Virus record (IMG/VR): IMGVR_UViG_2832576359_000003
Location: 26,348-90,347 of that record
Source of the DNA: a virus
Taxonomy: Duplodnaviria > Heunggongvirae > Uroviricota > Caudoviricetes
Direction: 5' to 3' (one strand)
DNA: 64,000 nt
Both the position numbers and the translations under genes were made by a program. A model generated the notes under the pieces. The model saw nothing but the letters and a program-made list of their open reading frames with translations, was not told the DNA's origin and made no database searches. Numbering within the stretch: position 1 is the first letter of the stretch; the number at the start of each line of letters is the position of its first letter. Of the stretch, positions 1 to 64,000 are shown one piece after another.

Positions 1-28
1 CGGCCACGGCCGGCATTACGGTGACATC

Positions 29-652
29 TTGACCACCAGCTTCGACACCTCTCTTACCGGCTTTCGGTTCGTCCGCTCGCACTTCGGCGACACGCTGCGC
101 GACGTCGCGCTGCGCGAGCTCGGCGACGCCTCGAAGTGGCGTGACCTGGTCGCGATCAACTCGCTGCAGCCGCCGTACCTGACGGATGATTCGACGCTCG
201 CGAGCGACACAGTCCTTCTCAACGGTCGCGACTACATCACGATCCCGGCGAGCGCCGCCGCGGCTGCCACCACCGAGGCCGAGGACGTCTTCGGGACCGA
301 TTGCCTGCTCAACGCCGACGGCACGCTCGGTGTGACTGCGTCCGGCGACTTCGCGACGGTATCGGGCGTTGCCAACCTGCAGCAGGCATTGACGAACGCA
401 GTAGGGGTCGAAAAGAAGGAATTGATCTATCACCCGGACTACGGCTGCATCGTGCGGCAATTGCTTGGCGCGGTCGCCGGGCCGGCCGCCGAGCTTCTAG
501 CGGCCGACGACGTGAAGACGACGGTCGAGGCAGACCCGCGCATCAATTCCGTCACGTCATCGACGGGATCGATCTCGGGCGACTCGATCACCGTTTCGAC
601 CGTCGCCCAAGCCATCAACGGCCAAACCGTGACCACTACCGCGGCTGCTTAG
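29..652 (+). CDS. Baseplate wedge protein W (gp25/GpW-like) with N-terminal LysM-like (tail protein X-like) region
   Basis: C-terminal half carries the gp25/GpW signature (ANLQQALTNAVGVEKKELIYHPDYGCIVRQLLG). N-terminal GDTLRDVALRELGDASKWRDLVAINSL resembles the LysM-like phage tail protein X. Sits directly upstream of baseplate J. Confidence 0.55.
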   Translation: MTTSFDTSLTGFRFVRSHFGDTLRDVALRELGDASKWRDLVAINSLQPPYLTDDSTLASDTVLLNGRDYITIPASAAAAATTEAEDVFGTDCLLNADGTLGVTASGDFATVSGVANLQQALTNAVGVEKKELIYHPDYGCIVRQLLGAVAGPAAELLAADDVKTTVEADPRINSVTSSTGSISGDSITVSTVAQAINGQTVTTTAAA

Positions 653-714
653 CGCTCGCACTCGATGTGTCGTGATTCGAAGCTCACCCGGAAGAAGATT
701 CCAGAGGTGAGCGA

Positions 715-1863
715 GTGGCCAGCTTCCAGCTAAAAAATTTCGTTAGCATTTGTGCGAGCATGATCAACCGCATGAAGGCGACCCAAACGGTAGTTACCGA
801 TTACAACGTCGGCGCGGTCGCGCGCACGCTTATCGAAGCGCCCGCGATCGAACTCGAGGAGTTGTATCAGCAGTCGTTCAACATGGTGACCGCTGCAATT
901 CCTGTGTCGGTCTATAAGTCGTTCAATTTCACGGCGCTCGCCGCGATCGCCGCGAGTGGGCTGATTCGGACGACGATCGCTGCGCAGCAGACGGACCAGC
1001 GTATTTCGGCAGGAACGCAGTTCGCAACGACTTCGACCAGCTCCGTATATGTCGCGAGCACGGATACGACGATCGCCGCCGGCGACACGTATGCCGACGT
1101 TCAGGTGGCGTGCTCCGCGACCGGGAGCGCTGGCAATCTGGCAGCGAATCAGTCGTTCACGACCACGCCAACGATTACGGGGTTTGTGAGTGCGACGAAT
1201 CTTTCCCCGTTCACGAGCGGGCGCGATGCAGAAACCGCCGACCAAACGCTGCAGCGCTTCAACGACTACATCTCGACGCTGCCGCGCGGCACGACCGCAT
1301 CGCTGTCGTACGGCCTATCGACCGCCCAGGTCACGGACTCGAATGGCAACGCAATCGAGACGGTTGCCCTGTCGCTCGTCGATGAGCCCTACACGCGTGA
1401 CGCCACGCAGCCGATCGCGCTGGTCAACCTCTACATCTTCAACGGCGTCGGGAGCACGTCCGCGGCGCTGGTCGCGGCCGCGCAAAAGATCATCGACGGC
1501 TACACCCAGACCGACGGTACGAAGGTAGCCGGATACAAGGCCGCCGGCGTGCCCACCACCGTCTATGCGGCAACCGAACAGGACTTGAATTTCTCGGCAG
1601 AGCTTGAAATCGATACCGATCTGACCGATTGGGCTACGGCGGAAGCTGCTGCGACAACGGCGATCGACTCGTACCTGCTGGGGCTTCCATTCAACGCGAC
1701 GGCCGTCGTCGCGAAAATGGAAGCGCTGCTCATGGGCATCACCGGGGTGACCGATGTTCCCAGCATGAGCCTGACCGCGAACGTCACGGGGGGCATCGGC
1801 GTCAAGCTCATGGCCGGCACGTTGTCCTTTACGCAGGCTGCGACGACGGAGGCCACATCGTGA
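715..1863 (+). CDS. Baseplate J-like protein (Mu gp47 / P2 gpJ family)
   Basis: 382 aa. Position and overall character match the baseplate J family, between the W-like gene and the tail fibre. Confidence 0.65.
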   Translation: MASFQLKNFVSICASMINRMKATQTVVTDYNVGAVARTLIEAPAIELEELYQQSFNMVTAAIPVSVYKSFNFTALAAIAASGLIRTTIAAQQTDQRISAGTQFATTSTSSVYVASTDTTIAAGDTYADVQVACSATGSAGNLAANQSFTTTPTITGFVSATNLSPFTSGRDAETADQTLQRFNDYISTLPRGTTASLSYGLSTAQVTDSNGNAIETVALSLVDEPYTRDATQPIALVNLYIFNGVGSTSAALVAAAQKIIDGYTQTDGTKVAGYKAAGVPTTVYAATEQDLNFSAELEIDTDLTDWATAEAAATTAIDSYLLGLPFNATAVVAKMEALLMGITGVTDVPSMSLTANVTGGIGVKLMAGTLSFTQAATTEATS

Positions 1864-2966
1864 AGCTGACGAAGACGCTGCTTCGGTTCCTCCACAAGAA
1901 ATTCAAAAAGGATCCGCTTCCGTTCAACGCCTTCACGATCACCTGTGATGGCAGCGACCTCGCTTGGGTCGTGGCAGATGACGTTCTGACGCTCACGCCG
2001 ACCGGTGGACAGGCTTCGGCGCTAACCGTCGATCTGTCCGCTTATACGCTGCTCCAGCTCGTGCAGTACTTGGCCTCGGAGCCCGGGTACAACTTGAGCG
2101 CGCTGTCGAGCGACTATCGCGATCTGTCGTCGCTCGTTCTGCTCGACGGCAGCGGTGCGGTGTCAGCGGGCACCAACACGCTGACTGGCTACACCAACGT
2201 CCTCTATGCGCTGATGGAGGCGAACGCGCGCGAGCTTCAAACCGCGCACGATGCGATCGATACGCTGCCTGATCAGATGGCGACCACGACGGCGGCCGGC
2301 GACTTCCTGGATTTGCTCGGATCGTATTACAACGTGCCGCGCGCGACGGGCGAGCTCGACGCAGTGTATGGTCCGCGAATCATCGCGACTGTGTTGCGCC
2401 CGGCGAGCAACAACGTCGCGCTCGAAATGGCGATCGAGACGTACACGGGGCAATCCGCAACGGTGACCGACGTCGTCACAAGCGGTGTGACGGGCAGCGT
2501 GTACAACTCGGACCACGACTTCGACGGTTCGATCGACTACAACGCAGTATCGACGAACGTCTATGGTCTGTTCGATGTCTCATACGCCTACGATCTGATC
2601 AACGGCGGTGACCTGACCTCGTTCCAGACAACGGTTGTCTCGCTCATCAATACGCTTCGCGCCGCCGGCACGCACATGCGCTCGATCGCGCTGACGGGAT
2701 CGGTGCTCAGCGACACGCTCACGCCACCGACTGACTCGTTCCATACGCTCGGCGTCGGCGTTCCATTCGCCGACACACTGACGAGCCCAACCGAAAGCAT
2801 GTCGGTGATGCCGACGAGGCTTGCACAGCTTTCGGACACACTGACGACGCCAACCGACGCCGCTTCGATGACGGTCTCCTACAACTATGACTATAGCGGG
2901 CTTCGCTCTTACAACGGCGTGATCGAACACCTCGGCGGGTTCGCGATCACTGAAGATCTCGCATAG
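1860..2966 (+). CDS. Tail/baseplate protein at the Mu gp48 / P2 gpI position
   Basis: In-frame GTG at 1860 overlaps the stop of baseplate J. The longer ORF from 1629 would overlap the J gene and is rejected. Syntenic position between baseplate J and the tail fibre. Confidence 0.4.
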   Translation: MKLTKTLLRFLHKKFKKDPLPFNAFTITCDGSDLAWVVADDVLTLTPTGGQASALTVDLSAYTLLQLVQYLASEPGYNLSALSSDYRDLSSLVLLDGSGAVSAGTNTLTGYTNVLYALMEANARELQTAHDAIDTLPDQMATTTAAGDFLDLLGSYYNVPRATGELDAVYGPRIIATVLRPASNNVALEMAIETYTGQSATVTDVVTSGVTGSVYNSDHDFDGSIDYNAVSTNVYGLFDVSYAYDLINGGDLTSFQTTVVSLINTLRAAGTHMRSIALTGSVLSDTLTPPTDSFHTLGVGVPFADTLTSPTESMSVMPTRLAQLSDTLTTPTDAASMTVSYNYDYSGLRSYNGVIEHLGGFAITEDLA

Positions 2967-3006
2967 TCGTGACACGAGACTGACCTCCAAATGATCGGAG
3001 GTCTAA

Positions 3007-3459
3007 GTGTTTCGTTTCCGCGAAAAATCGCGTCCGCCTACCGGGCGCCTCTCCTACAAGGTGTTTCGAAAGGGCGCGCTCATCGAGGAATTCGATGATC
3101 ACAACCTGATCGTCATCGGTTCCCAAGCCACGCATGCGCACCTTCTTGGCGGCGACGTCGCAAATCGAAGCCTGACGCAGATTGGCTTCGGAACCAACGC
3201 GACGGCCGAGGTATTCGCGAATGCCGCGCTGACGGGCGCGTACATGAACAGCCTAGGCACGCCGACCTATCCGGCTACCAACGAGGTCAGCTTTCCGTTC
3301 TCGCTTGGTTCTGCCGACGTCAACGCGTTTGGGCTCTCGATCTCCGAATTCGGTTTGCTGACTGCCGGCGGCGTTCTATACGCACGCCGCACGCGCGCAT
3401 TGCCTCTCAACTTCAACAGCGACCTGTCTCTCTCCGGGACGTGGGTCATTTCGTTCTGA
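3007..3459 (+). CDS. Hypothetical tail-associated protein
   Basis: 150-aa ORF between the baseplate genes and the tail fibre. No recognisable motif. Confidence 0.35.
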   Translation: MFRFREKSRPPTGRLSYKVFRKGALIEEFDDHNLIVIGSQATHAHLLGGDVANRSLTQIGFGTNATAEVFANAALTGAYMNSLGTPTYPATNEVSFPFSLGSADVNAFGLSISEFGLLTAGGVLYARRTRALPLNFNSDLSLSGTWVISF

Positions 3460-3470
3460 GGCCGCGATAA

Positions 3471-4682
3471 ATGGCAAATCAACCGGAAGTCGCGGAATAC
3501 GATGCTGGCGTATATCAGCTCGAAGTCTCAGATCCTGTTCAAGGTGGCGTGGGAGGGCTCGCGAACGCGCCGCTGCTGAACCTCGCCAATCGGACGGCGT
3601 GGCTCTATACGCAAGTGAACAGCCTGCTCGGCGGAACGGTTATCCCGCCCACGGTTGCTCCGATCAACTCGCCGACCTTCACCGGGTCGCCGGCCGCTCC
3701 GACTCCGGCGCTCGGAGACAACTCGACGAAGCTCGCGACGACGGCCTTCGTGCAAAACACGGTCAGCGGCGAGATTTCCGTGCCGGTCGCGGGCGGCGCG
3801 AACGTCACGCTTTCGGCGGTGCAGGCTGGTAACGGCGTGCTGAATCTGACTGGAGCGCTGACAGCGAACATCGCGGTCATCGTGCCGGGGCAAGGGAAGT
3901 GGACCGTCCTCAATAAGACGACGGGCGCGTACACGCTCACTGTCAAGACGGCCGCAGGCACGGGCATCGCGGTCACGCAAGGGTACTCGCAGAATCTGTG
4001 GTCGGACGGCACCAACGTCTACACGCAGGTTACCGACTTCCCCAGCCTGGTCTTGACCGGAACGCCGACGGCGCCGACGGCGGCCGCCGGCACGAACACA
4101 ACCCAGATCGCCACCACGGCGTTTGTCACAAGCGCGGTGAGCACGGCAACGAGTGGGCTCGCACCGCTCGCTTCGCCAACCTTCACCGGCACGCCGGCCG
4201 CGCCGACTGCGACGGCTGGCACGAACACGACTCAGCTTGCGACAACGGCATTCGTGACGGCGGCGATCACGGGTGTGACGACGGGCTTCGCGCCCCTCGC
4301 GTCGCCCGCATTCACCGGTACGCCGACCGCGCCAACCGCCGTTTACGGGACGAGCAATACGCAGCTCGCGACGACGGCATTCGTGGCGAACAATTATGCG
4401 GCGCTCGCTTCGTTCACGGCTTCAATCGCGTTGCCTGGCTATCAGAAGCTGCCGAGCGGTCTCATCATGCAGTGGCTCTACTTCACCGCATCGGCATCGT
4501 TGACCTTGCAGCTGGCGACGCTACCTATCGCCTTTCCAACCGCCATCTTGGCGATCATCGCGAGTTCGGTCTCTACGAACAGCCCGGTTTATAGCCAGAA
4601 GTACGGGACCTCACTCACGCAGATTTACGTCGCGAGCCAGAACGCGTCGGGTGCTGGCTACGTTCTTGTTATCGGATACTAA
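3471..4682 (+). CDS. Tail fibre protein with tandem collar-like repeats
   Basis: At least 4 tandem copies of the motif SPTFTGTPAAPTA-GTNTTQLATTAFV, typical of P2 gpH-like fibres. Followed by a chaperone-like gene. Confidence 0.75.
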   Translation: MANQPEVAEYDAGVYQLEVSDPVQGGVGGLANAPLLNLANRTAWLYTQVNSLLGGTVIPPTVAPINSPTFTGSPAAPTPALGDNSTKLATTAFVQNTVSGEISVPVAGGANVTLSAVQAGNGVLNLTGALTANIAVIVPGQGKWTVLNKTTGAYTLTVKTAAGTGIAVTQGYSQNLWSDGTNVYTQVTDFPSLVLTGTPTAPTAAAGTNTTQIATTAFVTSAVSTATSGLAPLASPTFTGTPAAPTATAGTNTTQLATTAFVTAAITGVTTGFAPLASPAFTGTPTAPTAVYGTSNTQLATTAFVANNYAALASFTASIALPGYQKLPSGLIMQWLYFTASASLTLQLATLPIAFPTAILAIIASSVSTNSPVYSQKYGTSLTQIYVASQNASGAGYVLVIGY

Positions 4683-4685
4683 GCA

Positions 4686-5246
4686 ATGGGACAGAAATAC
4701 GCCGCCTACGATTCGACCGGCGCCATCGTGGGGTTCTACGACAGCGAAGACAGTCCGGTTCCGACCGGTACGAATGTGATCGAAATTACGGATGCGCAGT
4801 GGTCGGCTGCGATCCAAAACACGACCGGCTTCAAGGTTGTCAGCGGTGTGCTCGTCTCGGTGACCCCGACCGCGGCCCAGCTGCTCGCCACGGCGCAAAC
4901 CACGCAGAAGCTGGTCATCGACGCCGCCTATGCGGATGCGATCCAGCAGAACGTTTCGTTCACCACGGCGGCCGGCGTAACGGAGACATTCGAGGCCGAC
5001 AGCGACAGCCAGACGCTCCTCGTATCGGCAACTCAGGGCTATACGATCGCCGGTGCGACGCCGGCTGGGTTCTATTGGGTCGCGGCCGACAATACGCAGG
5101 TACCGTTCACGCTCGCCGATCTGACGGGGCTCTACCAAGCGACGCTCGCGCAAGGTTGGGAAGCGTTTCAAAAACGCCAGACCCTGAAGTCGCAGATCGA
5201 TGCTGCGACGACTGTCGCCACGGTGCAAGCAATCACCTGGTCATGA
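4686..5246 (+). CDS. Tail fibre assembly chaperone (gpG-like)
   Basis: 186-aa ORF immediately after the tail fibre, start 4 nt after the fibre stop. Call is positional. Confidence 0.45.
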   Translation: MGQKYAAYDSTGAIVGFYDSEDSPVPTGTNVIEITDAQWSAAIQNTTGFKVVSGVLVSVTPTAAQLLATAQTTQKLVIDAAYADAIQQNVSFTTAAGVTETFEADSDSQTLLVSATQGYTIAGATPAGFYWVAADNTQVPFTLADLTGLYQATLAQGWEAFQKRQTLKSQIDAATTVATVQAITWS

Positions 5247-5680
5247 AATTCGCCTTCTACAAAGGCAATTCATCGCTACTCGACAAGCTCATCAGCTGGT
5301 GGATGCGCGGCCCGTACTCGCACGTCGAGGTTATTCTCGGCGAGGGGCCGCGCGGAACGTACACCATCGCGTCGTCTGTCCCCGGTATCGGCGTGCGAAT
5401 CGCGACGCATCAGACGTTGCCGCTCGACGAGTGGGACATCATCGACGGTCCCGGCAATATCGATGCCGCGCGCGCGTGGTTCGAGAAGCGAGTCGGCGCG
5501 CCGTATGACTACGTCGGGCTCCTCGGCTTCGTGCTGCGCCCCGCGACCGGCGACGCGCGCGGGAAATACTGGTGCAGCGAAGCAGCGCTTGAGGCGATCG
5601 GCTTCCCGGGTGCGTGGCGTTACGACCCGAACGCGATGTTCGACGTGATCACGTACAGCGCGCGAGCAGCTCGGGCGTAA
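5243..5680 (+). CDS. Permuted papain-like (NlpC/P60 / YiiX-like) putative hydrolase
   Basis: ATGA overlap with the upstream gene. His in YSHVEV comes before Cys in KYWCSEAA, a His-then-Cys order consistent with permuted NlpC/P60 amidases. Confidence 0.4.
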   Translation: MKFAFYKGNSSLLDKLISWWMRGPYSHVEVILGEGPRGTYTIASSVPGIGVRIATHQTLPLDEWDIIDGPGNIDAARAWFEKRVGAPYDYVGLLGFVLRPATGDARGKYWCSEAALEAIGFPGAWRYDPNAMFDVITYSARAARA

Positions 5681-5699
5681 GGAAAATGCAGCAGGAACC

Positions 5700-5745
5700 G
5701 GGGCCGCCTTCGCGCGGCCTTTTCGTTTTTGTCGTGACGACAGAC
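5700..5745 (+). terminator. Rho-independent terminator after the tail-fibre operon
   Basis: GC hairpin GGCCGCcttcgcGCGGCC followed by TTTTCGTTTTT. Confidence 0.5.
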
Positions 5746-5796
5746 TGATCGCGTGGCCTCACAACGGGCATCGATCAATCATCGCAAACATCAAAA

Positions 5797-6114
5797 ATGA
5801 ACATGGATTTGCTGCCAGTTATTCAGGCCATCTGGGCGGTTCTCGTGTTGGTGCTTATGGCCTTCTCGACCGTCTTGTGGTTTCTGTTCATGTCCGTACG
5901 CGCTGACGCACGCAAGGCTAACGATGGGCTCGCCGAGCACCGGGTGTATTGCGCCGAAAACTACGTCACGTCTAAGGAACTCACTGAGTCGATCGGCGCG
6001 CTGAATCAGACAATCGATCGCCTCATTGCGGCGGTGAATACCAACATGGAGGAGACGCGGCGCGCGCTCTCCGAAATTCACCGCCGCGTCGACACAGTGG
6101 CCGCCGGCAAATGA
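5797..6114 (+). CDS. Small membrane protein, putative holin/lysis regulator
   Basis: N-terminal transmembrane segment (LLPVIQAIWAVLVLVLMAF) plus a coiled-coil tail. Stop overlaps the start of the endolysin. Confidence 0.4.
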   Translation: MNMDLLPVIQAIWAVLVLVLMAFSTVLWFLFMSVRADARKANDGLAEHRVYCAENYVTSKELTESIGALNQTIDRLIAAVNTNMEETRRALSEIHRRVDTVAAGK

Positions 6115-6680
6115 ACGACGACCTCGTACTCACCGCGGACGACCTCTCGCTCACGAAAAGCGCTGAGGCCTGCTATCTCACCGCGTACCCGGACCCCGCC
6201 TCGGCGCTCGCGCAGAAGCTTGTCGCGCTCGGCCTGTGGGCACAGACGCTTCGCGGCGTCGCGATCCCCGCGTCAGTGCTCGCGCTCGGGCTGATCGGCG
6301 CGCCGTGGACGATCGGATATGGGCACACCGGACCCGAAGTGCATCAGGGCCTCGTGTGGACTCAGCCGCAAGCGGATGCCGCGTTGCTGGCCGACATGAG
6401 CGCCGTGCAGGCAAATGTGCGCGCGCACGTCACGGTCGCGCTGACGAAGCCGGAGTTCGTCGCGCTTTGCGACTTTGCATACAACGTCGGGACCGGGAAT
6501 TTCGACACATCAACGCTGTTGAAGCTGCTCGACGCGGGCGACTTCGAGGGCGCGGCCGCGCAATTCGCGCGATGGAATCTGGCCGGCGGCGTCGTTCTCG
6601 CTGGCCTTGTGAAGCGGCGCGGGGCGGAAGCTGCGCTGTTCCTGTCAGGACTGGTCCAAGCGACGACGGCGACGACCTAA
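6111..6680 (+). CDS. Endolysin, GH24 phage lysozyme (lambda R / T4 lysozyme family)
   Basis: SAEACYLTAYPD(P) catalytic Glu/Asp/Thr region and GYGHTG motif. Sits in the lysis cassette. Confidence 0.8.
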   Translation: MNDDLVLTADDLSLTKSAEACYLTAYPDPASALAQKLVALGLWAQTLRGVAIPASVLALGLIGAPWTIGYGHTGPEVHQGLVWTQPQADAALLADMSAVQANVRAHVTVALTKPEFVALCDFAYNVGTGNFDTSTLLKLLDAGDFEGAAAQFARWNLAGGVVLAGLVKRRGAEAALFLSGLVQATTATT

Positions 6681-6700
6681 GTGATAGAGGGAGGAAGGGT

Positions 6701-7072
6701 ATGTGGGGGCTCATTCGGTCGCATTGCCGGATGCCTCAGTTCGAGTTTGTGCGCACCTTCATGCGCCACATTCTCACGGAAGCAGACGGCGAGTCGTATG
6801 ACCTGATTCGCGTATTGGCTCTGTGCTTCGGCGCGAGCTTCGCTATCGGTGGCATGGGCGGCTTCGGCGTGATCGTCGCGTGGGGCGTGCGGCAGTTGAC
6901 GCATCACGCGCTCGATGTCGGCGCGTACTCGACGGCGCTGGCGACCTCATTCGGGGCGTTCGCCGCGGGCTGCGCGACGCTGATGCCCGCGATCGGCTTC
7001 GCTCTCGCGAAGCGCGCTCAGGGCGAGGGGCCATCGGTGCCTGACAAACCAGCAGAGGGAGGTGAGAAGTGA
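6701..7072 (+). CDS. Membrane protein, putative holin/antiholin
   Basis: 124 aa with 2-3 hydrophobic helices (LALCFGASFAIGGMGGFGVIVAWGV...) directly after the endolysin. Confidence 0.4.
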   Translation: MWGLIRSHCRMPQFEFVRTFMRHILTEADGESYDLIRVLALCFGASFAIGGMGGFGVIVAWGVRQLTHHALDVGAYSTALATSFGAFAAGCATLMPAIGFALAKRAQGEGPSVPDKPAEGGEK

Positions 7073-7587
7073 TTTCGTTTTTGATTGCGCATTGGGTGTG
7101 GTTCTCGGGCGGCGGCGCTGCGCTCGTTTTTAGCCTCGTGGCGGGCCTGCTCAGTTGGATCGGGCCTACCGCTCTGATCGCGAACTGGAAAGCCATTCTC
7201 GGCGCCATCGTCGCGGTCGTCGTGCTCGGCGTGATTCTGGTCCTGTACGCGTTGCTCGAACACACGAAGGCCGCGCTCGCGGCCGAGCAGCTCGCTTACT
7301 CGAAGCTCAACGGGAACTACCAGATCGTGCTCGGCGAGAACGCGACGCTCGGCGCCGACAACCTGAAGCTGTCGTCGACGGCGGCCCTGCAGACGGCTAC
7401 CGTCAAGGCGATCGCGGCCCAAGGGGCGCAGGCCAAGCAAGATGCCGCAGCGGCCGTCGCAGCGGCGCTGGCTGCTCAGACGTCCGATCGCGCGACGATC
7501 GCGCGGCTGACCGCGCGTATCAATGATCCGAGTTCGAAGAATGGAGGTTGCGAAAATGAAATCGCTGCTCTGCGCGCTGCTCTGTAG
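7069..7587 (+). CDS. Inner-membrane spanin-like protein (Rz-like)
   Basis: N-terminal hydrophobic segments then an Ala/Gln-rich coiled-coil. The o-spanin gene starts inside its 3' end in another frame. Confidence 0.45.
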   Translation: MISFLIAHWVWFSGGGAALVFSLVAGLLSWIGPTALIANWKAILGAIVAVVVLGVILVLYALLEHTKAALAAEQLAYSKLNGNYQIVLGENATLGADNLKLSSTAALQTATVKAIAAQGAQAKQDAAAAVAAALAAQTSDRATIARLTARINDPSSKNGGCENEIAALRAAL

Positions 7588-7879
7588 CGCGGCGCTCGCC
7601 GCGTGTGCATCCGGGCCCGCGATCGCGCCGGCACCAGTGCTCGACGTGAAGGTCCAAACGGTGGACGTTCCGACGCCGGTCGCATGCGTCGACAAGGTGC
7701 CGGACAAGCCGGCTCTCCTGTCCGATCAAGACCTGCTCGCAGGGAGCGGTGCTCAGGTCGTTGACCAGCTATGGCGCGACCACGTGCAGCGCCGCGACTA
7801 CGAGGCCGTGCTCGAGCCGATCGTATCGAAATGCGCGGCGATCCCGGTCGCGGCATCGGCGCCAGCGGCAATACCGTAG
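7556..7879 (+). CDS. Outer-membrane lipoprotein spanin (Rz1-like)
   Basis: MKSLLCALLCSAALAAC signal peptide with lipobox. RBS GGAGG upstream. Overlaps the 3' end of the i-spanin gene. Confidence 0.5.
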   Translation: MKSLLCALLCSAALAACASGPAIAPAPVLDVKVQTVDVPTPVACVDKVPDKPALLSDQDLLAGSGAQVVDQLWRDHVQRRDYEAVLEPIVSKCAAIPVAASAPAAIP

Positions 7880-7897
7880 CCCGACCGGAAGCCGGCC

Positions 7898-7936
7898 GAA
7901 ATGCCCCGCAATTTGCGGGGCATTTTTGTTTGACCT
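7898..7936 (+). terminator. Rho-independent terminator after the lysis cassette
   Basis: GCCCCGCAAAtttGCGGGGC hairpin followed by ATTTTTGTTT. Confidence 0.6.
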
Positions 7937-7990
7937 GCGCGCCGAAAATGTGCGTGTGCGCGCCGCGCTGCCGTATCCTCTGGCCTGCAC

Positions 7991-8248
7991 ATGCAGGGGT
8001 GGAACGATATGGACGACGCGCTTGAATTCTTCCTCGAACGCGCTGCGATCATGCAGTACGACGGCGGTAAGGACCTGGCAGACGCAGAATTTGCGGCGCT
8101 GAGCCGCACTCGTGTGTACTGCGAGCGTATGGGCATCACGCAGCCCAAGACCGACTATTTCGCGCGGTTCCGCCTCTATCGAATCGACTGGTCGGAATCC
8201 GAGGGAAGGGGCGTCTACGTGCGCGAGACCGTGGACGGAAAATTCTGA
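7991..8248 (+). CDS. Hypothetical protein
   Basis: 85-aa ORF, no motif recognised. Confidence 0.35.
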   Translation: MQGWNDMDDALEFFLERAAIMQYDGGKDLADAEFAALSRTRVYCERMGITQPKTDYFARFRLYRIDWSESEGRGVYVRETVDGKF

Positions 8249-8250
8249 AG

Positions 8251-8478
8251 TTAGCCCTTGAGCGTTATGGAGCGTCCAGCCGTTCCGCGGTCGCGACCCG
8301 CTGACGAGTAGTGATCGACCTCATCGAATCGAAATGTCGCTTCCCTGAGGCGACCCTTCACTTTCTTCTGGCATTTCAGAGTGTCGTGCTCGATTTCCAA
8401 GATTTTCCAAACCTGCGCCGTGGTCTTATGGCGCACGGAGCGTCCGACAATAAACGGTTGAGTGGCAGCGTCCGGCAT
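8251..8478 (-). CDS. Hypothetical protein
   Basis: 75-aa ORF, no motif recognised. Confidence 0.3.
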   Translation of the reverse strand: MPDAATQPFIVGRSVRHKTTAQVWKILEIEHDTLKCQKKVKGRLREATFRFDEVDHYSSAGRDRGTAGRSITLKG

Positions 8479-8536
8479 TTACATCTCCCCTGATATTTCA
8501 GTTTTCGAGAAAAACGCAGCGAGCGCTGTACGCGTG

Positions 8537-8902
8537 TTAAACCGCCTCGCCAATCAATACGCTCGCGGGAATATTCAGTCCTTGATGCAAGCGTCGGATC
8601 ATCGGAAGCGTTAGGTGTCGGCGGCCGTTCAGAATCTCGTACACACGATGCTTGGGCCCGATATATTCGGCCATGTCTTGTACACCGAGGCCTGCTTGCT
8701 CCATCCGGAATCGAATCGCCTCAATTGGATCGGGACGTTCCATCGGGAAGTGCTCGGCCTCATACCGCTCGACGAGAATAGAGAGGATTTCGAGCTCGTC
8801 GCCGTCGGGCGTGCCAACTTCGGGATCCATATCGACGAGCGCGGACACACGTACGAGAGTGGCCTCGTAGTCTACTTCGCTATGAAGAGGGCGGATTTCC
8901 AT
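8537..8902 (-). CDS. higA: HigA antitoxin (XRE-family HTH)
   Basis: MEIRPLHSEVDYEATL...PDPIEAIRFRMEQAGL matches the HigA consensus. Lies immediately downstream of the HigB-like gene. Confidence 0.75.
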   Translation of the reverse strand: MEIRPLHSEVDYEATLVRVSALVDMDPEVGTPDGDELEILSILVERYEAEHFPMERPDPIEAIRFRMEQAGLGVQDMAEYIGPKHRVYEILNGRRHLTLPMIRRLHQGLNIPASVLIGEAV

Positions 8903-8905
8903 CTT

Positions 8906-9208
8906 TTACTCCGGTTCAACAGTCGCGGCGTCGATCGCATCATATTCAGCGTGAGTGCCGATGAATTTGACGTACACAATGCCGACGCGATAAGCGATGG
9001 CAACGACCAATCGATAATCGTTACCCTTAATATTGAAGACAACTCGGTTGTTGCCAACGAAGCTGGCATTCCGATATTGGTCTTTGACGTCCTGCGGCTT
9101 CGTCCATCTTGCCCGGGAAGCTTCCTCATACCACGCCATCAGCGCCGGAGCGGCGTCTTGATTGTTGGCTATGAAAGCGGTCAGGGTTCTTTTGGCTACG
9201 ATTCGCAT
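8906..9208 (-). CDS. higB: HigB toxin (RelE/ParE superfamily)
   Basis: MRIVAKRTL...FNIKGNDYRLVV...FIGTHAEYDAID matches the HigB family consensus. Toxin-first higBA order. Confidence 0.75.
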   Translation of the reverse strand: MRIVAKRTLTAFIANNQDAAPALMAWYEEASRARWTKPQDVKDQYRNASFVGNNRVVFNIKGNDYRLVVAIAYRVGIVYVKFIGTHAEYDAIDAATVEPE

Positions 9209-9330
9209 AGCCTCACTATAGTCCCATCCTGGGACTTGTCAAACAAATTCGTTGGGGAGCCGCTCCAACATGGCTCCAGCATTACTTTACATAATGCAAT
9301 TTGTTGCTCAGACAGAATCTGATCCGGCAG

Positions 9331-9669
9331 TCAGCCTCTGATCAACTCGGGGCGCCATTCACGCACGATCGCCTCGAACTGAGATCCATAGCCCAGCGTG
9401 TCCGGGTAGCTGTGCGAGCGCGAGGCGAGTCGAAACACCACGCACATGTCATCGACGATGTCGTCATCAACACCCCACGCGGTCGTCAAATCGTATTTGC
9501 CGCACTCCGCGGAATTCCACCACGCGAGCAAAAAGTCAGCGACGCTGCGACTTTGGCCTGTATTGCCTTGTGCTCGCGATATCAGCCGCTCGAGCGCCGC
9601 CTTCTCCGCTGGTTGCAAGTGTTCGGAACGCATCGTTGATCCCCCTATTCCTTCGAAAGTAAATCTCAA
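9331..9669 (-). CDS. Hypothetical protein (downstream of trfA)
   Basis: 112-aa ORF. Start may instead be the internal Met near 9633. Confidence 0.35.
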   Translation of the reverse strand: MRFTFEGIGGSTMRSEHLQPAEKAALERLISRAQGNTGQSRSVADFLLAWWNSAECGKYDLTTAWGVDDDIVDDMCVVFRLASRSHSYPDTLGYGSQFEAIVREWRPELIRG

Positions 9670-9992
9670 TGGGCGTTGAGATTTTCTCGAACCATTGCGG
9701 CAATACCGTCCAAGTATCTGTCGACAATAGCGCTACGCACTGCACGCGGTGCTAGCTGACCGATTTCAGGCGGGAAATGAGCGTGTGCCGCGGCCACGTT
9801 GATCGCCCTGAGAAGCGTGGGAAGGGATGCTCCAGCGTACCGCGCCTGGAGTTGATCGGTACGTACAACGTAGCGAACAAGGATTGGGGCCACGAAACCT
9901 GTGCTTCCGAGATCCATCGGATCTTTTATTGCACCAAGCTCTTCGAACGACATGTGTTTCACTTCTTCGAACGAATATTGCTTGAGTTCCAC
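9666..9992 (-). CDS. Hypothetical protein (downstream of trfA)
   Basis: 108-aa ORF overlapping its neighbour by 4 nt. Confidence 0.35.
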   Translation of the reverse strand: MELKQYSFEEVKHMSFEELGAIKDPMDLGSTGFVAPILVRYVVRTDQLQARYAGASLPTLLRAINVAAAHAHFPPEIGQLAPRAVRSAIVDRYLDGIAAMVRENLNAH

Positions 9993-10049
9993 GCGATCTC
10001 TCCGTTACTTGTGTTGGTGTATGCGCGCGGCCGCGATGGAGTTACCGGG

Positions 10050-10913
10050 TTAAGCGCTGATCGCGCGCGCTGCTTTTCCGACGTGAACCTTGTCGTCGTC
10101 ATCGATCTTCCACGAAGCAAGAAACCCGACCGATTGAAGTTCGGTCAAAGCCTTTTTGAGCGTCACGCGAAAATGCGACAGCGCCTTCGCCTGCGACCCG
10201 CATTGCTGGTGGATGAATTTCACCGACACCGCGAACGGAGCTGCGTGGGTGTTGTAGTAGCTATGTAGCCACTTCGACAGTTCTGACCTGAGCCGCAGCC
10301 GCTGCTCGCGCGCGACTCGGCTGTAATCATCGGATGCAAACAGTCGCGCGATCTCGGGTTCGATGTAGCAAATCCACCGAGTCTGCCCATCCGAGTCCGT
10401 CTCGGTGCCGTCCTTCCAGATGAACTTTCGAATCAACGAACCCTGAAAGCCTTTTCGGTTTCCCTCGAACGCCACCTTGAGCGAGCTTTCCTGCAGCCGC
10501 TCAAGGATCTTCACGAGGCGCTCGTACCCTTTGCTCGACGTGTCCCATCCGAGCGTCTTCAGCATCGCGTATCCGGTGAATTCGACGCGCTCCGACAAAA
10601 TCGTGTCTCGGGCCAGATGCAGGATCTCAAGAAAGACGTCGGCGTCGTCCTGCCGCAGCTCCTCGCCTTTGTGCGTGATCGTCGTCGTTCCCGAGCTAGC
10701 GATTTGCTTTCCCGGGAAGTATCGATCGCGCGGCGCCGCGGCGCGGTTCACGTTGAAGAGCGCCGATCGCGCGAGCGAATTCGGCATGCCCCGGACGTTG
10801 GACGGCCAGAGCGGGATCTGCGTAGGCTCGTCGGGCTTGGCGACAGCAGCCTTAGCGCTTCTGGCGAGAGCCGCTGCACCGAGTTGCCTAGTTTTTTCGA
10901 CGAGATCATTCAT
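10050..10913 (-). CDS. trfA: TrfA-type plasmid replication initiator
   Basis: LPLWP, RGMPNSLARSALF and winged-helix blocks resemble IncP TrfA. Start placed at MNDLVEK. An iteron-containing oriV lies immediately upstream. Confidence 0.6.
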   Translation of the reverse strand: MNDLVEKTRQLGAAALARSAKAAVAKPDEPTQIPLWPSNVRGMPNSLARSALFNVNRAAAPRDRYFPGKQIASSGTTTITHKGEELRQDDADVFLEILHLARDTILSERVEFTGYAMLKTLGWDTSSKGYERLVKILERLQESSLKVAFEGNRKGFQGSLIRKFIWKDGTETDSDGQTRWICYIEPEIARLFASDDYSRVAREQRLRLRSELSKWLHSYYNTHAAPFAVSVKFIHQQCGSQAKALSHFRVTLKKALTELQSVGFLASWKIDDDDKVHVGKAARAISA

Positions 10914-10949
10914 GGCGGCCACACTAGCGGTAGTCTGCACGATTCGCAA

Positions 10950-11400
10950 CCCACTACCTTCGGGTTTCTAGCGATGGTCGTTGCTTTTCGGCCAGAGGCT
11001 CGGGTTTCTGGCGATGATCTGAAAAACGGCGTTTGTGCACAACTCTCGGGTGTCTAACGACGGTCATCCAGTGGATATCTGTCGGGTTTCTGGCGACGTG
11101 TTCGGGTGCCTAGCGACGACACCTTCGGGTGTCTAGCGATAGAGGCTCGGGTTTCTAGCGATCGCATGGACATGAAATTTCCTTTTTATTCAATGAATTA
11201 CATGGTGTTTTGGAGAGACCTAATCAGTCTTTAATCTTCTTTAATCCACACCAGACCATCGCTAGAAACCCGATAGTTCGCGATTTCCGGCCCCCGATTT
11301 CGTACCGTCGCTAGAAACCCGATAGTGGAAAATCGTCGCTAGAAACCCGTGGCTACACGTTATGCCCCATCGCTAGAAACCCGTGCCCCGGTGAGCACTC
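10950..11400. repeat. oriV-like origin: 7 direct plus 4 inverted iterons flanking an AT-rich segment
   Basis: Core CGGGTTTCTAGCGA (variants CGGGTGTCTAACGA, CGGGTTTCTGGCGA) at about 10962, 10999, 11045, 11079, 11101, 11123, 11144, the last four on a 22-bp period. AT-rich island 11165-11250. Inverse-oriented TCGCTAGAAACCCG at about 11251, 11307, 11335, 11369. Confidence 0.8.
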
Positions 11401-11559
11401 ACTGTCGGTGAACTCGCGCCCGCCTATGGACAGGGGCGCTGCCCACCGCCTGTCGGCCGTGGACAGCCGCTTCGCGGTCCCTCCCCTGCCCACAGGCTCC
11501 CCGCGGCCCGTGCCCTTCGGGCCTGACGCGCCCTGACGGGCTTGCCTTGCGTTGGGATA

Positions 11560-11600
11560 AACCATAAAAAAACCGGGCTGCATTGCTGCTCGCCCGGTGG
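11560..11600 (-). terminator. Rho-independent terminator of the parAG operon
   Basis: Minus-strand hairpin (CCGGGCgagcagcaatgcaGCCCGG) followed by a T-run, seen on plus as aaaaaaaCCGGGCtgc...GCCCGG. Confidence 0.55.
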
Positions 11601-11664
11601 TCCAGAGTGCTGTGTTACAAGGCTCGGGTTCTGTTTGCCGCCCTGCCCTCCCCGTGTACTTGCT

Positions 11665-12084
11665 TTACTCGAGTCCGTATTTCTTTTTCAACGCGGCCAG
11701 CTTGTCTCGAGTGCCGGCGATGATCACCTCGGACATGGGAATGTCCGTGGCCTTCCAGAAATCCCGCAGTTCCTCGTGCAGGTCGACGGGGAGACGAGTT
11801 TGAAACGGCGTGGTGGCCACCGATCGGCGGCGAGGGATGGGCAACGGATCGTCCTGCGGCTCGTTTTGCGGCTCCACAGGGGGCTTGGGCGCCCTTTCCC
11901 GCGGCTTGGGTGCAGCGACGGCCTCCGAAGCCATAGTGGCGGCCACCTGGTCTTGTGTGTGCGCGGCTGCCTCGGCAGCGTCGATTGCTGTCAGGGAGGA
12001 CGGTGTTTCTGCCTCGTCGCTGTTGCCGCCCTTGATAAATTCCATCGGGCTGCGAAAGCCCTTCCCTCGTGCGGCTGCATTCAT
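11665..12084 (-). CDS. ParG-like ribbon-helix-helix centromere-binding protein (type Ib partition)
   Basis: Small protein downstream of parA. C-terminal TRLPVDLHEELRDFWKATDIPMSEVIIAGTRDKL looks like an RHH fold; N-terminus is disordered. Confidence 0.5.
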   Translation of the reverse strand: MNAAARGKGFRSPMEFIKGGNSDEAETPSSLTAIDAAEAAAHTQDQVAATMASEAVAAPKPRERAPKPPVEPQNEPQDDPLPIPRRRSVATTPFQTRLPVDLHEELRDFWKATDIPMSEVIIAGTRDKLAALKKKYGLE

Positions 12085-12728
12085 TGTGCGATCTCCAGAG
12101 CAAGGGCGCGCATCTCGGCTACGGCCTTGGGGTCAGTGCTGCCGTTGTATTCGGTCACGGCGCGGCCGTCGCGCGCCGTCAGGCGGAATATCTTGCGCTC
12201 GCTGATGAACCCGTCCAGCAGCCGGTATTGGGTCAGGTCTTGAAGGGCTTCGCGCATTTCCGCCACGTCGGTCGATCGGGCGTTTGTCGGAGCGCGGTTG
12301 ATCACCACGAGTGCGCGCAAAGTCTTGTTCCAGATCCGCGCGTTTTTGACGTGGTTGTCCATCTTCGCGAACGTGAAGATGTCGAACTGGCTGGTTTGAG
12401 CAGGTGTGACCACCACATCGGCGGCCACCATCGAGGCGCGCATTTCCTCCGCGTCGTGCCCAGGCGTATCAACCACGATATCGTCGTACTTTGCTTTGAG
12501 GGTCGTCAGCTCTTCTGCAATCGTGGCGCCATAGATGCTGACACACGTGATTTCAGGGGTGATTTTCTCCGTGCGACGTATCTTGTGCCATAGCGATGCC
12601 GATCCCTGCCTATCTGCATCGACGAGTAGCACGTCACGTCCCTCGCCCGCCAGCATTGCGGCATACCCGACGGCCAGCGTGGTTTTACCACTGCCCCCTT
12701 TCTCTCCGCCAAACAAGACAACAGCCAT
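12081..12728 (-). CDS. parA: ParA partition ATPase (small type Ib)
   Basis: Deviant Walker A (GGEKGGSGKTT) and DADRQGS motif. About 215 aa. Start placed at MAVVLFGG. Confidence 0.8.
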   Translation of the reverse strand: MAVVLFGGEKGGSGKTTLAVGYAAMLAGEGRDVLLVDADRQGSASLWHKIRRTEKITPEITCVSIYGATIAEELTTLKAKYDDIVVDTPGHDAEEMRASMVAADVVVTPAQTSQFDIFTFAKMDNHVKNARIWNKTLRALVVINRAPTNARSTDVAEMREALQDLTQYRLLDGFISERKIFRLTARDGRAVTEYNGSTDPKAVAEMRALALEIAQ

Positions 12729-12779
12729 GACAAATACCCCGCGCGCTTGATGTGAATACGCGCAGGGTAGTTGCAATGT

Positions 12780-12900
12780 GCGTGAAATGCAACGTTCGGT
12801 GAATCAAATACTTATGTGTGTGTTTGCGTGCGTATAGGTGTATATCAGGCGTGCTATACGGATATACAGCTATACGGCTATCAACTAGGATTGGCGGAGG
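12780..12900. promoter_or_regulatory. Putative par promoter/centromere region
   Basis: AT-richer segment upstream of parA with short repeats (TATACGG x3, GTGTGTGT). Function inferred only. Confidence 0.3.
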
Positions 12901-13340
12901 GGTTTCGTGGTTGGTGGGGGTTCGTCAATCAAGCTTTTTTGCAGGAGGGCGTGCTGGGATTCTCGCATGGCTTCTGTGAACCGTGTCTCCACGAACTCAA
13001 GTGTCATTCCTTGCGGGCGTGCATGCTGCCTGTCATATACGCAATGGCACCAGTAGCACGCGTAGCAGCCATATACGTCATCCGCCTTCATACCTCCTGC
13101 CTTGCCGTGCTCGCTGCGGTTCGAATGCGCCCACACGACGTTTCCGATCTCCGTCTTGCACACGCCTGGCAGGCGCAACCGACAATACTCTCCGTTCGCC
13201 GATTTCCTGATTTTACTCGTCGGTGCTCGGCGGCTTTTCAGACCCGACCGCGGTGCGAGTTTGCGATCCGGTGCAATATCGCAAACTGGATAGGAGAGCG
13301 CCTCGGGCTTCGTGCGAGCGATCGGCGCCGCGCGTTGCAT
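12885..13340 (-). CDS. NinG/DUF1364-like putative HNH-type recombination nuclease
   Basis: Cys/His cluster: CRLRLPGVC...VVWAHSN...GCYACYWCHC. Start set at MQRAAP to avoid a long overlap with the upstream gene. Confidence 0.45.
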   Translation of the reverse strand: MQRAAPIARTKPEALSYPVCDIAPDRKLAPRSGLKSRRAPTSKIRKSANGEYCRLRLPGVCKTEIGNVVWAHSNRSEHGKAGGMKADDVYGCYACYWCHCVYDRQHARPQGMTLEFVETRFTEAMRESQHALLQKSLIDEPPPTTKPLRQS

Positions 13341-13435
13341 CTGCTTCGCGCCGGGCTTGGACTGGAAAGCGGAACGCTTGAGGGGGGTGTTTCGCGATAG
13401 CCCCTTTCCAGCAGACTTAAAACTGCTGTTCCAAC

Positions 13436-14047
13436 TCACGCTTTGATGATCCCGGCGTACGCCAATTCGCGCTGAATCTGGACCTCTAGCATTTCGGCCG
13501 ATATTTGCGCCGGCGTCATTGTCAACGTGCGATCGCGCATCCAGGCGATCGATGCCCGTGCCGCGTCGACCTCGCGCTGCGTGATGGGCATATCTAGTTC
13601 GAAATGCTTGGCGAGCTTGCGAAGGCCCGCGGTCTGGTCGTCCCATCCATGAGTGCGCGCGAGCTTATCGTAGGTAACGCACACGCTCTCGAGCGCAGGC
13701 GCGAGCGGATAGAGGTTTCCATCAGGCGCGCGGAAACCTGCGACGCCGTTTCGCAGTGTTTCGATTTCTCCGGTCGCGACCAGTGTGTCGAGCAACGATT
13801 CGACGGGGCCGAACACGGCATCGATGCGCGGTCGCTGTTCCTCGTGCGCGAAGGGAAGGTTGTTCGCGATCTCCGCCTTCTTGAGCGCATGGGCCTCTGC
13901 CTTGTACACCAGGCTCGTGATGTGTGACCGCATGCGCTTCGTCGCTGCCGCTGCCTCACCCGCGTCTCGGCGCGCGCGCACCGATGCCTTATCGGTGCCG
14001 CGACGCTGTGCGCGGCTCAGCTTTGGTTGTGCTTGTGCCGTTTCCAT
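13436..14047 (-). CDS. Hypothetical protein in the recombination module
   Basis: 203-aa ORF between the ssb gene and the NinG-like gene. Confidence 0.4.
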   Translation of the reverse strand: METAQAQPKLSRAQRRGTDKASVRARRDAGEAAAATKRMRSHITSLVYKAEAHALKKAEIANNLPFAHEEQRPRIDAVFGPVESLLDTLVATGEIETLRNGVAGFRAPDGNLYPLAPALESVCVTYDKLARTHGWDDQTAGLRKLAKHFELDMPITQREVDAARASIAWMRDRTLTMTPAQISAEMLEVQIQRELAYAGIIKA

Positions 14048-14049
14048 GA

Positions 14050-14598
14050 TCAGTACCGCGCTGCGCCGTCGCGCCGAAGGGGAATGCCGTCGACAGCAGC
14101 GGGCCGCATGAACGGGATGTCGTCGTCAGGAATGTCGCCATATCCGCTCGACTTGGGCTTGCCGCCGCGGGGCGGCGCCGGGTTGTTCGAGCGCTCCTCG
14201 CGATCGTCGTTTGCCCCACCGGAGCTTCGAGCGCCCCCGAGCATCTGAAAGCTATCGACGCGAAGCTCGGTCGAATAGATGTCCTTGCCGGACTGGTCTT
14301 GCCACTTGCGCGTGCGCCACTTGCCTTCGACATACACCTGTTGTCCCTTCTTCAGGTGCTCGCCGGCGATCTCGCCATAGCGTCCGAACACCTGGCAGCG
14401 GATCCATTCGGTGATTTCCTTCTGGTCGCCAGACTGCTTGTCCTTGTAGCGATCCGTGACGCCGATTCGAAACGTGGCGATCGCTTCGCCACTCTGCATG
14501 TATCGAACCTCGGGATCAGCGCCGAGGTTTCCAATGAATGTGCAGCGATTGAGGCTCAAAACGTTTGCTCCGTGAGAAGCGGGGGAGTGCCCCCGCAT
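14050..14598 (-). CDS. ssb: Single-stranded DNA-binding protein
   Basis: OB-fold block FIGNLGADPEVRYMQSGEAIATFRIGV, Gly/Pro-rich linker and acidic C-terminal tip DDDIPF. True start may be the TTG about 14 codons in. Confidence 0.85.
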   Translation of the reverse strand: MRGHSPASHGANVLSLNRCTFIGNLGADPEVRYMQSGEAIATFRIGVTDRYKDKQSGDQKEITEWIRCQVFGRYGEIAGEHLKKGQQVYVEGKWRTRKWQDQSGKDIYSTELRVDSFQMLGGARSSGGANDDREERSNNPAPPRGGKPKSSGYGDIPDDDIPFMRPAAVDGIPLRRDGAARY

Positions 14599-14606
14599 GT
14601 GTTCAG

Positions 14607-16460
14607 CTACGCCGCGTTGCGATACGAGTTCGAATTCGCGATCTGGTCGCTAATGGCCGGGAACAGTTCGGCGATCTGGTCGACGTCGGCGAGTTCGCCC
14701 TCATGCACCCACTCGCACGCGATCTGCTCGGGCATTCCAAGCGCGGGTTGCTTGAGGGTGGCGAAGAGGAGGGCCGTGTTGATGGCGCCATCGTTCGCTC
14801 GCTTCGCGAGCCAGAGGAGGAGGGCGACGCGCGACTTCGCGTCGAGCACATCGACGCGGTCCAGGATCAAAATCCCGAGGCCCGAAATCGATGCGATCGC
14901 TTCGGCGAGCATCGCGTCGATGCGCCACTTCTCCGACTCACAAAGCAGGCTATAAGCACGACTGTCGCCGGTGATGGTCATGTCCGTATGGATCGTCGCC
15001 TGCGGCCAGTTCGTGTCCATCGCGGATTTGCGAAGGGCGCTATTGATTGGCCTAAGCGCTTTCGCGAGCAGCTGCGCGGGCACGCCTTCGGGTCCGAGCT
15101 GCTCGGCGAGCTTCCCCCACTCGAGCACAGCGGTGTGATGCTTGGCGGCGCGCGTGGACTTGTCGTCTGCCTCGTCTGCCTTCGTCTTTTGCTGTTGAAG
15201 GGTGATGTAGTTCTCGTCTGCCTCGCGATACTCGGCGAGATGAAGCTCGAGCGATTCCTGCGCAACGTTGATGTCGGCTTGCGTGACCTGTTCGCTGCTC
15301 GACGGTTGCGCTGCTTTCTCGCGGGCGATCTCGGCGGAGCGCAACGAACGCTCGGTGTTCGTTTGAGCGTTGGTCGCCATCTCGAGTGCCTTGGTGAACT
15401 CCGCGAGCTTCGCGCGCGCCTCGTCGTCGCCTGTGCTGCTCGGCAAGCCGTACTTGTCGACGTACCGATCGAAGGACGGCTGTAGCTGCGCGCAGATTTC
15501 GACGAGACTTTCCGTCTTCGTTCCTTCGAGGGCATCCAGGGCATATTCGATGCCGCGCGCCAGGTCGTGTTCGAGCCCGACTCGCGGCCCGCTTCCGGCC
15601 TTTGCCTTGAGCGCGTCGACCTGCTGTTGAACCTCGGCGAGCGTCTGGCGATCGGCCATCAGTTGCGAGAAAAGCCGCGGCACTTTTTCGCCCAACTCGC
15701 GGGCCGCGGCGCGTTCTCGGGTTTCGGACTCGTACGCTTCGGCCTTAGCCTTAAGGCTGCCGATGATTTCCTGCGTCGTGTGCACTTGCTTCTCGCATGC
15801 ATCACGCTTCGCCTCGGCCTGCGCGATCGCTTCGGCATCGACTTCGGGCTTCTCGGCCTGCCAACCTTCAGCCTTCTTCGAGCCGTACGTTTCGCCCGTG
15901 ACTTCGCGCCATGCGCCGCGCGCTTCGGTCACCTTGACCGTCGCGAACTTCGCGGCCGCGGGAAAGCCCGTGATCGACTTGAGCAGGGGCAGCGTTTCCT
16001 CGACGAAGACGGCGTCGCACTTGGCCTCGAGCAGCATCGTGCGCAGCCGGTCCTCGGTGACGCCGCAATCGGTGAGGGAAAACAGGAAAGTGCGCCGCTC
16101 GTCGTCGGTCAAGCGCGCGAAGCCCTGCGCGTTGAGAACGTAGGGGAGCGCCTCGGGAAGCCCGAGCGACAGGTCTCCGGTCATGGCGTTCGTGCCGGCC
16201 GGGAGCGAAAACGACGCTTCTCCGATGTCCGTAGCGACGCTCACAGTCCCTGCCTTAGCTCCCTCTGTGACCAGAGTCGGATAGAACTTCTTCAGGTTCA
16301 CGCGCAACGTCTCGCCCGTGAAGGCCATGCGCACGGCTTCCTGGATTGATGACTTCGCGGCGCCGTTGAATCCCGCGAATAAGGTGATAGGGCGCGCCGG
16401 AGCGATATCGATGCGGCGCGCGCCGAGGATGTTGCGAATGCTGATGCTGGTGATTTTCAC
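14607..16460 (-). CDS. SbcC/Rad50/RecF-like AAA ATPase
   Basis: N-terminal Walker A (FAGFNGAAKSS), long coiled-coil middle, C-terminal ILILDRVDVLD Walker B/D-loop-like block. Between ssb and recT. Confidence 0.65.
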   Translation of the reverse strand: MKITSISIRNILGARRIDIAPARPITLFAGFNGAAKSSIQEAVRMAFTGETLRVNLKKFYPTLVTEGAKAGTVSVATDIGEASFSLPAGTNAMTGDLSLGLPEALPYVLNAQGFARLTDDERRTFLFSLTDCGVTEDRLRTMLLEAKCDAVFVEETLPLLKSITGFPAAAKFATVKVTEARGAWREVTGETYGSKKAEGWQAEKPEVDAEAIAQAEAKRDACEKQVHTTQEIIGSLKAKAEAYESETRERAAARELGEKVPRLFSQLMADRQTLAEVQQQVDALKAKAGSGPRVGLEHDLARGIEYALDALEGTKTESLVEICAQLQPSFDRYVDKYGLPSSTGDDEARAKLAEFTKALEMATNAQTNTERSLRSAEIAREKAAQPSSSEQVTQADINVAQESLELHLAEYREADENYITLQQQKTKADEADDKSTRAAKHHTAVLEWGKLAEQLGPEGVPAQLLAKALRPINSALRKSAMDTNWPQATIHTDMTITGDSRAYSLLCESEKWRIDAMLAEAIASISGLGILILDRVDVLDAKSRVALLLWLAKRANDGAINTALLFATLKQPALGMPEQIACEWVHEGELADVDQIAELFPAISDQIANSNSYRNAA

Positions 16461-16508
16461 GTTGGCTCCTGTTGGGGGAGGGGAGCGGCGCTCGCGCGCC
16501 GCTCCGCG

Positions 16509-17621
16509 TCAGTCCATCTGAATGAGGGTCGCTTGCTTCGAGCTCTGCGCGCCTTCTTGGAGGGCGGCGCGGCGCTCGCGAAAAAGTGCGTTGAGCGCTT
16601 TGTGCCGATGCTTCGGCGTCGACGAGATCAGATCGGCGGCAATGTCCAGCGTGTCTTCGCTCGTTGCGTTGCGCAGCTGCTGCTCGATCTTGTCGGCCTC
16701 GCGCTCTGCGGGGTCTTGCTCGGGCTCCGCTTGGGCTGAGTTCGCGTGCGATGGCGCGGCTGCCGTAGCGATAGTGGTGGTCTGAGCTGGTTCCTGAGCG
16801 CTTTCGACACGCTGCGTATCGTTTTCAGCACCGTGCTGTCCATCGTCGACGTCGGGGGTGTTCAGGTCGCTGATCGGTGCAATGAGGCCGTCGCCGTCGA
16901 TCGTGAAGTTTTTTCCGTCTTCGCTGGCTGCGTCCAGCGCGATCGCGTTCGAGAGTTCGACCGACTTCGGTACGTACTTGATGACTTGTAGGAGTGGCAC
17001 TTTGCGCGCGTACATCTCCCAGTTGTTAAAGCTGTAGTGCTTCTGCCCGACCTTGTTGACCTTGTCGCGGTGGCGCGCGATTTTGCTAATGGGCCAGAGT
17101 TCGACGACGGGGATATCGGCGCCCTTAATCCATCCGATCGCATAGGCGTGCGTGATGTCGAGCGGATCGTCGAGTGATGTCTCGTTGTGGATCACGAGGT
17201 CGCGCCGCGCGCCATCGGTGAACGTGTACTTCTGGTCGCTGTAAATGACGCCTGTGTAGACCACCGCGCGCCCGGCGCGTGCTACGAGGTCGACGAGACC
17301 CTGCCAACCTGGCACGAACGTGCACTTGCCCTTGTAGGGCACGAGGTAGCCTTGGCCCGTGATGCCGATCTCAAGCCCGAGTTGCGCGGCCACGATCACG
17401 CTCGCGAAAATCGTCCGGATGTCGCATTTGGCGAGCTCGGCGTTTTGGCTGAATTGCGTCAGCGCCAATCGCATCATGCGGTCGGGTTTGAGATGCGTCG
17501 GCAGCGCCATTTCGAGCTGCGCCTTGTGTTTCTGGAAGAAGTCACTCAGGGTCTGCTGCGGCGACGACTTCTTTTCAGTCGGCGCGTTGTTTTCGCGAAG
17601 TGCGGTTAGGGACGTCGTTGC
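16509..17621 (-). CDS. recT: RecT-family single-strand annealing recombinase
   Basis: Conserved RecT core (YLVPYKGKCTFVPGWQGLVDLVARAG). Start placed at MATTSL. Confidence 0.75.
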   Translation of the reverse strand, partial: ATTSLTALRENNAPTEKKSSPQQTLSDFFQKHKAQLEMALPTHLKPDRMMRLALTQFSQNAELAKCDIRTIFASVIVAAQLGLEIGITGQGYLVPYKGKCTFVPGWQGLVDLVARAGRAVVYTGVIYSDQKYTFTDGARRDLVIHNETSLDDPLDITHAYAIGWIKGADIPVVELWPISKIARHRDKVNKVGQKHYSFNNWEMYARKVPLLQVIKYVPKSVELSNAIALDAASEDGKNFTIDGDGLIAPISDLNTPDVDDGQHGAENDTQRVESAQEPAQTTTIATAAAPSHANSAQAEPEQDPAEREADKIEQQLRNATSEDTLDIAADLISSTPKHRHKALNALFRERRAALQEGAQSSKQATLIQMD

Positions 17622-17656
17622 CATAGTCTCGGGATTCCAGTGAAAGGGTAGGTCGG

Positions 17657-18532
17657 TTACGCGTCGCGGTAGATGCACGAATCCCACCGGCCGCAAAAGC
17701 GGGGGTCACACAGAGGACTGCTTGGGTTGGGCGGGAACATGCCCGACTTGAGGAACTGGACGGCATGGGCAATCAGGCCGTCTTCGTATGAGGTGCCGAG
17801 CATTGGGCGCTTGGCGTCGAACGTCTTGCTCACGCCCGTGCGCGCGCTCGCTGTCGTCTGAAGGGCGATGATCTGTGACCCCTCAGTCGGGGTGCGCGTG
17901 TTCTGCTCGAACATGATCGCGTACGCGCCGAGCTGAGGACTGCGTCCCTTGATCAGCACGTTGCCGTCGGCATCGATGAGCCGCGATCCAGTCTTGATGT
18001 CGGGGATGATCACGCCGCCGGCGCCACCTCGCGCCACGCGCGCTCGGTCCATCGTGCCTTTTAGGCGCAGCGTGATTCCGTCGCCGCAGTCGATGTCGAC
18101 CGGCTCCATCTTCATCTCGACCGCGACGAATTCGAATTGCGGGCTGATCTCCGCGCAATATTTCGCGTGCAGGGTCAGGCCGATCTGCTCGGCCTCGCGC
18201 ATGGTGATGCTGCGGTCCTGCTTGTAGTCGACGTCGCCGCCCGGGTTGTGAAGCGTGGCGACGAATACGTCGGCCGCGTCGCTCGCGGTGATCCCCGTCC
18301 CGTCAATACGGCTCTGGTCGAATACGGCGGTGCTGGCGTGGACTGCAGTGCCGAGGCTTGCTCGGATGCCCGAAGGGCGTTTGAGATTGAGAAGGTGCTC
18401 GCCTTCCCATGCATACGCGCAATCAAAGAGTCGTCCCCAGGACGAAGCGCGTACTTCGATGATGCGTGTCGTGGTAAGTGTCACTTGAGCGGGTCCGTGT
18501 CCGTCCAGTATTCTGCGCTGGTGGCAGAACAC
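17657..18532 (-). CDS. PD-(D/E)xK exonuclease with Cas4-like C-terminal Cys cluster (RecE/YqaJ functional analogue)
   Basis: IIPDIKTGS motif and C-terminal CDPRFCGRWDSC (Fe-S type cluster). Immediately upstream of recT. Confidence 0.6.
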   Translation of the reverse strand: MFCHQRRILDGHGPAQVTLTTTRIIEVRASSWGRLFDCAYAWEGEHLLNLKRPSGIRASLGTAVHASTAVFDQSRIDGTGITASDAADVFVATLHNPGGDVDYKQDRSITMREAEQIGLTLHAKYCAEISPQFEFVAVEMKMEPVDIDCGDGITLRLKGTMDRARVARGGAGGVIIPDIKTGSRLIDADGNVLIKGRSPQLGAYAIMFEQNTRTPTEGSQIIALQTTASARTGVSKTFDAKRPMLGTSYEDGLIAHAVQFLKSGMFPPNPSSPLCDPRFCGRWDSCIYRDA

Positions 18533-18589
18533 TATGCGAATACGGAAACTCCATCAAGCGCAGTTTTCGATAAAGGAAGAAATTTAGGC

Positions 18590-18628
18590 GAAAAAAAACC
18601 CGGCGCGACGCGTCCGGGCTTTGCTGGA
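18590..18628 (-). terminator. Rho-independent terminator downstream of cI
   Basis: Minus-strand stem CCCGGACGCGTCGCGCCGGG then TTTTTTTT, seen on plus as aaaaaaaaCCCGGCGCGACGCGTCCGGG. Confidence 0.55.
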
Positions 18629-18655
18629 GGGAGGAAGGGGCCTGCTCGTGCCCGC

Positions 18656-19420
18656 TTAGAAACCGCCGATGCCTTGGAATCCCTTTACGCGGCCTACAAT
18701 GACCAGCGCCTGCGACTGGCGGTAGTCGAGCGTCATCTCGGGGACCTTGCCGCTGTCCGTGGTGATGCGAATGCCCTTGTTGATGTAGTGATGCAGCCGG
18801 CGCACGCATGCTTTGTCGTCGATCACGACGAGAAACACGCCGCCATCGTCTGGAATTTCCGTATCTGCGCGATCCGCAACAATGCTGTCGTTTTGGCACA
18901 AACGCGGCCCCATTGCGCTGTCGCGCAACTTGAACGAAACAAGGTTTTCAGGATCGACACCGGTCTCGCGGATCAAGGACCCTTGAAACAGAATCTTCTC
19001 TCGGGCGCTGACTGAAACGGTCACGCCCCCCCGGGCTGCATCTGGTCTTACTTCTAGCGTTCCAATCGCCACGTTATCGTCCCACTTTAAGTCGGTAATT
19101 TCTTCTTTGTCCGACGCGGGCGATGTAGTTGTGTCCGTTGCGTCGAGTGCAGAATTATGCACCGCAACGGACTTGCTTTGAAGTGAATTTGTACTTGTTG
19201 GAAGAAAAAAATCTGCGACACGCACCTGCAATGCCGTCGCGAGAGCCTCCAACTTGGGCTGCGGCACGCCCTGTTTGCCCGTCTCAATCTTCGACAGGCT
19301 GGAGTTGCTGATTCCCGTAAGTGCCTGTACTTCCATCAATGTCAGGCCGCGTTCGAGTCGGTAGCGGCGGATCTGTGCGCCGATTTCAGCTAAGGACACG
19401 TGTGGGTACTCCCTGATCAT
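18656..19420 (-). CDS. CI-like repressor (XRE HTH + S24 LexA-like peptidase domain)
   Basis: N-terminal HTH (LTLMEVQALTGISNSSLSKIETGK). C-terminal S24 motifs (SAMGPRL Ser ... GRVKG Lys). Divergent from the cro-like gene. Confidence 0.8.
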   Translation of the reverse strand: MIREYPHVSLAEIGAQIRRYRLERGLTLMEVQALTGISNSSLSKIETGKQGVPQPKLEALATALQVRVADFFLPTSTNSLQSKSVAVHNSALDATDTTTSPASDKEEITDLKWDDNVAIGTLEVRPDAARGGVTVSVSAREKILFQGSLIRETGVDPENLVSFKLRDSAMGPRLCQNDSIVADRADTEIPDDGGVFLVVIDDKACVRRLHHYINKGIRITTDSGKVPEMTLDYRQSQALVIVGRVKGFQGIGGF

Positions 19421-19550
19421 TCAATGTATTCGGACTGCTGACTTGGTTCCGTCGGATCTGCGGTTTTCTCATGACGCATGCTTGCCATTGCGCAAAATCT
19501 GCCCTTCACGCACAATTACTGGAAATTTTCTTCGATAAAAGCAGATAGGT
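19421..19550. promoter_or_regulatory. cI/cro divergent promoter-operator region
   Basis: 130-bp intergenic region containing the palindrome TTGCGCAA and related half-sites (TGCGCAA, TCACGCA). Confidence 0.45.
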
Positions 19551-19823
19551 ATGACCGCAGCCAATCTCAGCCCGCTTCGCAAAGCTCGCGAGGCTCGGGA
19601 CCTCAGCCTCAAGGAGGTTGCGGCCGCCGTAGGCACGTTCACGGGGAATCTGTCGCGCATCGAACGCGGTTTGCACAACGCGTCACGCGACCTCGCGGCC
19701 GCGCTCGCCAAGTTTTTTGCGCCGGACATTACCGAACTTCATATCTTTTATCCTGAGCGATACGCAGATTTCTGCCCTTCGAAATCGTCTGCTTATACGA
19801 AGAAAGCAGAGATTCTGTCGTAA
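19551..19823 (+). CDS. Cro-like XRE-family HTH regulator
   Basis: HTH block LSLKEVAAAVGTFTGNLSRIERG. 90 aa, divergent from cI. Confidence 0.6.
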   Translation: MTAANLSPLRKAREARDLSLKEVAAAVGTFTGNLSRIERGLHNASRDLAAALAKFFAPDITELHIFYPERYADFCPSKSSAYTKKAEILS

Positions 19824-20059
19824 TCGTTCTTTAGGGTTGCACGATACGCATTTTTGCTCGTGATGGCAAAGAGTTCGTTCGGTTAGGCAGATGTCTTTTG
19901 CTTTTTGGTCGTTCTAAGCACCAAAAAATGACCAAAATCGGAAAAAAAGAGTGCGTTTCGCCCGGTTTCGAACAGACGTATTTCTTCGGTGCTGACTGCC
20001 TTGTCGAGCCGATCGGTCTGATGATTAACCTGTTGATTACAAAAAACAAAAAGGCCCCG

Positions 20060-20095
20060 GTGCGCGAACGCCGGGGCCTTCTTTTTGCAAACCAC
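20060..20095. terminator. Bidirectional rho-independent terminator (tR1-like)
   Basis: AAAAAGGCCCCGGtgcgcgaacgCCGGGGCCTTCTTTTT, with A/T runs on both sides of the stem. Confidence 0.6.
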
Positions 20096-20216
20096 TACAT
20101 CGAGTTAGCGTGAATTATATCCCGAAAGTTGCCTGCCAAGCAGAACGTGTTCTGCAATTTTTTGTGAACTGTGCAGATTGCAAGTCCGCGCGCCGCACCG
20201 CTTGCGCGGGGGGCGC

Positions 20217-21089
20217 ATGACGACGCACCATTTCGAGGTCGACGACGCCGTTCGATATGGCGTGAACGCCGCTGTCATTCTTCAGAATCTTCGATTCTGG
20301 ATCTTGCACAACAAGGCGAACGGGAAGCACCAGCACCAGGGCCGGACCTGGACGTTCAACAGTGCTCGCGCGTTCTCGCTGCTGTTCCCATACCTAAGTG
20401 CCGATCAGGTGAAACGCATCCTTCGCAAGCTCGTCGACGAAGGTGTTTTGCTCGCGCGCACGCTCGCTGAGGACAGTTGGGATCGAGTCAACTGGTATGC
20501 GTTCGATGATGAGTCGAAGCACCTTGCACAGCCCGAAACCCCCGTCGCAGCGCATGGTGCAAATTCGCCCAATGCATCGGGCGGAATCGCACCATCCATG
20601 GGGCGAAAGCGCACCGTCGATGGTGCGAAATCGCCCAATCACAAGACAGATGTAAACACAGATAAAAAACGCAGATCTAAATCTATATCGGCTGCTGCGC
20701 AGCCTGACGATGATTTCGAGCAGGCCTGGGCGCTTTATCCGAGTCGGGGCGGTGGAAATTCGAAGGCCGACGCGCTGAAGGCTTGGAAGGCGCGCATTGC
20801 TGCTGGCGACACCGCTGCGCAAATGCTCGAGGGCGTGCAGCGCTACGCGGTGTTCTGCGACAAAACAGGGAAGCTCGGCACCGAGTACGTGAAGCAGGCT
20901 AAGACGTTCTTTGGACCCTCTCGGCACTTTGCTGATGCGTGGCCTGTGCCGGTCGCCTCGGCGCCGGCCGCGCGCGACGACACGCGCTTTGCTTCTTCGC
21001 GCTCGATCGTAGGTTCGGCATCCCCTCATTCCGTAGGAGCACGCGATGACGGCAAGACCATCGACGCTGACGCTCGCTTCGTCAACTGA
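20217..21089 (+). CDS. Lambda O-like replication initiator (winged-helix N-terminus)
   Basis: N-terminal winged-HTH-like domain. Iteron repeats plus an AT-rich stretch sit inside the coding region at 20545-20700, as in lambda ori. Followed by an overlapping P-like gene. Confidence 0.45.
   Translation: MTTHHFEVDDAVRYGVNAAVILQNLRFWILHNKANGKHQHQGRTWTFNSARAFSLLFPYLSADQVKRILRKLVDEGVLLARTLAEDSWDRVNWYAFDDESKHLAQPETPVAAHGANSPNASGGIAPSMGRKRTVDGAKSPNHKTDVNTDKKRRSKSISAAAQPDDDFEQAWALYPSRGGGNSKADALKAWKARIAAGDTAAQMLEGVQRYAVFCDKTGKLGTEYVKQAKTFFGPSRHFADAWPVPVASAPAARDDTRFASSRSIVGSASPHSVGARDDGKTIDADARFVN
20545..20700 (+). repeat. Lambda-type origin inside the O-like gene: 4 iterons + AT-rich region
   Basis: GGTGCAAATTCGCCC, GGCGGAATCGCACC, GGGCGAAAGCGCACC, GGTGCGAAATCGCCC at about 20-bp spacing, then acagatgtaaacacagataaaaaacgcagatctaaatctatat. 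Confidence 0.6.
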
Positions 21090-21807
21090 GCGCGCGCCGA
21101 GCGGCGCCGATACGGGCATCGATCGGGTGTTCCTGCATCTGCATGGAATCTGGGGGCGACGCTTCGGCGATCAATTTCTCTCGGGCGACGTGGTCGACGG
21201 CGTCGACACGGGCATCGCAAGCGCGAAGCTCGTTTGGGCAGAGCGGATCCGTGCGAACGGATTGACCATCGGACAGATTCGCCGCGGCATGGCGGCGGTC
21301 GAGAAGCTGAAGCATCCCCCGTCGTGGGCGGACTTCTTGCGCGTTTGCCTGCCGCCGGCGATCGACGCCGATCGCGCGCTCTCTGAAGCCGTTGTGCAGA
21401 TGGAGCGGCGCAGGCGAGGGGAGGACCGGTGGACCGACGCATGCGTGTTTTGGGCCGCCGTGCGCGTGGGCGAATACGACATACTTTCAAAGTCGCGCGA
21501 ATGGTTGCGCCCCGTCTTCGCCGCCGCGCTCGAGGCCGTGCTCGCGCAGGGAATCGTGCCGCCCGTTCCAGAGCGCGCGCCGGCGCTCGTTGCGCCCGGC
21601 ACCGCGGTGACGGACACAGAGTCGGCGAAGGCTCGCCTCGCGTCGCTCGCGCGGACGCACCTTCAGCAGACGTCGGTTCCGGGGCTCGCGTGGGCTCAGC
21701 GCGCGCTCGAGCGCAAAGCGCGGGGCGAGCCGGTCGCTGCGAAACTCGTGCTCGACGCCGAGCGTGCGCTCGCCGCTCGCGCATCCGCGTCGAGCGGTGA
21801 GGCCTGA
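21046..21807 (+). CDS. Lambda P-like replication protein (helicase loader)
   Basis: LTIGQIRRGMAAVEKLKHPPSWADFLRVC parallels lambda P (EQVNAGMRVARRQNRPFLPSPGQFVAWC). Overlaps the end of the O-like gene as in lambda. Confidence 0.5.
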   Translation: MTARPSTLTLASSTERAPSGADTGIDRVFLHLHGIWGRRFGDQFLSGDVVDGVDTGIASAKLVWAERIRANGLTIGQIRRGMAAVEKLKHPPSWADFLRVCLPPAIDADRALSEAVVQMERRRRGEDRWTDACVFWAAVRVGEYDILSKSREWLRPVFAAALEAVLAQGIVPPVPERAPALVAPGTAVTDTESAKARLASLARTHLQQTSVPGLAWAQRALERKARGEPVAAKLVLDAERALAARASASSGEA

Positions 21808-21810
21808 AGC

Positions 21811-22317
21811 ATGACGAATAGCGTGCGCATGACACCCGAGCAATACGCCGAGCATTTGCGGAAGCGTGAGGCGCCACGTCGCGCACAAGGTCCCGCGCCC
21901 GCTGCGGTCGCGCCTGCGCTCTCCGCTGCCGATGCAAAGGTCTTGCGTGCGCACGCAGCGAACCAGGCATTCCAGGCGCTGGGCCGCTTGCCGAAAGGCA
22001 CGATGAACAAGACCGAAGGGCAGTACGCGGATTTCCTCGAGGAACAGAAGCGCATCGGCAAAGTCCTGTTCTGGAAATTCCACCCGTTCAACGTGCGCCT
22101 CGCAAACAACACGTTTTACGAGGTCGATTGGCTCGTGCTTCCTTTCGACATGGTTCTCGAGATCCATGAAACGAAGGGCGGCCGCACGACGGACAAAGGC
22201 CAATTGAAATTAAAGCTGTGCGGTGAAGTACTGCCCGTATTCCGTATGAAAAAGGTCATCAAGCAGACAAAGGCTGATGGCGGTGGTTGGCTTATCGAGG
22301 AATATTCCGCGACATGA
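21811..22317 (+). CDS. DUF1064 / VRR-NUC-like PD-(D/E)xK nuclease-fold protein
   Basis: YEVDWLVL ... LEIHETKGG fits a D...E.K nuclease-fold motif. In the nin-like region after the P-like gene. Confidence 0.4.
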   Translation: MTNSVRMTPEQYAEHLRKREAPRRAQGPAPAAVAPALSAADAKVLRAHAANQAFQALGRLPKGTMNKTEGQYADFLEEQKRIGKVLFWKFHPFNVRLANNTFYEVDWLVLPFDMVLEIHETKGGRTTDKGQLKLKLCGEVLPVFRMKKVIKQTKADGGGWLIEEYSAT

Positions 22318-22529
22318 GTGCCCAAGCGATACCGATACATACCGATTGGCGCGTGCGGCGCGCGATCGCTGCGATCAATGCCGACGATTCGTGGGACTTT
22401 GCCGTGTATGCGGCCGAGTTCGAATGCGACGAGGAAGAGGCGATCGAAATATTTTTTCGCGCCGCGCGTGTGCTCGGCGTCCGGTTCCGCGTAGTGGAGG
22501 ACCGGCCGCGCTCAGCCCTATTGCACTGA
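22314..22529 (+). CDS. Hypothetical small protein
   Basis: ATGA overlap with the upstream gene. 71 aa, acidic. Confidence 0.3.
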   Translation: MSAQAIPIHTDWRVRRAIAAINADDSWDFAVYAAEFECDEEEAIEIFFRAARVLGVRFRVVEDRPRSALLH

Positions 22530-22554
22530 CCTACCTCTTCGACGACGGTGTCCT

Positions 22555-23136
22555 ATGGCAGCGAAACCCGATTTCCCCGTGACGTATTTCGAGCAAGAGG
22601 GCGCGCCTGGCAAGTACTTCGCGTGCGCGCACTATGGGACGATGAGTGTGAATGCATGCGCGCGAAATTTCACCGACGCGCCGCACTCTGTTAAGCAAGG
22701 GCGCCTGCAGCGATGCATCGGGTGCTCGGTCGGTGCCACGCATGCGGGAGTCGATGCTCCGCCCGCGGCGAGCCCACCGTCTTCATCGATCGTCTATCGG
22801 CCGGCGTGCGTGCGCTGCCGGCGCGACGGCCGCACGCAAGGGTCGCGGCTCGTCGGCCGCATGCGTCTCGTGCGCGGCGGCACGATTTGCGTCTCGTGTT
22901 TCAACCGCGAGAAGGAGGTTGTCTCCGGCGCAAACGCGAAGGGTGCGAAGCCTCGCAAGTGGTCGGGCCTCTTCTTCTCGTCTGTGACGTACGTGACCTG
23001 GTCGCGCGCTGTCGTTCAAGTTCACCCGGACCCGGTCGTCGATCGCATCGAGCTCGCATTGACGATGCTTCGCCGCGGTCATGAGCGGGGCGTCGCCTGG
23101 TCACGGCCGCCGGTTCTGATTCCGCTGGAGGCATAG
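22555..23136 (+). CDS. Hypothetical Cys-rich protein
   Basis: 193 aa with several CxxC pairs (CIGCSVG, CVRCRRDG, CVSCF). Confidence 0.4.
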   Translation: MAAKPDFPVTYFEQEGAPGKYFACAHYGTMSVNACARNFTDAPHSVKQGRLQRCIGCSVGATHAGVDAPPAASPPSSSIVYRPACVRCRRDGRTQGSRLVGRMRLVRGGTICVSCFNREKEVVSGANAKGAKPRKWSGLFFSSVTYVTWSRAVVQVHPDPVVDRIELALTMLRRGHERGVAWSRPPVLIPLEA

Positions 23137-23138
23137 CG

Positions 23139-23534
23139 ATGCTCGTCCAGTTCGACCTGTTCGGAGCAGATGATCCGTCCGACGAGCAGCCTGCCGACGG
23201 CAAGCCTTTGCGCAAATCGCGGGGCGCGAGCGGATGGCGTCTTGCCGATCATTGCTGTCGATACTGCTTCGGCCGCGTGCTCGAGCAAGTTGCCAAGGGC
23301 GTCGTGATTGAGGTTCGATGCGCCGAGTGCGGGCAGCGCGCGGCCGGCGGGGCGGAGCTGCTCTGCTGCTGCGGCGCCGACTGCGGCGAACTCGGCCAAT
23401 TGCTCGTGTGCGTGAAGAACCCGTGCGTCACGCCTGAGGTCCCCCACGAAATTCTCGTGCGCGAACGGCGCCGGCCGGAAAAGACGGAGCGCGACGCCGC
23501 GCCGATCCGCCCGGTCAAGATCTCTGGTTTCTGA
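23139..23534 (+). CDS. Hypothetical Cys-rich protein
   Basis: 131 aa with CCRYC, CAEC and CCCGADCG clusters. Confidence 0.35.
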   Translation: MLVQFDLFGADDPSDEQPADGKPLRKSRGASGWRLADHCCRYCFGRVLEQVAKGVVIEVRCAECGQRAAGGAELLCCCGADCGELGQLLVCVKNPCVTPEVPHEILVRERRRPEKTERDAAPIRPVKISGF

Positions 23535-23699
23535 ATTCTTCCTTAATCGAAAATAAATTCTGCGTTAAACGCATATTTTCGAGGAATGGGGATAGAATCC
23601 TTCCTGCGTTCGGTGCAGCAATGGCCGGAACGAATCTCTCGGTCGGTCGTGACAAGAGACTCGGTTTTATCGGGTCTCGTGTTCGTACTTACGGAGAGG

Positions 23700-23996
23700 A
23701 TGGAAGTGAGGAAGAAAGAATTTGTCGCCGCCGTCGCTGCGGCCTCGTCGCTTACCGCCGCGCAGGTTTCCCGCGCGCTGAAAGCGCTCGAGGAGGTCTC
23801 GGCCAATCACATCAAGGATTTCGGATCGGTGCAGGTCCCCGGGCTTGTGACGATCAAGCGCATGCCGGTCGAGGAACGTGTGCGGCAAAAGCCCAGCACC
23901 CGTGAATCGTTCGTGGCGCCGGCCTCGGTGCTCGTGAAAGCGAAGCCCGTACCGCGCTTCAGCAAGCGTATCAAGGCTGAGAACGTACCTGCTTGA
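23700..23996 (+). CDS. HU/IHF-family DNA-binding protein
   Basis: MEVRKKEFVAAVAAASSLTAAQVSRALKALEEV...VQVPGLVTIKRMPVEERVRQKP shows the HU fold pattern. Start chosen at the internal Met of the longer ORF. Confidence 0.6.
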   Translation: MEVRKKEFVAAVAAASSLTAAQVSRALKALEEVSANHIKDFGSVQVPGLVTIKRMPVEERVRQKPSTRESFVAPASVLVKAKPVPRFSKRIKAENVPA

Positions 23997-24307
23997 TGCG
24001 TGACGGCCGCCAAGCCGGCAGTGGCGGCAGTAACGCCGGCAGATGCGTACGCGGCACGGGCGGCTAGGCCCTCCGGGATTCGACACGCGCAAGCGTGTGC
24101 GGCGGGGCGCATCGGACACCGGGAAAGACTGGGCAACTGATCAATTTTGCGGGGTAGGGAATGTCGAGCGTGTCGTGGTCGCCTCTTGCATGGCTCCGGG
24201 CTCTGTTCCGGTTTATCGCGCGTCGCGGCGACGGCTCGCAAGCATCTCCCGCCTCGTTGGCGTTTCAATTCAACCTGCCTGACGGCAACCTTTTAAGGGG
24301 TACGACG

Positions 24308-24880
24308 ATGGATCTGCAACTCAAAGACGACGCACAAGCGCAACAGTATTCGGTGGTCCTGAAGGACAAGGCCGGCAACGTCGCGGCGGCAACGGGCGAG
24401 CTGACGGTGTCGGTGTCGGATTCGACGGTGGTTACCGCGACGCTGTCGGCCGATGGTTCGACGGTCGCGATCGCGCCGGGCAAGATCGGTTCGGCTGTCG
24501 TTACGGTGTCGGACGCGGCAGACGAACTGTCGGCGTCGATCAACGTCACGGTGACCGCTGGCACGCCGGCTTCGATCGAACTGGACCCGGTGGCGGCCGA
24601 CACGTCGACCGCGTCGAGCACGGACGCTTCGACCACGGCGGCGAGCACGTCGACGGATGCAACGAGCACGGCCTCGACCGCCGATACCGCGTCGTCGACG
24701 GATGCCACGACGGCGCCGGCTGCTGGTACCGATTCGAGCGCCGATGCAACGGACGCGTCGTCGGCCGATGCGTCGACCGCCACGGATGCGTCGACGGATA
24801 GCGCCGCCTCAACCTCGGATGCAACGACGGACGCGGCCGCGGCCGCCGACGAGACCGCTGCCGACGCGACGGCGCAGTAA
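24308..24880 (+). CDS. Ig-like domain protein with Ser/Thr/Asp/Ala-rich low-complexity tail
   Basis: N-terminal beta-rich stretch (TVSVSDSTVVTATLSADGSTVAIAPGKIGSAVVTVSD) then about 100 aa of STDA-rich sequence. Confidence 0.4.
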   Translation: MDLQLKDDAQAQQYSVVLKDKAGNVAAATGELTVSVSDSTVVTATLSADGSTVAIAPGKIGSAVVTVSDAADELSASINVTVTAGTPASIELDPVAADTSTASSTDASTTAASTSTDATSTASTADTASSTDATTAPAAGTDSSADATDASSADASTATDASTDSAASTSDATTDAAAAADETAADATAQ

Positions 24881-25028
24881 AGCGGTGAAGGGAAGGCGCT
24901 CGCACGCGCGGGCGTCTTCGTTTTAAGAAGATTTGAATTGCGTTTTACGCAGAATTGTCTATGATGGCTGCATTGCATGGCGGATGAGTTGTCTGCAATG
25001 TGTATAGCTGTGTAGCAGTGTGGATATA

Positions 25029-25103
25029 CGCGGGCTTGGCCGATCGGTTAGGCGCCAGCTTCCCAAGCTGGTAATAGGCGAGTTCGATTCTCGCAGCCCG
25101 CTC
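25029..25103 (+). tRNA. tRNA-Gly (anticodon CCC), slightly noncanonical D-stem and 6-nt variable loop
   Basis: Acceptor GCGGGCT/AGCCCGC, anticodon arm CCAGC-TTCCCAA-GCTGG, T-arm GCGAG-TTCGATT-CTCGC, 3' TCCA. Confidence 0.6.
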
Positions 25104-25258
25104 CAGTATTAGTGCTTCCCGCTCGGTTGGATCGAGTGCTTGGCCCCCGGTCGGGACTCAGGGGTGCCCCTCAAGCGCCGAGGAATCGAAGAGGCCATGA
25201 CCGGCCGCTAGCAGCGCCTCGAAATAATCGTCCGCTGGCCCCGTAGGGCCAACGATTT

Positions 25259-25335
25259 GGCAGGGTGGGGAAGTTGGTCATCCCGATGGGCTCATAACCC
25301 GTAGATCGCTGGTTCGAGTCCAGCCCCTGCAACCA
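25259..25335 (+). tRNA. tRNA-Met-like (anticodon CAT) with G1-A72 mismatch
   Basis: Anticodon arm ATGGG-CTCATAA-CCCGT, T-arm GCTGG-TTCGAGT-CCAGC, encoded ACCA end. First acceptor pair mismatched. Confidence 0.5.
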
Positions 25336-25523
25336 AACTGATGGGTGGCGCAACCTCCCTGAACCGGTGACCTAAAAGTTAGGGAACTGCGCGGAGCAAC
25401 GACGGTTGCGAGTGTTCAGAAATACGGGTGTAACAGTGGTTGCTCGGGGCCGGTGACGTACACCGGCGCTGTACCCGATATGCGCATGCGATGTGTGTGC
25501 ATATCAGGTGCAGTAAGCGGTAT

Positions 25524-25600
25524 GTCGCGTTGGACTTCTGGTTGAGGTCAGCATCCTTTCAAGGTGCGTAGGTCGGGTTCGAATCCCACACGCGACACCA
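25524..25600 (+). tRNA. tRNA-like gene (possible anticodon TTC), imperfect T-stem
   Basis: 7-bp acceptor GTCGCGT/ACGCGAC with encoded ACCA. Hairpin GCATC-CTTTCAA-GGTGC. GGGTTCGAATCCC T-loop with a mismatched stem. Confidence 0.35.
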
Positions 25601-25604
25601 GTTT

Positions 25605-25683
25605 CGCTGGGTAGCTCAAGCGGTAGAGCGTTCTCTCTCCAGAGAGGGGAAGGTTGGTGGTTCAAGTCCATCCCTGGCGGCCA
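25605..25683 (+). tRNA. tRNA-like gene, anticodon arm irregular
   Basis: Canonical D-arm TAGCTCAAGCGGTAGAGC and T-arm GGTGG-TTCAAGT-CCATC. Acceptor has two G-U pairs. There are 3-4 extra nt around the anticodon arm, so the anticodon is ambiguous. Confidence 0.35.
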
Positions 25684-25915
25684 GCGGTTCCTTGTTGTGC
25701 TTCGGTGCGGTGCCAGCCATAACATCGGCTGGGTGGAGGGTCGGGGCCGCTACCCCGACCCCTCATTTACCCATCGAAGAATGTGCATGAATTGCAACTA
25801 ACGCCCAAGCATGCTCGTCTCTCGGCGAGCGCTTCGCGGTGGTTGCGCAATGGTTGGGTGGCCGGGGCGATATCCCTTTGTGTCCGCGCGCAAACCGCGC
25901 CTCGGCTGCTCAAAC

Positions 25916-26001
25916 CCTCTGGTCTGGATTTGCTCGCTGACGTTCTCTAAGGACCCGCTCGTTCGCTGGAGCGTCGGAGATAGAGTCCAGACCAGAGGGT
26001 G
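25916..26001. ncRNA. Structured element: 14-bp perfect inverted repeat stem-loop
   Basis: CCCTCTGGTCTGGA at 25916 and TCCAGACCAGAGGG at 25988 flank a 58-nt loop that has internal pairing potential. Lies between tRNA-like genes. Confidence 0.3.
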
Positions 26002-26019
26002 AGGGGCCGCACCCTAGCA

Positions 26020-26119
26020 GCAGCCGTAGCTCAGTCAGGTAGAGCACCCCGTCGAGGGGGAGACTGGAATTCCAGGCACGCGGCGCCGTGTGGCACGGGT
26101 TCAAATCCCGTCGGCTGCT
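26020..26119 (+). tRNA. Long tRNA-like element (about 100 nt) with extended 11-bp terminal stem and insertion
   Basis: D-arm GTAGCTCAGTCAGGTAGAGC and T-arm ACGGG-TTCAAAT-CCCGT. Terminal stem AGCAGCAGCCG/CGGCTGCTGCT. About 45-nt insert containing the palindrome CTGGAATTCCAG. Class II or intron-like, anticodon unassigned. Confidence 0.3.
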
Positions 26120-26556
26120 GCTAGGGCGACAAGGGGCCTCGCGCCCTGACAGCAGAGTCTGCCGAGAACGTCGCGCGCGCGGCGCCGAGGCGAACGTCGA
26201 TGGTGTGGCCGCATCGGTAGGCGGGATCCGGGCTCTGCTGTGAGGGTGGAAGGTACGGCGGCTTCAAAAATGTGACCTCCGGTGTGCGGGTTCGAGTCCC
26301 GATCGCTGGCCGAGACTGAAGTTGGTAGACGCAGACGAAATAGCCATGTGCGAAACGTCGGAGCACGGCTGGTGTGCAGTTGGAACGCACACCCGAGGTC
26401 ACCCTCATCGAACTGCGCTTGCATCGCAGTCCACCAGTTGGCAGCGTCGGGAGACGCCCCCCGTCAGCACGAGTGCTGCGGTCTGTGTCTGATCCTATCG
26501 GGTCCATACCGCAGTAGTTTTGCATTGGTCTCCTACGGCTTCCCCGGTCGAAGGAT

Positions 26557-26590
26557 TAAAGCCCCGAATTTCGGGGCTTTTTTTTATGCT
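26557..26590. terminator. Bidirectional rho-independent terminator
   Basis: AAAGCCCCGAAatttCGGGGCTTTTTTTTTAT. Confidence 0.7.
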
Positions 26591-26793
26591 GCAGCGGTCT
26601 TGCGCGCGCGAGGCGGATAGATCCGCTTGATGCGGATGCCGGCGGCGCGCCGCGCGGCCGCGATCGTCCGATAATCCGGATTCTTGTACATCGCCTGGGG
26701 CGTGAGCCCGGCCAGGCGCGCGGCGCGGTATCCAGTGCAGCCCCCGCGCACGAGCTCGAGCGCGGTGATCATGCGATCGCTGATCGTCTTCAT
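26584..26793 (-). CDS. Small HTH DNA-binding protein
   Basis: ITALELVRGGCTGYRAARLAGLTPQAMYKN is HTH-like. Last gene of the leftward accessory block. Confidence 0.4.
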   Translation of the reverse strand: MKTISDRMITALELVRGGCTGYRAARLAGLTPQAMYKNPDYRTIAAARRAAGIRIKRIYPPRARKTAAA

Positions 26794-26800
26794 TGCGGTC

Positions 26801-27379
26801 CTATAGATGCGGGGTAAAGCAGATCGGCAGCCGATTATCGGTGCCCTTGGTCAGCGGCATGGTCGCCGGCAGGTTGAAGTTCGCGTCGAATGCCCACCAC
26901 AGCTTGTAACCATACTTCGCGCCGGCCGCGTCTGTATACGCGAAATAGCGGCCGTCGATCGTGTGCGCCTTCAGCAGGGTGAGCGTCGCGCCGTCGTGCT
27001 CGAGCGTGTCGATCACCCACTCCGTCGGGTCGTACGCGATGCCGAGCGGCCAATAGCAAAAGCCATATGCCGGGTTGCGCCACAGCCAGCGTACGCGCAG
27101 CACATACAGGTTGAAGCCCGTCGGCGTGCCCGTGCCGCTGTAGTACCAGCCGGTGGCGTTCAGGATCGACTGCCAGCGCGTCAGCGTGGTCGGCACGACG
27201 AAATAGAGGCCTTGCCAGCCGGCGTCGATCGGTGCGTCTTCCGTCTCGAACCATACGAGCCAATTCGGGAGATAGCCGTTCGACTGCACGAACAACGCGA
27301 GCCCCGGCGCGAGGAGGCACGCGAGTCCCGTGAAAATCAGATTGAGCAGCGTCGCGCCGGCGTAGCGAAGATATTTCAT
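26801..27379 (-). CDS. Hypothetical membrane protein (Trp/Tyr-rich)
   Basis: N-terminal TM (ATLLNLIFTGLACLLAPGLALFV). Start placed at MKYLRYAG. Confidence 0.4.
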   Translation of the reverse strand: MKYLRYAGATLLNLIFTGLACLLAPGLALFVQSNGYLPNWLVWFETEDAPIDAGWQGLYFVVPTTLTRWQSILNATGWYYSGTGTPTGFNLYVLRVRWLWRNPAYGFCYWPLGIAYDPTEWVIDTLEHDGATLTLLKAHTIDGRYFAYTDAAGAKYGYKLWWAFDANFNLPATMPLTKGTDNRLPICFTPHL

Positions 27380-27429
27380 GGTGAGGTCCGATATCGAAGG
27401 CGGCACGTCGCCGCACGTCCATCGTGTCG

Positions 27430-27765
27430 TCACGCCTCAGCCGATGAAACCGGCGCTCGGCGCGTGCGCAACCATTCCTCAGCATTGGCCGGGCTCCCGA
27501 GCAAGCCGGTCGCGCGGCGCCGCGCGTTCATGGCGCCACATTGGCGCCACGTGATCTCGACGGCACCCGCGGCGATCGCGGCCGCGCGCTTCGACAACGC
27601 GATGTCGTAGTGGCTGCCGCTGGTCTTCTCTGGCGACTGCCACCACCGGCGAGCGACGCCGATCTGCGCGGCCATCGCGTGCAGCTCGGCGTCCGTGTCG
27701 GCGATCATGTGGCACATGATCATGCGGCCGAACTTCGCGCGCATGTCGTCGACGTAGACGGTCAT
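27430..27765 (-). CDS. DUF4031-like protein
   Basis: MTVYVDDMRAKFGRMIMCHMIADTDAELHAMAAQIGV...SHYDIAL fits the DUF4031 pattern. Confidence 0.45.
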   Translation of the reverse strand: MTVYVDDMRAKFGRMIMCHMIADTDAELHAMAAQIGVARRWWQSPEKTSGSHYDIALSKRAAAIAAGAVEITWRQCGAMNARRRATGLLGSPANAEEWLRTRRAPVSSAEA

Positions 27766-28868
27766 GGCAGCACCGAGTCGACGGACAGATCGGGATGCGG
27801 AAATCCATCGTGCGTCACACCATCGAGCAAACGGCCGGCCGCGATCTTGCCGACGCGCGCGCTCATGGCGCCGTCGTCGAACGTGTGCCACGCGGGGTTT
27901 TGCGGGCCTGTGGGGGCTCCCTCGGCGAACGATAGGGTCAAGGTGTCACCGTCGCGCTCGGCGGGCATCCACTCGCCCCATTGCTTGAACAGGAACGGAA
28001 CGCCGGCCGCCGCGCATTGGTCGCGCAGCGCGCGGGCCCAATCGCGATGCATAGGCCGCGCGTGCGCGCCGCTCTCACCGCCGACGATGACCCAATCGAT
28101 CAGCTTCTTCTCGCTGTCGAAGATGTAGCCTGCGTCGCTCTCGAAGGATCGATGGCTCCCGCACTTCGGGCACGAGGGCTTTGCAGATTGATCGTCTGCA
28201 CCGCATGCGCTGCAGCGATCTGCGGCCCCGAATGGCTCGCCGCACGATCCGCATCCATCCGGGCCGGCGTCGTTATAGCTTCCGTGGAAACTGCAGTCTG
28301 CGCAGGTATACGGATCAAGCCATTTCAGAAGATCGATGGCCCCGAGCATCGGCTCGATCGAAAGGAAGCGCACGGGCGCCGGCGTCGCGATCAGCTTCGG
28401 GATGTCGCGATCGGCCTCTTCCTGATTGCATATCGTCGCGCCGAGCCAGACGTTTTCGGGCAGCCATCCCGGGATCTGCGACACCATCATCGGAACGTTG
28501 CCGATGCGCTTCGTCAGCAGCAGCCAATCGAGGTTAGGCGTGTCGCGGATGAGCACGAACAAGTCGGCGCGCCACTGCGGATCGACGGCGTTGTCAAATA
28601 CGTCGGCGAGCGAAGCACAGAAGACGCGCCGCCGGCGCCCGTGCTCGGCGAAGAACGCCTCATGCTGGCGGTTCCACTTCTCCGGTTGCTTCCATGATGC
28701 CGCCGACGTGTGGCGACGTTCAGCGCGGGCACCCCATGTGACCCCGAGCGCGCGCGCCGGCGTGCTGACTTCCGCGTAGCAGTGGTCGCACGCGGGCGAG
28801 ACCTTCGTGCATCCGATCCACGGATTGAAGGTCGCGTCAGTCCATTCGATTTTGCTGGTTTCGGCCAT
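27762..28868 (-). CDS. Phage Gp37/Gp68-family protein (DUF5131)
   Basis: N-terminal TSKIEWTDATFNPWIGCTKVSPACDHCYA signature. Several CxxC clusters in the middle. Confidence 0.55.
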   Translation of the reverse strand: MAETSKIEWTDATFNPWIGCTKVSPACDHCYAEVSTPARALGVTWGARAERRHTSAASWKQPEKWNRQHEAFFAEHGRRRRVFCASLADVFDNAVDPQWRADLFVLIRDTPNLDWLLLTKRIGNVPMMVSQIPGWLPENVWLGATICNQEEADRDIPKLIATPAPVRFLSIEPMLGAIDLLKWLDPYTCADCSFHGSYNDAGPDGCGSCGEPFGAADRCSACGADDQSAKPSCPKCGSHRSFESDAGYIFDSEKKLIDWVIVGGESGAHARPMHRDWARALRDQCAAAGVPFLFKQWGEWMPAERDGDTLTLSFAEGAPTGPQNPAWHTFDDGAMSARVGKIAAGRLLDGVTHDGFPHPDLSVDSVLP

Positions 28869-28877
28869 GCTTGTTCA

Positions 28878-29384
28878 CTAGTCCATGTGTTGGTTCGGAA
28901 AGGCCGCGCACGGGCCCTCGTGTCCACTCTTGCGCTGGCATTGCCATCCTGCTTCGGCCTTGTCGCACGAGCCGTCGTCGACCTCGATCTGCGTGTTTGT
29001 CTGTCGAGCGCGCGCGACGGCAGCAAGTTCCTCGATGACGGCCGAGGCCGCGGTGAAGTCATTCATGCGGCCAGAGTGATCGCGCGCCCATTCCGGCACG
29101 CCGTCGCGCCACTGACCGTGCGCGCGCAGATGGAGCCATTCGGCGTAGCGCGGGGTATCGCTCGCCACATCATCGGCTTCAGGGGAGGCGCGCCGGTTCC
29201 ACGCCGCGGTAAGACCGTCGAGCGTCGAATGGATCATTCCGCACTCACAGCCAGGACATGCGATCGTGAAGCTGCCTGGATGTGGCGGCAGGTCGGACCA
29301 GTGGTGCGGGTGTGGCGGATGTTCTTCGATCGTTTGCTCGGACCCGCAGAACGGGCATCGCAACAGGTTCCGTTGAGTGGTCAT
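28878..29384 (-). CDS. Zn-ribbon protein, possibly Lar-like restriction alleviation
   Basis: N-terminal LLRCPFCGSEQ and a later CPGCECG cluster. Confidence 0.3.
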   Translation of the reverse strand: MTTQRNLLRCPFCGSEQTIEEHPPHPHHWSDLPPHPGSFTIACPGCECGMIHSTLDGLTAAWNRRASPEADDVASDTPRYAEWLHLRAHGQWRDGVPEWARDHSGRMNDFTAASAVIEELAAVARARQTNTQIEVDDGSCDKAEAGWQCQRKSGHEGPCAAFPNQHMD

Positions 29385-29556
29385 GTCGGCTCCCCGGCGG
29401 CGCGGTCTGCCGCATCCTTCAGCGTGTGGTAAACCTCCTGCTTATGAAGCAAGTAGCGGGAGGCTTTCTTGAGTTCTAGCGCGGCATCTTGATATCTGCG
29501 CTCGGCCGCACGCAGATCACTCTCGGCCTCACGCAGCATGCGTTCATTGAAGTCTT

Positions 29557-31344
29557 TCACGATTCACCCCCGGCGGCGCGGTCGATGGCGAGCATACGGT
29601 CCATCTGTGCCCGGACGAGCTTCGCGGCGTCTCGATTCTTGGCCGTGATGATGATGTAGTCGCCGTCTGTCCCGACGCTTTTAACCGGCGCATCGAAGCC
29701 GCGCTTAGGCGTAACGCTCGCAGGTTGAGCGGCGAGGATGTGCGTGACTACTGCGCCGTCGTGATTCGCCGCGCACTGCAATGCGTCGGCCTCGTTGATG
29801 AATACGCGATGCCAAGTCTGTTCGGCTTCGCCGGGCCATTCGACGTACCACGCCTCTTTCTGATCGCTCGTCAGCCCCACAGCGGCAGCGGGCTCGCTCG
29901 GCGCAGCACGCAGTTCAGCCGACACGAGTGCATGAAGCACGTCCACGACATTCTCGCGGCTGGTTCGATTTTTGGCTGCGTCGCTCATGTGTTCGTAGAC
30001 GTGATCCGGTAACGGCGCGCAAGGCGTATCGGTGCCTGTTGCATTGCAGGTTGGGCAGGTGGGCGCTTCCGTAGATAGGGCGGCGCGGGCCTGCCAGCCG
30101 TCCCAATGAGAATTTGTCCCGGGCCACGCATAGCCGTCCTTTTCTCGAGTCAGGAGAAATTCCAAACCGGCGTATCGCGTAACAGCCCATGCCTCGAATG
30201 CGCCACGCTCGCATGCAGACTGATCGACCATATCGGTTTCCTCGGGCTCGCTCGGCGCAGCGGGGGCGACGGTTGAAGCGGCGACGGATTTTGCATGCTG
30301 GCGAATATGGGCGCCCGCAATAATCGACTCATACGCGTAGTCTCCCCACTGACCGGGACATCCCTTCCTGTTCAGCTTGGTGAGCACGTAGTCCGCGATG
30401 AACGTCGCGTCGGCGTCGCTGGGCGCTGCACTCGCCACTACGGGGGCGCCAGTAGCTTGTTTGCGCGAAGGCGGATAGCCGGGCTTCATGCCGCGAATGA
30501 CGCGCGCATCCTCCCGCATGCCCCAGTTCTGTTCCATCTCGACCGCAGCGGCCTCAAGCAGATTATTGAGGTCGGCCGCCTGCGCATCTTCCGCCACTAC
30601 GGGGGCGACGGGAGCGGCGTCTGTGTCAACGCTTTCGCCGAGCGCGCGGCGGATCGCGCTGAATCCTGCATCGGTTGCGGCCTCGTCATCGTCCTCGACC
30701 GCATCCATGTCGTTCAGCGTATCGCCCAGATGGTTCATCGCGGCGTAGATGGCAAGCAGGTCCGCGCGCGATACGAGCACGGCGTCGGCCGGCCCCGTTG
30801 CATCTGCCCCCCGCTCCCCCTCAACAGCGGCGCACTCGGCCGGTATATCAGGGCTTGCGTTGGTCAAACTCGAAACAAGTCGAACATCGATGTGCGAGGC
30901 GTATCTGGCATTGCACATATGCAGATGAACGGCGTGGGCGTCCCATCCAATCGGGCTCACGACCCGCTTGAACCACTTCCCGCGACCGTCATACACGTCC
31001 CACAGCAGTCCAACGCCGTCATCCCACGTCGCCAAGGGCTTTTCATCTGCCCCCTCAACAGCATCGAGCCGCTCGCCCATTTCAGATAGCAGCTGCTCGA
31101 CGTCGGGCACGTTACGCGCATAGACCTCCTGTCCGCTTCCGTCGCCTGGCACGACACGCAGCAGGATTTTTCGCACGTCGCAATCGGCCGGGATCTGGGA
31201 TTTAACAGCATGGAGCAGGTCGCTAATTACCTCGCCGGCGTTGTTCGGCGTATCACGCGAGGCGATCACTCGGCACAATTCTCCGATTGTCCGGCCGCCG
31301 TAGTAGATTTTGTCGGTCATGTCTTTATCTCGCTTGTGCCCCAT
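29557..31344 (-). CDS. Large hypothetical protein (595 aa)
   Basis: Long high-GC3 ORF. CPTCNATGTDTPC and HLHMCNARYASH motifs. No family recognised. Confidence 0.45.
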   Translation of the reverse strand: MGHKRDKDMTDKIYYGGRTIGELCRVIASRDTPNNAGEVISDLLHAVKSQIPADCDVRKILLRVVPGDGSGQEVYARNVPDVEQLLSEMGERLDAVEGADEKPLATWDDGVGLLWDVYDGRGKWFKRVVSPIGWDAHAVHLHMCNARYASHIDVRLVSSLTNASPDIPAECAAVEGERGADATGPADAVLVSRADLLAIYAAMNHLGDTLNDMDAVEDDDEAATDAGFSAIRRALGESVDTDAAPVAPVVAEDAQAADLNNLLEAAAVEMEQNWGMREDARVIRGMKPGYPPSRKQATGAPVVASAAPSDADATFIADYVLTKLNRKGCPGQWGDYAYESIIAGAHIRQHAKSVAASTVAPAAPSEPEETDMVDQSACERGAFEAWAVTRYAGLEFLLTREKDGYAWPGTNSHWDGWQARAALSTEAPTCPTCNATGTDTPCAPLPDHVYEHMSDAAKNRTSRENVVDVLHALVSAELRAAPSEPAAAVGLTSDQKEAWYVEWPGEAEQTWHRVFINEADALQCAANHDGAVVTHILAAQPASVTPKRGFDAPVKSVGTDGDYIIITAKNRDAAKLVRAQMDRMLAIDRAAGGES

Positions 31345-31528
31345 TTAACGCCGTGCACGACAAATTTGACTTCGTTGATCTTGATAAGGTGCAGGTCACG
31401 ATTCATACCGCGCAGCTTGGTTATGCCTTCGCGCACGGCTTGTTGGGCGAGGGCGTCGGTATTCCCTTTATCGCCCCACGTGTCGACGGTTAATTCAACC
31501 TCGGCAACGATTCGAACGGTAGTGCTCA
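31317..31528 (-). CDS. Small hypothetical protein (70 aa)
   Basis: Internal-Met start MSTTVRIVAEV of the longer ORF. Overlaps the upstream gene by 28 nt. Confidence 0.3.
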
Positions 31529-31531
31529 TGT

Positions 31532-32578
31532 TCAGTCCTTGGCGGGTTGAGCGGGCTGCGGTGCGGCGAGGAGTGCATCGCGCGCGTCTTTCTCGATGCA
31601 ATAGAGTTGCAACAGCTCGTCGACGACTGCGGTATCGCCGGCATACCAGCGCGATCCCAGTTCGGTCATGTGGTCTTTGAACTGGCGCAGCATCTCGGCT
31701 GTGCCGGTCTCCTGATGTCCATGCTTCAGCGCGCGCTGCGCGGCCCCGAACATGCCGGAATAGTCGACGCGCATACCCTTGTGGTCCTCGGCCAGCAGCG
31801 GGATGCGCGTCGGCGCTTCCGCTTGCTTGGGGGCGGCGCGCAAACCCATCGGCAACGCTGCGTCGGAAATCGACTTGCCAAGCGACCACAGGAACATGCA
31901 GAAATTCGCAACGTCTCGGGGATCGCCTTTTTCGACGTGCTCCCGAAGCATGATCGATAGCTCAGTCGGGTCGCATTGCTCCCATCCTTCGCGTCCTTTC
32001 GCGCGCGCCTCCGAGAGCTTGTCCTTCAATGCGCAGGCGAAACGATCCACAGCAACGTCATCGCTATGTGCCTCTTGCTTGGGGGCGGCAGCTTGGGGTG
32101 CGGCGTAGACGATGCGGGCCAAGTCGGCGCGCAGGCCCTTTGCTCGGTCATATTCCGCACGATCAACGTCCCGCCACTGATCGGCAATGAAGCCCGTTTG
32201 ATAGATCGGCTCGCTCGCCTGCTGCGCATCCCACGACAATTCGAACTGCGTCTTGATTTCGAACGTCGCGAAACCCTTGCTCGCCGCGTCTGCCTCTTCG
32301 TACTTCGGCCGGAAAATGAGGCAATCGGAGCCGTCGGGATACTTGCCCGTCAGCTTGAATCCGGACTGCTTCAGCCCGGCGCCTGTGGGGACATGTGGCG
32401 GGACAGCGTCGCGGCGCTCGCTGATCGACTCGTGCTCGCTGAGCAGCTCTTCGATGCGCTTGCACGCATCGAATGTGGCGGCATCGAATAAGGCGTTCCC
32501 TGTCTTCGCGCGGATTGATGGGAGGTGCCGGGCGATCTTTGCTGCCAGCGACCGATCGTTAGACGTCATGTCGTTCAT
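31532..32578 (-). CDS. Hypothetical protein (348 aa)
   Basis: Long ORF with coding GC3 bias, stop 4 nt from the next start. No motif recognised. Confidence 0.45.
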   Translation of the reverse strand: MNDMTSNDRSLAAKIARHLPSIRAKTGNALFDAATFDACKRIEELLSEHESISERRDAVPPHVPTGAGLKQSGFKLTGKYPDGSDCLIFRPKYEEADAASKGFATFEIKTQFELSWDAQQASEPIYQTGFIADQWRDVDRAEYDRAKGLRADLARIVYAAPQAAAPKQEAHSDDVAVDRFACALKDKLSEARAKGREGWEQCDPTELSIMLREHVEKGDPRDVANFCMFLWSLGKSISDAALPMGLRAAPKQAEAPTRIPLLAEDHKGMRVDYSGMFGAAQRALKHGHQETGTAEMLRQFKDHMTELGSRWYAGDTAVVDELLQLYCIEKDARDALLAAPQPAQPAKD

Positions 32579-33666
32579 GCGGCGTTCCGTGCTTCGTTAT
32601 TGATGGGGATCACGCGATTGGGCTTGCTGTTCCAACCCTTGCACTCATCGGCCGTGAACTTGCCGGCTTTACTGCTGTCGCGCGTGTAACCGCAGAATCC
32701 CGCGCAGTGGTACATCTCGTGCTCGTCGTGCCACACGTGAAAGAGGGGCATCTCTTTCTGGAAAAGGATGTCGCGTAGCGTGCACGCACGCTCGAAGTTC
32801 ATAGTCGAAACAGCCGTCGCGAGCTCGGCTTCGAGACGCTTTCGACGGTCGCGCCCGTTGCGCTTGACGCGCAGGTTATCTGGACACTTCGTGAACAGTT
32901 CGAAGCTTGCGATGTTTCGCAAGCCGAATTTGTCGGTGACGACCCACCACATGTTGTTGATGTTGTAGTAGGCGGTCCCTGCCTGTATACGGCCCTTGTA
33001 GTCAGCGAACCAGACTCGTTGTCCGTGCACGACGCGTGCGCGTTCCGCGGACCGGTGGTTGTATTCGACTTCGTCGCCGCGCGGGCGCCCCGTCGCTTTG
33101 TCGTAATGCCGTGAGGCCTCGTAATGGGCCTGGATCCACTCAAGCGCCGTTACGCCGTTAAATCCGCGATTGCGCTCGGGCTCCGTGAACGTGTATCCAG
33201 TGAAGACGTTGCAGAGATAATCGCGAATGCGGCGCCGCGTGCGCTCCATCTCCAAACGCAGGAGGTAGGGCATCGCCTGTTCCTTGTTGGATTCATAGCG
33301 GCCCTCGTGATCGGGGCGCGTCGGAGTGTTGACGCTCTGGAACATTTCGAACTCGATGTGCCGGCCGGTCAGCGACAAGTCGGCCTTGAGATCGCCTTTC
33401 ACGCAGAAACGTTGGCGTTGAGCTGCCCAACGCGCGACATTGCCCCCGTAACGCTTAACGTCGAGTTCGTTGATCGGCGGCATCGAGCACGTCCAGCCGA
33501 GCCGGTTTAACGTCTGAATGATTCGCGCGAACACCTCGTGTTTGAATTGCCGCTCCCAGCGCTCGGAGGCGTCATGGCCCCCGCTGCCGCCTTCTTCCCA
33601 GACGTGCAGCGCGGCGTCATGGAACACGATGCGTCCCGAGCGGTCGATTTGTGCTTTCGTGAGACT
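32575..33666 (-). CDS. Hypothetical protein (364 aa), Trp/Arg-rich
   Basis: Start at MSLTKAQIDRSG. C-terminal Cys/His cluster HVWHDEHEMYHCAGFCGY. No family recognised. Confidence 0.45.
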   Translation of the reverse strand, partial: SLTKAQIDRSGRIVFHDAALHVWEEGGSGGHDASERWERQFKHEVFARIIQTLNRLGWTCSMPPINELDVKRYGGNVARWAAQRQRFCVKGDLKADLSLTGRHIEFEMFQSVNTPTRPDHEGRYESNKEQAMPYLLRLEMERTRRRIRDYLCNVFTGYTFTEPERNRGFNGVTALEWIQAHYEASRHYDKATGRPRGDEVEYNHRSAERARVVHGQRVWFADYKGRIQAGTAYYNINNMWWVVTDKFGLRNIASFELFTKCPDNLRVKRNGRDRRKRLEAELATAVSTMNFERACTLRDILFQKEMPLFHVWHDEHEMYHCAGFCGYTRDSSKAGKFTADECKGWNSKPNRVIPINNEARNAA

Positions 33667-34166
33667 CATGCTTTCACCTGAACGGCTGTTGCTGCATGGG
33701 CGGCCTTGAACATGCCGCGCGTGAGCGTGATGTCGACCCCTTCGCGCAGCGTCGCGCGCAGGAGTGCTGTGTCGTCGGGACGATCCGACGTGAGGGATGC
33801 GCCGATGCGCGCGAATGGTTCGAGCGCGGTTCGCGCCACACGGCCGATCTGCGCGTCGCGCGCGGCGGCTCGTGCATACATGGGCAAGTCGTGCCATGAG
33901 TGATGCTGAAGGTGGCCGGCGCCTCCCTTCAACGCGTCGGCGATCTGCGAGAGGATGGAAGCGAGGCTGTCGGAAACTTGTCGCGCAAGTTCGGATTCGT
34001 CGATCTCGATCGGCTCAGCGCTGCCGTCGAGCACGCCGCGCAGGAAGTCGCGATAGACCGCGTTGAGCGCCGACCGGCGTACCTGCACGTATTCCTGCCG
34101 TTCGGTGAACGCGAGCGCCTGGCTGATGCTCACGATGTTGGCGACCTGTTCGCTGGTGAGGATCAT
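33666..34166 (-). CDS. Hypothetical protein (166 aa)
   Basis: Translationally coupled ORF in the accessory block. Confidence 0.4.
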   Translation of the reverse strand: MILTSEQVANIVSISQALAFTERQEYVQVRRSALNAVYRDFLRGVLDGSAEPIEIDESELARQVSDSLASILSQIADALKGGAGHLQHHSWHDLPMYARAAARDAQIGRVARTALEPFARIGASLTSDRPDDTALLRATLREGVDITLTRGMFKAAHAATAVQVKA

Positions 34167-34939
34167 GCTGTTGCCTCCTCGCGCGGGGTCAACATGAGGG
34201 CTTTGCTGGCCTCGAACACGGCCGCGCTGCAGTCGCTATACCCGTGACCCGCCAGGATGCCGGCGGCGGCGCTCAGGCGCGTTGTCAGCGGTGTCTCGGC
34301 GTGGCGCTCCGGCGTCGATTCGTTCGCGTGCGTCGCCTCTTCGATTGCCTGGTCGATTTCGTCGAGCATGGCGTCGGCGACGATGCCCGCCAGTTCGCGC
34401 TGCTGCATCCGATCGTCGCCGCCGGAGTCCCACCGATCCTTGATGGCGGCGACTAACGCGCGTGCTGCCTTGAGCCCGGGCACTTTCCCTTCGCCGGCGA
34501 TATACGGGGCGAGCGCTTGCTCGAGCGCGACCGCGTCCTCGTCGCCCGGCGCGAGGGTGATCCGGCCCGCGGCCATTTTGGCGGTGCCCTTAAGGCGCGC
34601 GACGGTGAAGCTCACCGCGGAGCGCAGCCGATCGCCGATCGCGGCCGTGCGTCCGTTGAGCCAGAACGGGGCGAGCCAATGGTCGAGGCTCGCCGGCGGA
34701 TTGGTGCCCAGGTAGCCAAACGAGATCGCGCTATCGATCGCGTCTTTGACTAGGTCGCGCTGCGTCTGCTTGATAGTGGTTTCGGCCGTTGACAGGCGCA
34801 GCGCGAGCTGGTTGAGCGCGTTGTGCCCCGCTTGAGTGGGATCGAAATGCAGCGTGATCGACTTGCTTTCGATGTCGTGCGGGCAGGCGATCGCGCGCAT
34901 GTAGAGCGGTCCGGATTCGGGTTTCGTCTTGTCGGTCAT
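34163..34939 (-). CDS. Hypothetical protein (258 aa)
   Basis: Translationally coupled ORF in the accessory block. Confidence 0.4.
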   Translation of the reverse strand: MTDKTKPESGPLYMRAIACPHDIESKSITLHFDPTQAGHNALNQLALRLSTAETTIKQTQRDLVKDAIDSAISFGYLGTNPPASLDHWLAPFWLNGRTAAIGDRLRSAVSFTVARLKGTAKMAAGRITLAPGDEDAVALEQALAPYIAGEGKVPGLKAARALVAAIKDRWDSGGDDRMQQRELAGIVADAMLDEIDQAIEEATHANESTPERHAETPLTTRLSAAAGILAGHGYSDCSAAVFEASKALMLTPREEATA

Positions 34940-34950
34940 GGTGGTGGGTG

Positions 34951-35187
34951 TCAGTGTTGGCGGATCCAGAGGCCTGCGACCATCTGAAGGCGCCCGGAGC
35001 GCCGCTCGCGGAAAATGAGGCGGTCGACGATGCGGTTTGCGGTGCCGTCATGGCGCGCGAATCCGTAGCGCTCCGCGCTGTCGACGATGTCGGCCATGCG
35101 GAATTGCTCGAGCGGCACGCGCTTGAGAATCGTGTCGAGCACCTCGTCCATCTGCTCGGGCTCGAGCTGCGAGTTCAGGTTCATCAT
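34951..35187 (-). CDS. Small hypothetical protein (78 aa)
   Basis: Short ORF between the SPFH gene and the 258-aa gene. Confidence 0.3.
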   Translation of the reverse strand: MMNLNSQLEPEQMDEVLDTILKRVPLEQFRMADIVDSAERYGFARHDGTANRIVDRLIFRERRSGRLQMVAGLWIRQH

Positions 35188-35233
35188 TCGGTGTTCCGTC
35201 AGGCTTCGATCGTCGGTTGTCCAGGGCTGCTGA

Positions 35234-36094
35234 CTACTTCGTAGCGCCGACCTGGATCATCGGGATCGCGTTGCCCATCATGTAGGTCGGGTAGTGGCCG
35301 TCCCACTTCTCGATCTTCATCTTCTCGATCAACGACGGGTTCGCCGCGAGCGACTGGCCGAGGATGTCGTTGGCCTTCGCGGTGTTTTGCGCGACCTGCA
35401 GCGCGGCTTCGCTCTCGACGACGCGCTTTTGCGCTTCCCACTTCGTTTGCGCGATCTCGTTCTCGACGCGAAGGGCGTTTTGCTGCGCGGTGATCTTTGC
35501 CTCGATCGCGTCGTTGAACTGCTTGCTGAATTGGAAGTCGACGATGTTCACCGCGCTGACGTTGACGCCGATGTTCTTGAAGCGATTCAGCAGGGCCTCG
35601 CGCACTTCCTGGCTGACCTGATCGCGGCGCTGAATCAGATCGGTTGCCTCGTAGCGCGCTGCGACTGCTTTGACGGTGTCGTGCACAGCGGGATCCATGA
35701 TCGTCGGCCACGGGTCGCTGCCAAGATTGGCGTAAATCGCCGCCGCGGCGGCCGGCAGAATGTTGAAGTTGACCGCGACCTTCATGTCGACCTGCTGGAG
35801 ATCCTTCGACGAGCCGGCGACATCCGATTCGGACTTGTGAACGCCGACATAGACGGTGTGCATCGTCTGCGAGATCGGCATGCGGAAATGGATGCCAGGC
35901 GCGTATGTTTTTTCAGACGGCGCGCCGAATGTGGTCATCACTCCCACGTAGCCGGCCGGAACAGTCGCGACGGGCATGAGGGCCCAAAGTGCGCCCAGGG
36001 CGACCACTGATAAAACGCAAATGATGGCGAGACGAAGCTGGCTCATGCTGCTCGTGCTGGATTCGTCGCGGTTAGGTTGGTTGGTCGATACCAT
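35234..36094 (-). CDS. SPFH / band-7 (prohibitin/HflC-like) membrane protein
   Basis: N-terminal TM then the SPFH core (GYVGVMTTFGAPSEKTYAPGIHFRMPISQTMHTV...VNFNI) and a coiled-coil tail. Confidence 0.65.
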   Translation of the reverse strand: MVSTNQPNRDESSTSSMSQLRLAIICVLSVVALGALWALMPVATVPAGYVGVMTTFGAPSEKTYAPGIHFRMPISQTMHTVYVGVHKSESDVAGSSKDLQQVDMKVAVNFNILPAAAAAIYANLGSDPWPTIMDPAVHDTVKAVAARYEATDLIQRRDQVSQEVREALLNRFKNIGVNVSAVNIVDFQFSKQFNDAIEAKITAQQNALRVENEIAQTKWEAQKRVVESEAALQVAQNTAKANDILGQSLAANPSLIEKMKIEKWDGHYPTYMMGNAIPMIQVGATK

Positions 36095-36154
36095 CGGGGT
36101 TTCTCCGGCTTTAGTTGAGTGATTGCGCCGCGACGTGCGGCGCTTGGGATTCGG

Positions 36155-38125
36155 TTAAGCGGCCGCGGCAGCACGCAACTCGTGCGCGAAATTAGCGCGG
36201 ATGATTGCGGCGGCGACCGGCGGGCAGACGCTGTTGCCGATCATGCGGACCTGAGCCGACTTGGAAAGGCGCTTGCCGTTGTGCTCGGGGTCGAGCACGT
36301 ACGAATCGGGGAAGCCCTGGGCACGCGCGAGCTCGCGCGGCGTGAGCATGCGCATGCCGATATCGACGATGGCGTAGTCCTCGCCGTGGATCGTCACGAG
36401 ACCGAGCCGGTCTTTCGTCGGGATCGTGTGCATCGGGTCGCGCAGATCCTGATGCTGGCCGCCTTCGCTGTAGTACTTGATCAGGAAGGCGCGCACCTCG
36501 GCGTGATGCAGTCCACCGGCGCTTACCGTGTGGAGCGGCTCGGCGACCGGTTGCGCGCCGCCGTTGTTGCGCAGCTTCACGAGGTGCGACACGGCGATCG
36601 CCGAATCGGCCTTCGCGGTGATTGTGGCAGCGGGCTCGCTCGCGTCGCGCGGCCGAGACTGACCAGCGCGGCCGCCACAGCCGACGATCTGAGCGGTGAC
36701 GAGCGCGTGGTGATCCTGCGTCGTGACCGTGCTCATCGGGTATGCGAGGTCCGCGCCGGGCGTTTCATTACCGCCGTAGTGCTTCGCGAGGAAGGCGGAC
36801 ACGAGGGCGTGCTTCGCGCCGCCCGCGACGACGGTGCCGAGTGGCTTGTCGATACCCGGCGCGCGCGGCGCCTGCCCGGCGCGCTCGCCGTATCCCGTCT
36901 GAATCAGCGTTGCGGCGACGATCTGCTGCTGGCCGCCGCTCGCAGTGATCGTGCTCAGCGGCGCTTTTGCGGATCGACCGGCCTTAACGCCCACGCGTTC
37001 CTTGTTGTGCTGCGCGAGGAATGCAGTAACGAGCGCTTGCTCGCTGCGGTTCGCGCCCGTGACGGTCGCGAGCGGTGCGTCGGCGCGCGCGCCGCGGTCT
37101 GAGCCCTGGTGCGTGACGTGCATCAAGGTCGGCGCGACCATCGCAAGGCTTCCACCGCGCGGATACGCGGTGATCGTGCGCAATGGTTCGCTCCCGCTGT
37201 GGACCGTGTCGCGGCCGTTGTAGTGCGCAATCGGAACGATGAAAGGGTCGGCGCTGTTCACGACGAACTTCATGATGCCGCGCGCGATACGCCGCAGCGT
37301 CGCATCCTTGAGCGGGCGATCGCGCTCGAAGATCGAGGGGCACGGGATCGACCAGTCGATGCATTCGGCCGCGGTGCGGTACGGCGCGAGCGCGCCGCGC
37401 GCGACGGCGTCCGAGTTCGGCGCGCCGTGCGTGGGCGCGGGCCAAACGATCGGAAGCCCATCGCGGCGCGCGAACAGATAGAGGCGCTTGCGAATCGTCG
37501 GCGTGCCGAAGTCGCACGCGCGCAGCACGCGCCATTCGACCTTGTATCCGAGCCCCGCGTAGAGTCGCTCCATCGGGAAGTCGGCGCCGAGCGTCTCGAA
37601 GATCTCGGGCACGTCCGGGTGCTCAGGCGACAGGCCGGACGAGAGCGCATCGACGAACGCGCGGAACGTGCGGCCTTTCTCGGCCTTGATCGGTTGGCCG
37701 TGCTCGTCGACCGGGCCCCAATCCTGGAACTCCTCGACGTTTTCGAGCGCGAGGCAGCGCGGCACCTGGAAGGTCCCCCACTTCAGGGCGATCCAGGCCA
37801 GCCCGCGGATCTTCTGGTCGCGCGGCTTGCCGCCCTTCGCCTTCGAGTGATGCTTGCAATCGGGGCTGAACCAGGCAAGCCCGATCGGCATCTGGTTCGT
37901 GATGAAGCCCGGGTGCACCGCAAAGACGTCTTCGCGATAGTGCCGCGTCGTCGGGTGGTTGGCCGCGTGCATCGCGAGCGCTTCGCCGTCGTGGTTGATG
38001 GCGATATCGACCGGGCGCCCGAAGGCCATCTCAATGCCCGTGCTCGCGCCGCCGCCGCCGGCGAAGTTATCCACGATGAGTTCGTGCCCCAAGTCGAGCT
38101 CGAAACTGATCTCGTCGCGCTTCAT
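36155..38125 (-). CDS. DNA cytosine-5 methyltransferase with 8 tandem ~35-aa repeats in the variable region
   Basis: Motif I DNFAGGGG, PC-like SPDCKHHS, ENV(EEF) motif, C-terminal MIGNSVCPPVAAAI. Repeat unit PLxTITAxG..HALVTAFLAKHYG occurs 8 times between roughly aa 300 and 580. Confidence 0.7.
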   Translation of the reverse strand: MKRDEISFELDLGHELIVDNFAGGGGASTGIEMAFGRPVDIAINHDGEALAMHAANHPTTRHYREDVFAVHPGFITNQMPIGLAWFSPDCKHHSKAKGGKPRDQKIRGLAWIALKWGTFQVPRCLALENVEEFQDWGPVDEHGQPIKAEKGRTFRAFVDALSSGLSPEHPDVPEIFETLGADFPMERLYAGLGYKVEWRVLRACDFGTPTIRKRLYLFARRDGLPIVWPAPTHGAPNSDAVARGALAPYRTAAECIDWSIPCPSIFERDRPLKDATLRRIARGIMKFVVNSADPFIVPIAHYNGRDTVHSGSEPLRTITAYPRGGSLAMVAPTLMHVTHQGSDRGARADAPLATVTGANRSEQALVTAFLAQHNKERVGVKAGRSAKAPLSTITASGGQQQIVAATLIQTGYGERAGQAPRAPGIDKPLGTVVAGGAKHALVSAFLAKHYGGNETPGADLAYPMSTVTTQDHHALVTAQIVGCGGRAGQSRPRDASEPAATITAKADSAIAVSHLVKLRNNGGAQPVAEPLHTVSAGGLHHAEVRAFLIKYYSEGGQHQDLRDPMHTIPTKDRLGLVTIHGEDYAIVDIGMRMLTPRELARAQGFPDSYVLDPEHNGKRLSKSAQVRMIGNSVCPPVAAAIIRANFAHELRAAAAA

Positions 38126-38289
38126 TTATTCGATTCCTTCGATGAAATTGCTTGTTGAGCGACCAGCGCATCCTGCTCGACGCGCTGCCGGCGCCCGAGC
38201 GCGACGTGCTCGTCGAACTCTCGGCGGCTGATGCGGTTGTCGACGAACACGCGCGTCGCGAGGCGCATATCGCCCTTGAAGGCGAACAT
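38122..38289 (-). CDS. Small hypothetical protein
   Basis: 55 aa from MFAFKGD with coding GC3 bias. Start uncertain. Confidence 0.25.
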   Translation of the reverse strand: MFAFKGDMRLATRVFVDNRISRREFDEHVALGRRQRVEQDALVAQQAISSKESNK

Positions 38290-38351
38290 GCGGATCTGGT
38301 CGAGCGCCGAGTCGCGCCCGCGATCGCGTCGGCCGAACTGCGGGGCGCGCG

Positions 38352-38573
38352 TCACGCGTGGCTCCGCGAGCAGCCGGAGCAGCGTGCGTCGCCGGGCGTG
38401 CCGCGCGCGTAGCCGCATTCCTTGCTCATCTGGACGGGCACGATCTCGATGACGGGCAGGCGCGTTTGCATGCGCCCGTGGTCCGCGAGCATCGTTTCCC
38501 ATCCGTTCTGCACGACGATCCTGTCGCGCGGCGCGGGGCGGTTCTGGCAGGCGTACGGGGCGATCGTGCTCAT
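38352..38573 (-). CDS. Small hypothetical protein (73 aa)
   Basis: MSTIAPYACQNRP..., strong GC3 bias. ATGA-coupled to the upstream gene. Confidence 0.3.
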   Translation of the reverse strand: MSTIAPYACQNRPAPRDRIVVQNGWETMLADHGRMQTRLPVIEIVPVQMSKECGYARGTPGDARCSGCSRSHA

Positions 38574-39211
38574 GCGAGGGTCTCCATCAAGCGGCGGAAC
38601 TGCGGCGACGGGTCGGTGCCGAGGCTCTTGAGGAGGATCGCGATCTCGTTCGCGAGCACGACGGTCGGCTCGGGCAGCGGGGTCCAGGCTTCCGGCTGCG
38701 GGCACTCGGCGACGTCCATCGCGTGCGTCACCGTTTCGGCGCTGATCGCGTGCTCGAAGTGCGTCGTCGCCGCGACGGCGAGCGATTCCGCGCTCGGATG
38801 CTTGGACGCCTCGCTGACGACCCAGAGGCAGAGCCGGTGGAATTCACGCGGCGTTAGTTCCTCCGCCGCCCTGGACGCGCTCGATACCGGTCCGGATGCC
38901 GCCGGCGTCGGGCTGCTCTTTGCTGTGAGGGTGGGTCGTTTCTCACTCATTTGCGCTGCTTTCTTCGTGGGTTCGGTGGATGGCGTCGCTGCTTCGGGCG
39001 CCGGGTTCTCGCGCAGGAAACGGCGCATGTGCATGGATGCGAGGTTGTCGCCGGCTGAGTCGCACTTGCCGGTCGCAATCGAAAACGAGCGCTCGACGCC
39101 GTTGGGTGCTCTCAGGACCGCGCACATGCGGTTGGATTCGCGCTGAACGCGCACGACCTCAAGGCCGGCGCGCTCCGCGAGGTGCTTTATGTCGCGTGCT
39201 CGGTTGGTCAT
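38570..39211 (-). CDS. Hypothetical protein (213 aa)
   Basis: Start at MTNRARDIKHLAE. The N-terminal extension of the long ORF is Arg/His-rich non-coding-like sequence and is rejected. Confidence 0.4.
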   Translation of the reverse strand: MTNRARDIKHLAERAGLEVVRVQRESNRMCAVLRAPNGVERSFSIATGKCDSAGDNLASMHMRRFLRENPAPEAATPSTEPTKKAAQMSEKRPTLTAKSSPTPAASGPVSSASRAAEELTPREFHRLCLWVVSEASKHPSAESLAVAATTHFEHAISAETVTHAMDVAECPQPEAWTPLPEPTVVLANEIAILLKSLGTDPSPQFRRLMETLA

Positions 39212-39510
39212 TTCACCGAATCGAGGATGGAGTCGATCTGCTGCATCGGACCGGTGAGGTCGCCGAGCGTGACGGTCGCCCCGGCGATCTGCTCGCGCAG
39301 CCCACGAAACGCGTGGATCAGGTCGGGCAGCTTCGTGTAGAGCGTCGCTTGCGCGAATGCATCCATCTGGCGCACGCGCGGGAATCGTCCGACCGTGATC
39401 GGTCCGTTGATGGTGTCGGCGACGACCGTGATGTCTGCCTCGGTCGTGCGTCCGATGCGATACGGGCCGGGGATGAGGCCCGCGACCTGGTCCTTTGCTT
39501 TGGGCGACAT
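39208..39510 (-). CDS. Hypothetical protein (100 aa)
   Basis: ORF overlapping its neighbours by 4 nt. Confidence 0.35.
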   Translation of the reverse strand: MSPKAKDQVAGLIPGPYRIGRTTEADITVVADTINGPITVGRFPRVRQMDAFAQATLYTKLPDLIHAFRGLREQIAGATVTLGDLTGPMQQIDSILDSVK

Positions 39511-39521
39511 CGTCGTGCTCC

Positions 39522-39872
39522 TCAGCGGGCGTGGGCAAAGGTGCGTTCGAAATCCGCCGTGCGGTGCTGCTCGATGCCCCCGAATGCCGACGGCTGCCGG
39601 CCGAGCGCCGGTGCCGCGTTGCGCGCGCCCTTCGCCGCGTGAGCAATGCGCTTGCTATCCCCCTTGGCTTGCTCAAGCGCCTCGTCGGCCTCGATCTCGG
39701 ACTGCAGGCGTGCAATACGGGCCTCGAGCATGGGCACGCTCGACCGGTAGAACTCGAGTGCGCACTTGTGCTCGACGAGGGTGAAGCGCGCCTCGTGCAG
39801 CTTGAATTTCGACTCGCTACGCGGATCCTTCATCGCGAAAGCCTTGGCAATGCGTTGGAGCAGCTTCTTCAT
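39522..39872 (-). CDS. Hypothetical protein (116 aa)
   Basis: Start at MKKLLQRIAKAF. Helical. Confidence 0.35.
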   Translation of the reverse strand: MKKLLQRIAKAFAMKDPRSESKFKLHEARFTLVEHKCALEFYRSSVPMLEARIARLQSEIEADEALEQAKGDSKRIAHAAKGARNAAPALGRQPSAFGGIEQHRTADFERTFAHAR

Positions 39873-39919
39873 GTCGTTACCTTCTTTGGGAGGGAAGGCC
39901 GCAACCCGCGGCCCGAGGG

Positions 39920-40180
39920 TCAAGCCGTGTGCGTTGCGTGAGCCGCGTGCTGATGCTCGATGTGCTGCGGAGCGCTCGGGGGCGTGAGGCGCGAAATCCC
40001 GAGGACAAAGGAGACGTACCAGATGGCGCCGCAGACCATGCCCGTGCCGAGCATGTAGACGAAGAGGCGCGGGGTCGAAATCGTGTTCTGAGAAGGGTCC
40101 GCGTGCTTGCGGCCCGGCTGATTCTTCTTTTTACGAAGAAATTCGCGCTTGTCTGCGAAGTCGCGTGCGATCGTGTTCAT
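39920..40180 (-). CDS. Small membrane protein (86 aa)
   Basis: One TM segment (LFVYMLGTGMVCGAIWYVSFVLGI). Confidence 0.3.
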   Translation of the reverse strand: MNTIARDFADKREFLRKKKNQPGRKHADPSQNTISTPRLFVYMLGTGMVCGAIWYVSFVLGISRLTPPSAPQHIEHQHAAHATHTA

Positions 40181-40199
40181 GAGCGTCTCCGGTCGCGAC

Positions 40200-40445
40200 T
40201 CAGCAGTACGTCAGGGGGGTGATCAGCTTGATGCGGCCCGCTTCCTGGTGTGCGAGGAAGGACTCTGTCAGGGTCGCTACGTTCTCTGCGAATTCCGCGG
40301 CGTAGCGCTTGTGGCCTGCCTGGATGCAGCTTTCCATGCATTCGATGGTGTTGCCGGTGCGCTTCGCGACGGCGGTCAGCGCAGCCCTTCGGATCTCGTG
40401 CGAGGCCCTTCGGATCTCTACCAGCTTCGTCCCCTGTGTCTCCAT
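40200..40445 (-). CDS. Small hypothetical protein (81 aa), first gene of the leftward block
   Basis: Internal-Met start METQGTKLVEIRRASHEIRRAALTAV of the longer ORF. Divergent from the terminase-small-like gene. Confidence 0.3.
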   Translation of the reverse strand: METQGTKLVEIRRASHEIRRAALTAVAKRTGNTIECMESCIQAGHKRYAAEFAENVATLTESFLAHQEAGRIKLITPLTYC

Positions 40446-40677
40446 CTCTGCCTCGCTTGTGCGTTGAAGTGAGGCAATTGTGAAACTTACGAATCTGCAC
40501 GTCAAGCAGAATGATGCGTTATTCGCAGATTTACGTGATACGCTTGCGCCATATTCTTCGAATAAAGCAAGTAATCGCGCAAAAGCGCCGCCCTCCTGTT
40601 GACGACGTAAACGTCTCGGGGCGTTGTCTTCGTTGTCGTGACGCGATGCTTGAGCACAACGTCTCTCGGGGCCGGTA

Positions 40678-41319
40678 GTGGCGCGCGTATCAATCAGCAA
40701 AGAGCAATGGCGTATCGCGCGGATCCAGTGGGAGGGTGATCCGCTGGTGTCGTACGCCGATATCGCCGAACAACTCACGACTTCGCGCCAGGCGGTCAAG
40801 CAGCACGCCGATCGCAACGGCTGGCAAAAGAAGATCGACGCCGCCGCGGTCGCTGAGAAAGCACACATCGCAGCGGATGCGAAAGTTTCATATGTGCCCG
40901 TGGGAACGCCGGAGCAAGCGCCCTCCGTTTACGTAGAAACCGCTGAAAACGTCGATCTGTCGCGCGCGCCGATGCGTCCCGCGCTGCCGACGCCGGTACC
41001 TGCAGGCACTGACTCGCAAACGGCATCGGTCATGGTCGAGCAGGGCGCCGTCGACATGCGTGCACAGGTGCTCGCGCAGCACCGGACCGAATGGAAGGCC
41101 GTACGCAGCAAGCTCTACAAGCTCTTGAAGGCGGGCGACTCGATGCCCGATGGGGATACCGCGCGCGCGGTAAAGGCCGTCGCCGAGTCGGTGAAGGTGC
41201 TGCAGGAAGGGGAGCGGAAGGCCTACGGCCTGGAGGCGCCCGGCGACCCGCGCAATCCCGGTGCGGGCCGGCCGGCGATCGTGATCAATCGCACGAAGGG
41301 GAAGACGATTGGTCGCTGA
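40678..41319 (+). CDS. Terminase small-subunit-like protein (gpP-like / Terminase_5-type N-terminus)
   Basis: N-terminal ISKEQWRIARIQWEGDPLVSYADIAEQLTTSRQAVKQHADRNGWQKK resembles the HTH start of gpP-like terminase ATPase-subunit proteins. Confidence 0.4.
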   Translation: MARVSISKEQWRIARIQWEGDPLVSYADIAEQLTTSRQAVKQHADRNGWQKKIDAAAVAEKAHIAADAKVSYVPVGTPEQAPSVYVETAENVDLSRAPMRPALPTPVPAGTDSQTASVMVEQGAVDMRAQVLAQHRTEWKAVRSKLYKLLKAGDSMPDGDTARAVKAVAESVKVLQEGERKAYGLEAPGDPRNPGAGRPAIVINRTKGKTIGR

Positions 41320-41320
41320 T

Positions 41321-41896
41321 CTATGCCGTGGCGCGCGCGCGCATGATGGTCTGGCGGCTCGTGCCGAAGTCGCGGGCCACGATGCCGATGGGCGTGCCCT
41401 CGGCCAGCCGCTCGCGCACCTGGACCTTCTGCGCCTCGGTGAGGCTTGCGCGGCGCCCGAGCTTCTTTCCCTCTTTGCGCGCCCGGTCGAGCCCCGCGTG
41501 CGTGCGCTCGATCAACAGGTCGCGCTCGAACTCTGCAACGGCCGTGATGACGCTCATCGTCATCTTGCCCGCGGCGCTCGTGAGGTCCACGCCGCCCAGG
41601 GCGAGGCAATGCACGCGCACGCCGAGGCTCGCGAGGTTCTCGACGGTCTGCCGCACGTCCATCGCGTTGCGGCCCAGCCGGTCCAGCTTCGTCACGATCA
41701 GCACGTCGCCTTCCTCGAGGCGGTCGAGCAGCTTGGCGAAGCCCGGCCGCTCGCTGGCGTTGACGCTGCCGCTGATGGTTTCGGCCACGATGCGGCGCTG
41801 GTCGACCGCGAAGCCGTGGGATTGGACCTCGGTGACCTGGTTGGCGGTCGTTTGCTCGGCGGTGCTGACCCGCGCGTAAAGGAAGGTTCGGCTCAT
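41321..41896 (-). CDS. Serine recombinase (resolvase/invertase family)
   Basis: [11 protein letters not shown] catalytic Ser block, resolvase core, C-terminal HTH ([17 protein letters not shown]). About 190 aa. Confidence 0.8.
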
Positions 41897-42027
41897 TTTC
41901 TTCGATTTCTTCACATTGACGAAATGGGTGTACGAATTCTGCCTTATACGCAGAATTACGCAACCCTATTTTTTGGACACCTTTCTTCGGGCCGTCCAGA
42001 TTCGTCCGTTATCGGCGGGGGTGCTCT

Positions 42028-43278
42028 GTGACGACCCTCCACCTGGGTGACTGCCTCGCGGTGCTCGCCGGCATGCCCGACGCCTCGTTCGATTCGATCG
42101 TCACCGATCCGCCGTACCACCTGACGAACAACGGGGGCGGCCCCGCGCGCGGCTCGGACAACGCGTACACGCGTGCGCGCGCCGGCGCCTCGTCGCGTGG
42201 CTTCATGGGCCTCGAATGGGACGGCGGTGATATCGCCTTCCGCCCGGACGTGTGGCGCGAGTGCTTGCGCGTGCTCAAGCCCGGTGGTCATCTGCTCGCG
42301 TTCTCGGCCGCGCGCACGTACCACCGGATGGCCTGCGCGATCGAGGACGCGGGCTTCGAGGTCCGCGACCAGGTCATGTGGATCTATTCGTCCGGCTTTC
42401 CAAAGTCGAAAAACCTCGACGGCGAGTGGGAGGGGTGGGGCACTGCGCTCAAGCCCGCGCACGAGCCGTTGTGCCTGGCGCGCCGGCCACTCGAGGGGAC
42501 GGTGGCCGAGAACGTCGCGCGCTATGGCGTTGGTGCTCTGAATATCGACGGTTGCCGTGTCGCGTCCGACGAGCTGGTCGCTCGCATCGAGCACGCCGAC
42601 ACCGGCGCGCAGCGTGGCTACGGCGGCGGCATACGCGGGGGCACGCGCCGATCGGCTGGCACCGATGGCCGCTGGCCCGCCAACGTCATGCACGACGGCT
42701 CCGACGCCGTTCTGGCCGCGTTCCCGTCGGCGCCCGGTCAGCAGGGGCGTGCCGTCAACGATGGGGCTGCCGCGTCGAACAGCGTCTACGGCGCGATGCG
42801 CAACGTTACGGCCGCGCCGGCGCCGCGCGTTGAAGTGGACACGTCCGCCGCGCGCTTCTTCTATTGCGCGAAGGCGTCGCGCGCGGACCGCAACGCGGGC
42901 TTGCCGTCAGGCGACGTGCCGGCGGTGTCGCAGGACTCGACGATGCGCGCTTGCGAGACAGCCGATTGGGCCGCGCGCAATGGCAACCATCACCCGACCG
43001 TCAAGCCGACATCGCTGATGCAGGAGCTTTGCCGCTTGGTCACGCCACCCGGTGGCCACGTCCTGGACCCGTTCATGGGTTCGGGATCGACTGGCCGTGG
43101 CGCCGTGCTCGAGGGGTTCGAGTTCAGCGGCATCGAGCTTTCCGCCGCATACCACGCGATCGCGCGCGCCCGGATCGACGACGCCGCGCGGGCTCGCGCA
43201 GAGCTTGTCCGCGCCGCCGCTGATGAATCCCGCGCGCGCTCGCAACTGGATCTCTTTGAGGTGCCCGATGTCGTGTGA
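42028..43278 (+). CDS. DNA methyltransferase, N6-adenine/N4-cytosine family (beta class)
   Basis: DPPY motif near the N-terminus (IVTDPPYHL) and FxGSG near the C-terminus (DPFMGSGSTG). Confidence 0.75.
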   Translation: MTTLHLGDCLAVLAGMPDASFDSIVTDPPYHLTNNGGGPARGSDNAYTRARAGASSRGFMGLEWDGGDIAFRPDVWRECLRVLKPGGHLLAFSAARTYHRMACAIEDAGFEVRDQVMWIYSSGFPKSKNLDGEWEGWGTALKPAHEPLCLARRPLEGTVAENVARYGVGALNIDGCRVASDELVARIEHADTGAQRGYGGGIRGGTRRSAGTDGRWPANVMHDGSDAVLAAFPSAPGQQGRAVNDGAAASNSVYGAMRNVTAAPAPRVEVDTSAARFFYCAKASRADRNAGLPSGDVPAVSQDSTMRACETADWAARNGNHHPTVKPTSLMQELCRLVTPPGGHVLDPFMGSGSTGRGAVLEGFEFSGIELSAAYHAIARARIDDAARARAELVRAAADESRARSQLDLFEVPDVV

Positions 43279-43329
43279 TCGCGCACCGCTGCTCCTTCCG
43301 CGGGCTCTCCCGCTTTTCTGCTGACCTCC

Positions 43330-44394
43330 ATGAAAAAACTATCAGCTTTCTTCGTGTTGTTCTTCGCTTACGCGCTCGCGTTCGCGTTGCCGACGCCCCA
43401 TCAGATCGAGGACGCGCTCGCCGCGAATGACTACGCCAGCGCGCGCAGCATGCTCCAGCAAGTGCTCGTCGAGCGCCCCGATAGCGCGCGCGCCCATCTG
43501 CTGAATGCCTACGTGCTCGAACACGTCGATCACAACGTGGGGGCCGCGCGCGCCGAACTGCAAACGGCGACAGGGCTCGACAAGCGCGGCGACGTGAAGG
43601 GCTCGGCGCTTTACGGCCGCGTCATCGCGGAAATGGACGCTCAGCCGGTTGCGCCGGCCGCCGCGCAGCCGACACCTCGACCCGCCGCGCATGCCGTGGC
43701 GTCTCCGCAGTCCGTGTCGACTCAACCGCCCCATAACAGCGACGGCTTCGCGCTTCTGGTCGTCCTTCTGTTCGTGGTCGTGGTGCTCGGGATCGTCGCT
43801 TTGGTATCGCGTGCGATGCGGCCGCCGACGGTGGTGATCCACCATCGCCACAACCCCGATCCGCGTCATGTTCGCCGCGCGGCTCCGAGCCCGGCTCCGC
43901 TTCCCCCGAGCGGCGCGCACGTCGTTTATGTGCCGGAGCGCGACGCTGGCGCGTATCCGTCGACCGTGATCGTCCCGCCGGCGGCTCCCGTGCGCGGCGG
44001 CATGACGGCCGGCGAAAACTTCGCGTCGACCGCGGGCGGCGTCGTGGCCGGAAACCTGATCAGCGACTCGCTTCTGCACTCGCACCACAGCTCGCGGGAC
44101 ATCGACGATGACGACGAACGCCGCCGGCGTCGCCGCGACTTGAGCGATGACGCGGTCGATGCGCCGATCCAGAGCCGCGCGCCGTCCGTTGACTACGCGA
44201 CGGAGCGTGCTTCGTTCTCGTCGTCGAGCTCGGATTCGGATAGCTGGTCGCCGTCGCCCATCTCGTCTTCCTCGTCCAGCTCGGATAGCTGGTCGAACAG
44301 CAGCGGGTCGGACAGCTCGTCGTCCTCGTGGGATTCGGGCGGCTCGTCGTCGAGCGACTGCGGCAGCAGTAGCGGCGGATCGGACTGGTCCTGA
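43330..44394 (+). CDS. Secreted/membrane-anchored protein with Ser-rich low-complexity C-terminus
   Basis: Signal peptide MKKLSAFFVLFFAYALAFA, TPR-like helical region, TM (LLVVLLFVVVVLGIVALV), then a long SSSSDSDSWS-type tail. Confidence 0.45.
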   Translation: MKKLSAFFVLFFAYALAFALPTPHQIEDALAANDYASARSMLQQVLVERPDSARAHLLNAYVLEHVDHNVGAARAELQTATGLDKRGDVKGSALYGRVIAEMDAQPVAPAAAQPTPRPAAHAVASPQSVSTQPPHNSDGFALLVVLLFVVVVLGIVALVSRAMRPPTVVIHHRHNPDPRHVRRAAPSPAPLPPSGAHVVYVPERDAGAYPSTVIVPPAAPVRGGMTAGENFASTAGGVVAGNLISDSLLHSHHSSRDIDDDDERRRRRRDLSDDAVDAPIQSRAPSVDYATERASFSSSSSDSDSWSPSPISSSSSSSDSWSNSSGSDSSSSSWDSGGSSSSDCGSSSGGSDWS

Positions 44395-44396
44395 AT

Positions 44397-44618
44397 GTGC
44401 CGATCAATGAGGTTCGTGAGCGTGAATGGGCAGCCGATGCCGCTCGCTGCCTCGCTGAGTTCCACGACGCCGTCGCTGCTGCGCGTAGCCGCAACTTCGC
44501 TCCGGGCAAAGCGCTTATCGAGCGGGTGCGTGAGCGCGGCGGCGACGCGATGGCCGAAGTGGCGCGCGCCGAGTTGCGCAAGCACGCGGGTATCGCGCCG
44601 CCCGCTTCTGGCGAATGA
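44397..44618 (+). CDS. Small hypothetical protein
   Basis: 73-aa ORF starting 3 nt after the upstream stop. Confidence 0.3.
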   Translation: MPINEVREREWAADAARCLAEFHDAVAAARSRNFAPGKALIERVRERGGDAMAEVARAELRKHAGIAPPASGE

Positions 44619-44640
44619 AACGGATTTCCGAGAGGGCAAT

Positions 44641-44964
44641 GTGAGAAAGGTTTTCAAGTACGAGGTCGCGCGACGCGGCCAAGAGCCTACGGTGCTCCGT
44701 CTTCCGGGGTCTGCAACGCTATCGCGCGTCGACGTGCAAGACGGCCGCTTCATGGTCTGGGGGGGCGTCCCGACCGGTTTGCCGGCTGACACCGAATTCG
44801 AGGTGTTCGTGGTCGGCACTGGCGATCCGATCCCCGACGACGTCTTCGTGTTGAACACGTTCTTCGAAGGGCCTTTGGTGTGGCACGCGTGCGTACGCAT
44901 CCTCGCCGTCCCGTCGCACCTTCACGTCGGAAAGACGCACAGCGGGGTGACGCATGGTTGCTGA
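44641..44964 (+). CDS. Hypothetical protein (107 aa, GTG start)
   Basis: GTG preceded by a GAGAGGG RBS-like sequence. The N-terminal extension of the long ORF is rejected. Confidence 0.35.
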   Translation: MRKVFKYEVARRGQEPTVLRLPGSATLSRVDVQDGRFMVWGGVPTGLPADTEFEVFVVGTGDPIPDDVFVLNTFFEGPLVWHACVRILAVPSHLHVGKTHSGVTHGC

Positions 44965-46363
44965 CCAACACGGCTTTACGTTGCGTTCGATCAGCGACCT
45001 GCTTCCGTACGCGCGGAACTCCCGCACGCATAGCGACGACCAGGTCGCGCAGCTCGCCGCGTCGATCGATGAGTTCGGGCTGGTCGGCGCGATCGTCGTG
45101 CGCGACGGCACGATCGCGAAGGGGCACGGCACGCTCGCCGCGGTGCGAAAGCTGATCGAGGCGGGGAAGGGCATCTATCCGCCGCCGGGCCGCTCGCAGG
45201 GCGCTGATGCCTATCCAAATGGCCTTGTGCCGGCGATCGATGCGTCGGGTTGGTCTGATGCGCAGTTCCGCGCGTACGTCATCGCGGACAACAAGCTCGC
45301 GCTGAACGCCGGGTGGGATCTGGACATGCTCCGGATCGAACTCGAGGAGTTGCAGACCGAAGGCTTCGATCTCTCGCTGACGGGCTTCGAGCTCGACGAG
45401 ATCAAAGACCTTCTCACGCCCGAGCAGCTCGACCCGAACGGCAAGGACCCCGATGCCATTCCAGATGTGCCGCCCGATCCGCATTCGGTGCTCGGGGATG
45501 TGTGGATCCTGGGCGCGCACCGGGTGATGTGCGGCGACTCCACGATGCTGGATTCGTGGGACACGCTGATGGCCGGCGAGATGGCCGATATCGTCTGGAC
45601 CGATCCGCCGTACAACGTCGCTTACGAGGGCGTGGCCGGCAAGATCAAGAACGACGATATGGGCGACGAGCAGTTCGCGCAATTCCTGCTTGACGTCCAC
45701 ATCGCGCTGTTCTCGATCATGAAGCCCGGTGCCGCCATCTATGTCGCGCACGCGGATTCCGAGGGCTACAACTTCCGCAGGGCGTTCAAACAAGCGGGGC
45801 TCAAGCTGGCCGGCTGCCTGATCTGGCGCAAAGACCAGTTCGTCCTTGGCCGCTCGGACTATCAGTGGATGCACGAGCCAATCCTTTACGGCTGGAAGCA
45901 GGGCGCTGGGCACCGCTGGTTTGGCGGACGCAAGCAAACCACTGTGCTCGAGTATGGCGAGGGCTCTCCGTTCGAACAGCAGGCCGACGGTCGCTGGGTC
46001 GTGCGCGTGGGGAATCAGACGTTCGTCGTCGACGGCGCCGCGAAGGTTGAGCGCATGGAGTCGTCGCTCGTGTTCCACGAAAAGCCCGCGCGCTCGGCGC
46101 TGCATCCAACCACCAAGCCAGTCGGCCTGGTCGCGAAGTTCCTGCGCAACAGCGCGCGCCACAACGACATCGTCGTCGACGCGTTCGGCGGCTCCGGATC
46201 GACGCTGATCGCGTCTGAAGAAATGGGCATGTGCGCACGCCTGATGGAGCTTGACCCCAAGTTCGTCGACGTGATCTGCCAGCGCTACTACGCATTCACC
46301 GGCCGCGTGCCGGTCAACGCTCGCACAGGCGAGGAATTCCCCGTGAAGGAGAAGCAGCAGTGA
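44954..46363 (+). CDS. ParB-like nuclease domain fused to N6/N4 DNA methyltransferase
   Basis: N-terminal ParB/Srx-like block (LLPYARNSRTHSDDQVAQLAASIDEFGLVGAIVV). MTase motifs DPPY (VWTDPPYNV), HPTTKP and GGSGST. Confidence 0.75.
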   Translation: MVADQHGFTLRSISDLLPYARNSRTHSDDQVAQLAASIDEFGLVGAIVVRDGTIAKGHGTLAAVRKLIEAGKGIYPPPGRSQGADAYPNGLVPAIDASGWSDAQFRAYVIADNKLALNAGWDLDMLRIELEELQTEGFDLSLTGFELDEIKDLLTPEQLDPNGKDPDAIPDVPPDPHSVLGDVWILGAHRVMCGDSTMLDSWDTLMAGEMADIVWTDPPYNVAYEGVAGKIKNDDMGDEQFAQFLLDVHIALFSIMKPGAAIYVAHADSEGYNFRRAFKQAGLKLAGCLIWRKDQFVLGRSDYQWMHEPILYGWKQGAGHRWFGGRKQTTVLEYGEGSPFEQQADGRWVVRVGNQTFVVDGAAKVERMESSLVFHEKPARSALHPTTKPVGLVAKFLRNSARHNDIVVDAFGGSGSTLIASEEMGMCARLMELDPKFVDVICQRYYAFTGRVPVNARTGEEFPVKEKQQ

Positions 46364-46743
46364 TCGAAACCGATCCGAAAGGACTCGACTCGCGCGTGAT
46401 GGGCGCGAAGACCGACGCGCAAAAGGTGCGCCCGTCGTTGATCTTGAACGACATGCCGCGCGCGATTCTAGCTATCGCTCAGCTCGGCACGATCGCCGTT
46501 CGGCTGAAGTACTCACCCGGCTCGTGGCTGCAAGTTGAGCGGGGCATCGAGCGCTTCACCGATGCGATGGACCGCCATCGTTTGGCCGAAGGCCTTGAAG
46601 TGTTCGACGAGAACACGCCCGGCTTCGAAGAAGTTCGCCACGCGACGTCGGTCGCCTGGAATGCGCTTGCGCGTCTCGAACTGATCCTGCGCGAGGCGCA
46701 TGCGCGGCGCCCCGTGTCGATCGAATTTGTCGCGGTGGCCTGA
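46360..46743 (+). CDS. Hypothetical protein (127 aa)
   Basis: ATGA-coupled to the upstream MTase gene. Confidence 0.4.
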   Translation: MIETDPKGLDSRVMGAKTDAQKVRPSLILNDMPRAILAIAQLGTIAVRLKYSPGSWLQVERGIERFTDAMDRHRLAEGLEVFDENTPGFEEVRHATSVAWNALARLELILREAHARRPVSIEFVAVA

Positions 46744-46931
46744 TGCTCGATACCGGTCCGCTTCAATCCGGCATGACGGCAGACGACGCCTTGCACAAGG
46801 CGTTCCCTGCCTCTCAATCGCACGGCCACGTGCAACCCCATCCGTTGGGTCACAAAGCCCGCTGCGGTGGCCCGGCGTTGTGCTCGCAGTGTCAGCGCGA
46901 GCGCGACTTCCTCGCGGGGCTCGGTCAATGA
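46743..46931 (+). CDS. Small hypothetical protein
   Basis: 62-aa ORF. Confidence 0.25.
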   Translation: MLDTGPLQSGMTADDALHKAFPASQSHGHVQPHPLGHKARCGGPALCSQCQRERDFLAGLGQ

Positions 46932-47116
46932 ATGCTCGTCAGCGCCGCATCGGCCGCCGGTCCCGGTGCCGGGACTACCTGCGTTGGCACGCGGAGTTGC
47001 CGGCCCATATGCGAGCTGTGTTCTCGGCCGCCGAGACTCACATGTTCGCGGGCGACGCGCTCGCTCTCCCTACCCATTTCGATGGCTTCTCATTCAAGGA
47101 CAAAAAACCATGTTGA
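46928..47116 (+). CDS. Small basic protein, MNARQRR family copy 1
   Basis: MNARQRRIGRRSRC... ATGA overlap with the upstream gene. A paralogous N-terminus starts at 47600. Confidence 0.3.
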   Translation: MNARQRRIGRRSRCRDYLRWHAELPAHMRAVFSAAETHMFAGDALALPTHFDGFSFKDKKPC

Positions 47117-47445
47117 AACTGATCCTCGCGGCGCTCGTCGCGGCCATCTCGCTTTCTGGCTGTAACGACAACTACCCTCCGGACACGCCGCTCGCCACGC
47201 AGTCGCCAGGCGCGCAGGCGGCCCCCGTACCGGCGTCGTCGCCTCTGCATCCCGTAGTCGCGCCGCGCTTCTCGGTCGCGCGCGTGGGCGTCTTCGCCGA
47301 TGGCTTGGCGTACGGGGAGCGCCGGGGCATCTATGTGCTCGAGGATTCGCAGACGGGTAAGGAATACGTCGGGATCAGTGGCGTCGGAATCGCCGAACTC
47401 GGCAGCCATCAGGTGGGCAAGACGCAAACCGAGGACGAGCGGTGA
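47110..47445 (+). CDS. Lipoprotein
   Basis: MLKLILAALVAAISLSGC signal peptide with lipobox. Confidence 0.5.
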   Translation: MLKLILAALVAAISLSGCNDNYPPDTPLATQSPGAQAAPVPASSPLHPVVAPRFSVARVGVFADGLAYGERRGIYVLEDSQTGKEYVGISGVGIAELGSHQVGKTQTEDER

Positions 47446-47599
47446 GATTCGATCTGATTAGCGGCATCGTCACGCTGGCCGTCTCCGTCTTCATGGCATG
47501 CCTATTCATGCACGAGAAAGGAATGTGCGTGGAGCGCGGGCGCGCATATGTCTGGTACAGCGAGATCGGTTTCGAGTGCGTCGTGCCGAAAGCATCGCA

Positions 47600-47833
47600 A
47601 TGAACGCTCGTCAGCGTCGGACGGCGCGTCGCTCGATATTCGGTCTTTTGTTCCGGCTCGGCGGCCGCACGATGCAAGTAGTGGTCACGGGCGATCTTCC
47701 CGCGGCACGGCCTGTGCCGCCTCCACCTGTGCCTCCCTCGACGACTCTGCACATCGATGGCCAGACGTATCGACTGGACGGGTTTCGTTGCGGTCGGTAC
47801 GAGGTAGGCGAATGGGCGCGCTTATTTCGATGA
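47600..47833 (+). CDS. Small basic protein, MNARQRR family copy 2
   Basis: MNARQRRTARRSIFG... The first 22 nt are nearly identical to the start of the 46928 gene. Confidence 0.3.
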   Translation: MNARQRRTARRSIFGLLFRLGGRTMQVVVTGDLPAARPVPPPPVPPSTTLHIDGQTYRLDGFRCGRYEVGEWARLFR

Positions 47834-47960
47834 AAGCGAGGGTTTCCTCGCACAAACCCCATCCGAAAACGAGCGTTTTCGGGTGGCCCTAAAGGGTGAG
47901 TCCGAAATCTAACCCATCACATTTCGGACTGCCCATTCCGTACTGACCACGTTTTCGGAC

Positions 47961-48671
47961 ATGTTCAAGAGCTTTCCAAAGAACGCTACAGGCCGCGATT
48001 TCGTCGTCGGTGATATCCACGGTGCCTACAGCCGTCTCGAAGCCGCCATGGCCCGCATATCGTTCGACGCGTCGAACGATCGCCTGTTTTCTGTGGGTGA
48101 TTTGATCGATCGCGGGCCGGAGTCGGAGCGCGTGCTTGAGTTCCTCGCGCAGCCGTGGTTCCACGCGGTTCGCGGCAATCACGAAGCCGTCGCCATCGAC
48201 TACGCCCGCGGCGAGGTTTCGGATGAGGATCAGACGCAGCACGGCGGATCGTGGTTCGTCGGAATGCCGCAGCTCGCGCGCACGGCCTACGTCGACGCCT
48301 TCGATGTGCTGCCCAATGGCATCGAGATCGACATCGGCGACGAACTCCGTGTCGGCATCGTGCACGCCGACTGTCCGCTGGCGCACTGGGACGACTTCAA
48401 AGCCCGGGCAGGGGAAGGCTTCGATTCGCGTGATCGCGAGGCGCTTCTCAGCGCTTCGATGTGGTCACGCGCGCGCGTCAAACATGGGGATACCACATGG
48501 GTTGACGGTGTCGCCGCGGTGTTTGTTGGGCACACGCCGGTAAAGAGCGTGCTCGAGCTGGGCAACGTCGTGCATATCGACACGGGTGCCTTTCTCGAAG
48601 GCCGACCCCTGACGGTTATTCAACTGCGGCCGGCCGACGGCCTCGTCTACCAGGTGGCGGCGCAGGTATGA
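47961..48671 (+). CDS. Ser/Thr protein phosphatase (lambda PPase-like metallophosphoesterase)
   Basis: GDIHG, GDLIDRG and GNHE metal-binding motifs. Confidence 0.8.
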   Translation: MFKSFPKNATGRDFVVGDIHGAYSRLEAAMARISFDASNDRLFSVGDLIDRGPESERVLEFLAQPWFHAVRGNHEAVAIDYARGEVSDEDQTQHGGSWFVGMPQLARTAYVDAFDVLPNGIEIDIGDELRVGIVHADCPLAHWDDFKARAGEGFDSRDREALLSASMWSRARVKHGDTTWVDGVAAVFVGHTPVKSVLELGNVVHIDTGAFLEGRPLTVIQLRPADGLVYQVAAQV

Positions 48672-48925
48672 ACGTTCAATTTGAGCTGCCTGTCGGCGCT
48701 CTCGTGAACGGGTGGCGCCATCTCGGGGACGGTCGTTTCGCGGCCGATACCTCTCTGCCTGTCGGGCTCGGCTATCCGCCCCACTGGATCGAATGCGTCG
48801 TCGCCGATCCGCAAGCACCCCCCGCGCCGGTACCGGCCGCGCCTTTCTCCGACCCGATGCCCGATGTTGCCTATCGCGTGCTGGTCGACGTTTCCCACCC
48901 GCCGGCGAGCGCCGGCAAACCCTAA
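48668..48925 (+). CDS. Hypothetical protein
   Basis: 85-aa ORF. Confidence 0.3.
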   Translation: MNVQFELPVGALVNGWRHLGDGRFAADTSLPVGLGYPPHWIECVVADPQAPPAPVPAAPFSDPMPDVAYRVLVDVSHPPASAGKP

Positions 48926-48935
48926 CAGGTCATCC

Positions 48936-49526
48936 ATGATCGTGTTTCTTCTCGCTTTGAACTTCGGTATCAGCTGGCTTAACTGCTGGGTGGTCGGCGG
49001 CATCTGGGCCGAGTCCCGCGCGCTCGGCGGTTTCTCGCGCGTGCTCGCGTGGTGCGGCGCCACGCAGGCCGCGATCGGCTTCAGCAGCGTGATCGGGTTC
49101 GTGCTCGGCTATGTGCTGTTCGCGAGCGGACATATGCCGCCCAAGGTCGCGCACGGCGCCGCGGCGCTTTGGTATTTGCTGGTGATCATTCCCGCGCTCG
49201 GTACCGGCCTGATCATCACCATCGAGTCATGGATCATCGCGTTCCGCACGCGCAGCATCCTCGACATGGGGTCCGCGACCTACAACACGTTTTCCATGGC
49301 CTACAACGTCTACCAGGCCGCAGATGGCGGGATTTTCGACGCGCTTGGCGACGTGGGCGATCTCTTCGACGACAACGATGCGTGGCCGATCATGCTCGCG
49401 GTCGTGCTCGTCGCGGTGGCGCTCGCCGGCGGCATATGGCTCACGTACGTGCTGATCGGCAAGTACGCGGGACGGCTTCCTCTCCCGGCGCGCGGCGCGT
49501 CGGCGCCCATCGTCGCGGGGCACTGA
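48936..49526 (+). CDS. Polytopic membrane protein
   Basis: 4-5 predicted TM helices. Start placed at MIVFLLALNF. Confidence 0.45.
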   Translation: MIVFLLALNFGISWLNCWVVGGIWAESRALGGFSRVLAWCGATQAAIGFSSVIGFVLGYVLFASGHMPPKVAHGAAALWYLLVIIPALGTGLIITIESWIIAFRTRSILDMGSATYNTFSMAYNVYQAADGGIFDALGDVGDLFDDNDAWPIMLAVVLVAVALAGGIWLTYVLIGKYAGRLPLPARGASAPIVAGH

Positions 49527-50413
49527 TGGGCTGGAAGCACGACGCTCTCGCGCGGGACCTCGCGGACCATCTCTCGGCAGCGACAGATCGGATGGTCTGG
49601 ACCGACATGCAGCTCGGGCCCGCGGGCTCGCCGCGCCCGGACGTGTACGCCGTGCCCAAGTCATACGCGAAGTTCACGCCGATCGCCTACGAATGCAAGA
49701 TCAGCGTCGCCGACTTCCGGCGCGACGTGACGGCGGGGAAGTGGACGAAATATCTGTCGTACGCGGCCGGCGTCGTCTTCTGCGTGCCCCAAGGGCTCAT
49801 AGGGAAGGCGGATATCCCCCACGGGTGCGGGCTCATGGTGCGCGGCGCCGAGGGCTGGCACACGGTCAAGGGTCCCACGCTGCGCGCCGTAGACAACCTC
49901 CCGCTTGCGGCGTGGCAGAAGCTGCTGATCGACGGGGTGGGGCGTCAGCGCGCGGAGATCCGCGACCGGGCGTCATCCGTGTGGGGGATGTCGGAGCAGG
50001 CCCGGACCCGGCTCGGCGACACGGTCATGCGCGCCGTGCAGGACCACGCGCGCGCGACGACGCGCCTTCGGCAGGCTACGGAGCAGCTCGAGGCGGCGGC
50101 CAAGGACGCGCAGCGCGAGCGCGACCGGGTCGTGAAGGATGCGGTCGATGCCGCGAATCGGGAAGCCGCGCGTATCGATGAGGGACGTCGCGCGCTCTGC
50201 GATGTGCTCGGCCTCGAGCCTACGTCCAGCGCGTACGCGATTGCGCGCGCAGCGACCGACGTCGCGCACCGGCTCAATCGTGACGATGAAATCGTGAGAC
50301 TGCGACGCGAACTCGACCGGGTGCGCGCTGCGGTAACCGCCGGCCTTGAGCCGCTGCCCGACGTGAAAGTGATTGAGGAGCCAGATGACCACGTATCAGA
50401 AATTTCTGCATAG
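49526..50413 (+). CDS. MmcB-like PD-(D/E)xK nuclease domain protein with coiled-coil tail
   Basis: MQLGPAGSPRPDVYAVPKSYAKFTPIAYECKISVADF fits the MmcB-family D...E.K core. Confidence 0.45.
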   Translation: MGWKHDALARDLADHLSAATDRMVWTDMQLGPAGSPRPDVYAVPKSYAKFTPIAYECKISVADFRRDVTAGKWTKYLSYAAGVVFCVPQGLIGKADIPHGCGLMVRGAEGWHTVKGPTLRAVDNLPLAAWQKLLIDGVGRQRAEIRDRASSVWGMSEQARTRLGDTVMRAVQDHARATTRLRQATEQLEAAAKDAQRERDRVVKDAVDAANREAARIDEGRRALCDVLGLEPTSSAYAIARAATDVAHRLNRDDEIVRLRRELDRVRAAVTAGLEPLPDVKVIEEPDDHVSEISA

Positions 50414-50621
50414 GACCGTTCTCGCGGTCGCCGCGCTCGGTTCAATGACCGTGCTCGCTGTGACTGGCCACCAGATCTTCGCGCTGTGCGCGCTCTGCGT
50501 GTTCTTCTCGGCGGCCGACATCTGATGAATCCGCTGTTTCTCTGCCTCTGGTGGCTCTGCTGGGTGTACGGGCCGAGCGCGCCGGAGCTTCCCGAAATTC
50601 CCCCGTCTGCGAAGGTGAAGG

Positions 50622-51752
50622 TTGATGAGTGAAAAGAAAGTGATTGCGCCGTCGATCGGCCGCAAGGTCTGGTACGTGCCGCTCGCACGCGATGGCGAGA
50701 TCAAAACGAACGACGAGGTTCAGCCGCTCGACGCCACGGTCATCTACGTGTGGTCCGACAGCATGGTCAACCTCGACGTGACGGACCATGTCGGGGCGCG
50801 CCACGTTCGCACGAGCGTCACGCTGATCCACCCCGGGGACGCCGAATTGCAATGGGGCGGCTTCGCGAAATGGATGCCCTACCAGGTCGGCCAAGCGAAC
50901 AAGGAAGATGGCCGTCGAGTCGTGGGAATCGACCCCGTCGGAAAGCTCGAGACGACGGAATCGGCGCCGCGCGGCGGCGACGCGCAGACGCGCATCGGCC
51001 CGAGCGTTGCTCGCGAGGCCATCGAGGCGCTGTTCGAGCGCGTCGACTGGAAATTTGAACAGCCGTCCGGGAGCACGTCGACGTTCGCGCATGCGTTCCT
51101 CGACGGCTTCTATCTCGCGTCCGGTCATTCGGCGTGCGTGTCGCCGGAAAATTTCAACGCTTTCATGGGGCGCAATATCGCGCTGGAACAGGCGCGCCAG
51201 AAGGTCTATGACAAGCTGTGGGAACTGGAGGACTACCTGCTGCGCGCGCGCATCAACGGGCGCTTGGGCGACATCACGTACGCGCTTGGCGAGGTGACCG
51301 TCAGAATCGACCAAGATATGCGGTGCCACATCTGGACCCCGGGCGAAGTGACGATCGATGGCAATGTGAACTGCACCGGCTCTGTGGTCGCCGCGGCCGG
51401 TACGTTGGCGCCCGAAAAGCATTCGACTGGCGTCGCGGCGCGCCCGCAAGCGCATTCCGACATGGATATCGGCGGCGCGATCGCGGCGCTGAAGGATGGC
51501 GAGCGCGTCGCGCGGCGCGGCTGGAACGGAAAGGACATGTGGCTCGCGCTGTCGCCGGGCGTGAGTGCGGTCCCTGCCGACAAGTTCTGGGCTCGGCCGA
51601 ACCGAGCCTACGCGGCGTCGACCGAATCGGGAGCGGCCGACGTGCTGCCCTCTGTGACGATGAAGACCGCGACGGGTGAGATCCTGATGGGCTGGCTCGC
51701 CTCGCAGACGGACTTGCTCGCGAACGACTGGTTCGTGCTGGAAGGGCAGTGA
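50622..51752 (+). CDS. Gp49-like domain + C-terminal DUF2829 (Tad2-like) domain protein
   Basis: Middle block FAHAFLDGFYLASGHSACVSPENFNAFMGRNIALEQARQKVYDKLWELEDYL is Gp49/66-like. C-terminal GGAIAALKDGERVARRGWNGKDMWLAL...DLLANDWFVL is the Trp-rich DUF2829 pattern. Confidence 0.45.
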   Translation: MMSEKKVIAPSIGRKVWYVPLARDGEIKTNDEVQPLDATVIYVWSDSMVNLDVTDHVGARHVRTSVTLIHPGDAELQWGGFAKWMPYQVGQANKEDGRRVVGIDPVGKLETTESAPRGGDAQTRIGPSVAREAIEALFERVDWKFEQPSGSTSTFAHAFLDGFYLASGHSACVSPENFNAFMGRNIALEQARQKVYDKLWELEDYLLRARINGRLGDITYALGEVTVRIDQDMRCHIWTPGEVTIDGNVNCTGSVVAAAGTLAPEKHSTGVAARPQAHSDMDIGGAIAALKDGERVARRGWNGKDMWLALSPGVSAVPADKFWARPNRAYAASTESGAADVLPSVTMKTATGEILMGWLASQTDLLANDWFVLEGQ

Positions 51753-51875
51753 TGTATCTGAGCCTCCACGAGCTGTTCGACGTCGTCCTGGGTTGCGTCG
51801 GGGTCGGCTTTGTCGCCGGCGCGGCCGCCGCCATCGCCTTCTTGGTGCGACGCGCCCGCCGCGTCCGCTGATCCT

Positions 51876-52136
51876 CTATGCGACGGCGCGCACCGCCCAC
51901 GTGCCGTCGCCTCTCAGCCGGGCATGCCATTCCTCACCGTGGCAGCGCACCGTGAGTGACATCCCACCCGTGTACTCGTTTCGCACGACGTATCCGCCAC
52001 TTGGATGCCACACGGGGCGTGTCTCGTATTCGATGTCAACCAAATCGACCGGGCCGTCGCACACCGCGCAGTGCGGCCACGCGTCGCGACCCGGGTGCCG
52101 GGGTATCGTGAGGTCGGTCGATCCGTTGCTCGTCAT
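51876..52136 (-). CDS. Hypothetical protein
   Basis: 86 aa with a CAVCDG...C...H cluster. Confidence 0.3.
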   Translation of the reverse strand: MTSNGSTDLTIPRHPGRDAWPHCAVCDGPVDLVDIEYETRPVWHPSGGYVVRNEYTGGMSLTVRCHGEEWHARLRGDGTWAVRAVA

Positions 52137-52154
52137 GGTTCCCTCTGTGGTGGG

Positions 52155-52562
52155 TTAGCGCTCTGGGCGCGAAACGCCGAGCATCGCTCCATACCCGAGT
52201 GCCGCGGCGCGCGCGTACGCCTCCTGGATGGCGGGATGCTGTTCCTTCAGATCGGCGTCGTGCCGCAGAGTCGGGTTGAAGCTCGTATATGCGCCGTCGG
52301 CACCGTGGCGGGCGACCAACGTCGGCGGCAACGCCGCCTGCTCGCACAGATACAGGTCGAATTCTTTGAACACGCCGAGCACAACGCTTCCCTTCATCGG
52401 GTGCGGATATCGCGGCGCACCGGGCCATGCCGTTCCGTAGCGCGATTGCTCGTTGGGGATCTCGCCGACACCCTTAGCCCCCGTGAGCACGATTCCCCAT
52501 TCCGGCAGCATCTCGATGACGTGCTTGATCCACTCGTAGTGGGTGGCTTCGCTCGGGGTCAT
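52155..52562 (-). CDS. Hypothetical protein
   Basis: 135-aa ORF. Confidence 0.35.
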   Translation of the reverse strand: MTPSEATHYEWIKHVIEMLPEWGIVLTGAKGVGEIPNEQSRYGTAWPGAPRYPHPMKGSVVLGVFKEFDLYLCEQAALPPTLVARHGADGAYTSFNPTLRHDADLKEQHPAIQEAYARAAALGYGAMLGVSRPER

Positions 52563-52903
52563 TCGTCACCTTTCTTTCCGCCATCGTGGACGGTAAATCG
52601 CGGCACGCCGAGCGTCGGCAGCGTCGCAGGTATGTCGGCGTCGTCGAGCGATTCCCGGATCATGTGCTCGAGCACGTTCGTGTTGTTCAACTGCCGGGCG
52701 ACCTCGGTCGCGTCGCGCACGCGATCCTCGAGATAGCGCCACGTCGCCGGCGGCTTGCTCGGGTCGGCGGCCCATGACTCGGTGACCGCGCGCAGCGCCG
52801 TCTCGTCGACGCCGAGTGCCTGCGCCATCACCGCATATCCGGTGCGTTGATTGTCCATGTTTCGCTCGTGTTTATCGGTGGTTTGGACATCATAAACCGA
52901 CAC
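52559..52903 (-). CDS. Hypothetical protein, possible HTH
   Basis: YAVMAQALGVDETALRAVTE is HTH-like. Confidence 0.3.
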   Translation of the reverse strand: MSVYDVQTTDKHERNMDNQRTGYAVMAQALGVDETALRAVTESWAADPSKPPATWRYLEDRVRDATEVARQLNNTNVLEHMIRESLDDADIPATLPTLGVPRFTVHDGGKKGDE

Positions 52904-52918
52904 GAGCGCGTGCCCGTT

Positions 52919-53135
52919 TTATTCCTCGGCCGGTCGAATTGCGGTCGCGGCGCGGCGAATGCCGACGGATAGATCCCCATCCCCGAACGCGCGCAGGGTG
53001 GCGATCGACTGCTCGTCCAACGTGACCGACTTGCGGTGGAGCTTGCCTGCTGCGTCGATGGCTTTGCGGCCTTGCCCGCGGCCCGCGCCACCGCGCCCGG
53101 TTAGCTGGCGAGGCGCCCCCTTACTGGCGCTCACG
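52919..53135 (-). CDS. Small RHH-like protein (GTG start)
   Basis: RKSVTLDEQSIATLRAFG looks like a ribbon-helix-helix beta-strand. GTGA overlap with the upstream gene. Confidence 0.25.
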
Positions 53136-53385
53136 GCTTGAATGCCGCGCGCGCTTCCTTGCGCGACATGTAGAGCTCGTTTTGCGAGGCGAGGACGCGA
53201 ATCTTGCCGGACAAAATCACGCAATCGAATCCGTTTTCGTCGGGCTCGCGCGTTTCGATGAGTTCGACCTTGCACACGACCTGGTGGCATTGCATGTTGA
53301 GTCCGACCGTGTAGCGCGTGCTGTTTGTGCTTTCCATTTGCGTCTCCGTTGCGTTCTCGATGGTTGAATCATGCGCATCAATCAA
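53131..53385 (-). CDS. Hypothetical protein
   Basis: 84-aa ORF. Confidence 0.3.
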   Translation of the reverse strand: MIDAHDSTIENATETQMESTNSTRYTVGLNMQCHQVVCKVELIETREPDENGFDCVILSGKIRVLASQNELYMSRKEARAAFKP

Positions 53386-53453
53386 AACACAGTCAACCGC
53401 TATTCGTGGTCGTCGTGACAGTAGCCTCGAAGCGAATTCATATGAGGCTTCGC

Positions 53454-55919
53454 ATGACCGAAATGCTCCATGCGGTAAGGCCGCGCGCTGTGCTGCTGCT
53501 CAAAGCGGTATCGAAGAAGCAGGTCTACGTGCCTGCGTACACCCGCCACGACGGCACGGTGGTGGTGGGCCACTACGCCACGGTGAATGTCGCCATCGAC
53601 CACAGCGACACGAAGGTCTTGGCGGGCCGAGGTTCGCACTCTCAACGCCAGGCGCACGCAAAACTCGCGCAGCACGACTGGTTCAACGCGATGGATCACG
53701 GGGACCGCGTGAATCTTCTGCTTCACCACGCCACGAAGATCCAAGACAAGGCATCGCGCGCGGCCGCCGTGTCAATGTGGCGAACCGCGGCGCTGGCTGG
53801 CCGCAACCCGACGCCGGCGCAGTGGCGCGCGTTCCATGCGCTCCCCAGCGATCGCAAGCTCGCGCTGCTCGACGAGGTGCGGCAGACCGGGCGCACTGAT
53901 CATCTGAACTCGCCGCCCGTGGCAGCGGACGCCGAGCATCCGAATTCGCCGGCCACGCCGACGCCAGTTCCCTCGGCCGCACCTCCGCGCGTCGTCGCGG
54001 CGGAAACGTCCGGGCCGGAATCTCGCGCGCGCGAAACCGACACGCCGAGCGACGGCGATACGAAGACGGTCGACGGCGTGACGTACGTCCTGCAGGGCGG
54101 CCGCTGGCATCGTCAGACGCCCGAGAGCGAACAGGCCGAACAGCCGGCCTCCACGCCGCCCGAGCAGCCTGTTGCGCCAACGCCCTCGGCGGCCGACCGC
54201 GATCGGCACGCCGGGGCGATGCGCGCGGTCGTTGCGCCGACATTCCCCGAGACGAGCGCCTCGAATGCAGGGTGCACGCGCCGGGTCGCCGCACTGCGTG
54301 CCATGGCCGAGGCGGGAGATGTCGACGGGATCTCGAGTTTCTCGACGTCGCGCACGCGCGCGAACTACGCCCGCGTCGACGACTACCGGGCCGCGCTGCT
54401 GGCCGCGGCGCAGAACCTGACGCCTGCCGAGGCTCAGCGCGCCGTTGAAACACCGCCGCCGGCGCCCCCGCAGCTCTCCGGCGCGAACATGCAAAACACG
54501 GCGCTGCTCGCCGCTCAACGCAAAATCAACATGCTGCACGACGCCGCGCGCGCGGCCGACCCGGTTGCAGCGATTCAGGCGATCAACACGTCCCGCGGCA
54601 ACCGGTACCTGGACGCGGCCGACAATTACAAGCGCGCGCTGCTTGCACACTTCGGCGTCGACATCGCTGGCGCGCCCGTGCCGGGCGTCAGTGCCGAAGG
54701 AGAAGCGTCGCGCGCGCCGCGAATCGTTGCGGCTCGCGAGGCACCAGCGCCGGCCGCGGCCCCGCCGCGCGAGCAGCCCGCGGAGACCGCTGTTCCCGAG
54801 GCGGAGAGCCCGCCCCCGTTGCCCGACTCACAGAACCCCGCGATCGCCGCGAACCCGCTCGGGTACTCCGAGGTCGTGCTCGGGTTCGTGCCGCGCCCCA
54901 ACGTGCCGTTGAGCGTGCGCACGAACATGCCTGGTGTGCAGTTTCCCGATCCGCGCATGGCCGAGTTGAACCGCCGGTACCTCGCGCAGCCGACCTCGCT
55001 GCAGCAGCGCGCTCGCGAATATCAGGCGGGAAATTGGGCGCCGCGCACACCTGAGGTGATCGCGGCGGAGGCAGCAGCTGCGGCCGAGCGCCAGCGCGCC
55101 GAGCAAGAGGCTATCCGGCGCGCCGCGGCGGCGGTGGAGGCGCGCCTAGGATCCATCGAACAGATCTTCCGGCCGCGCGCGGCGGTCGGTGCAAACGTCC
55201 GCGTCCTCAACTCGCACATCTCCGACGTCGATGCGCAGCGCGTGCTCGGTGTTCCGAAGGAGCAGGCTGACGTCATGTTCAAGCAGATGGTCGTCGACTA
55301 CGGCTTCGGCGTGACGTTCGCCATCACTGCGACCGCCTCGCCGGCGCAAATCGAGGTCCAGTATCACGGATCGGACGGAACATCGATCACGCGTCGATTC
55401 AAACGAGACACCGCCGGTGGCCCGCTGTCGGTGTACCACGCGTATTTCAAGGCCGGGAGCACGGGCGGCGGGTCAGGAAAACAGCTGTTCCGCAACTCGA
55501 TGGGGGTCTACAAGGCGCTCGGCGTGGCCGAGGTATCTGTGTACGCCAATATCGACGTGGGGGGCTATGCCTGGGCGAAGTTCGGTTATCTGCCGAAGAA
55601 TTGGGGAAACCTCCGCGCGACGCTGCGCAATCGCTTGTCATCGATCGCAAACGGGTCAATCTCGCGCGCGACGCAAGGGCGCCGGTCGGTGCAGTTGCCC
55701 GCACTGGATCCGTCGATCGTTGCAAAAATCAACACCGTGCTCGACAGCGACTCTCCGGAGACGCTCTGGGTTATCGCCGACATGAAGGTCGGCGAGCGCG
55801 CGGTCGGGAAGGAGCTTTTGCTCGGCACGGATTGGAACGGCGTGATGAAGCTGTCCCACGAGCGAACCATGCTAAGGTTCGCGAAGTACGTCAGTCCCGA
55901 TAGGAGTCAAGCACAGTGA
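53454..55919 (+). CDS. Large multidomain protein with GNAT-like C-terminal domain
   Basis: N-terminal LLLKAV...YTRHDGTVVVGHYA motif shared with the next gene. Pro/Ala-rich linkers. C-terminal YHAYFKAGSTGGGSGKQLFRNSMGVYKALGV resembles GNAT motif A. Confidence 0.45.
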   Translation: MTEMLHAVRPRAVLLLKAVSKKQVYVPAYTRHDGTVVVGHYATVNVAIDHSDTKVLAGRGSHSQRQAHAKLAQHDWFNAMDHGDRVNLLLHHATKIQDKASRAAAVSMWRTAALAGRNPTPAQWRAFHALPSDRKLALLDEVRQTGRTDHLNSPPVAADAEHPNSPATPTPVPSAAPPRVVAAETSGPESRARETDTPSDGDTKTVDGVTYVLQGGRWHRQTPESEQAEQPASTPPEQPVAPTPSAADRDRHAGAMRAVVAPTFPETSASNAGCTRRVAALRAMAEAGDVDGISSFSTSRTRANYARVDDYRAALLAAAQNLTPAEAQRAVETPPPAPPQLSGANMQNTALLAAQRKINMLHDAARAADPVAAIQAINTSRGNRYLDAADNYKRALLAHFGVDIAGAPVPGVSAEGEASRAPRIVAAREAPAPAAAPPREQPAETAVPEAESPPPLPDSQNPAIAANPLGYSEVVLGFVPRPNVPLSVRTNMPGVQFPDPRMAELNRRYLAQPTSLQQRAREYQAGNWAPRTPEVIAAEAAAAAERQRAEQEAIRRAAAAVEARLGSIEQIFRPRAAVGANVRVLNSHISDVDAQRVLGVPKEQADVMFKQMVVDYGFGVTFAITATASPAQIEVQYHGSDGTSITRRFKRDTAGGPLSVYHAYFKAGSTGGGSGKQLFRNSMGVYKALGVAEVSVYANIDVGGYAWAKFGYLPKNWGNLRATLRNRLSSIANGSISRATQGRRSVQLPALDPSIVAKINTVLDSDSPETLWVIADMKVGERAVGKELLLGTDWNGVMKLSHERTMLRFAKYVSPDRSQAQ

Positions 55920-56104
55920 ACGTCATTTTTGAGCACGACGAGGAGAATCCCGTGCCGGCCGACGCGGCCGACGGGATGCAAGACCTCATGGCCGAGCTCG
56001 ACGAGCCGTCGTCGACGTCCTGGGACATCGCGGTCGAAAACCCGCCGCACGAGGGCTATGACGGACCTTTGCCGCACCCTAGCTTGCCGAAAGCGCCGGG
56101 GTGA
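55916..56104 (+). CDS. Small acidic hypothetical protein
   Basis: 62-aa ORF followed by a terminator. Confidence 0.25.
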   Translation: MNVIFEHDEENPVPADAADGMQDLMAELDEPSSTSWDIAVENPPHEGYDGPLPHPSLPKAPG

Positions 56105-56117
56105 ACCTCACCCTATG

Positions 56118-56150
56118 CCGCCGAGAAGCCCGCCGCGCGCGGGCTTTTTT
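56118..56150 (+). terminator. Rho-independent terminator
   Basis: GAAGCCCGCCGCGCGCGGGCTTTTTTGCG. Confidence 0.6.
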
Positions 56151-56230
56151 GCGTCCGAATTTTCCCTCGCTCGACGGTCGTCGTGATGCAAACATGCTGT
56201 CACTTTCCTGATCCAACCGTGGGGTATCGC

Positions 56231-56839
56231 ATGAGCAAAGCAAAGCCGGTCCTGTTCCTGAAGGCGCACGTCGGCTCCTACACTCGCTCGGACGGCACCG
56301 TTGTGCAGGCGCACGAAACGAGCGCGCGCTCGGCGGTACCGCGCCACCGCTCGATCGTGGAAGCGGCAACGTATTCGGGAGGCCACCACGAGGAACACAG
56401 CGTGAGCCATTTGCCCAATCAGTCGAGCCGGGGGATTCGTGTGGGCGCCGGCGACAAGGCGCACGCGATGGAGCACGCGCGCGCGACGTTCTCGGCGGCC
56501 GGTCTCAAGCGCAAAGGTACGGACACTATCTCGGGGGCCGAACAGTACGAGTCGGCCTCGCACGCCGGCGAAATTTGGCACAACAACGGCACGGTGCATG
56601 TAGTGGTGCAGCGCAAGTCGAAAGCCGCGGCGCCGGCCGCTTCCGGTGGACTCCACCACACGGACCTGCGCGAAGGCGATGAAATCGAGGGGCCGGACGG
56701 CGAGAAACACGAGTATTCGCACACGCAGCGCGGCGTGGGCCGGATGGTCGTCCACACCGGCGCCGGGCACACCTTCCCGACCGAGCGCGACGGCACGCTG
56801 AAAGGCTTCAAGAAGACCGGGCACAACTTCGCCGACTGA
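56231..56839 (+). CDS. Hypothetical protein sharing its N-terminal motif with the 53454 gene
   Basis: MSKAKPVLFLKAHVGSYTRSDGTVVQAHET parallels RAVLLLKAVSKKQVYVPAYTRHDGTVVVGHYAT. His-rich. Confidence 0.4.
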   Translation: MSKAKPVLFLKAHVGSYTRSDGTVVQAHETSARSAVPRHRSIVEAATYSGGHHEEHSVSHLPNQSSRGIRVGAGDKAHAMEHARATFSAAGLKRKGTDTISGAEQYESASHAGEIWHNNGTVHVVVQRKSKAAAPAASGGLHHTDLREGDEIEGPDGEKHEYSHTQRGVGRMVVHTGAGHTFPTERDGTLKGFKKTGHNFAD

Positions 56840-56892
56840 CGCGTCGTGACGCAAGCCTAGAGGCCTTCGCATACCCCTCCCGAGGCCCAGAA

Positions 56893-57096
56893 ATGTCCGC
56901 ACGCATTCAGATCGTCGTCGTCGATTCGAAAGGCAATTCGTTCGACCCCAACTCGCTCGCGCACGTCTACACGAACGACGACGACGGAAACCGCCTGACC
57001 GATACCTGCTTTGACGGCGCCGTCACCCGAGTCAAGACGTGCACCTACGATACGAGCGGCGCGAAGCTGACCGAGTCGGCCTGGGTCGTGCAGTGA
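56893..57096 (+). CDS. Small hypothetical protein
   Basis: 67-aa ORF. Confidence 0.3.
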   Translation: MSARIQIVVVDSKGNSFDPNSLAHVYTNDDDGNRLTDTCFDGAVTRVKTCTYDTSGAKLTESAWVVQ

Positions 57097-57149
57097 GGTC
57101 GTGACACCACGATTGCCCGTGTTTATCGGGCTTTCGTGGGGTCGCAAAG

Positions 57150-59768
57150 GTGCAGTCTGTCGAGTGTGAGTTTCCTGAACTGTTCGAAGGGCAGGAACGC
57201 ATCGCGAGTAGCCTCGCGCGTTTCAATCTCGTGCACGGCGGCGAGCAGTGCGGCAAGAGCACGACGGCGATCGACGTCCTGCTGCTCTCGCAATTTGGCG
57301 CGCTCAACGGGTATCACGTCGCCTTCTGCGTGCCCGACGAGGCCGCTGTAACGGTCGCCAAGCGGCGCGTCTTCTCCCTCATTCACCACCTCGTCGACGG
57401 GCGTCCCGATCGGCCCCGCGTCGAACTAATCACGGGTGGCTCGATTCGCTTCGTGCGGCTCGATGACGAGCACCTTGAGCTTTGGGACCACCTCGCGCTG
57501 ATCGTCGTCGACGACGCGCAGCTCGTGCCGCGCATCGAGCCGCTCTGGTATGACGTGCTCGAACCTGCGCTCGGGCGCTCGCGCGGCTCGGCCTGGATCT
57601 TCGGAAAGCCCCGCGGCGCGCGCGACGGATTCGCGAGCCTCGCGCGGAACGCCGCCGGCGGCGTGCTATGGGCGGCATACCGCATGCCCACGGAAGAAAA
57701 CCCGTATTTCGACCGCGCGCGCCTCGAAGCGGACCGCGAGAAATTCACAGCAGACCAGTTCGCGCAGGAACGCGAGGGCGTCTTCGTCGACGTGCCGGTG
57801 GCGCTCACCGCGTCACAGTCGATCATCAAGCCTGGCGAGACGTTCCGCGAGTGGTGCATCCGGCTCGGCGAAGAAGGCCTCCACGTCGACGAAAAGCCAT
57901 TCACGCTCGACGATCGCCCGGCGATGCACTTCGTCTACGACCTGATCCCCTCGACCGCCGAAGAGGCGTTCCAGCGCATCGACGTGATCATGAAGTGCAC
58001 GCAGGTCGGGTTCACGGTGTTCGAAATGATGGCGATGCTGTATCTCGCGCTTCGCTTCGCGCCGGCGAAGATCGGCAGCTTCATGCCGTCGAAGGATCTC
58101 GCCGCCGGCAAGTCGTCGAATCGGTTCATGGGCATCGTGCGCACGATGCCGGCCGTGCACTCGATGATGACCGAGACGGCCGCCGAGCACGGCAAGTCCG
58201 GCGAGGGCAACGTCCTTACGCGGAACCTCGGCAACTCCATCTTCTATTTCCTCTGGACGTCCGGCAAGACCACGACCGAGTCGAACCCGATGGACGTGGT
58301 TTCGTTCGACGAAGTGCAGGAAATGAAGATCGCGGCGATGGAGAAAACCCGCGAGCGTATGTCGGCGTCGGCGATCCGCTACACGCTGATGGGATCCACC
58401 GCGAATTGGCCGGACGAGGATATCCACTGGTGGTTCAAGAAGGGCACGCAGTACCAATTTCACACGGACTGCCCCTCATGCCACACAGGGCAGGTTCTCG
58501 ACGATCACTTCCCCAAGTGCGTGGGCTTTGATCCCACGGCGCTGCGTTGGAACCCGCGCGAGGCCGAGGCGGGCATCGTGGGCGAGTACCGGTACCGCTG
58601 CCACGCGTGCGGCGGATGGATCGATGACCCGCAGATCGGCCGATGGATCGCGAAATTCCCAGAGGCTTCGATCCGCTCGCTCCACTTCCCACAGTTCCTG
58701 TCCCCGACGATCTCGCCGCGCGAAATGTACGAGGCGTATCGCGACGCCAAGGACATGAAGAACTTCTACAACCGGAAGCTCGGAAAGCCGTACGTCGATC
58801 CCACACAGGTTCCGGTCAACCTCGAGATGCTCGCCGCGTGCGCGGCGCTCGGGATGAAGCTCGGCGTCGTGTGGGAGGAGCGGGGCCGCGACACGTACAT
58901 GGGCATCGACCAGATGGGGCAATTTAACGCGGTCTTGATCGCGAAGCGGCTGCCGACTGGTCACATGGCGATTATCCACGCTGAGGAAGTCTACGACGCA
59001 GACCCGTTCGCGCGCTGCTCGGTGCTGCTCGAGCGCTATGGCGTGCGCGTTTGCGTCGTCGAAACGCTGCCGAACTACAACGACGCGAAGCGCTTCGCCA
59101 ACCGCCACCCGGGCATCGTGTTCCTCGCCGGCTACGGCAACATGGAAAGCGACATGCTGCGGTGGGGCGACGATCGGGCGAACCGCTCGGAGCGCCGCAC
59201 GGACGACGAGGACCGCGACCAGTACACGGTCACGCTCGACCAATACAAGTCGATGCAGGTTGCCTTCGCGCGGATCTCGAAGCTGGTTTGCGTGTTTCCT
59301 GATCCGAAGGCCCTTATCCAGGAGCTGACCGACGACGGGGACAACGGCAAGGGCGAGCGATCGTTGCGCCCGATCCTCGAGGAGCGCGTGTTTAAGCACT
59401 TCACGCGCACGGCGCTGATCGCCGAGCGCGACGAGGAGGAAAAGAAATTCCGGCGCCGCGTGGTCAAGGTCGGTATCGACCCTCACTTCTCGTACGCGTT
59501 CATGCTGCTCAACGTCGCATGGGCTCGCGCGCACGGTACGGCGTCGTTTCTATTCCCTGACGAGGCGGAGGAGGTTGAAGTGCCCCAAGGAAGCATTGCG
59601 ATCGCGCAGACGCGCGTTCTGGCGGATATCAAGCGGGAGACTGAGGAGGCGGGGGCAGAGAAGTGCGCCGGCTGCGCATCGTTCGACGAGGAGCGGGGGT
59701 GGTGCGAGGAGCGCGAGGTGCTGGTGAGGCCGAGCAGCCCCGCGTGCATCTTGTTTATGGATCGGTAG
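57150..59768 (+). CDS. Terminase large subunit (GpA family) with ~250-aa N-terminal extension carrying a second P-loop
   Basis: GpA-like Walker A KCTQVGFT near aa 283 and a Zn ribbon (CPSCHTGQ...CHACGG). Additional N-terminal Walker A GGEQCGKST and Walker B LIVVDDAQ. No stop codon over 872 aa. GTG start. Confidence 0.6.
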   Translation: MQSVECEFPELFEGQERIASSLARFNLVHGGEQCGKSTTAIDVLLLSQFGALNGYHVAFCVPDEAAVTVAKRRVFSLIHHLVDGRPDRPRVELITGGSIRFVRLDDEHLELWDHLALIVVDDAQLVPRIEPLWYDVLEPALGRSRGSAWIFGKPRGARDGFASLARNAAGGVLWAAYRMPTEENPYFDRARLEADREKFTADQFAQEREGVFVDVPVALTASQSIIKPGETFREWCIRLGEEGLHVDEKPFTLDDRPAMHFVYDLIPSTAEEAFQRIDVIMKCTQVGFTVFEMMAMLYLALRFAPAKIGSFMPSKDLAAGKSSNRFMGIVRTMPAVHSMMTETAAEHGKSGEGNVLTRNLGNSIFYFLWTSGKTTTESNPMDVVSFDEVQEMKIAAMEKTRERMSASAIRYTLMGSTANWPDEDIHWWFKKGTQYQFHTDCPSCHTGQVLDDHFPKCVGFDPTALRWNPREAEAGIVGEYRYRCHACGGWIDDPQIGRWIAKFPEASIRSLHFPQFLSPTISPREMYEAYRDAKDMKNFYNRKLGKPYVDPTQVPVNLEMLAACAALGMKLGVVWEERGRDTYMGIDQMGQFNAVLIAKRLPTGHMAIIHAEEVYDADPFARCSVLLERYGVRVCVVETLPNYNDAKRFANRHPGIVFLAGYGNMESDMLRWGDDRANRSERRTDDEDRDQYTVTLDQYKSMQVAFARISKLVCVFPDPKALIQELTDDGDNGKGERSLRPILEERVFKHFTRTALIAERDEEEKKFRRRVVKVGIDPHFSYAFMLLNVAWARAHGTASFLFPDEAEEVEVPQGSIAIAQTRVLADIKRETEEAGAEKCAGCASFDEERGWCEEREVLVRPSSPACILFMDR

Positions 59769-59771
59769 GGG

Positions 59772-60086
59772 TCATCGCCGACGGGCGGAAACTGGGCGCT
59801 TCCGCGGCTTTCTGGCATCTAGTTGCGCTTTGAGCTGTAAGTACTGATTCAGCTCCTTCGGTTCCGGGACGTCTTCCTTACGCCAGAACAGCACCTGTTG
59901 GCCTTTCCAATGCGTGCCCGTCGCCCAGAAGTCCGGGTCACCTGGCATCTTCTCCAAGACCTCCATCCTGAGTGGCTGGTCGCGGCGCCAAGGGACGCAG
60001 GCTCGCAACCGGGCTCCGGTTAGGCCGAACAAGATATCGCCTTCGCGGACAGGTTGCCCATCGAGGTATGCGAGCACGCTACCCAT
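59772..60086 (-). CDS. Hypothetical protein
   Basis: 104-aa ORF, last gene of the leftward NAD operon. Confidence 0.3.
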   Translation of the reverse strand: MGSVLAYLDGQPVREGDILFGLTGARLRACVPWRRDQPLRMEVLEKMPGDPDFWATGTHWKGQQVLFWRKEDVPEPKELNQYLQLKAQLDARKPRKRPVSARRR

Positions 60087-60104
60087 GTTGTGTCTCGTCG
60101 ATCG

Positions 60105-60308
60105 TCATGTTGCCTGTTCTCTCATCGTCTGGGTCTTCAGCAAGAAAAGCTCCCAACGAGCAATGTCCATGCGGCGTGTCCCGCGCTCGTATTCGGACCA
60201 GCGCACCGCGCTACTCAGATGCACGAGGCTCGCGGCCTTCGACTGGCTGATACGCGCCGCGCGGCGGACCGCGCGCACTTCGTCACTCGTTGGGGTCTTC
60301 AGGGTCAT
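60105..60308 (-). CDS. Short XRE-like HTH protein
   Basis: EVRAVRRAARISQSKAASLVHLSSAVRWSEYERG is HTH-like. Confidence 0.35.
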   Translation of the reverse strand: MTLKTPTSDEVRAVRRAARISQSKAASLVHLSSAVRWSEYERGTRRMDIARWELFLLKTQTMREQAT

Positions 60309-60338
60309 GTGTCGCTGCGGTGATGGACTATTGGTGCG

Positions 60339-62072
60339 TCATGGCATGATCCCGGTCCAGTCGATGCTGCCTGGCTCGGGGCACTCCCACGACATGGCAA
60401 GGCGATTGCGCATTTGCGCAAGTGTCGTCGTCCGTACCAGTTTCCCATCACGAAAGATCGGCTTAAGCGAGCCGGTATCGAACACGGTAGGGTCTTGCCG
60501 GTCGTACAGCACGTAATCGTCGTCAACGCGGCGCACGCACACCAATCCCTTCGCGGACTTCTTCGTGCCGTCGTCGGTTGCCGGATCCTTGTAAATCTCT
60601 ATCGACTCGCCGCCGACCTCGGCATAGATCGCCTTCAGCGCGAAGCCGAATGTATCGCGTGACACCATGTTGTACGTGTACGAGCCGATGCCGAAAACGA
60701 CGTTGTTCGACGCGAAGCCCTTGTCTGCCAGACGGCGCAGGATGCGCACGCCACGCTCGAGTGTGATCGAATCGCCGTAGATCAGGCCTACGTGACTGTC
60801 GAGTACCTTGAAGCCCTTGTCTGTTCCCGTGCCGCCGTAGATATCCCAGAGGCATTCGACCGCGCCCTTGCGCTCGGCAGCCGTGATCCGACGACCCATG
60901 CCTGCGCGTCCGCACGTGACATATTTTCCTTCTTCGTCGACAACCGGTTGCCCATCGTCGTCGCACATAAGCTCGTCATTTCGGTAACCCGTCAGAATCT
61001 TCACCGGGTCGCCCGAGTCGGGCCTGAACACCACCTTGCACTGGCCGAGCGCATTTGGCCGGCGCGCGAGAATCTCGTCTTTGAGCTCGCGCGCGACGAC
61101 CGTGATCGTGTTCCAGAAATCGAACGAATCGGCGACGATCGAAATCATGCCTTCGGGATAGTCCTCGGTCACAAGCTCGCGGATCACTTCCTGCTCGGCG
61201 ACGCACCGCATTTGCTTCTCGGTGAAAATCTCGTTTCCGCGCTTGCGCTTGAGAGCCGCGAGCACGCGCAGAATCCGAAGCGTCATCACGCTGTGCTCGG
61301 TCGCCGGGATCGAACCCCCGATCAGTTCCTTATCTGCGTCGGCGCCGTAGAAGTCCTCGGCATAGTCGATAGCGGGGATCGTGTCGGTGCCGGTGAATGA
61401 GAGCAAGTGACCGAGGCCGCAACGCATCGCATCGTGCACGCCGCTCATGCCGCGCATCGAGAAATCGTGGCCTTGCCAGCTAACGAAGTCCTCGGGAGCA
61501 CCCGTGAGCCGCGCGAAGTACGTGAGCAGCTTGCGGAATTCAAAGGCAATCGTCGCGACCGTCGACGGCTTCCAGTTCTCGCAGCTGAATAGCGTCTCGA
61601 AGTACGTTGCGAGCCACGAATGCTCGCCTCGGGCAATAAAGATGATCGGCGGCACCTTGATATTCACGCGAGAGCCTTCGGGGAGTGCCCGGATCTCGAG
61701 CGGCAAATATCCGAGGTCGTGCAAGGCCTCGAGCTTCGCCGTCGACACTGCATCCGGTCCGAGTGCGGTGTCCATGCGGCGCTTGAACTTGCGCACGGCC
61801 TTGGCCTTGGGAACGTCGAAGAATCGCTTCCCGAACAGGTCAATGACGAATTCCTGAATCCAGCCCTGCTGGCCGAGCCACACGACCTTTCCGTCGAACA
61901 GCTGCGGCAGGACCGGCGCGTACTTAGCCGAGCGCGGCGTGAAGTTCGCGACGAGCATGTCTAATCCGGCCGGGTACATGCCCGGGTGCCCGGTCTTGTA
62001 GAAGTCGGCGAGGTTGAACGGCACGAGGCCGTTTTGCTTCTCGAGTACGTCGTGATCGATGGGTGCGTTCAT
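60339..62072 (-). CDS. Nicotinamide phosphoribosyltransferase family protein (NadV/NAMPT; possibly Namat-like)
   Basis: N-terminal NLADFYKTGH(P)GMYP (NAMPT TDSYK-type motif), GTDT, IADSFD and FGIGS blocks typical of the NAMPT family. Confidence 0.75.
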   Translation of the reverse strand: MNAPIDHDVLEKQNGLVPFNLADFYKTGHPGMYPAGLDMLVANFTPRSAKYAPVLPQLFDGKVVWLGQQGWIQEFVIDLFGKRFFDVPKAKAVRKFKRRMDTALGPDAVSTAKLEALHDLGYLPLEIRALPEGSRVNIKVPPIIFIARGEHSWLATYFETLFSCENWKPSTVATIAFEFRKLLTYFARLTGAPEDFVSWQGHDFSMRGMSGVHDAMRCGLGHLLSFTGTDTIPAIDYAEDFYGADADKELIGGSIPATEHSVMTLRILRVLAALKRKRGNEIFTEKQMRCVAEQEVIRELVTEDYPEGMISIVADSFDFWNTITVVARELKDEILARRPNALGQCKVVFRPDSGDPVKILTGYRNDELMCDDDGQPVVDEEGKYVTCGRAGMGRRITAAERKGAVECLWDIYGGTGTDKGFKVLDSHVGLIYGDSITLERGVRILRRLADKGFASNNVVFGIGSYTYNMVSRDTFGFALKAIYAEVGGESIEIYKDPATDDGTKKSAKGLVCVRRVDDDYVLYDRQDPTVFDTGSLKPIFRDGKLVRTTTLAQMRNRLAMSWECPEPGSIDWTGIMP

Positions 62073-62092
62073 TGTTGTGTCTCTGGTTTGAG

Positions 62093-62908
62093 TTAGACCA
62101 CGGTGCAGCGATCGTCGCTGATCCAGTTGTTACGCGTGAAAACCTGCGCATATCCCTCGAGCAGCACGTCGAGTCCCTTGCTGAAAATGCCGTGTGTGAC
62201 GTAGAGGAAAAGCTGGTGGCGCGTGCCCTGCGTGTCCTGCTTAGCTTTGATGGCGCTCGCCAATTCGATAAAAGTCCGTCCACCGTCGCAGATGTCGTCG
62301 ACGACAAGCAAGGGCAATTCGGGAAGGTCGCCGAGGACCTCGGTGCCCGTGATCTGACCGGTTCGTGTGTCGCGCACCTTGTCCGCAAATACGACTTCCA
62401 GATCGAAGGCCGAGGCGAGCTTCAGGACGCGTTTGCGTGCCCCCGCATCGGGTGCCACTAGCGCGACCTTCGTGCCGATTCGGTCGATCACCGCCGAGAG
62501 AGGCAGAACCGGGTCGGCGATCTGGACACGCTCGAGCAGCGCGGGCACGACGTCGCTGTGCGGATCCTCAATGAGCACGCGGCTGTATTTCTGGGCGTTG
62601 ATCAGGTCACAAAACACCTTGGCGCTCAGCGACTCTCCCCGGTTGGCCACGCGATCCTGGCGTGCATAGGGGACATAGGGCATGTCAAGGATGATGCCGG
62701 CCGCCGGATAGGCGCGGCGCAGCGCGTCAGTGATCATGATCAGCGCCATGACGTCGGCCGAGCTTTTCAGTCCTGCGCTGATCAGCAGCCCGCGGGGCGC
62801 GACGGCGTCTGCCTGAACGGTTGCGTGGATCTCGCCACCGGGGAACGTGAGGGTCTTTACGTCGAGCTTCCTATAGCCTGTTTCGGTAACTACGGATACA
62901 TCGATCAT
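62093..62908 (-). CDS. Ribose-phosphate pyrophosphokinase-family protein (short Prs-like; possibly Adps-like)
   Basis: Prs N-terminal domain pattern and PRPP-binding loop (LLVVDDICDGGRTFIELASA). 271 aa, shorter than canonical Prs. Adjacent to the NAMPT-like gene. Confidence 0.7.
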   Translation of the reverse strand: MIDVSVVTETGYRKLDVKTLTFPGGEIHATVQADAVAPRGLLISAGLKSSADVMALIMITDALRRAYPAAGIILDMPYVPYARQDRVANRGESLSAKVFCDLINAQKYSRVLIEDPHSDVVPALLERVQIADPVLPLSAVIDRIGTKVALVAPDAGARKRVLKLASAFDLEVVFADKVRDTRTGQITGTEVLGDLPELPLLVVDDICDGGRTFIELASAIKAKQDTQGTRHQLFLYVTHGIFSKGLDVLLEGYAQVFTRNNWISDDRCTVV

Positions 62909-62923
62909 TGTTCAGTCCTGTTG

Positions 62924-63358
62924 TCAGAAGAGTTCGCCTTGAGCGGCGTTCGGGATTGCTGGTTTGATTGCTGCGGGGAGGCCTGCACGGCGTCGCGCGA
63001 TCCCCTGTACTGCCTCGCGTATCGATAGGGCTTCGCCATCCTTCAACACGCGGCGATGGCCTTCTTCTGTGCCCTTGGGGTGCTCGGGGCAGTAGTCGTA
63101 CGTGTCCCACGTTCCGGTCCGGCCCATCTTTATGTGGATGACCCCGCGACGTTCGGCGTGCTTCGTGCACAGGGGCATGTCACACGTGTGCACAAAATCC
63201 CGGCTCGGGATGCGCTCGACCTTTCCCGTCTTGATGCCGATCGCCTCGGACCGATAGCCCCTCCCCAGCACGTGGTCGCATAGCTGCGTGGCGGGGAGCG
63301 CGCAATAGAAGCAAGTCTGTTGCTGCCGTGGCATCAAAGCGCCTCGCGCCGGACCCAA
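62924..63358 (-). CDS. Hypothetical Cys/His-rich protein
   Basis: CFYCALPATQLCDHV...HTCDMPLCTKH...YCPEH suggests Zn binding. Confidence 0.3.
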   Translation of the reverse strand: MGPARGALMPRQQQTCFYCALPATQLCDHVLGRGYRSEAIGIKTGKVERIPSRDFVHTCDMPLCTKHAERRGVIHIKMGRTGTWDTYDYCPEHPKGTEEGHRRVLKDGEALSIREAVQGIARRRAGLPAAIKPAIPNAAQGELF

Positions 63359-63585
63359 TTCGCCGGATCAATGAGGCGCCCAGCTTGCAAATCAAACATC
63401 GGATCGAAAGGTCGCATGCACGACAGGCAAACGACCGGGTCGGACAGCTCTACTCGCGTGCCGTCGAGTCGCTCGAAGTCAGGGGCAAATATCCGCTCGC
63501 CCGACAGGGGAACGGCTACCCTGAAAAATGCGGGCTTCCCGCACACAGGATCGATGAAGGCGAACGGATGCGTTTCGACGCTCAT
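63334..63585 (-). CDS. Small hypothetical protein
   Basis: 83-aa ORF. Confidence 0.25.
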   Translation of the reverse strand: MSVETHPFAFIDPVCGKPAFFRVAVPLSGERIFAPDFERLDGTRVELSDPVVCLSCMRPFDPMFDLQAGRLIDPANWVRREAL

Positions 63586-63986
63586 GCCGGATCCTGGAAG
63601 AGCTTCACGGGCTTCGCATATTCGTCGAAGTGATGCTTAACGATCCGAAGCTTTCCGTCCGCCGACGCGCGCGAGCGAAGCGCGAAGCCGATGCATGCGA
63701 TGGTGTTCTGCGCTCGCTCGAGTGTTTTCCTCAGGCGTTCCTGCGCGTCGGTCGGTGCAAACAGGCGGGGCGTACCCACCTCGATAAACACCTTCCCAGC
63801 GTCCCAATCGAATCCCTCGTGGATCGAAACGACGTTTTTGGCCGGCGTGCCGCCGACCGATGCAAATCCTGGGTCAAACGGGACGACCAGCCGTGTTTCG
63901 CGGCGCGCGCGCGCGCGCGCGGCGATCGCAGCCAGGCGCTCGGACGCCTCCGCGACGCTCATTGGTGCTTGTTCGGGGCGTGACAT
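63582..63986 (-). CDS. Hypothetical protein, first visible gene of the leftward NAD operon
   Basis: 134-aa ORF with coding GC3 bias. Confidence 0.35.
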   Translation of the reverse strand: MSRPEQAPMSVAEASERLAAIAARARARRETRLVVPFDPGFASVGGTPAKNVVSIHEGFDWDAGKVFIEVGTPRLFAPTDAQERLRKTLERAQNTIACIGFALRSRASADGKLRIVKHHFDEYAKPVKLFQDPA

Positions 63987-64000
63987 TAGAAAAGGGCTCC

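Follow-up and report, generated by a model that had tools for sequence, protein, structure and literature searches.

Phage-plasmids connect the gene pools of phages and plasmids; few of their types are well defined, and most of those are enterobacterial. P1 carries the oriR/RepA iterons, the ParAB partition system, the phd-doc module, the Cre-lox system and a separate lytic origin, oriL. Among plasmids, RK2 oriV combines clustered 17 bp iterons, spaced at about 22 bp, with DnaA boxes and with segments rich in AT or in GC, the IncP-like replicon type being of broad host range, and parH/OF of TP228 are arrays of tetramer boxes. The phage-plasmid lifestyle is already known, and the Pararobbsia phage considered here, which judging by its sequence is probably a phage-plasmid of a type for which no description was found, would be a further example. 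It falls outside the ten curated phage-plasmid types (PMC12977533), and no link between TrfA and phage-plasmids was found in the literature.

The DNA analyzed was a stretch of 64 kb (the window), which makes up about 71% of a phage genome of about 90 kb. The genes for TrfA, the ParG-like protein, CI, TerL and NAMPT are all on one contig of 90,347 bp from Pararobbsia silviterrae, a soil bacterium. The window starts with baseplate W and contains the baseplate, fibre, lysis, TerL, CI/Cro switch and recombination modules, the open reading frames of which are all full-length. The earlier note had described a complete phage genome, which was not borne out for the window: searches with the proteins of relatives found in the 64 kb no homologues of portal, protease, capsid, sheath, tube or tape-measure, and the first and last 3 kb, compared in a check for terminal repeats, had no 14-mer in common. 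The 26.3 kb of the contig outside the window would correspond to the module for head and tail shaft, 23.2–25.5 kb long in the related myoviruses Aeromonas ST4 and Pseudomonas Touem01. The genomes of these two and of Bordetella PHB04 measure 86–95 kb. With good confidence, the phage can be considered a temperate myovirus of the PHB04/ST4/Touem01 (Phabquatrovirus-like) backbone group, which in the lysogen is most likely a low-copy circular plasmid, not integrated.

Concerning the backbone, the Phabquatrovirus-like myoviruses compared were PHB04, ST4, Touem01, the Pseudomonas phages Dolphis and Jeremy, and Morganella Mecenats66. Their TerL proteins are 38–55% identical to that of the window, over the full length in most of them but over only 73% in PHB04, and their baseplate W and J proteins are 35–49% identical. 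They share with the window phage a ParB-methyltransferase, NinI, and a similar genome size and gene order. Unlike in the window, the lysis genes of ST4 and Touem01 are followed by a tyrosine integrase (the annotation in Touem01 resting on similarity to one in PHB04), and ST4 has its own helicase and primase. In the place of the integrase the window phage carries a TrfA/Par/HigBA cassette, and it has an O/DnaD-like initiator instead. Another relative, the Rhodovastum atsumiense ‘plasmid’ RHOApe (NZ_OW485606.1, 112 kb), is an extrachromosomal record with a TerL 54% identical and a related portal and sheath. It differs from the window phage in its initiator, annotated as RepA and not TrfA, and in being recorded as linear; the record probably represents a further member of the backbone group in the plasmid state.

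Like P1, the window phage is a temperate myovirus with a genome of about 90 kb, in which a plasmid replicon controlled by iterons is accompanied by a partition operon, an addiction module of the toxin-antitoxin kind, a site-specific resolvase (only a candidate here) and another initiator for the lytic cycle. However, the backbones and proteins are unrelated: RepA in P1 is matched by TrfA in the window, type Ia ParAB by a type Ib ParF/ParG-like pair, Phd-Doc by HigBA, and Cre by a small serine recombinase, while the switch of the window phage is of the CI/Cro type. The replicon itself resembles those of Burkholderia plasmids of MOB-suite rep_cluster_1467 (for example, pTGL1-like NC_010802 and B. 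glumae pR53p), which share the order parA, partner gene, two opposed iteron blocks flanking a central region, and trfA. Their iterons and those of the window are related (TCGTTCTTCCAGCGATG against TCGGGTTTCTAGCGATG). Yet these plasmids have a 321 aa ParB as the partner, against a 139 aa RHH-like protein in the window, and their ParA is only 35% identical; moreover, the window replicon is carried by a phage without conjugation genes. RK2 oriV/TrfA, of the IncP-1 group, is a more distant likeness.

The initiator gene trfA (10050..10913, minus strand) lies in an open reading frame of 10050–10949, its true ATG is at 10913, and it encodes a protein of 287 aa. In agreement with the TrfA-like identity given in the earlier note, the protein matched the Pfam replication-initiator profile TrfA (PF07042) along its full length (profile positions 5–280 of 282; E 1.4e-30; 106.8 bits for a cutoff of 22), and also phrog_26900 (E 1.9e-33). 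It is 100% identical to WP_121091249.1/RKP44702.1, named by NCBI ‘plasmid replication initiator TrfA [Pararobbsia silviterrae]’, and 68% identical, over the 253 residues aligned, to TrfA of the rep_cluster_1467 plasmids. Homologues occur in 640 plasmid records, 611 of which cover at least 80% of the protein. In IMG/VR, a single-sequence search gave no match, and an alignment-based search found TrfA relatives at 28 loci on viral contigs. No TrfA replicon of this type was found in 50,697 deposited phage genomes, no near-identical DNA was found by megablast of positions 10000–13000 against phage and plasmid collections, no relative with a solved structure was found in the PDB, and a promoter scan detected no sigma-70-like promoter near trfA or parA.

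Next to trfA there is an iteron origin, as previously reported in terms of seven direct and four inverted repeats. At up to two mismatches, CGGGTTTCTAGCGA occurs in the window 11 times, seven on the plus and four on the minus strand, all of them inside 10961–11383, against 0.64 occurrences expected by chance; in 100 shuffles, a count of 11 was never reached. The trfA-proximal block (10961..11161, plus strand) consists of seven TCGGGTTTCTAGCGA-like 15-mers, the last four with a spacing of 20–23 bp, and the closest iteron precedes the trfA ATG by 48 bp. The distal block (11259..11383, minus strand) consists of four perfect CGGGTTTCTAGCGA copies in inverted orientation. Between the blocks, the AT-rich core that had also been pointed out (11165..11255) has 33% GC, compared to 63% for the window, and is a candidate DNA-unwinding element. 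Two TCTTTAATC copies, 10 bp apart, lie within it (11228–11246), as does a DnaA-box-like TAATCCACA (11242–11250) that matches at 8 of 9 positions, such matches being not significant alone, as the window holds six against 3.7 expected, with no enrichment of DnaA boxes. A GC-rich segment (11390..11560; 72% GC) lies next to the origin. The two-block layout is common to the Burkholderia TrfA plasmids and to the phage relatives L011–L013. The replicon comprises a plasmid initiator with its own origin, i.e., TrfA, 11 iterons, the AT-rich core and the GC-rich flank, and the cassette of positions 10,050–12,900 may support autonomous replication. The GC content of the cassette region is lower (55–59%) than that of the window, which could mean a recent, possibly unadapted acquisition.

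The partition genes had been described as a type Ib ParA/RHH pair, and the two halves of this assignment fared differently. The parA gene (12081..12731, minus strand) encodes a small Walker-type ATPase of 216 aa, of the deviant-Walker type and without an N-terminal HTH domain, with matches to Pfam AAA_31, MipZ and CbiA and to phrog_164 (E 1.1e-42). Its best PDB match is ParF of TP228 (4dzz), aligned end-to-end (residues 2–214 against 1–201; E 1.4e-11), so the type Ib, ParF-like assignment stands; with NCBIfam ParA_partition it scored 163 bits, under the cutoff of 180. The partner gene (11665..12084, minus strand; 139 aa) starts with an ATG overlapping the parA stop codon (ATGA), i.e., with translational coupling, and its product is a candidate ParG-like centromere-binding protein on account of its position, this overlap and its size, and of a weak match of residues 94–121 to the Arc-like RHH family phrog_3180 (E 0.0026). 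The N-terminal part is Pro/Ala-rich and disordered and the C-terminal 45 aa are RHH-like: in the AF2 model, residues 1–95 are unstructured save one 4-residue helix, and helices run through 100–112 and 117–135 with pLDDT of about 86. The protein had no Pfam or PDB match (phmmer and a 9-sequence profile against the PDB gave low-complexity noise), and none was obtained by Foldseek with the single-sequence AF2 model either. The RHH fold is weakly supported by the profile match and the modelled helix pair. Small open reading frames of this kind lie 3′ of parA in eight of the TrfA-bearing IMG/VR loci.

The parA-parG operon is closed by an intrinsic terminator (11568..11596, minus strand), a stem followed by U7, which RNA folding placed at -21.3 kcal/mol (z -3.2, with one of 200 shuffles folding equally well), and which a simple terminator scan missed. 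Upstream of parA, five of the 27 GTATA/TATAC pentamers of the window are gathered within 45 bp (12832–12875), two inverted and three direct, in an 8 bp register. By analogy with the tetramer-box arrays of TP228, they constitute a candidate centromere/operator.

Concerning the toxin-antitoxin module, its presence near the replicon was confirmed, but its reported position immediately upstream was not. The higBA module (8537..9208, minus strand) has the toxin gene first: higB (8906–9208) encodes a RelE-like HigB matching HigB_toxin PF09907 (E 1.3e-33), and higA (8537–8902), which starts 4 bp later, matches HTH_3 under the Pfam cutoff (E 0.0012). Neither protein had a match in NCBIfam. Two open reading frames on the minus strand, a DUF7673 gene (9331–9669; PF24720, E 1e-31) and a hypothetical gene (9666–9992), with no further matches for either, lie between trfA and higBA, the module being downstream of trfA on the coding strand.

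The position of the whole cassette in the genome bears directly on the mode of lysogeny. Where ST4 and Touem01 have their tyrosine integrase, directly after the lysis genes, the slot following the tail-fibre and lysis genes of the window is occupied by higBA, trfA, oriV, parG and parA. Within the 64 kb, i.e., about 71% of the genome, the absence of a tyrosine integrase pointed out in the earlier note was corroborated: none came up when the large open reading frames were scanned against PHROG, or when the integrases of relatives served as tblastn queries; in the same window there was no large serine integrase, and no homologue of the relatives’ primase or helicase. The slot was then surveyed in 37 uncultivated relatives from IMG/VR whose sequence continues for 7 kb or more downstream of baseplate J. 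Integrase was found in eight, TrfA in four (three of them also with ParA in range), and both in none. In all 12 informative relatives, integrase or TrfA followed baseplate J on the same strand at a distance of 6–9 kb, and those with TrfA in the slot hold TrfA, iterons and ParA where others have the integrase. One of the TrfA-bearing relatives is a contig of 89,361 bp with a terminal repeat of 194 nt (one mismatch), which indicates a complete genome. The presence of a plasmid cassette in place of the integrase of relatives most likely means plasmid persistence.

These data can be set against the reading as an ordinary integrating prophage, the integrase and attP of which would be found in the other 26 kb of the contig, with TrfA/Par as cargo, as a remnant or in transient use only. 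The window is incomplete, and the structural block of relatives leaves about 1–3 kb of the outside DNA unaccounted for, in which an integrase gene could fit. A profile search of genome contigs with a sheath alignment yielded 31 backbone relatives, and such relatives occur inside Mb-size chromosomal contigs; besides, Touem01 has an integrase plus a ParA-like gene. However, the replicon fills the integrase slot of the lineage, no informative relative carries integrase and TrfA together, and the contig is of phage-genome size, with no host genes in 64 kb, which makes an integrating prophage improbable. A separately assembled contig could also stem from excised or induced phage DNA. A prophage inside a larger plasmid was rejected, in view of the phage-sized contig, with no conjugation or plasmid backbone genes seen, and of the same location of the cassette in four independent phage relatives.

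It was also observed that the TrfA of the window is 68–71% identical to Burkholderia-type plasmid TrfA, as compared to 37–39% for the TrfA of its syntenic phage relatives. A tentative interpretation, for which we would claim rather less than an even chance, is that in this widespread group of myoviruses of about 90 kb the mode of lysogeny is a swappable cassette at one fixed slot, either tyrosine integrase or TrfA-iteron-ParA, with the replicon re-sampled from local plasmids. If so, this would be a natural system for repeated transitions between integrative prophage and phage-plasmid, and could describe phage-plasmids with an IncP-like replicon. The exclusion between integrase and TrfA/ParA in one slot is a concrete, testable case of an integrating/plasmid lifestyle switch.

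The lysogeny switch (18656..19823) is formed by a CI-like repressor with HTH and Peptidase_S24 domains (18656–19420, minus strand; transcriptional repressor phrog_4, 1.9e-21) and a divergent Cro-like HTH protein found by domain search (19551–19823, plus strand). The presence of an SOS-type CI repressor and Cro means that the phage is temperate. In the Cro operon there is a phage-type, O/DnaD-like replication initiator (20178..21089, plus strand; phrog_270, 8.8e-42), which also matches further replication-initiator and DnaD-like PHROG families and presumably has a lytic replication function. These genes are relevant to the possibility that TrfA/oriV is mainly a vegetative origin, the phage forming no stable plasmid lysogens and being lytic, pseudolysogenic or in a carrier state. 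Such a role would fit the 28 TrfA loci on viral contigs, the absence from the window of the helicase and primase of ST4, and the presence of a TrfA-parA cassette on a phage-like contig of 91,330 bp that itself encodes DNA polymerase III alpha, DnaB and primase-like proteins. Nevertheless, there is a separate initiator in the Cro operon, the S24 autocleavage domain of CI indicates true lysogeny, and partition ATPase, centromere-like boxes and toxin-antitoxin serve inheritance and not a lytic burst, so that a mainly vegetative role has only a small chance of being correct. Indeed, partition and toxin-antitoxin functions are sensible only for a replicon that needs to be inherited.

A defective phage-plasmid or plasmid remnant, replicating as a plasmid and making virions no more, is the other state to be weighed. 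Head and tail-shaft genes were not seen in the window, and P1-like phage-plasmids have been shown to decay into plasmids (PMC10879196). On the other hand, the contig is as long as the genomes of intact relatives, and the full-length condition of its baseplate, fibre, lysis, TerL, switch and recombination genes speaks against decay, so a defective remnant seems very unlikely.

The plasmid-like lysogeny proposed earlier is therefore favoured by the cassette in the integrase slot, the mutual exclusion among relatives, the phage-sized contig, the CI/Cro switch and the Par and toxin-antitoxin genes, and on these sequence features we infer plasmid maintenance of the phage. Under this preferred reading, TrfA would bind the 11 iterons, melt the AT-rich core and recruit host DnaA, DnaB and DnaG for theta replication, and the iteron beside the trfA start and the inverted block could provide autoregulation and copy control by handcuffing. 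Using the phased TATAC boxes in front of parA, ParA and the small RHH-like protein would segregate the copies, and HigBA would kill the cells that lose the element. CI would hold the lytic genes off until its SOS cleavage allowed the Cro operon to express the O/DnaD-like initiator for lytic replication, a possible division of labour between two initiators that would follow the two-origin logic of P1. With such a phage, the known phage-plasmids would gain a Burkholderiaceae myovirus type whose iteron replicon is TrfA-based (IncP-like), and the 2.9 kb cassette could double as a replicon for Burkholderia-group genetics.

A further gene, passed over in the earlier note, encodes a small serine recombinase of 197 aa (41321..41914, minus strand; Pfam Resolvase, 4.4e-37, plus HTH_7; phrog_125). 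No homologue was found in the integrative relative ST4. A role as an invertase was discarded, as there are no flanking inverted repeats and the tail-fibre genes are 36 kb away. The recombinase is a candidate resolvase that may resolve multimers of the element.

The TerL encoded in the window is 38–55% identical to that of a group of 86–95 kb myoviruses (Aeromonas ST4; Pseudomonas Touem01, Dolphis and Jeremy; Bordetella PHB04; Yersinia fHe-Yen8-01; Morganella Mecenats66; and others), with which the window also has in common the baseplate, ParB-methyltransferase and NinI genes and the gene order. Just after the lysis genes, ST4 and Touem01 carry a tyrosine integrase, whereas the window carries there higBA, DUF7673, trfA, oriV, parG and parA. 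ST4 additionally encodes a helicase and a primase of its own, and the integrases, helicases and primases of ST4 and Touem01 have no homologue within the 64-kb window, in agreement, for this stretch, with the earlier note, in which no tyrosine integrase was seen. Among 80 IMG/VR loci around baseplate J, the 37 with at least 7 kb downstream were classified: the lineage integrase was found in eight, TrfA in four (three of them with ParA also in range) and both in none. Integrase or TrfA was always located 6–9 kb downstream of baseplate J, on the same strand. This alternation of integrase and replicon at a fixed slot is the most interesting aspect of the element. The origin layout is the same in the TrfA-bearing relatives, with 2 + 5 opposed TCGGGTTTTGAGTCCCG iterons flanking an AT-rich core. 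One of these relatives, a contig of 89,361 bp, is indicated to be a complete genome by its 194 nt terminal repeat. This backbone also occurs in bacterial genomes, on contigs of 85–95 kb as well as within Mb-size contigs. A related Rhodovastum 'plasmid' (112 kb) differs in having a RepA-annotated initiator, not TrfA. In Touem01, a ParA-like gene adjoins TerL (329-1018 of locus L035), besides the integrase after the lysis genes; within this group, plasmid lysogeny can therefore not be diagnosed from a partition ATPase alone.

Concerning the replicon itself, the TrfA-like initiator proposed earlier was confirmed by profile search: the minus-strand ORF 10050-10949 matched Pfam PF07042 (TrfA) over profile positions 5–280 of 282 (E 1.4e-30; 106.8 bits, the cutoff being 22 bits). 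From the ATG at 10913 it encodes 287 aa, 100% identical to the NCBI 'plasmid replication initiator TrfA' of Pararobbsia silviterrae. The proposed array of seven direct and four inverted iterons around an AT-rich core was likewise recovered. The 14-mer CGGGTTTCTAGCGA occurs 11 times at up to 2 mismatches, all within 10961-11383, with seven copies on the plus strand and four, all perfect, on the minus strand; 0.64 were expected by chance, and 0 of 100 shuffles reached 11. The two iteron blocks enclose a 90 bp core with 33% GC (versus 63% for the window), which contains TCTTTAATC twice, 10 bp apart, and a single DnaA-box-like 9-mer, not significant by itself, which is a tentative candidate DnaA box. 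The origin is followed by a GC-rich stretch (11390-11560, 72% GC), and the operon upstream on the coding strand is closed by a strong intrinsic terminator (−21.3 kcal/mol, z −3.2).

Encoded at 12081-12731 on the minus strand, the 216 aa ParA can be aligned over its full length with ParF, the type Ib ATPase of plasmid TP228, and the parA stop codon is overlapped by the ATG of a 139 aa ORF (ATGA). The ParG-like product of the latter had no match in Pfam or PDB; it gave a weak Arc-like RHH match at residues 94–121, and in a single-sequence AF2 model residues 1–95 are unstructured, save one 4-residue helix, and are followed by two confident helices. Thus, of the type Ib ParA/RHH pair claimed previously, the ParA stands, while an RHH fold of its partner is suggested only faintly. 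Similar ORFs sit after parA in eight of the TrfA-bearing viral contigs. A 45 bp stretch upstream of parA holds five TATAC/GTATA boxes, phased at exactly 8 bp, out of 27 such pentamers window-wide; these boxes are a plausible, if tentative, candidate centromere/operator. The higB gene matched PF09907 at 1.3e-33. The HigBA module had been placed immediately upstream of the replicon; instead, trfA is followed on the same strand by two small ORFs and then by higB and higA.

As to the source of the cassette, the window TrfA is 68–71% identical to TrfA of Burkholderia-group plasmids, the 71% relative being encoded on a conjugative-type contig, and only 37–39% identical to TrfA of the syntenic phage relatives. 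In those plasmids, the order is likewise parA, partner, opposed iteron blocks and trfA, and the iteron sequences are related; their ParA, however, reaches just 35% identity, and the partner encoded there is a ParB of 321 aa. The GC content of the region is also lower. On all these grounds, the cassette is a mosaic, and exchange with local plasmids is probable, in line with the published conservation of phage genes and variability of plasmid genes in phage-plasmids (PMC7969092), and with the published conversions between phage-plasmids and integrative prophages (PMC10879196). A phage-like Logan contig, L228 (SRR31403850, 91,330 bp), also carries parA, a small ORF and trfA as a cassette (TrfA 52% identical) and has genes of its own for DNA polymerase III alpha, DnaB, PhoH, Hfq and a primase-like protein. 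Hence, at least two phage-like backbones, unrelated to each other, bear TrfA cassettes.

The repressor CI, with its S24 domain, and the divergent Cro show the phage, to judge from its genes, to be temperate. Directly after cro, in the region 20178-21807, an O/DnaD-like replication initiator (phrog_270, 8.8e-42) precedes a 253 aa ORF of unassigned function. Two replication initiators are therefore present in the element, which suggests that, as in P1, lytic replication relies on a second system, that of the O/DnaD-like protein. A small serine recombinase (41321-41914, 197 aa, Resolvase and HTH_7 domains) is encoded between a TerS-like gene and a methyltransferase; no flanking inverted repeats were found, nor any homologue in the integrative relative ST4, and it may be a multimer resolvase. 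Overall, we consider plasmid-type lysogeny likely. The prophage plasmid would undergo theta replication driven by TrfA, the iterons and the AT-rich core, with an additional role of the iterons in copy control; its copies would be segregated by ParA and the ParG-like protein together with the phased boxes, HigBA would enforce retention, the serine recombinase would possibly resolve multimers, and lytic growth would use the P1-like second system.

Phage-plasmids are already a known kind, among which the element was rated a new type. By tblastn, no TrfA homologue was found among 50,697 deposited phage genomes, and a related TerL at >50% identity was present in just one of 72,556 plasmids. No paper tying TrfA to phage-plasmids was found in the literature searched. 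The text of the tyPPing paper mentions neither TrfA nor Burkholderia so that, judged from it, a counterpart seems to be missing from its ten curated phage-plasmid types. On the other hand, 28 IMG/VR viral contigs encode TrfA relatives, and a PHROG labelled 'unknown function' matches TrfA.

The window is not a complete phage, contrary to what had been stated: portal, protease, capsid, sheath, tube and tape-measure proteins of the relatives had no tblastn match in it. Exact look-ups placed TrfA, the ParG-like protein, CI, TerL and NAMPT on a single 90,347 bp Pararobbsia silviterrae contig, of which 26.3 kb lie outside the window. The end of TerL and baseplate W are separated by 23.2 kb in ST4 and by 25.5 kb in Touem01; this part is therefore probably taken up by the module for head and tail shaft, leaving no more than 1–3 kb unexplained. 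Nearly all large ORFs were scanned against PHROG and Pfam, which located in the window the baseplate and tail fibres (29-5246), the lysis genes (6111-7879), the replicon cassette, CI, Cro and the O-like initiator, tRNAs, TerS-like and TerL genes, NAD-salvage genes, a recombination module, three DNA methyltransferases and the serine recombinase.

An HNH/YbcO-like nuclease (12885-13400) adjoins parA, and the minus-strand recombination module (13436-18532) encodes SSB, an SbcC/Rad50-like ATPase (617 aa), a RecT-like annealase and a PD-(D/E)XK-type exonuclease. In a tRNA cluster at 25030-26119, ARAGORN called Gly, Met, Glu and Trp; Rfam missed Glu and gave an extra 100 nt tRNA-like match (26020-26119), uncalled by ARAGORN. 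About 1.1 kb (25683-26801) holds no convincing ORF. The methyltransferases (36155-38125, 42028-43278 and 44954-46363), one of them fused to a ParB-like N-terminal domain and 58% identical to that of ST4, together with a Lar-like restriction-alleviation protein (28878-29384), are a heavy anti-restriction load. Just after TerL, the minus-strand NAD-salvage genes (60339-62908) encode a nicotinamide phosphoribosyltransferase (577 aa) and a ribose-phosphate pyrophosphokinase (271 aa), in place of which ST4 has NMN adenylyltransferase and PnuC. An 864 aa ORF (53325-55919) with a strong coding signal had no PHROG or Pfam match, its sole similarity being a faint tblastn match to the 3.5 kb 'ADP-ribosyltransferase' gene of ST4.

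Follow-up and report, generated by a model that had tools for sequence, protein, structure and literature searches.

A temperate phage of Pararobbsia silviterrae carries an initiator and helicase-loader module of the lambdoid type at positions 20217-21807 of the window, i.e., the whole 64-kb stretch of DNA that was analyzed. We hold it very likely that this module is made up of a replication initiator, an origin located inside the initiator gene, and a helicase loader of the lambda P family. A TrfA/ParA replicon is present on the same phage, and because of this the element looks like a new phage-plasmid, which by analogy would have a P1-style build but whose parts differ from those of P1. Taken as a whole, the explanation that combines the module with a division of labor between two replicons seems to us a probable one. 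The features of the module are the following:

20217..21089, plus strand: replication initiator of 290 aa, probably lambda O-like in its working (phrog_270)
20554..20639, no strand assigned: four 20-bp imperfect-palindrome iterons with a 22-bp period, proposed binding sites of the N-domain
20640..20695, no strand assigned: A-rich stretch of 35% GC adjoining the iterons, proposed unwinding element
21046..21807, plus strand: divergent lambda P family protein of 253 aa, proposed loader of the host DnaB helicase

An earlier note on this DNA had described four near-palindromic iterons within an O-like gene, followed by an AT-rich stretch, and had likened this layout to that of the lambda ori; our analysis bears out all three points. 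The iterons are located at 20554-20573, 20576-20595, 20598-20617 and 20620-20639 (the 15-mers of the first reading start at 20556, 20579, 20601 and 20622), and they are separated by 2-bp spacers, which gives a period of exactly 22 bp, or about two helical turns. They have the half-site consensus ATGGKGCG, are self-complementary at 12-14 of their 20 positions, and show a mean pairwise identity of 16.0/20 when the better orientation is taken. When every position of the window was scored for an array of four 20-mers with this period, 20554 ranked first with a z of 11.9 (window mean 6.43, sd 0.80; best score elsewhere 10.5). The degenerate core GKGCRNNNNCGCMC occurs at four sites inside an 80-bp block and at one more across the 64 kb. 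Iterons 2 and 3 are inverted with respect to 1 and 4, and every site is itself a palindrome; therefore, peptide repeats cannot account for the iterons. Next to them, the GC content falls to 35% at 20630-20689, with an A-skew of +0.44, in a gene that as a whole has about 60% GC, and this region includes a 33-mer (ACAGATGTAAACACAGATAAAAAACGCAGATCT, 20646-20678) that contains three CAGAT motifs and is unique in the window. The iterons begin at 38.6% of the length of the initiator gene, compared with 38.7% for ori-lambda in O. At its inter-domain linker, the gene has the same layout as the annotated ori-lambda, namely four dyad-symmetric iterons plus an AT-rich region. The cumulative GC skew tracks mainly gene orientation and was left out of the origin evidence, and the window-wide count of DnaA-box-like sites was not above chance.

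The repeats are also conserved in related sequences. Three Paraburkholderia loci (L004, L005 and L006) encode an N-domain that is 56-62% identical to that of the initiator, joined to other C-domains, and all three keep four repeats at a 22-bp period, although the half-site of L006 differs (ATTCCGCA). Despite the differing C-domains downstream, the 33-mer has hardly changed in L006 and is for the most part retained in L004 and L005; the CAGAT triplets are present in the distant relative L007 too. Conversely, L010, L009, L003 and L026 possess the C-domain of the initiator together with different N-domains, and each has its own in-gene repeats. Relatives with unrelated N-domains have 3-5 in-gene repeats followed by AT-rich DNA.

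The ORF of the initiator is intact, and its start codon (20217), as well as that of the second ORF (21046), is backed by homologue alignments. The protein matches phrog_270, a family of phage replication initiators, with E = 8.6e-42 over residues 16-257, which covers both domains. In the predicted structure, residues 1-105 form a winged-helix N-domain and residues 165-250 a helical C-domain, both of them confident, and between the two runs a disordered linker (aa 108-163) with a pLDDT < 50; the iterons fall in the DNA that encodes this linker. We found 126 homologues of the initiator. Its C-domain is common to proteins having other N-domains (HTH_36, DUF1376 or Phage_rep_O), and, judging from these sequence comparisons, the initiator is a modular member of the phrog_270 type, in which a variable winged-helix N-domain is combined with a "YPxRAGGN...FFGP" C-domain. 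The designation O-like can be maintained for the architecture and the probable function of the protein, but not for its ancestry. Searching Pfam, we found no match to PF04492 (Phage_rep_O) in the initiator, and the "O-like" PHROGs match it weakly (phrog_678 at 1.5e-5, phrog_345 at 3e-3). In hhalign comparisons with lambda O, the N-domain (alignment of 48 sequences) reached a probability of 0.2% and the C-domain (90 sequences) one of 2.5%, the aligned lambda segment lying outside the C-domain of lambda O. With neither domain detectably related, we rejected true homology between the initiator and lambda O and place the protein outside the lambda O family. Because of this lack of detectable kinship, the contact between the C-domain and P known from lambda is not transferable here.

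The second gene is likewise intact, and the overlap with the initiator gene that had been noted before amounts to 44 nt, so that it lies directly downstream of, and coupled to, that gene. Judged by profile comparisons, and at that level only, its product is a divergent member of the lambda P family. When the protein was used alone, Pfam returned no family at E up to 1, phmmer found no match among the PDB sequences, a word-index homologue search retrieved only the protein itself, and BLASTP against lambda P reached no better than E = 0.044, in a different segment. The family was recovered solely by an exhaustive HMMER search, which yielded 447 cluster representatives. PF06992 (Phage_lambda_P) is matched by 28 of the 59 aligned homologues (best E = 1.9e-11), and the family profile, when compared with lambda P by hhalign, gave a probability of 96.5% (E = 9e-10, 168 columns), aligning residues 22-204 of the query with residues 37-225 of lambda P. 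The family profile also matches PDB entry 8v9t_V, "Helicase loader", with E = 3.7e-12, the aligned residues being those of lambda P. The profile search that the earlier note had suggested identified P by way of the family profile, but neither the N- nor the C-domain of O, nor P from the single protein. The block that had been quoted as resembling lambda P corresponds to residues 74-101 of the second ORF. Smith-Waterman alignment picks out the block W..G.T..Q...GM....P.PS...F...C, whose score was reached by 3 of 500 shuffles. An AlphaFold model made from the single sequence was unusable (mean pLDDT 42). In Betaproteobacteria, loaders of the P family mostly escape Pfam, which is relevant to annotation.

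P-family relatives regularly follow another gene: in 80 of 80 genomic loci encoding them, the gene is immediately preceded by an ORF of the same orientation, and of 10 such ORFs that were run against Pfam, 8 have an N-domain of the winged-helix or phage-initiator kind. The C-domain of our initiator is followed by a P-family gene in L025, L026 and L047, with L039 as a weak further case. Counting against our explanation are the lack of detectable kinship with lambda O, the position of the P-like protein below Pfam detection, its unusable model, and two findings on the relatives. DnaC-like loaders follow this C-domain in DC1, L008 and L010, an order that among the relatives is commoner than that of the C-domain followed by a P-family loader, and a different initiator C-domain is present in 69 of 75 P-family loci. 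An obligate pairing of the C-domain with a P-family loader was rejected, given that elsewhere the C-domain is followed by DnaC-like loaders or by an unrelated protein of 253-257 aa, and that the pairing occurs in only 4 of 80 P-family loci. We also rejected an apparent link between the pooled upstream C-termini and the C-domain of the initiator, whose hhalign probability of 93% dropped to 1% once the four loci with the same domain were removed. The same C-domain (YPxRAGGNxKAxALKAW...GTEYVKQAxTFFGP) is found in the initiators of Bcep22-like Burkholderia phages (DC1 gp19, BcepIL02 gp20) and in some "O" proteins of Stx phages, with a DNA identity of 72-85% over 65-240 nt, and DC1 has in-gene repeats too. 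These initiators are unlike ours in having other N-domains and other iterons, and in that the partner downstream is no P-family protein but a DnaC-like (IstB-type) loader, in some cases accompanied by a DnaB-like helicase. Three loader classes were found together with the C-domain of the initiator, and at least three initiator C-domain classes together with the P family. These combinations show that three parts are freely exchanged, namely the domain that binds the origin, along with its iterons, the domain that recruits the loader, and the loader, which raises the concrete question of which initiator surface a P-type loader recognizes.

The surroundings of the module are those of a phage immunity region:

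18656..19420, minus strand: CI-like repressor with HTH and Peptidase_S24 domains (Pfam HTH_31, E = 2.8e-13; Peptidase_S24, E = 1.2e-6; phrog_4)
19551..19823, plus strand: cro-like HTH gene, the first rightward gene upstream of the O/P pair (Pfam HTH_31, HTH_3)
20051..20080, plus strand: intrinsic-terminator-like hairpin with a 12-bp stem followed by a T-run

The S24 domain of the repressor is a self-cleavage domain of the LexA type, and the repressor gene is transcribed divergently from the cro-like gene; the O/P pair is located about 400 bp downstream of the latter and opposite the former. The strong terminator-like hairpin sits between the cro-like and initiator genes and counts against our explanation. 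No sigma-70-like promoter was found between this hairpin and the initiator gene.

Compared with lambda O-P-ori-lambda, the module is alike in that a two-domain initiator has its origin in the linker-coding DNA, with four dyad-symmetric iterons of about 20 bp that are spaced 20-24 bp and followed by an A-rich region, in that the loader gene starts before the initiator gene has ended and encodes a protein homologous to lambda P at the profile level, and in that the module is placed just downstream of cro, under a CI-type repressor. On the other hand, no homology to lambda O could be detected in either initiator domain, the iterons are unrelated in sequence, the P-like protein has diverged so far that Pfam does not match it directly, there is no cII-like gene, the hairpin stands in place of lambda tR1, and the host is a betaproteobacterium.

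A TrfA/oriV module on the same element had also been reported, and we located it at 10050-11388. The replicon and the phage genes around it are arranged as follows:

29-6680: baseplate, tail fibre and endolysin genes
10050..10949, minus strand: TrfA-family plasmid replication initiator (Pfam PF07042 TrfA, E = 1.4e-30)
10960..11388, no strand assigned: oriV-like field of 11 iterons around an AT-rich center
12081..12776, minus strand: ParA-like partition ATPase adjoining the TrfA replicon (phrog_164, E = 1.8e-43)
13.4 to 59.8 kb: SSB, RecT, exonuclease, methylase and terminase genes

TrfA scores well above the Pfam threshold (106.8 bits, cut-off 22). Adjacent to it, iterons of about 17 bp flank the AT-rich center (11162-11250), in which there is one DnaA-box-like site (11242-11250): on one side, TCGGGTTTCTAGCGA is present in seven direct copies at 10960-11161, and on the other in four inverted copies at 11255-11388. 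Together with parA this makes a complete replicon (10050-12776), 9 kb from the O/P module and inside the phage gene map. Over residues 42-294, TrfA is 68% identical to the annotated TrfA of Burkholderia plasmids, and the TrfA/oriV replicons of such plasmids (B. glumae pR53p and the B. multivorans ATCC 17616 plasmid NC_010802) and of IncP RK2 are among the systems with which we compared it. Plasmid pR53p has a collinear order of parA-parB, two opposed arrays of about 17-bp iterons and then trfA, and its iterons (TCGTTCTTCCAGCGATG) are related to those of the phage (TCGGGTTTCTAGCGATG). Unlike in these plasmids, the replicon is here embedded in a tailed-phage genome. RepA of the staphylococcal plasmid pSK41 (RepA_N family) was also counted among the closest known systems. 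A tblastn search of 50,697 phage records found no TrfA homologue, and this plasmid type of replicon was not seen in any of these deposited genomes.

Phage structural, lysis and packaging genes (baseplate, tail fibre, endolysin, terminase) and plasmid replication and partition genes (TrfA, ParA) form one contiguous element, in which both replicons are flanked by phage genes. The window starts in the baseplate genes and ends past the terminase and NAD-salvage genes, and no clear host genes were seen at either end. Among the ORFs tested in this 64-kb window of a 90,347-bp contig there was no Pfam or PHROG match to an integrase, and no phage helicase was recognized within the window. With 24 kb from around the locus as the query, megablast retrieved no relative from the phage and plasmid collections, and our literature searches on TrfA in phage-plasmids and on Pararobbsia silviterrae yielded nothing relevant.

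Based on the predicted parts, we propose that dimers of the winged-helix N-domain would bind the four iterons and destabilize the A-rich stretch, that the C-domain of the initiator would recruit the P-like protein, and that the latter would deliver host DnaB to the opened origin in the manner of lambda P. During lysogeny, the repressor may hold O/P off while TrfA/oriV/ParA maintains the element as a low-copy plasmid; upon induction, the O/P origin would drive lytic replication. Phage P1 uses oriR/RepA with ParAB for its plasmid prophage, and oriL, located inside repL and repressed by C1, for lytic growth; this functional split has been shown experimentally. The logic proposed here would parallel it with unrelated parts. 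Like P1, the Pararobbsia phage combines on one temperate phage an iteron-controlled plasmid replicon and a partition system with a separate replicon that has its origin within the gene of its initiator, at a place where the immunity repressor could control it. Unlike in P1, no parts are homologous, since the place of RepA is taken by TrfA and that of RepL by a winged-helix initiator together with a lambda P-type loader, and the split that is experimental in P1 is inferred for the Pararobbsia phage. Gene position and the analogy with P1 incline us, modestly, to assign lytic replication to O/P and plasmid maintenance to TrfA. The phage provides a clear and experimentally tractable case, outside the enterobacteria, of two replicons of different ancestry on one temperate phage, one of which pairs a lambda P-type loader with an initiator unrelated to lambda O.

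Other explanations should be weighed against this division of labor. It is conceivable that only one of the replicons works and that the other is a mosaic leftover, either because a prophage was inserted in, or recombined with, a TrfA plasmid, or because O/P is an inactive relic. Phage genomes are mosaic, Pfeifer et al. 2021 (PMC7969092) caution that among putative phage-plasmids there are some defective elements and some prophages that have integrated into plasmids, and a near relative for comparison is absent from the phage and plasmid collections. However, the trfA ORF is full length and accompanied by parA and 11 well-preserved iterons, O and P are likewise intact and their four iterons in good condition, and the TrfA block lies between the lysis and the recombination/immunity genes, away from the edges of the phage map. 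We therefore regard a single working replicon as unlikely. The element might also be an ordinary integrating prophage for which O/P is the sole phage replicon, used in lytic growth, TrfA/ParA serving transiently or for another purpose. An integrase could lie in the 26 kb of the contig outside the window, and some elements alternate between integrated and episomal states (PMC7969092), a switch that would suit this reading. Yet it is at odds with the lack of an integrase match among the ORFs tested in the window, with window ends that show no clear host genes, and with the presence of replicon and partition genes, which are the mark of plasmid prophages; we consider it quite improbable.

As to the in-gene origin, the palindromes could instead be autoregulatory operators, or a by-product of the linker coding sequence. 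Among winged-helix proteins, binding to palindromes is usually a trait of transcription factors, and the linker peptide is partly conserved in relatives. A by-product is contradicted by the dyad symmetry within each site and by the opposite orientation of the second and third sites, which rule out peptide repeats. With regard to operators, the 22-bp phasing, the conserved A-rich neighbor, the location in an initiator gene and the loader gene downstream match known in-gene origins of phages and plasmids, and in-gene repeats followed by AT-rich DNA recur where the N-domains are unrelated. Hence, we give these possibilities very little credence in comparison with an origin.

The three Paraburkholderia loci that share the N-domain-plus-iteron cassette of the initiator (L004-L006) are small, integrase-bearing islands. 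They might use the same origin specificity to hijack such phages, or be mobilized by them. Speculatively, and with considerable doubt on our side, the Pararobbsia phage may found an undescribed lineage of Burkholderiales phage-plasmids, in which a TrfA/oriV/ParA replicon of the broad-host-range type keeps the prophage, a repressor-controlled, lambda P-dependent in-gene origin serves lytic growth, and the Paraburkholderia islands are perhaps satellites.

The earlier note proposed that this phage carries two separate replication systems, a lambda-type O/P module with an origin inside the O-like gene and a TrfA/oriV module. This interpretation is supported at the level of the sequence, which establishes the parts of both systems, how they are arranged and what they are homologous to, and shows that the sites are conserved. 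Two qualifications apply: the initiator is analogous, not homologous, to lambda O, and the division of labour between the two replicons is a prediction based on gene position and analogy. Exact protein matches identify the source as Pararobbsia silviterrae. Throughout its 64 kb, the window has the gene content of a tailed temperate phage, with the following genes and blocks:

29-6680, baseplate, tail-fibre and endolysin genes
10050-12776, TrfA/iteron/ParA block
12.9-18.5 kb, minus strand, genes for HNH, SSB, an SbcC-like ATPase, RecT and a PD-(D/E)XK nuclease
18656-19420, minus strand, CI-like repressor gene (HTH and Peptidase_S24 domains)
19551-19823, cro-like gene, divergent from the CI-like repressor gene
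20217-21089, initiator gene
21046-21807, P-like gene
21811-22317, RusA/Holliday-junction-resolvase-like gene, after the O/P pair
36155-38125 (minus strand), 42028-43278 (plus strand) and 44954-46363 (plus strand), three DNA methyltransferase genes, one of the C5-cytosine type and two of the N6/N4 type
57150-59768, large terminase gene

An integrase gene could be located in the ~26 kb of the 90,347-bp contig that lie outside the window. No near relatives of the element were found in the phage or plasmid collections.

In searches of protein families, ORF 20217-21089 was assigned to 'replication initiation protein' families of phages (phrog_270, E = 8.6e-42), and a Pfam search with it gave no match. 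From its sequence and its AlphaFold model, which was built on 97 homologues, the initiator is a modular protein, consisting of an N-domain (aa 1-105) that is modelled with confidence and shows a helix-helix-strand-helix-helix-wing pattern, a linker of low confidence (aa 108-163), and a helical C-domain (aa 165-250), again modelled with confidence. We rejected the possibility that it is a homologue of lambda O: Pfam gave no match to PF04492, BLASTP against lambda O gave nothing meaningful, and profile-to-sequence hhalign assigned probabilities of 0.2% to the N-domain and 2.5% to the C-domain. The designation O-like therefore holds for the layout, in-gene iterons followed by A-rich DNA, but not for family membership. 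In lambda O the origin is likewise located in the least-constrained part of the gene, and the iterons start at 38.6% of the gene length here and at 38.7% in lambda. The initiator resembles O in its layout, and probably also functionally, but falls outside the lambda O family. Some phage records label proteins with the initiator's C-domain as 'replication protein O'.

The four 15-mers quoted in the earlier note are present, and their correct register is the following:

starts at 20554, 20576, 20598 and 20620, four 20-bp imperfect palindromes with 2-bp spacers, giving an exact 22-bp period

Their half-site consensus is ATGGKGCG, and their mean pairwise identity is 16/20. When four 20-mers at a 22-bp period were tried across the whole window, position 20554 ranked first, its score of 16 lying 11.9 sd over the mean, and the highest score elsewhere was 10.5; the degenerate iteron core occurs at four sites here and at one in the rest of the 64 kb. 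Palindromes 2 and 3 are inverted with respect to 1 and 4, and every one has internal symmetry, so the repeats function as DNA and do not reflect a repeated peptide. Directly 3' of the iterons the GC content falls to 35%, and A is strongly over-represented on the top strand. In the protein, the iterons correspond to initiator residues 113-141 and the A-rich stretch to residues 142-160, all within the linker; therefore, the origin-like DNA sits in the part of the gene with the least protein constraint. The A-rich region contains a 33-mer, ACAGATGTAAACNCAGATAAAAAACGCAGATCT (20646-20678), in which three CAGAT motifs are spaced by some 12-14 nt and a GATCT is also present.

These sites are conserved among relatives, contrary to what the earlier note had named as refuting its proposal. 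The N-domain and linker of the Paraburkholderia proteins P0003-P0010 are 56-62% identical to those of the initiator, and their C-termini are unrelated. In all three Paraburkholderia loci compared at the DNA level (L004-L006), the linker DNA contains four 20-bp palindromes with a 22-bp period. The half-sites of L004 and L005 are of the ATTSGGCG type, near those of the window, and those of L006 are of the ATTCCGCA type in all four copies; the L006 palindromes share an identity of 14.7/20 within the locus versus 11.6-13.1 against the other loci, as would be expected if binding sites evolve together with the domain that binds them. The 33-mer is almost unaltered in L006 and mostly retained in L004 and L005. 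Relatives with diverged flanking protein sequence retain it, and its role may go beyond passive unwinding. Palindromes are still present in the distant locus L007 (38% protein identity), where A-rich DNA with three CAGATA motifs comes after them. Where the initiator's C-domain is joined to other N-domains, the genes have different in-gene repeats of their own:

L010, four copies of ACCCCTTCGGAAAA, spaced 20-23 bp
L009, four or five repeats at 15 bp
Bcep22-like Burkholderia phage DC1, three repeats at 23 bp
L026, three or four 19-mers, then AT-rich repeats

In Paraburkholderia genomes, the cassette of N-domain and four iterons recurs with unrelated C-domains (L004:4001-5083, L005:4001-5254 and L006:4001-5080), in small clusters with integrase, AlpA-like and antirepressor genes. 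Such clusters could represent satellites or islands whose origin specificity matches that of phages such as this one.

Taken alone, the P-like protein matched nothing in Pfam, in PDB sequences or in a word-indexed search. With hits accepted to E = 1e-3, an exhaustive HMMER search yielded a family of 447 cluster representatives. In A2, a 59-sequence alignment of this family, 28 of the 59 members match Pfam Phage_lambda_P (best E = 1.9e-11). The A2 profile aligns with lambda P at 96.5% probability (E = 9e-10; 168 columns; query 22-204, lambda P 37-225) and with the 233-aa PDB chain 8v9t_V, 'Helicase loader' (E = 3.7e-12), whose aligned residues are lambda P residues. The block that the earlier note had likened to lambda P aligns to its residues 69-110 by Smith-Waterman, with a score reached by 3 of 500 shuffles. 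We conclude from these profile matches, which bear out the proposed resemblance, that the P-like protein is a divergent member of the lambda P family. Lambda P binds DnaB and hands it over to O bound at the origin, and by analogy we infer a similar role in DnaB delivery here. No phage-encoded helicase was recognised among the window ORFs tested. The A2 profile also gave a weak match, not significant (E = 0.12), to the structure of the SPP1 G39P 'replisome organizer' (1no1); it falls on the motif W..L..T..E...G..A...PPT, which also aligns to lambda P, and may hint at a deeper link between the loader families.

A same-strand ORF lies directly upstream of the P-family gene in 80/80 genomic loci, mostly from Burkholderiales, and 8 of 10 such ORFs tested by Pfam have HTH_36, DUF1376, replisome-organiser, or other winged-helix or phage-initiator domains. 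Among the 80 loci, the initiator's C-domain was found in this position only in L025, L026, L047 and, weakly, L039; its N-domain was found in none, and none has TrfA within 10 kb. A third type of C-domain, unrelated to those of the initiator and lambda O, is present in 69 of 75 other P-family loci. Conversely, the initiator's C-domain is followed by DnaC-like loaders in DC1, L008 (also with a DnaB-like helicase) and L010, and by an unrelated 253-257-aa protein in L007 (4228-4989) and L009 (4377-5150). The latter matches neither Pfam nor the P-family profile, and this third class of gene may encode an uncharacterised helicase loader. The variety of pairings indicates that the origin-binding domain with its iterons, the recruiting domain and the loader have been shuffled freely. 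The contact between initiator and loader cannot be transferred from lambda to the Pararobbsia phage.

The TrfA/oriV module is present as proposed, with trfA, 11 iterons and parA, and by sequence 10050-12776 is a complete plasmid-type replicon:

10050-10949, minus strand, trfA (Pfam 106.8 bits, cut-off 22)
directly upstream of trfA, iteron field of seven direct copies of TCGGGTTTCTAGCGA, an AT-rich centre and four inverted copies
11242-11250, single DnaA-box-like site in the AT-rich centre
beyond the iterons, a small ORF and a ParA-like gene

This TrfA is 68% identical to the annotated TrfA of many Burkholderia plasmids. Alignment with the plasmid proteins begins only at residue 42 of the 299-aa ORF, whose actual start may therefore be internal. 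The order is shared by pR53p, a plasmid of Burkholderia glumae (parA-parB, two opposed iteron arrays, trfA), which also has a related iteron. By tblastn, no TrfA homologue was found in 50,697 phage records, and no homologue of the P-like protein in 72,556 plasmid records.

In the mechanism that we propose, the winged-helix N-domain would bind the four sites as dimers and open the A-rich stretch, and the C-domain would recruit the P-like protein, which would load host DnaB. The O/P pair would be silent during lysogeny, because it lies downstream of cro and opposite the S24-type repressor. The spacer between cro and the initiator gene has 43-50% GC, with a strong intrinsic-terminator-like hairpin at 20051-20080 (12-bp stem with nine GC pairs, followed by a T-run). 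Because an A-run lies to its left, the hairpin could be bidirectional. The stretch from the hairpin to the initiator gene showed no sigma-70-like promoter, and therefore O/P expression may need read-through or antitermination.

In-gene origins with an initiator-loader pair are known, as in lambda, and so are dual replicons, as in P1. Judging from gene position and the analogy with P1, TrfA/oriV/ParA would keep the prophage as a plasmid and O/P would drive lytic replication, a division that parallels oriR and oriL of P1. Phage-plasmids with separate plasmid and lytic replicons are a known kind (PMC7969092). The combination seen here, a TrfA replicon inside a phage and a P-type loader behind an initiator that is not O, did not turn up in the collections searched.

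Other genes of the window include a tRNA cluster (25030-26119) in which ARAGORN called Gly-CCC, Met-CAT, Glu-TTC and Trp-CCA; Rfam missed the Glu gene and gave an extra 100-nt match (26020-26119) that ARAGORN did not call. The protein of 50622-51752 has Phage_gp49_66 and Tad2-like (anti-Thoeris) domains. On the minus strand at 60339-62908, a NAPRTase-family gene adjoins a ribose-phosphate-pyrophosphokinase-like gene, and this pair may serve as an NAD-salvage counter-defence.

Follow-up and report, generated by a model that had tools for sequence, protein, structure and literature searches.

What is read by the inverted repeat that recurs in the intergenic promoter regions of this DNA? The 64,000-nucleotide stretch analysed here (the window) is a lambdoid phage-plasmid of Pararobbsia silviterrae, and the initial annotation proposed that the repeat, found at several such regions, is probably bound as an operator by a dimeric regulator that the phage itself encodes. 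The present analysis confirms and extends the recurrence, and suggests that the motif is probably an operator for CI and Cro, the two proteins of the phage's lambdoid immunity switch.

As scanned, the motif consists of 23-mers resembling AATTCTGC-N7-GCAGAATT, with the fuller consensus aaTTCTGCgt-N3-acGCAGAAtt and the core TGC-N7-GCA. With up to three mismatches allowed, the full pattern gives six matches against 0.16 expected, a count reached by none of 100 shuffles. The shorter pattern TCTGC-N7-GCAGA occurs three times (0.08 expected), while the same arms are never found at spacers of 0-6 or 8-11. The degenerate version TCTKC-N7-GMAGA is found six times (0.28 expected) and TCTTC-N7-GAAGA twice (0.03 expected). 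A position matrix derived only from sites in other phages yields, in the noncoding DNA of the window, ten matches of at least 13 bits, where 0.13 are expected from composition-matched shuffles, and six of at least 20 bits, where 0.004 are expected. This matrix puts the window's sites at the top of the ranking, and it is not fully independent, because its training sites were located with the window-derived pattern. The half-site CGCAGAATT by itself is not enriched (23 matches vs 18 expected), and TTCTGC-N7-GCAGAA, which ranks high in an unbiased list of exact dyads, has a p value of 2e-5 that fails correction for 86,016 tests. Since neither of these two tests is significant, the significance derives from the scans with the degenerate full site, the positions of the sites, and the comparison across phages.

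The placement is as follows (Table 1). The genes run in the order exonuclease/RecT, cI, cro, replication gene, and two strong sites that were missing from the earlier list, S2 and S1, lie on either side of cI, at the classical OR and OL positions. S2 covers the spacer and the -10 element of the predicted cro promoter (TTGCGC at 19488-19493, N17, CACAAT at 19511-19516), while S1 overlaps the -10 element (TAGTGT, 18534-18529) and the +1 position of the predicted promoter of the leftward exonuclease/RecT operon. In a predicted leftward promoter (TTGCGT at 41963-41958, N16/17, (C)AGAAT(T)), the spacer and -10 are covered by S7, a perfect 8-7-8 inverted repeat; this site lies between the invertase gene on the minus strand, whose true ATG is at 41876, and the N6 methyltransferase gene on the plus strand. 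S4 overlaps the -35 element and spacer of the predicted promoter TTGCGT (24938-24943), N16, TATGAT (24960-24965), and S3 lies about 38 bp upstream of the position at which transcription would start from the -10-like TAGAAT (23593-23598), the HU-like gene likely starting at 23700. The spacer of S5 constitutes the -35 hexamer of a leftward promoter (TTGACG, N17, CACAAT at 40505-40477), which precedes both orf82 and the accessory block and is predicted to drive them. This promoter alone was reported by the scan tool, all others being manual consensus matches. The gene orf82 is supported by a third-position GC of 0.82, a Shine-Dalgarno sequence GAGG, and weak homologues in the syntenic position of L005 and L076.

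Most of the copies listed at the outset needed adjustment. The copy placed at 40490-40512 and called near-perfect is a real site, S5, shifted by one position, and is not near-perfect, because its exact symmetry is limited to TCTGC-N7-GCAGA. The half-site noted at 40524 is present, as the right arm of a full site, S6, which overlaps S5 by 4 bp with the centres 19 bp apart. The partial copies at 23552-23575 and 24939-24960 correspond to S3 and S4, with coordinates that were 4-5 bp off.

Table 1. Coordinates of the sites, of the genes of the proposed switch, and of other genes discussed in the text.
Feature	Position	Strand	Sequence	Context and score
cI	18656..19420	-		XRE-type HTH domain and S24-like C-terminal domain; proposed operator-binding repressor
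cro	19551..19823	+		90-aa XRE-type HTH protein; 790 homologues; proposed second binder at CI operators
orf82	40200..40445	-		previously uncalled; first gene of leftward operon from S5 promoter
S1, OL-type operator	18509..18531		TATTCTGCgctggtgGCAGAACA	just beyond cI terminator
S2, OR-type operator	19495..19517		AAATCTGCccttcacGCACAATT	divergent cI-cro region; 26.4 bits
S3	23556..23578		AATTCTGCgttaaacGCATATTT	upstream of HU-like gene; 30.8 bits
S4	24934..24956		TGAATTGCgttttacGCAGAATT	upstream of tRNA cluster; 23.6 bits
S5	40491..40513		GAATCTGCacgtcaaGCAGAATG	divergent accessory/terminase-small region
S6	40510..40532		AATGATGCgttattcGCAGATTT	terminase-small side of divergent region; 23.0 bits
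S7	41935..41957		AATTCTGCcttatacGCAGAATT	invertase/N6 methyltransferase gap; 30.9 bits
Weak auxiliary site	40552..40574		TATTCTTCgaataaaGCAAGTAA	13.7 bits
Variant palindrome	40120..40142		GATTCTTCtttttacGAAGAAAT	TTCTTC-N7-GAAGAA; within 5' part of gene 39920-40180(-); 21.3 bits
Auxiliary variant site	24912..24934		GCGTCTTCgttttaaGAAGATTT	abuts S4, 22 bp offset; 14.1 bits
Auxiliary variant site	23534..23556		AATTCTTCcttaatcGAAAATAA	abuts S3, 22 bp offset; 13.4 bits
Second OR-region site	19526..19548		TTTTCTTCgataaaaGCAGATAG	between cro promoter -10 and cro ATG; 15.3 bits
Candidate site	19749..19771		TATCCTGAgcgatacGCAGATTT	3' end of cro; 19.1 bits
Candidate site	20125..20155		AAAGTTGCctgccaaGCAGAACG	upstream of replication gene; 13.0 bits
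Candidate parA site	12774..12796		CAATGTGCgtgaaatGCAACGTT	directly upstream of parA; 13.1 bits
Rival regulator candidate	26584-26793			69 aa, HTH-like
Rival regulator candidate	60105-60308			67 aa, XRE
Rival regulator candidate	52559-52903			114 aa, conserved

The geometry of the strong sites suggests how they would work. CI dimers, or Cro dimers in lytic growth, would contact each half-site with one helix-turn-helix; the conserved cores are separated by about 11 bp, that is about one helical turn, so that both half-sites lie on the same face of the DNA. Because the strong sites overlap core promoter elements of the predicted promoters, a bound dimer would exclude RNA polymerase, i.e. the repression would be steric. 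The OR and OL regions of the window each contain one strong site accompanied by weak ones, and no clear triplet is seen at either in the matrix scan. The candidate at the 3' end of cro has counterparts directly downstream of cro in L096, L105, L126, and L127. The one upstream of the replication gene is preceded by a terminator (20051-20080) and overlaps a tail-to-tail palindrome, GCAGAACGTGTTCTGC, while the parA candidate is matched by a site at the equivalent place (2787) in the Paraburkholderia phage-plasmid L126.

The comparison with other phages connects the motif to the switch proteins. Eight other phages have a homologous Cro, with varied CI partners, and all eight carry palindromes in the cI-cro gap, of the type TGC-N7-GCA except in Fels-1 (TGT-N7-ACA); leftward-region sites are found in all six of those examined there. 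S1 has equivalents in L096, L098, L099, L126, L127, and L128. In L096/L097, L098/L105, L099, and L126, which keep the gene order and have a homologous CI (38-51% identity), sites are found both between cro and cI and beyond the cI terminator. The CI proteins share an invariant recognition helix, SLSKIE-G-Q, and that of Cro, NLSRIERG, is conserved; in the alignment of the cI-cro intergenic regions, S2 is the block conserved best. The S4 promoter is built like the leftward early promoters of L098 and L096. In L127 and L128, the homologous Cro is paired with a different CI; that of L128 matches the window CI over the HTH region only (37% over 60 aa) and contains the GDSM motif seen in canonical S24 peptidases. 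The same-geometry palindromes extend to the cI-cro gaps of gammaproteobacterial phages with a 45-56% identical Cro, as TGC-N7-GCA in Stx2a_WGPS2 and Acinetobacter phage 4316 and as the variant form in Fels-1, while five RecT-related phages and 18 distant-HTH loci (195 kb) contain essentially no sites. The initial proposal of a dimeric phage regulator is thus supported in silico by palindromy, promoter overlap, OR/OL positions, and conservation in eight phages.

Outside the immunity region the conservation is more uneven. L105 and L004 form one 74-kb contig that combines CI/Cro switch sites with a pair of sites in front of the gene for the terminase small subunit. Both arms of S5 are conserved in L005 (4863) and L076 (3113), and S6 has equivalents in the same loci (4881 and 3132, respectively). 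Of S7, the right arm is conserved in L076 and partly in L005, as is the -35 ACGCAA, while the left arm is degenerate in both, coinciding there with a -10 box. S3, S4, and S7 have no counterparts in L096 or L105/L004, so these extra sites are lineage-specific and their support from conservation is weaker.

We have also considered that the sites are operators of another phage regulator, with CI and Cro using other, unrecognised operators, which we regard as unlikely. The small HTH proteins at 26584, 60105, and 52559 had been named as candidates alongside Cro and CI. The first is conserved in L096 and L105, the last in L003, L004, and L005, all of which have sites upstream of the terminase small gene, and the single strong site at the window OR would also fit such a regulator. 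However, the motif tracks Cro homologues in eight phages, enterobacterial and Acinetobacter ones included, which is indirect evidence; no alternative repeated palindrome was seen in the cI-cro gap, the motif being the best conserved element there; and neither the 52559 nor the 26584 protein has a DNA-binding match in Pfam or PHROG. The CI/Cro pair, taken jointly, is therefore the most likely regulator as judged from sequence, and the small proteins appear less likely.

It is very improbable that the repeats are simply core promoter elements, such as a CAGAAT/CACAAT -10 box read both ways. An outer arm of S2 and of S7 does coincide with a -10-like hexamer, and the left arm of S7 in L005/L076 makes a better -10 (ATAATC) but a poorer palindrome. 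The placement nevertheless varies, S5 lying over a -35, S4 over a -35 and spacer, and S1 downstream of a -10, and most arms have no usable -35 16-18 bp upstream. Moreover, a single hexamer cannot explain the conservation of both arms and of their fixed 7-bp separation.

We give equally little credence to a recruited host regulator, e.g. LexA or another global repressor. The CTG...CAG palindromes superficially resemble SOS boxes, and the window CI, which is 100% identical to a P. silviterrae protein, appears to lack the LexA-type catalytic Ser and Lys and the Ala-Gly cleavage site in its S24-like domain, so that another induction input would be needed. The core CTGC-N7-GCAG is, however, one base shorter than CTGT-N8-ACAG, TACTGT-N8-ACAGTA is absent from the window even at two mismatches, and the host-flanking parts of L127 have no motif outside the prophage switch. 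That the motif follows a phage Cro family from Burkholderiaceae to Enterobacteriaceae and Acinetobacter does not suggest a single host factor.

Recombination sites of the serine invertase, dispersed ParA partition sites, and RNA hairpins or terminators are hardly credible: S5/S6 and S7 do flank a 1.45-kb segment holding the terminase small subunit and invertase genes, the phage does encode ParA as well as an Arc-like protein, parA does have a candidate site beside it, and S7 and S1 fold stably, but the 23-bp sites have a central base pair instead of a 2-bp crossover core, the S5 and S7 spacers differ, sites persist in phages or loci without an adjacent invertase (L003, L004, L096), the majority lie on promoters at OR and OL, S2, S3, S4, and S5/S6 share no common fold, no site is followed by a T-run, and sequence changes in relatives are not compensatory.

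As operators of a CI/Cro switch, the sites can be compared with the OR and OL operators of lambda, 434, and P22, which are bound by CI and Cro. In both, the sites are palindromes whose half-sites are spaced by one helical turn; one set lies between the divergent cI and cro genes over the rightward promoter and another at the leftward early promoter beyond cI. The relatives L127 and L128 also have tandem sites (three at OR and two at OL). The window phage differs in having extra copies at no fewer than five promoters away from the immunity region and in the apparent lack of catalytic residues and cleavage site in CI. To our knowledge, the 23-bp site with its TGC-N7-GCA core matches no characterised lambdoid operator. 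The switches of the Fels-1, ST64B, mEp460, and Stx2a_WGPS2 type, compared over about 5 kb around their cro genes, have a Cro of the same family (45-50% identical), and the sites in their cI-cro gap share the architecture but have different flanking bases; we found no published operator mapping for these phages.

The dispersal of the sites is reminiscent of phage P1, whose C1 repressor has 22 dispersed operators, asymmetric 17-mers ATTGCTCTAATAAATTT (PMC8546580). In both cases a plasmid prophage has the operators of one immunity repressor, proposed ones in the window, scattered at accessory, DNA-modification, and late-control promoters, and in both the repressor is probably inactivated other than by RecA-mediated cleavage. 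The resemblance is functional only and not one of membership, since the window sites, in contrast to those of P1, are palindromic and hence imply a dimer of an XRE-type CI that has a Cro as its partner. The stoperators of Cluster A mycobacteriophages likewise provide many immunity-repressor sites across a phage genome, but they are asymmetric 13-14 bp elements bound by monomers, orientation-dependent and located inside transcription units, where they stop elongation (PMC9283540, PMC6550527), whereas the window sites are symmetric and located at promoters.

The proposed operator is of an ordinary kind, and it recurs here at no fewer than seven promoter regions of this plasmid-like prophage. Beyond OL and OR, copies lie at the HU-like gene, the tRNA cluster, the accessory/terminase-small region, the invertase/methyltransferase gap, and probably parA. 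The regulon would then exceed the four regions first proposed, and a single repressor would directly silence most transcription units of the plasmid prophage.

The palindrome is found at seven strong 23-bp sites (S1–S7), in all of which the TGC and GCA cores lie 7 bp apart, giving dyad-symmetric sites whose half-site cores are about one helical turn apart. The copy at 41935–41957 (S7, AATTCTGCcttatacGCAGAATT) is a perfect 8-7-8 inverted repeat, as described in the initial annotation. A second copy, reported there as near-perfect at 40490–40512, is present at 40491–40513 (S5, GAATCTGCacgtcaaGCAGAATG) with a symmetry that is exact only over TCTGC/GCAGA, and the two partial copies exist as S3 and S4, at positions a few bases away from those assigned to them. 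The sequence at 40524 that had been taken for a related half-site forms the right arm of a full site, S6. A scan of the window with the full pattern, allowing up to three mismatches, returns 6 sites against 0.16 expected, two of which, S1 and S2, had not been listed. The relaxed form TCTKC-N7-GMAGA likewise occurs at 6 sites in the window (0.28 expected), while TCTGC-N7-GCAGA is found there three times at the 7-bp spacing and not once at spacers of 0–6 or 8–11 bp.

The half-site by itself is not enriched in the window, and exact dyads, enumerated without bias, do not reach significance after multiple-testing correction. The case for the motif therefore rests on the degenerate full-site scans, the placement of the sites, and the comparison across phages. 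The window was also scanned with a position matrix built from 15 sites, all from other phages, using first-order shuffles of the window's own noncoding DNA (12% of the window) as the null. Noncoding DNA is enriched, with 10 hits of at least 13 bits against 0.13 expected and 6 of at least 20 bits against 0.004 expected, a test that is only partly independent because the training sites came from the window-derived pattern. The top hits rank as S7, S3, S2, S4, S6, 40120, S5, 19749, 19526, and S1. The fuller consensus is aaTTCTGCgt-N3-acGCAGAAtt, with a non-random spacer in which G-T and A-C are favored beside the core. A G-to-T variant, TTCTTC-N7-GAAGAA, recurs beside the primary sites, and such variants may be auxiliary low-affinity operators or Cro-preferred sites.

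Table. Operator-type sites and genes of the window and of the compared phage loci (L numbers; positions of L loci are their own).
Feature	Position	Strand	Remarks
TrfA-like initiator	10050-10949	-	
Arc/RHH-like small protein	11665-12084	-	
ParA	12081-12776	-	
Exonuclease / RecT / SbcC-like / SSB			leftward operon
S1	18509-18531		
cI	18656-19420	-	HTH plus S24-like domain
S2	19495-19517		
TTCTTC-type variant			between cro promoter -10 and cro ATG
cro	19551-19823	+	
O-like replication gene, RusA-like gene			after cro
S3	23556-23578		TTCTTC-type variant adjoining, 22-bp offset
HU-like gene			followed by four or five tRNAs, then long minus-strand methyltransferase-rich block
S4	24934-24956		TTCTTC-type variant adjoining, 22-bp offset
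tRNA-Glu	25524-25600	+	by ARAGORN, not in Rfam list
tRNA, 100 nt	26020-26119	+	by Rfam, missed by ARAGORN
TTCTTC-type variant	40120		
orf82	40200-40445	-	third-position GC 0.82; GAGG ribosome-binding site; missed in first gene call
S5	40491-40513		
S6	40510-40532		
TTCTTC-type variant	40552		
Terminase small subunit gene	40678		after the block
Serine invertase		-	after the block
S7	41935-41957		
N6 methyltransferase	42028-43278		after the block
Terminase large subunit gene			after the block
TTCTTC-type variant, L004			beside site upstream of terminase small subunit gene
TGC-N7-GCA, L130 (Stx2a_WGPS2)	2353-2494		cI-cro gap
TGC-N7-GCA, L131 (Acinetobacter phage 4316)	2374-2494		cI-cro gap
TGT-N7-ACA, L129 (Fels-1)	2374-2485		cI-cro gap

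The gene order of the window is lambdoid. S2 lies in the 130-bp cI–cro gap, over the spacer and the −10 of a predicted TTGCGC-N17-CACAAT promoter directed toward cro, a placement common to the phage loci L096, L098, L099, L126, L127, L128, L130, and L131. S1 lies directly past the cI terminator, where it overlaps the −10 and +1 of a predicted TTGATG-N17-TAGTGT promoter directed toward the exonuclease operon, and it has equivalents in six relatives. The positions of S1 and S2 are those of OL and OR of the lambdoid switch, i.e., at the leftward early promoter beyond cI and in the cI–cro gap, respectively. In the window, OR, OL, S3, and S4 have one strong site each together with weaker TTCTTC-type neighbors, and S5 and S6 form a pair; clear 3 + 2 operator arrays are seen in L127 and L128. 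In the mechanism that we propose, the operators would be occupied by dimers of CI in the plasmid prophage and by Cro in the lytic cycle, and either protein, once bound, would block RNA polymerase sterically; every strong site appears to overlap the −35, the spacer, the −10, or the +1 of a predicted promoter. Just 3′ of a strong terminator (20051–20080) and 5′ of the replication gene, GCAGAACGTGTTCTGC at 20140–20155 is a tail-to-tail palindrome, with the operator half-site in the opposite arrangement, and a TCTGC-N17-GCAGA sequence starts at 20151.

CI matches an XRE regulator of Pararobbsia silviterrae, encoded on a contig of 90,347 bp, at 100% identity, and homologues of CI are rare (4 in 5.8 billion proteins); CI peptide scans of viral contigs gave no match until an alignment was used, and exact-protein look-ups for CI and the terminase small subunit gave no record. 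The CI-homologue loci L096/L097, L098, and L099 share the order cro, cI, exonuclease, RecT and carry motif sites in the cro–cI gap and past the cI terminator, the operator being the best-conserved block of the cro–cI alignment. Of the two recognition helices, that of CI (SLSKIE-G-Q) is invariant and that of Cro (NLSRIERG) is conserved. Homologues of Cro are abundant, 790 at an E value of 1e-8 or better, including those of Fels-1, ST64B, and some Stx2 phages. The 92-kb Paraburkholderia phage-plasmid L126 carries sites at both OR and OL, past the end of cro, ahead of parA, and within the accessory block, and in L127, the prophage of which L077 is part, there are three at OR, two at OL, and three downstream of cro. 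The Cro of L128 is 61% identical and is paired with a different CI, whose match to the window CI is confined to the HTH region (60 aa, 37%) and which carries GDSM, a motif of canonical S24 peptidases; despite this, L128 has 3 + 2 sites of the form TTCTGC-N7-GCAGAA. The motif is essentially absent from the controls, namely five phages related only via RecT and 18 distant-HTH loci (195 kb), the latter being the sole returns of a metagenome scan with the CI alignment.

A conserved recognition helix is associated with a conserved operator core, and CI and Cro are the proposed binders. The initial annotation had read the repeat as the probable operator of a phage-encoded dimeric regulator, and the placement at OR and OL, together with the way in which the motif tracks Cro and CI across phages, argues for this reading at the sequence level and gives it a sharper form. 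It is quite improbable that another phage regulator binds the sites, as no other candidate follows the motif in the way that Cro and CI do, and the small HTH candidates found no support in Pfam and PHROG searches.

The same palindrome geometry is seen in the cI–cro gaps of cultured gammaproteobacterial phages whose Cro is 45–56% identical, and no published operator mapping was found for Fels-1, Stx2a_WGPS2, or Acinetobacter phage 4316. Binding by a host LexA-type factor is unlikely, because the motif goes with the phage Cro in hosts that differ widely and because the spacing is wrong, CTGC-N7-GCAG as compared to the CTGT-N8-ACAG of the SOS box; no match to TACTGT-N8-ACAGTA with up to two mismatches occurs in the window. 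Readings of the arms as −10 boxes of bidirectional promoters (spacing to any −35 inconsistent at S1, S3, S4, S5, and S6) or as promoter hexamers in general (position relative to promoters varying by site), of the sites as terminators or structured RNA (stable folding at S7 and S1 only, no T-run, non-compensatory substitutions without covariation in L005 and L076, and only tRNAs found by Rfam in the window), and of the sites as invertase crossover sites of the hix/gix type (odd length of 23 bp versus even, differing spacers at S5, ACGTCAA, and S7, CTTATAC, and copies far from any invertase gene) were rejected.

Beyond the immunity region, a promoter scan tool called a leftward promoter, TTGACG-N17-CACAAT, whose −35 hexamer coincides with the S5 spacer; the promoters at the other sites were inferred by us from consensus matches. 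The S5 promoter precedes orf82, an 81-aa ORF that is masked by overlapping ORFs and opens the leftward accessory operon; it has weak homologues at the corresponding position of L005 and L076 and is without a family match. S4 overlaps a predicted TTGCGT-N16-TATGAT promoter upstream of the tRNAs, and S7 a predicted TTGCGT-N16/17-(C)AGAAT(T) promoter directed toward the invertase, whose true start is the ATG at 41876. Between 12.7 and 42 kb of the window, at least seven control regions contain sites. The proposed targets are OL, OR, a region 3′ of cro, the HU-like gene, the tRNA cluster, the divergent accessory/terminase region, and the invertase/methylase region; parA is probably a target as well.

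In L005, L076, L003, L004, and L077, which were found through the terminase large subunit, the noncoding DNA around S5–S7 is kept. L005 and L076 retain S5 in both its arms, along with the −35 within the S5 spacer and the −10; the CGCAGA arm of S6 is likewise conserved in the two, and the right arm of S7 with the adjoining ACGCAA is identical in L076 and partly kept in L005. Paired sites are located upstream of the terminase small subunit genes of L003 and L004. L105 covers the immunity region of the 74-kb contig that also contains L004, so that switch sites and terminase-proximal sites occur together in one phage. No counterpart of S3, S4, or S7 is seen in L096 or L105/L004, so that these sites look like an expansion of the regulon specific to the lineage and are a less secure part of it. 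A near-perfect site without a counterpart in the window, AAATCTGCgtgacgcGCAGAATT, lies between late (structural) genes of L003 (12510–12532). A megablast of the 38–46 kb region of the window against cultured phages gave nothing useful, and no close cultured relative was found. The invertase gene is oddly placed between the terminase small and large subunit genes, and the N6 methyltransferase that lies right of S7 looks like a moron insertion: L005 and L076 lack it at the syntenic position, and the TPR-protein gene or the terminase large subunit gene comes next there.

The repressor has HTH_3/HTH_31 and Peptidase_S24-like domains, and a solved-structure search gave matches only to its generic XRE HTH domain. 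In a pairwise comparison with E. coli LexA, CI has Gly in place of Ser119, Arg in place of Lys156, and Ala-Arg where LexA has its Ala84-Gly85 cleavage site. Across four aligned members of the CI family, the residue in the Ser119 column varies (G, T, A, or E), and that in the Lys156 column is always Arg. These residues suggest that CI is probably not self-cleaving, and induction may therefore need an antirepressor.

The presence of TrfA, ParA, and the Arc-like protein identifies the element as a phage-plasmid. Its source contig is 90,347 bp long and its relatives lie on contigs of 89.8–92.9 kb, forming a phage-plasmid family. The GC content of the window is 63%. TATAC-containing repeats at 12816–12880 adjoin parA inside a "gene" (12816–13400) of low third-position GC; they comprise two copies of GCTATACGG and three of TATA-N4-TATA (p = 1e-6, dyad scan) and may be a centromere or iterons.

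By placement and geometry, the window sites are most likely a lambdoid CI/Cro operator set; to our knowledge, the motif sequence is not that of a characterized operator. The dispersal of many operators over a plasmid-prophage genome resembles the P1 C1 regulon. The P1 C1 repressor has 22 dispersed operators, which are asymmetric 17-mers (PMC8546580), whereas the window sites are palindromic 23-mers and the repressor is of the HTH plus S24-like type, so that the likeness is one of function and not of membership. The resemblance to mycobacteriophage stoperators (PMC9283540) is looser, and the window sites are not members of that class either: stoperators are asymmetric, orientation-biased, and inside transcription units, while the present sites are symmetric and at promoters or in intergenic DNA.

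It is possible, and on balance we regard it as doubtful, that this Burkholderiaceae phage-plasmid lineage has turned its lambdoid CI/Cro switch into a global regulon resembling that of P1. An apparently non-cleaving CI would then directly gate the early operons together with the packaging/late region, the methyltransferase-rich accessory block, the tRNA cluster, the nucleoid protein gene, the invertase/methylase pair, and the partition operon, with abutting TTCTTC-type variants setting cooperative or Cro-versus-CI preferences. The sites do not reveal a new kind of mechanism; the unusual point is the number of operator targets. They provide a concrete, testable regulatory map for an uncharacterized family of ~90-kb phage-plasmids of Pararobbsia, Paraburkholderia, and related Burkholderiaceae, and TGC-N7-GCA emerges as an operator type that appears to accompany a very large Cro family. 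If one repressor does govern at least seven promoters, including those of packaging and partition, this would be a second, independently evolved global-repressor design of the P1 type, and it would also be of use in the prediction of immunity groups from sequence.
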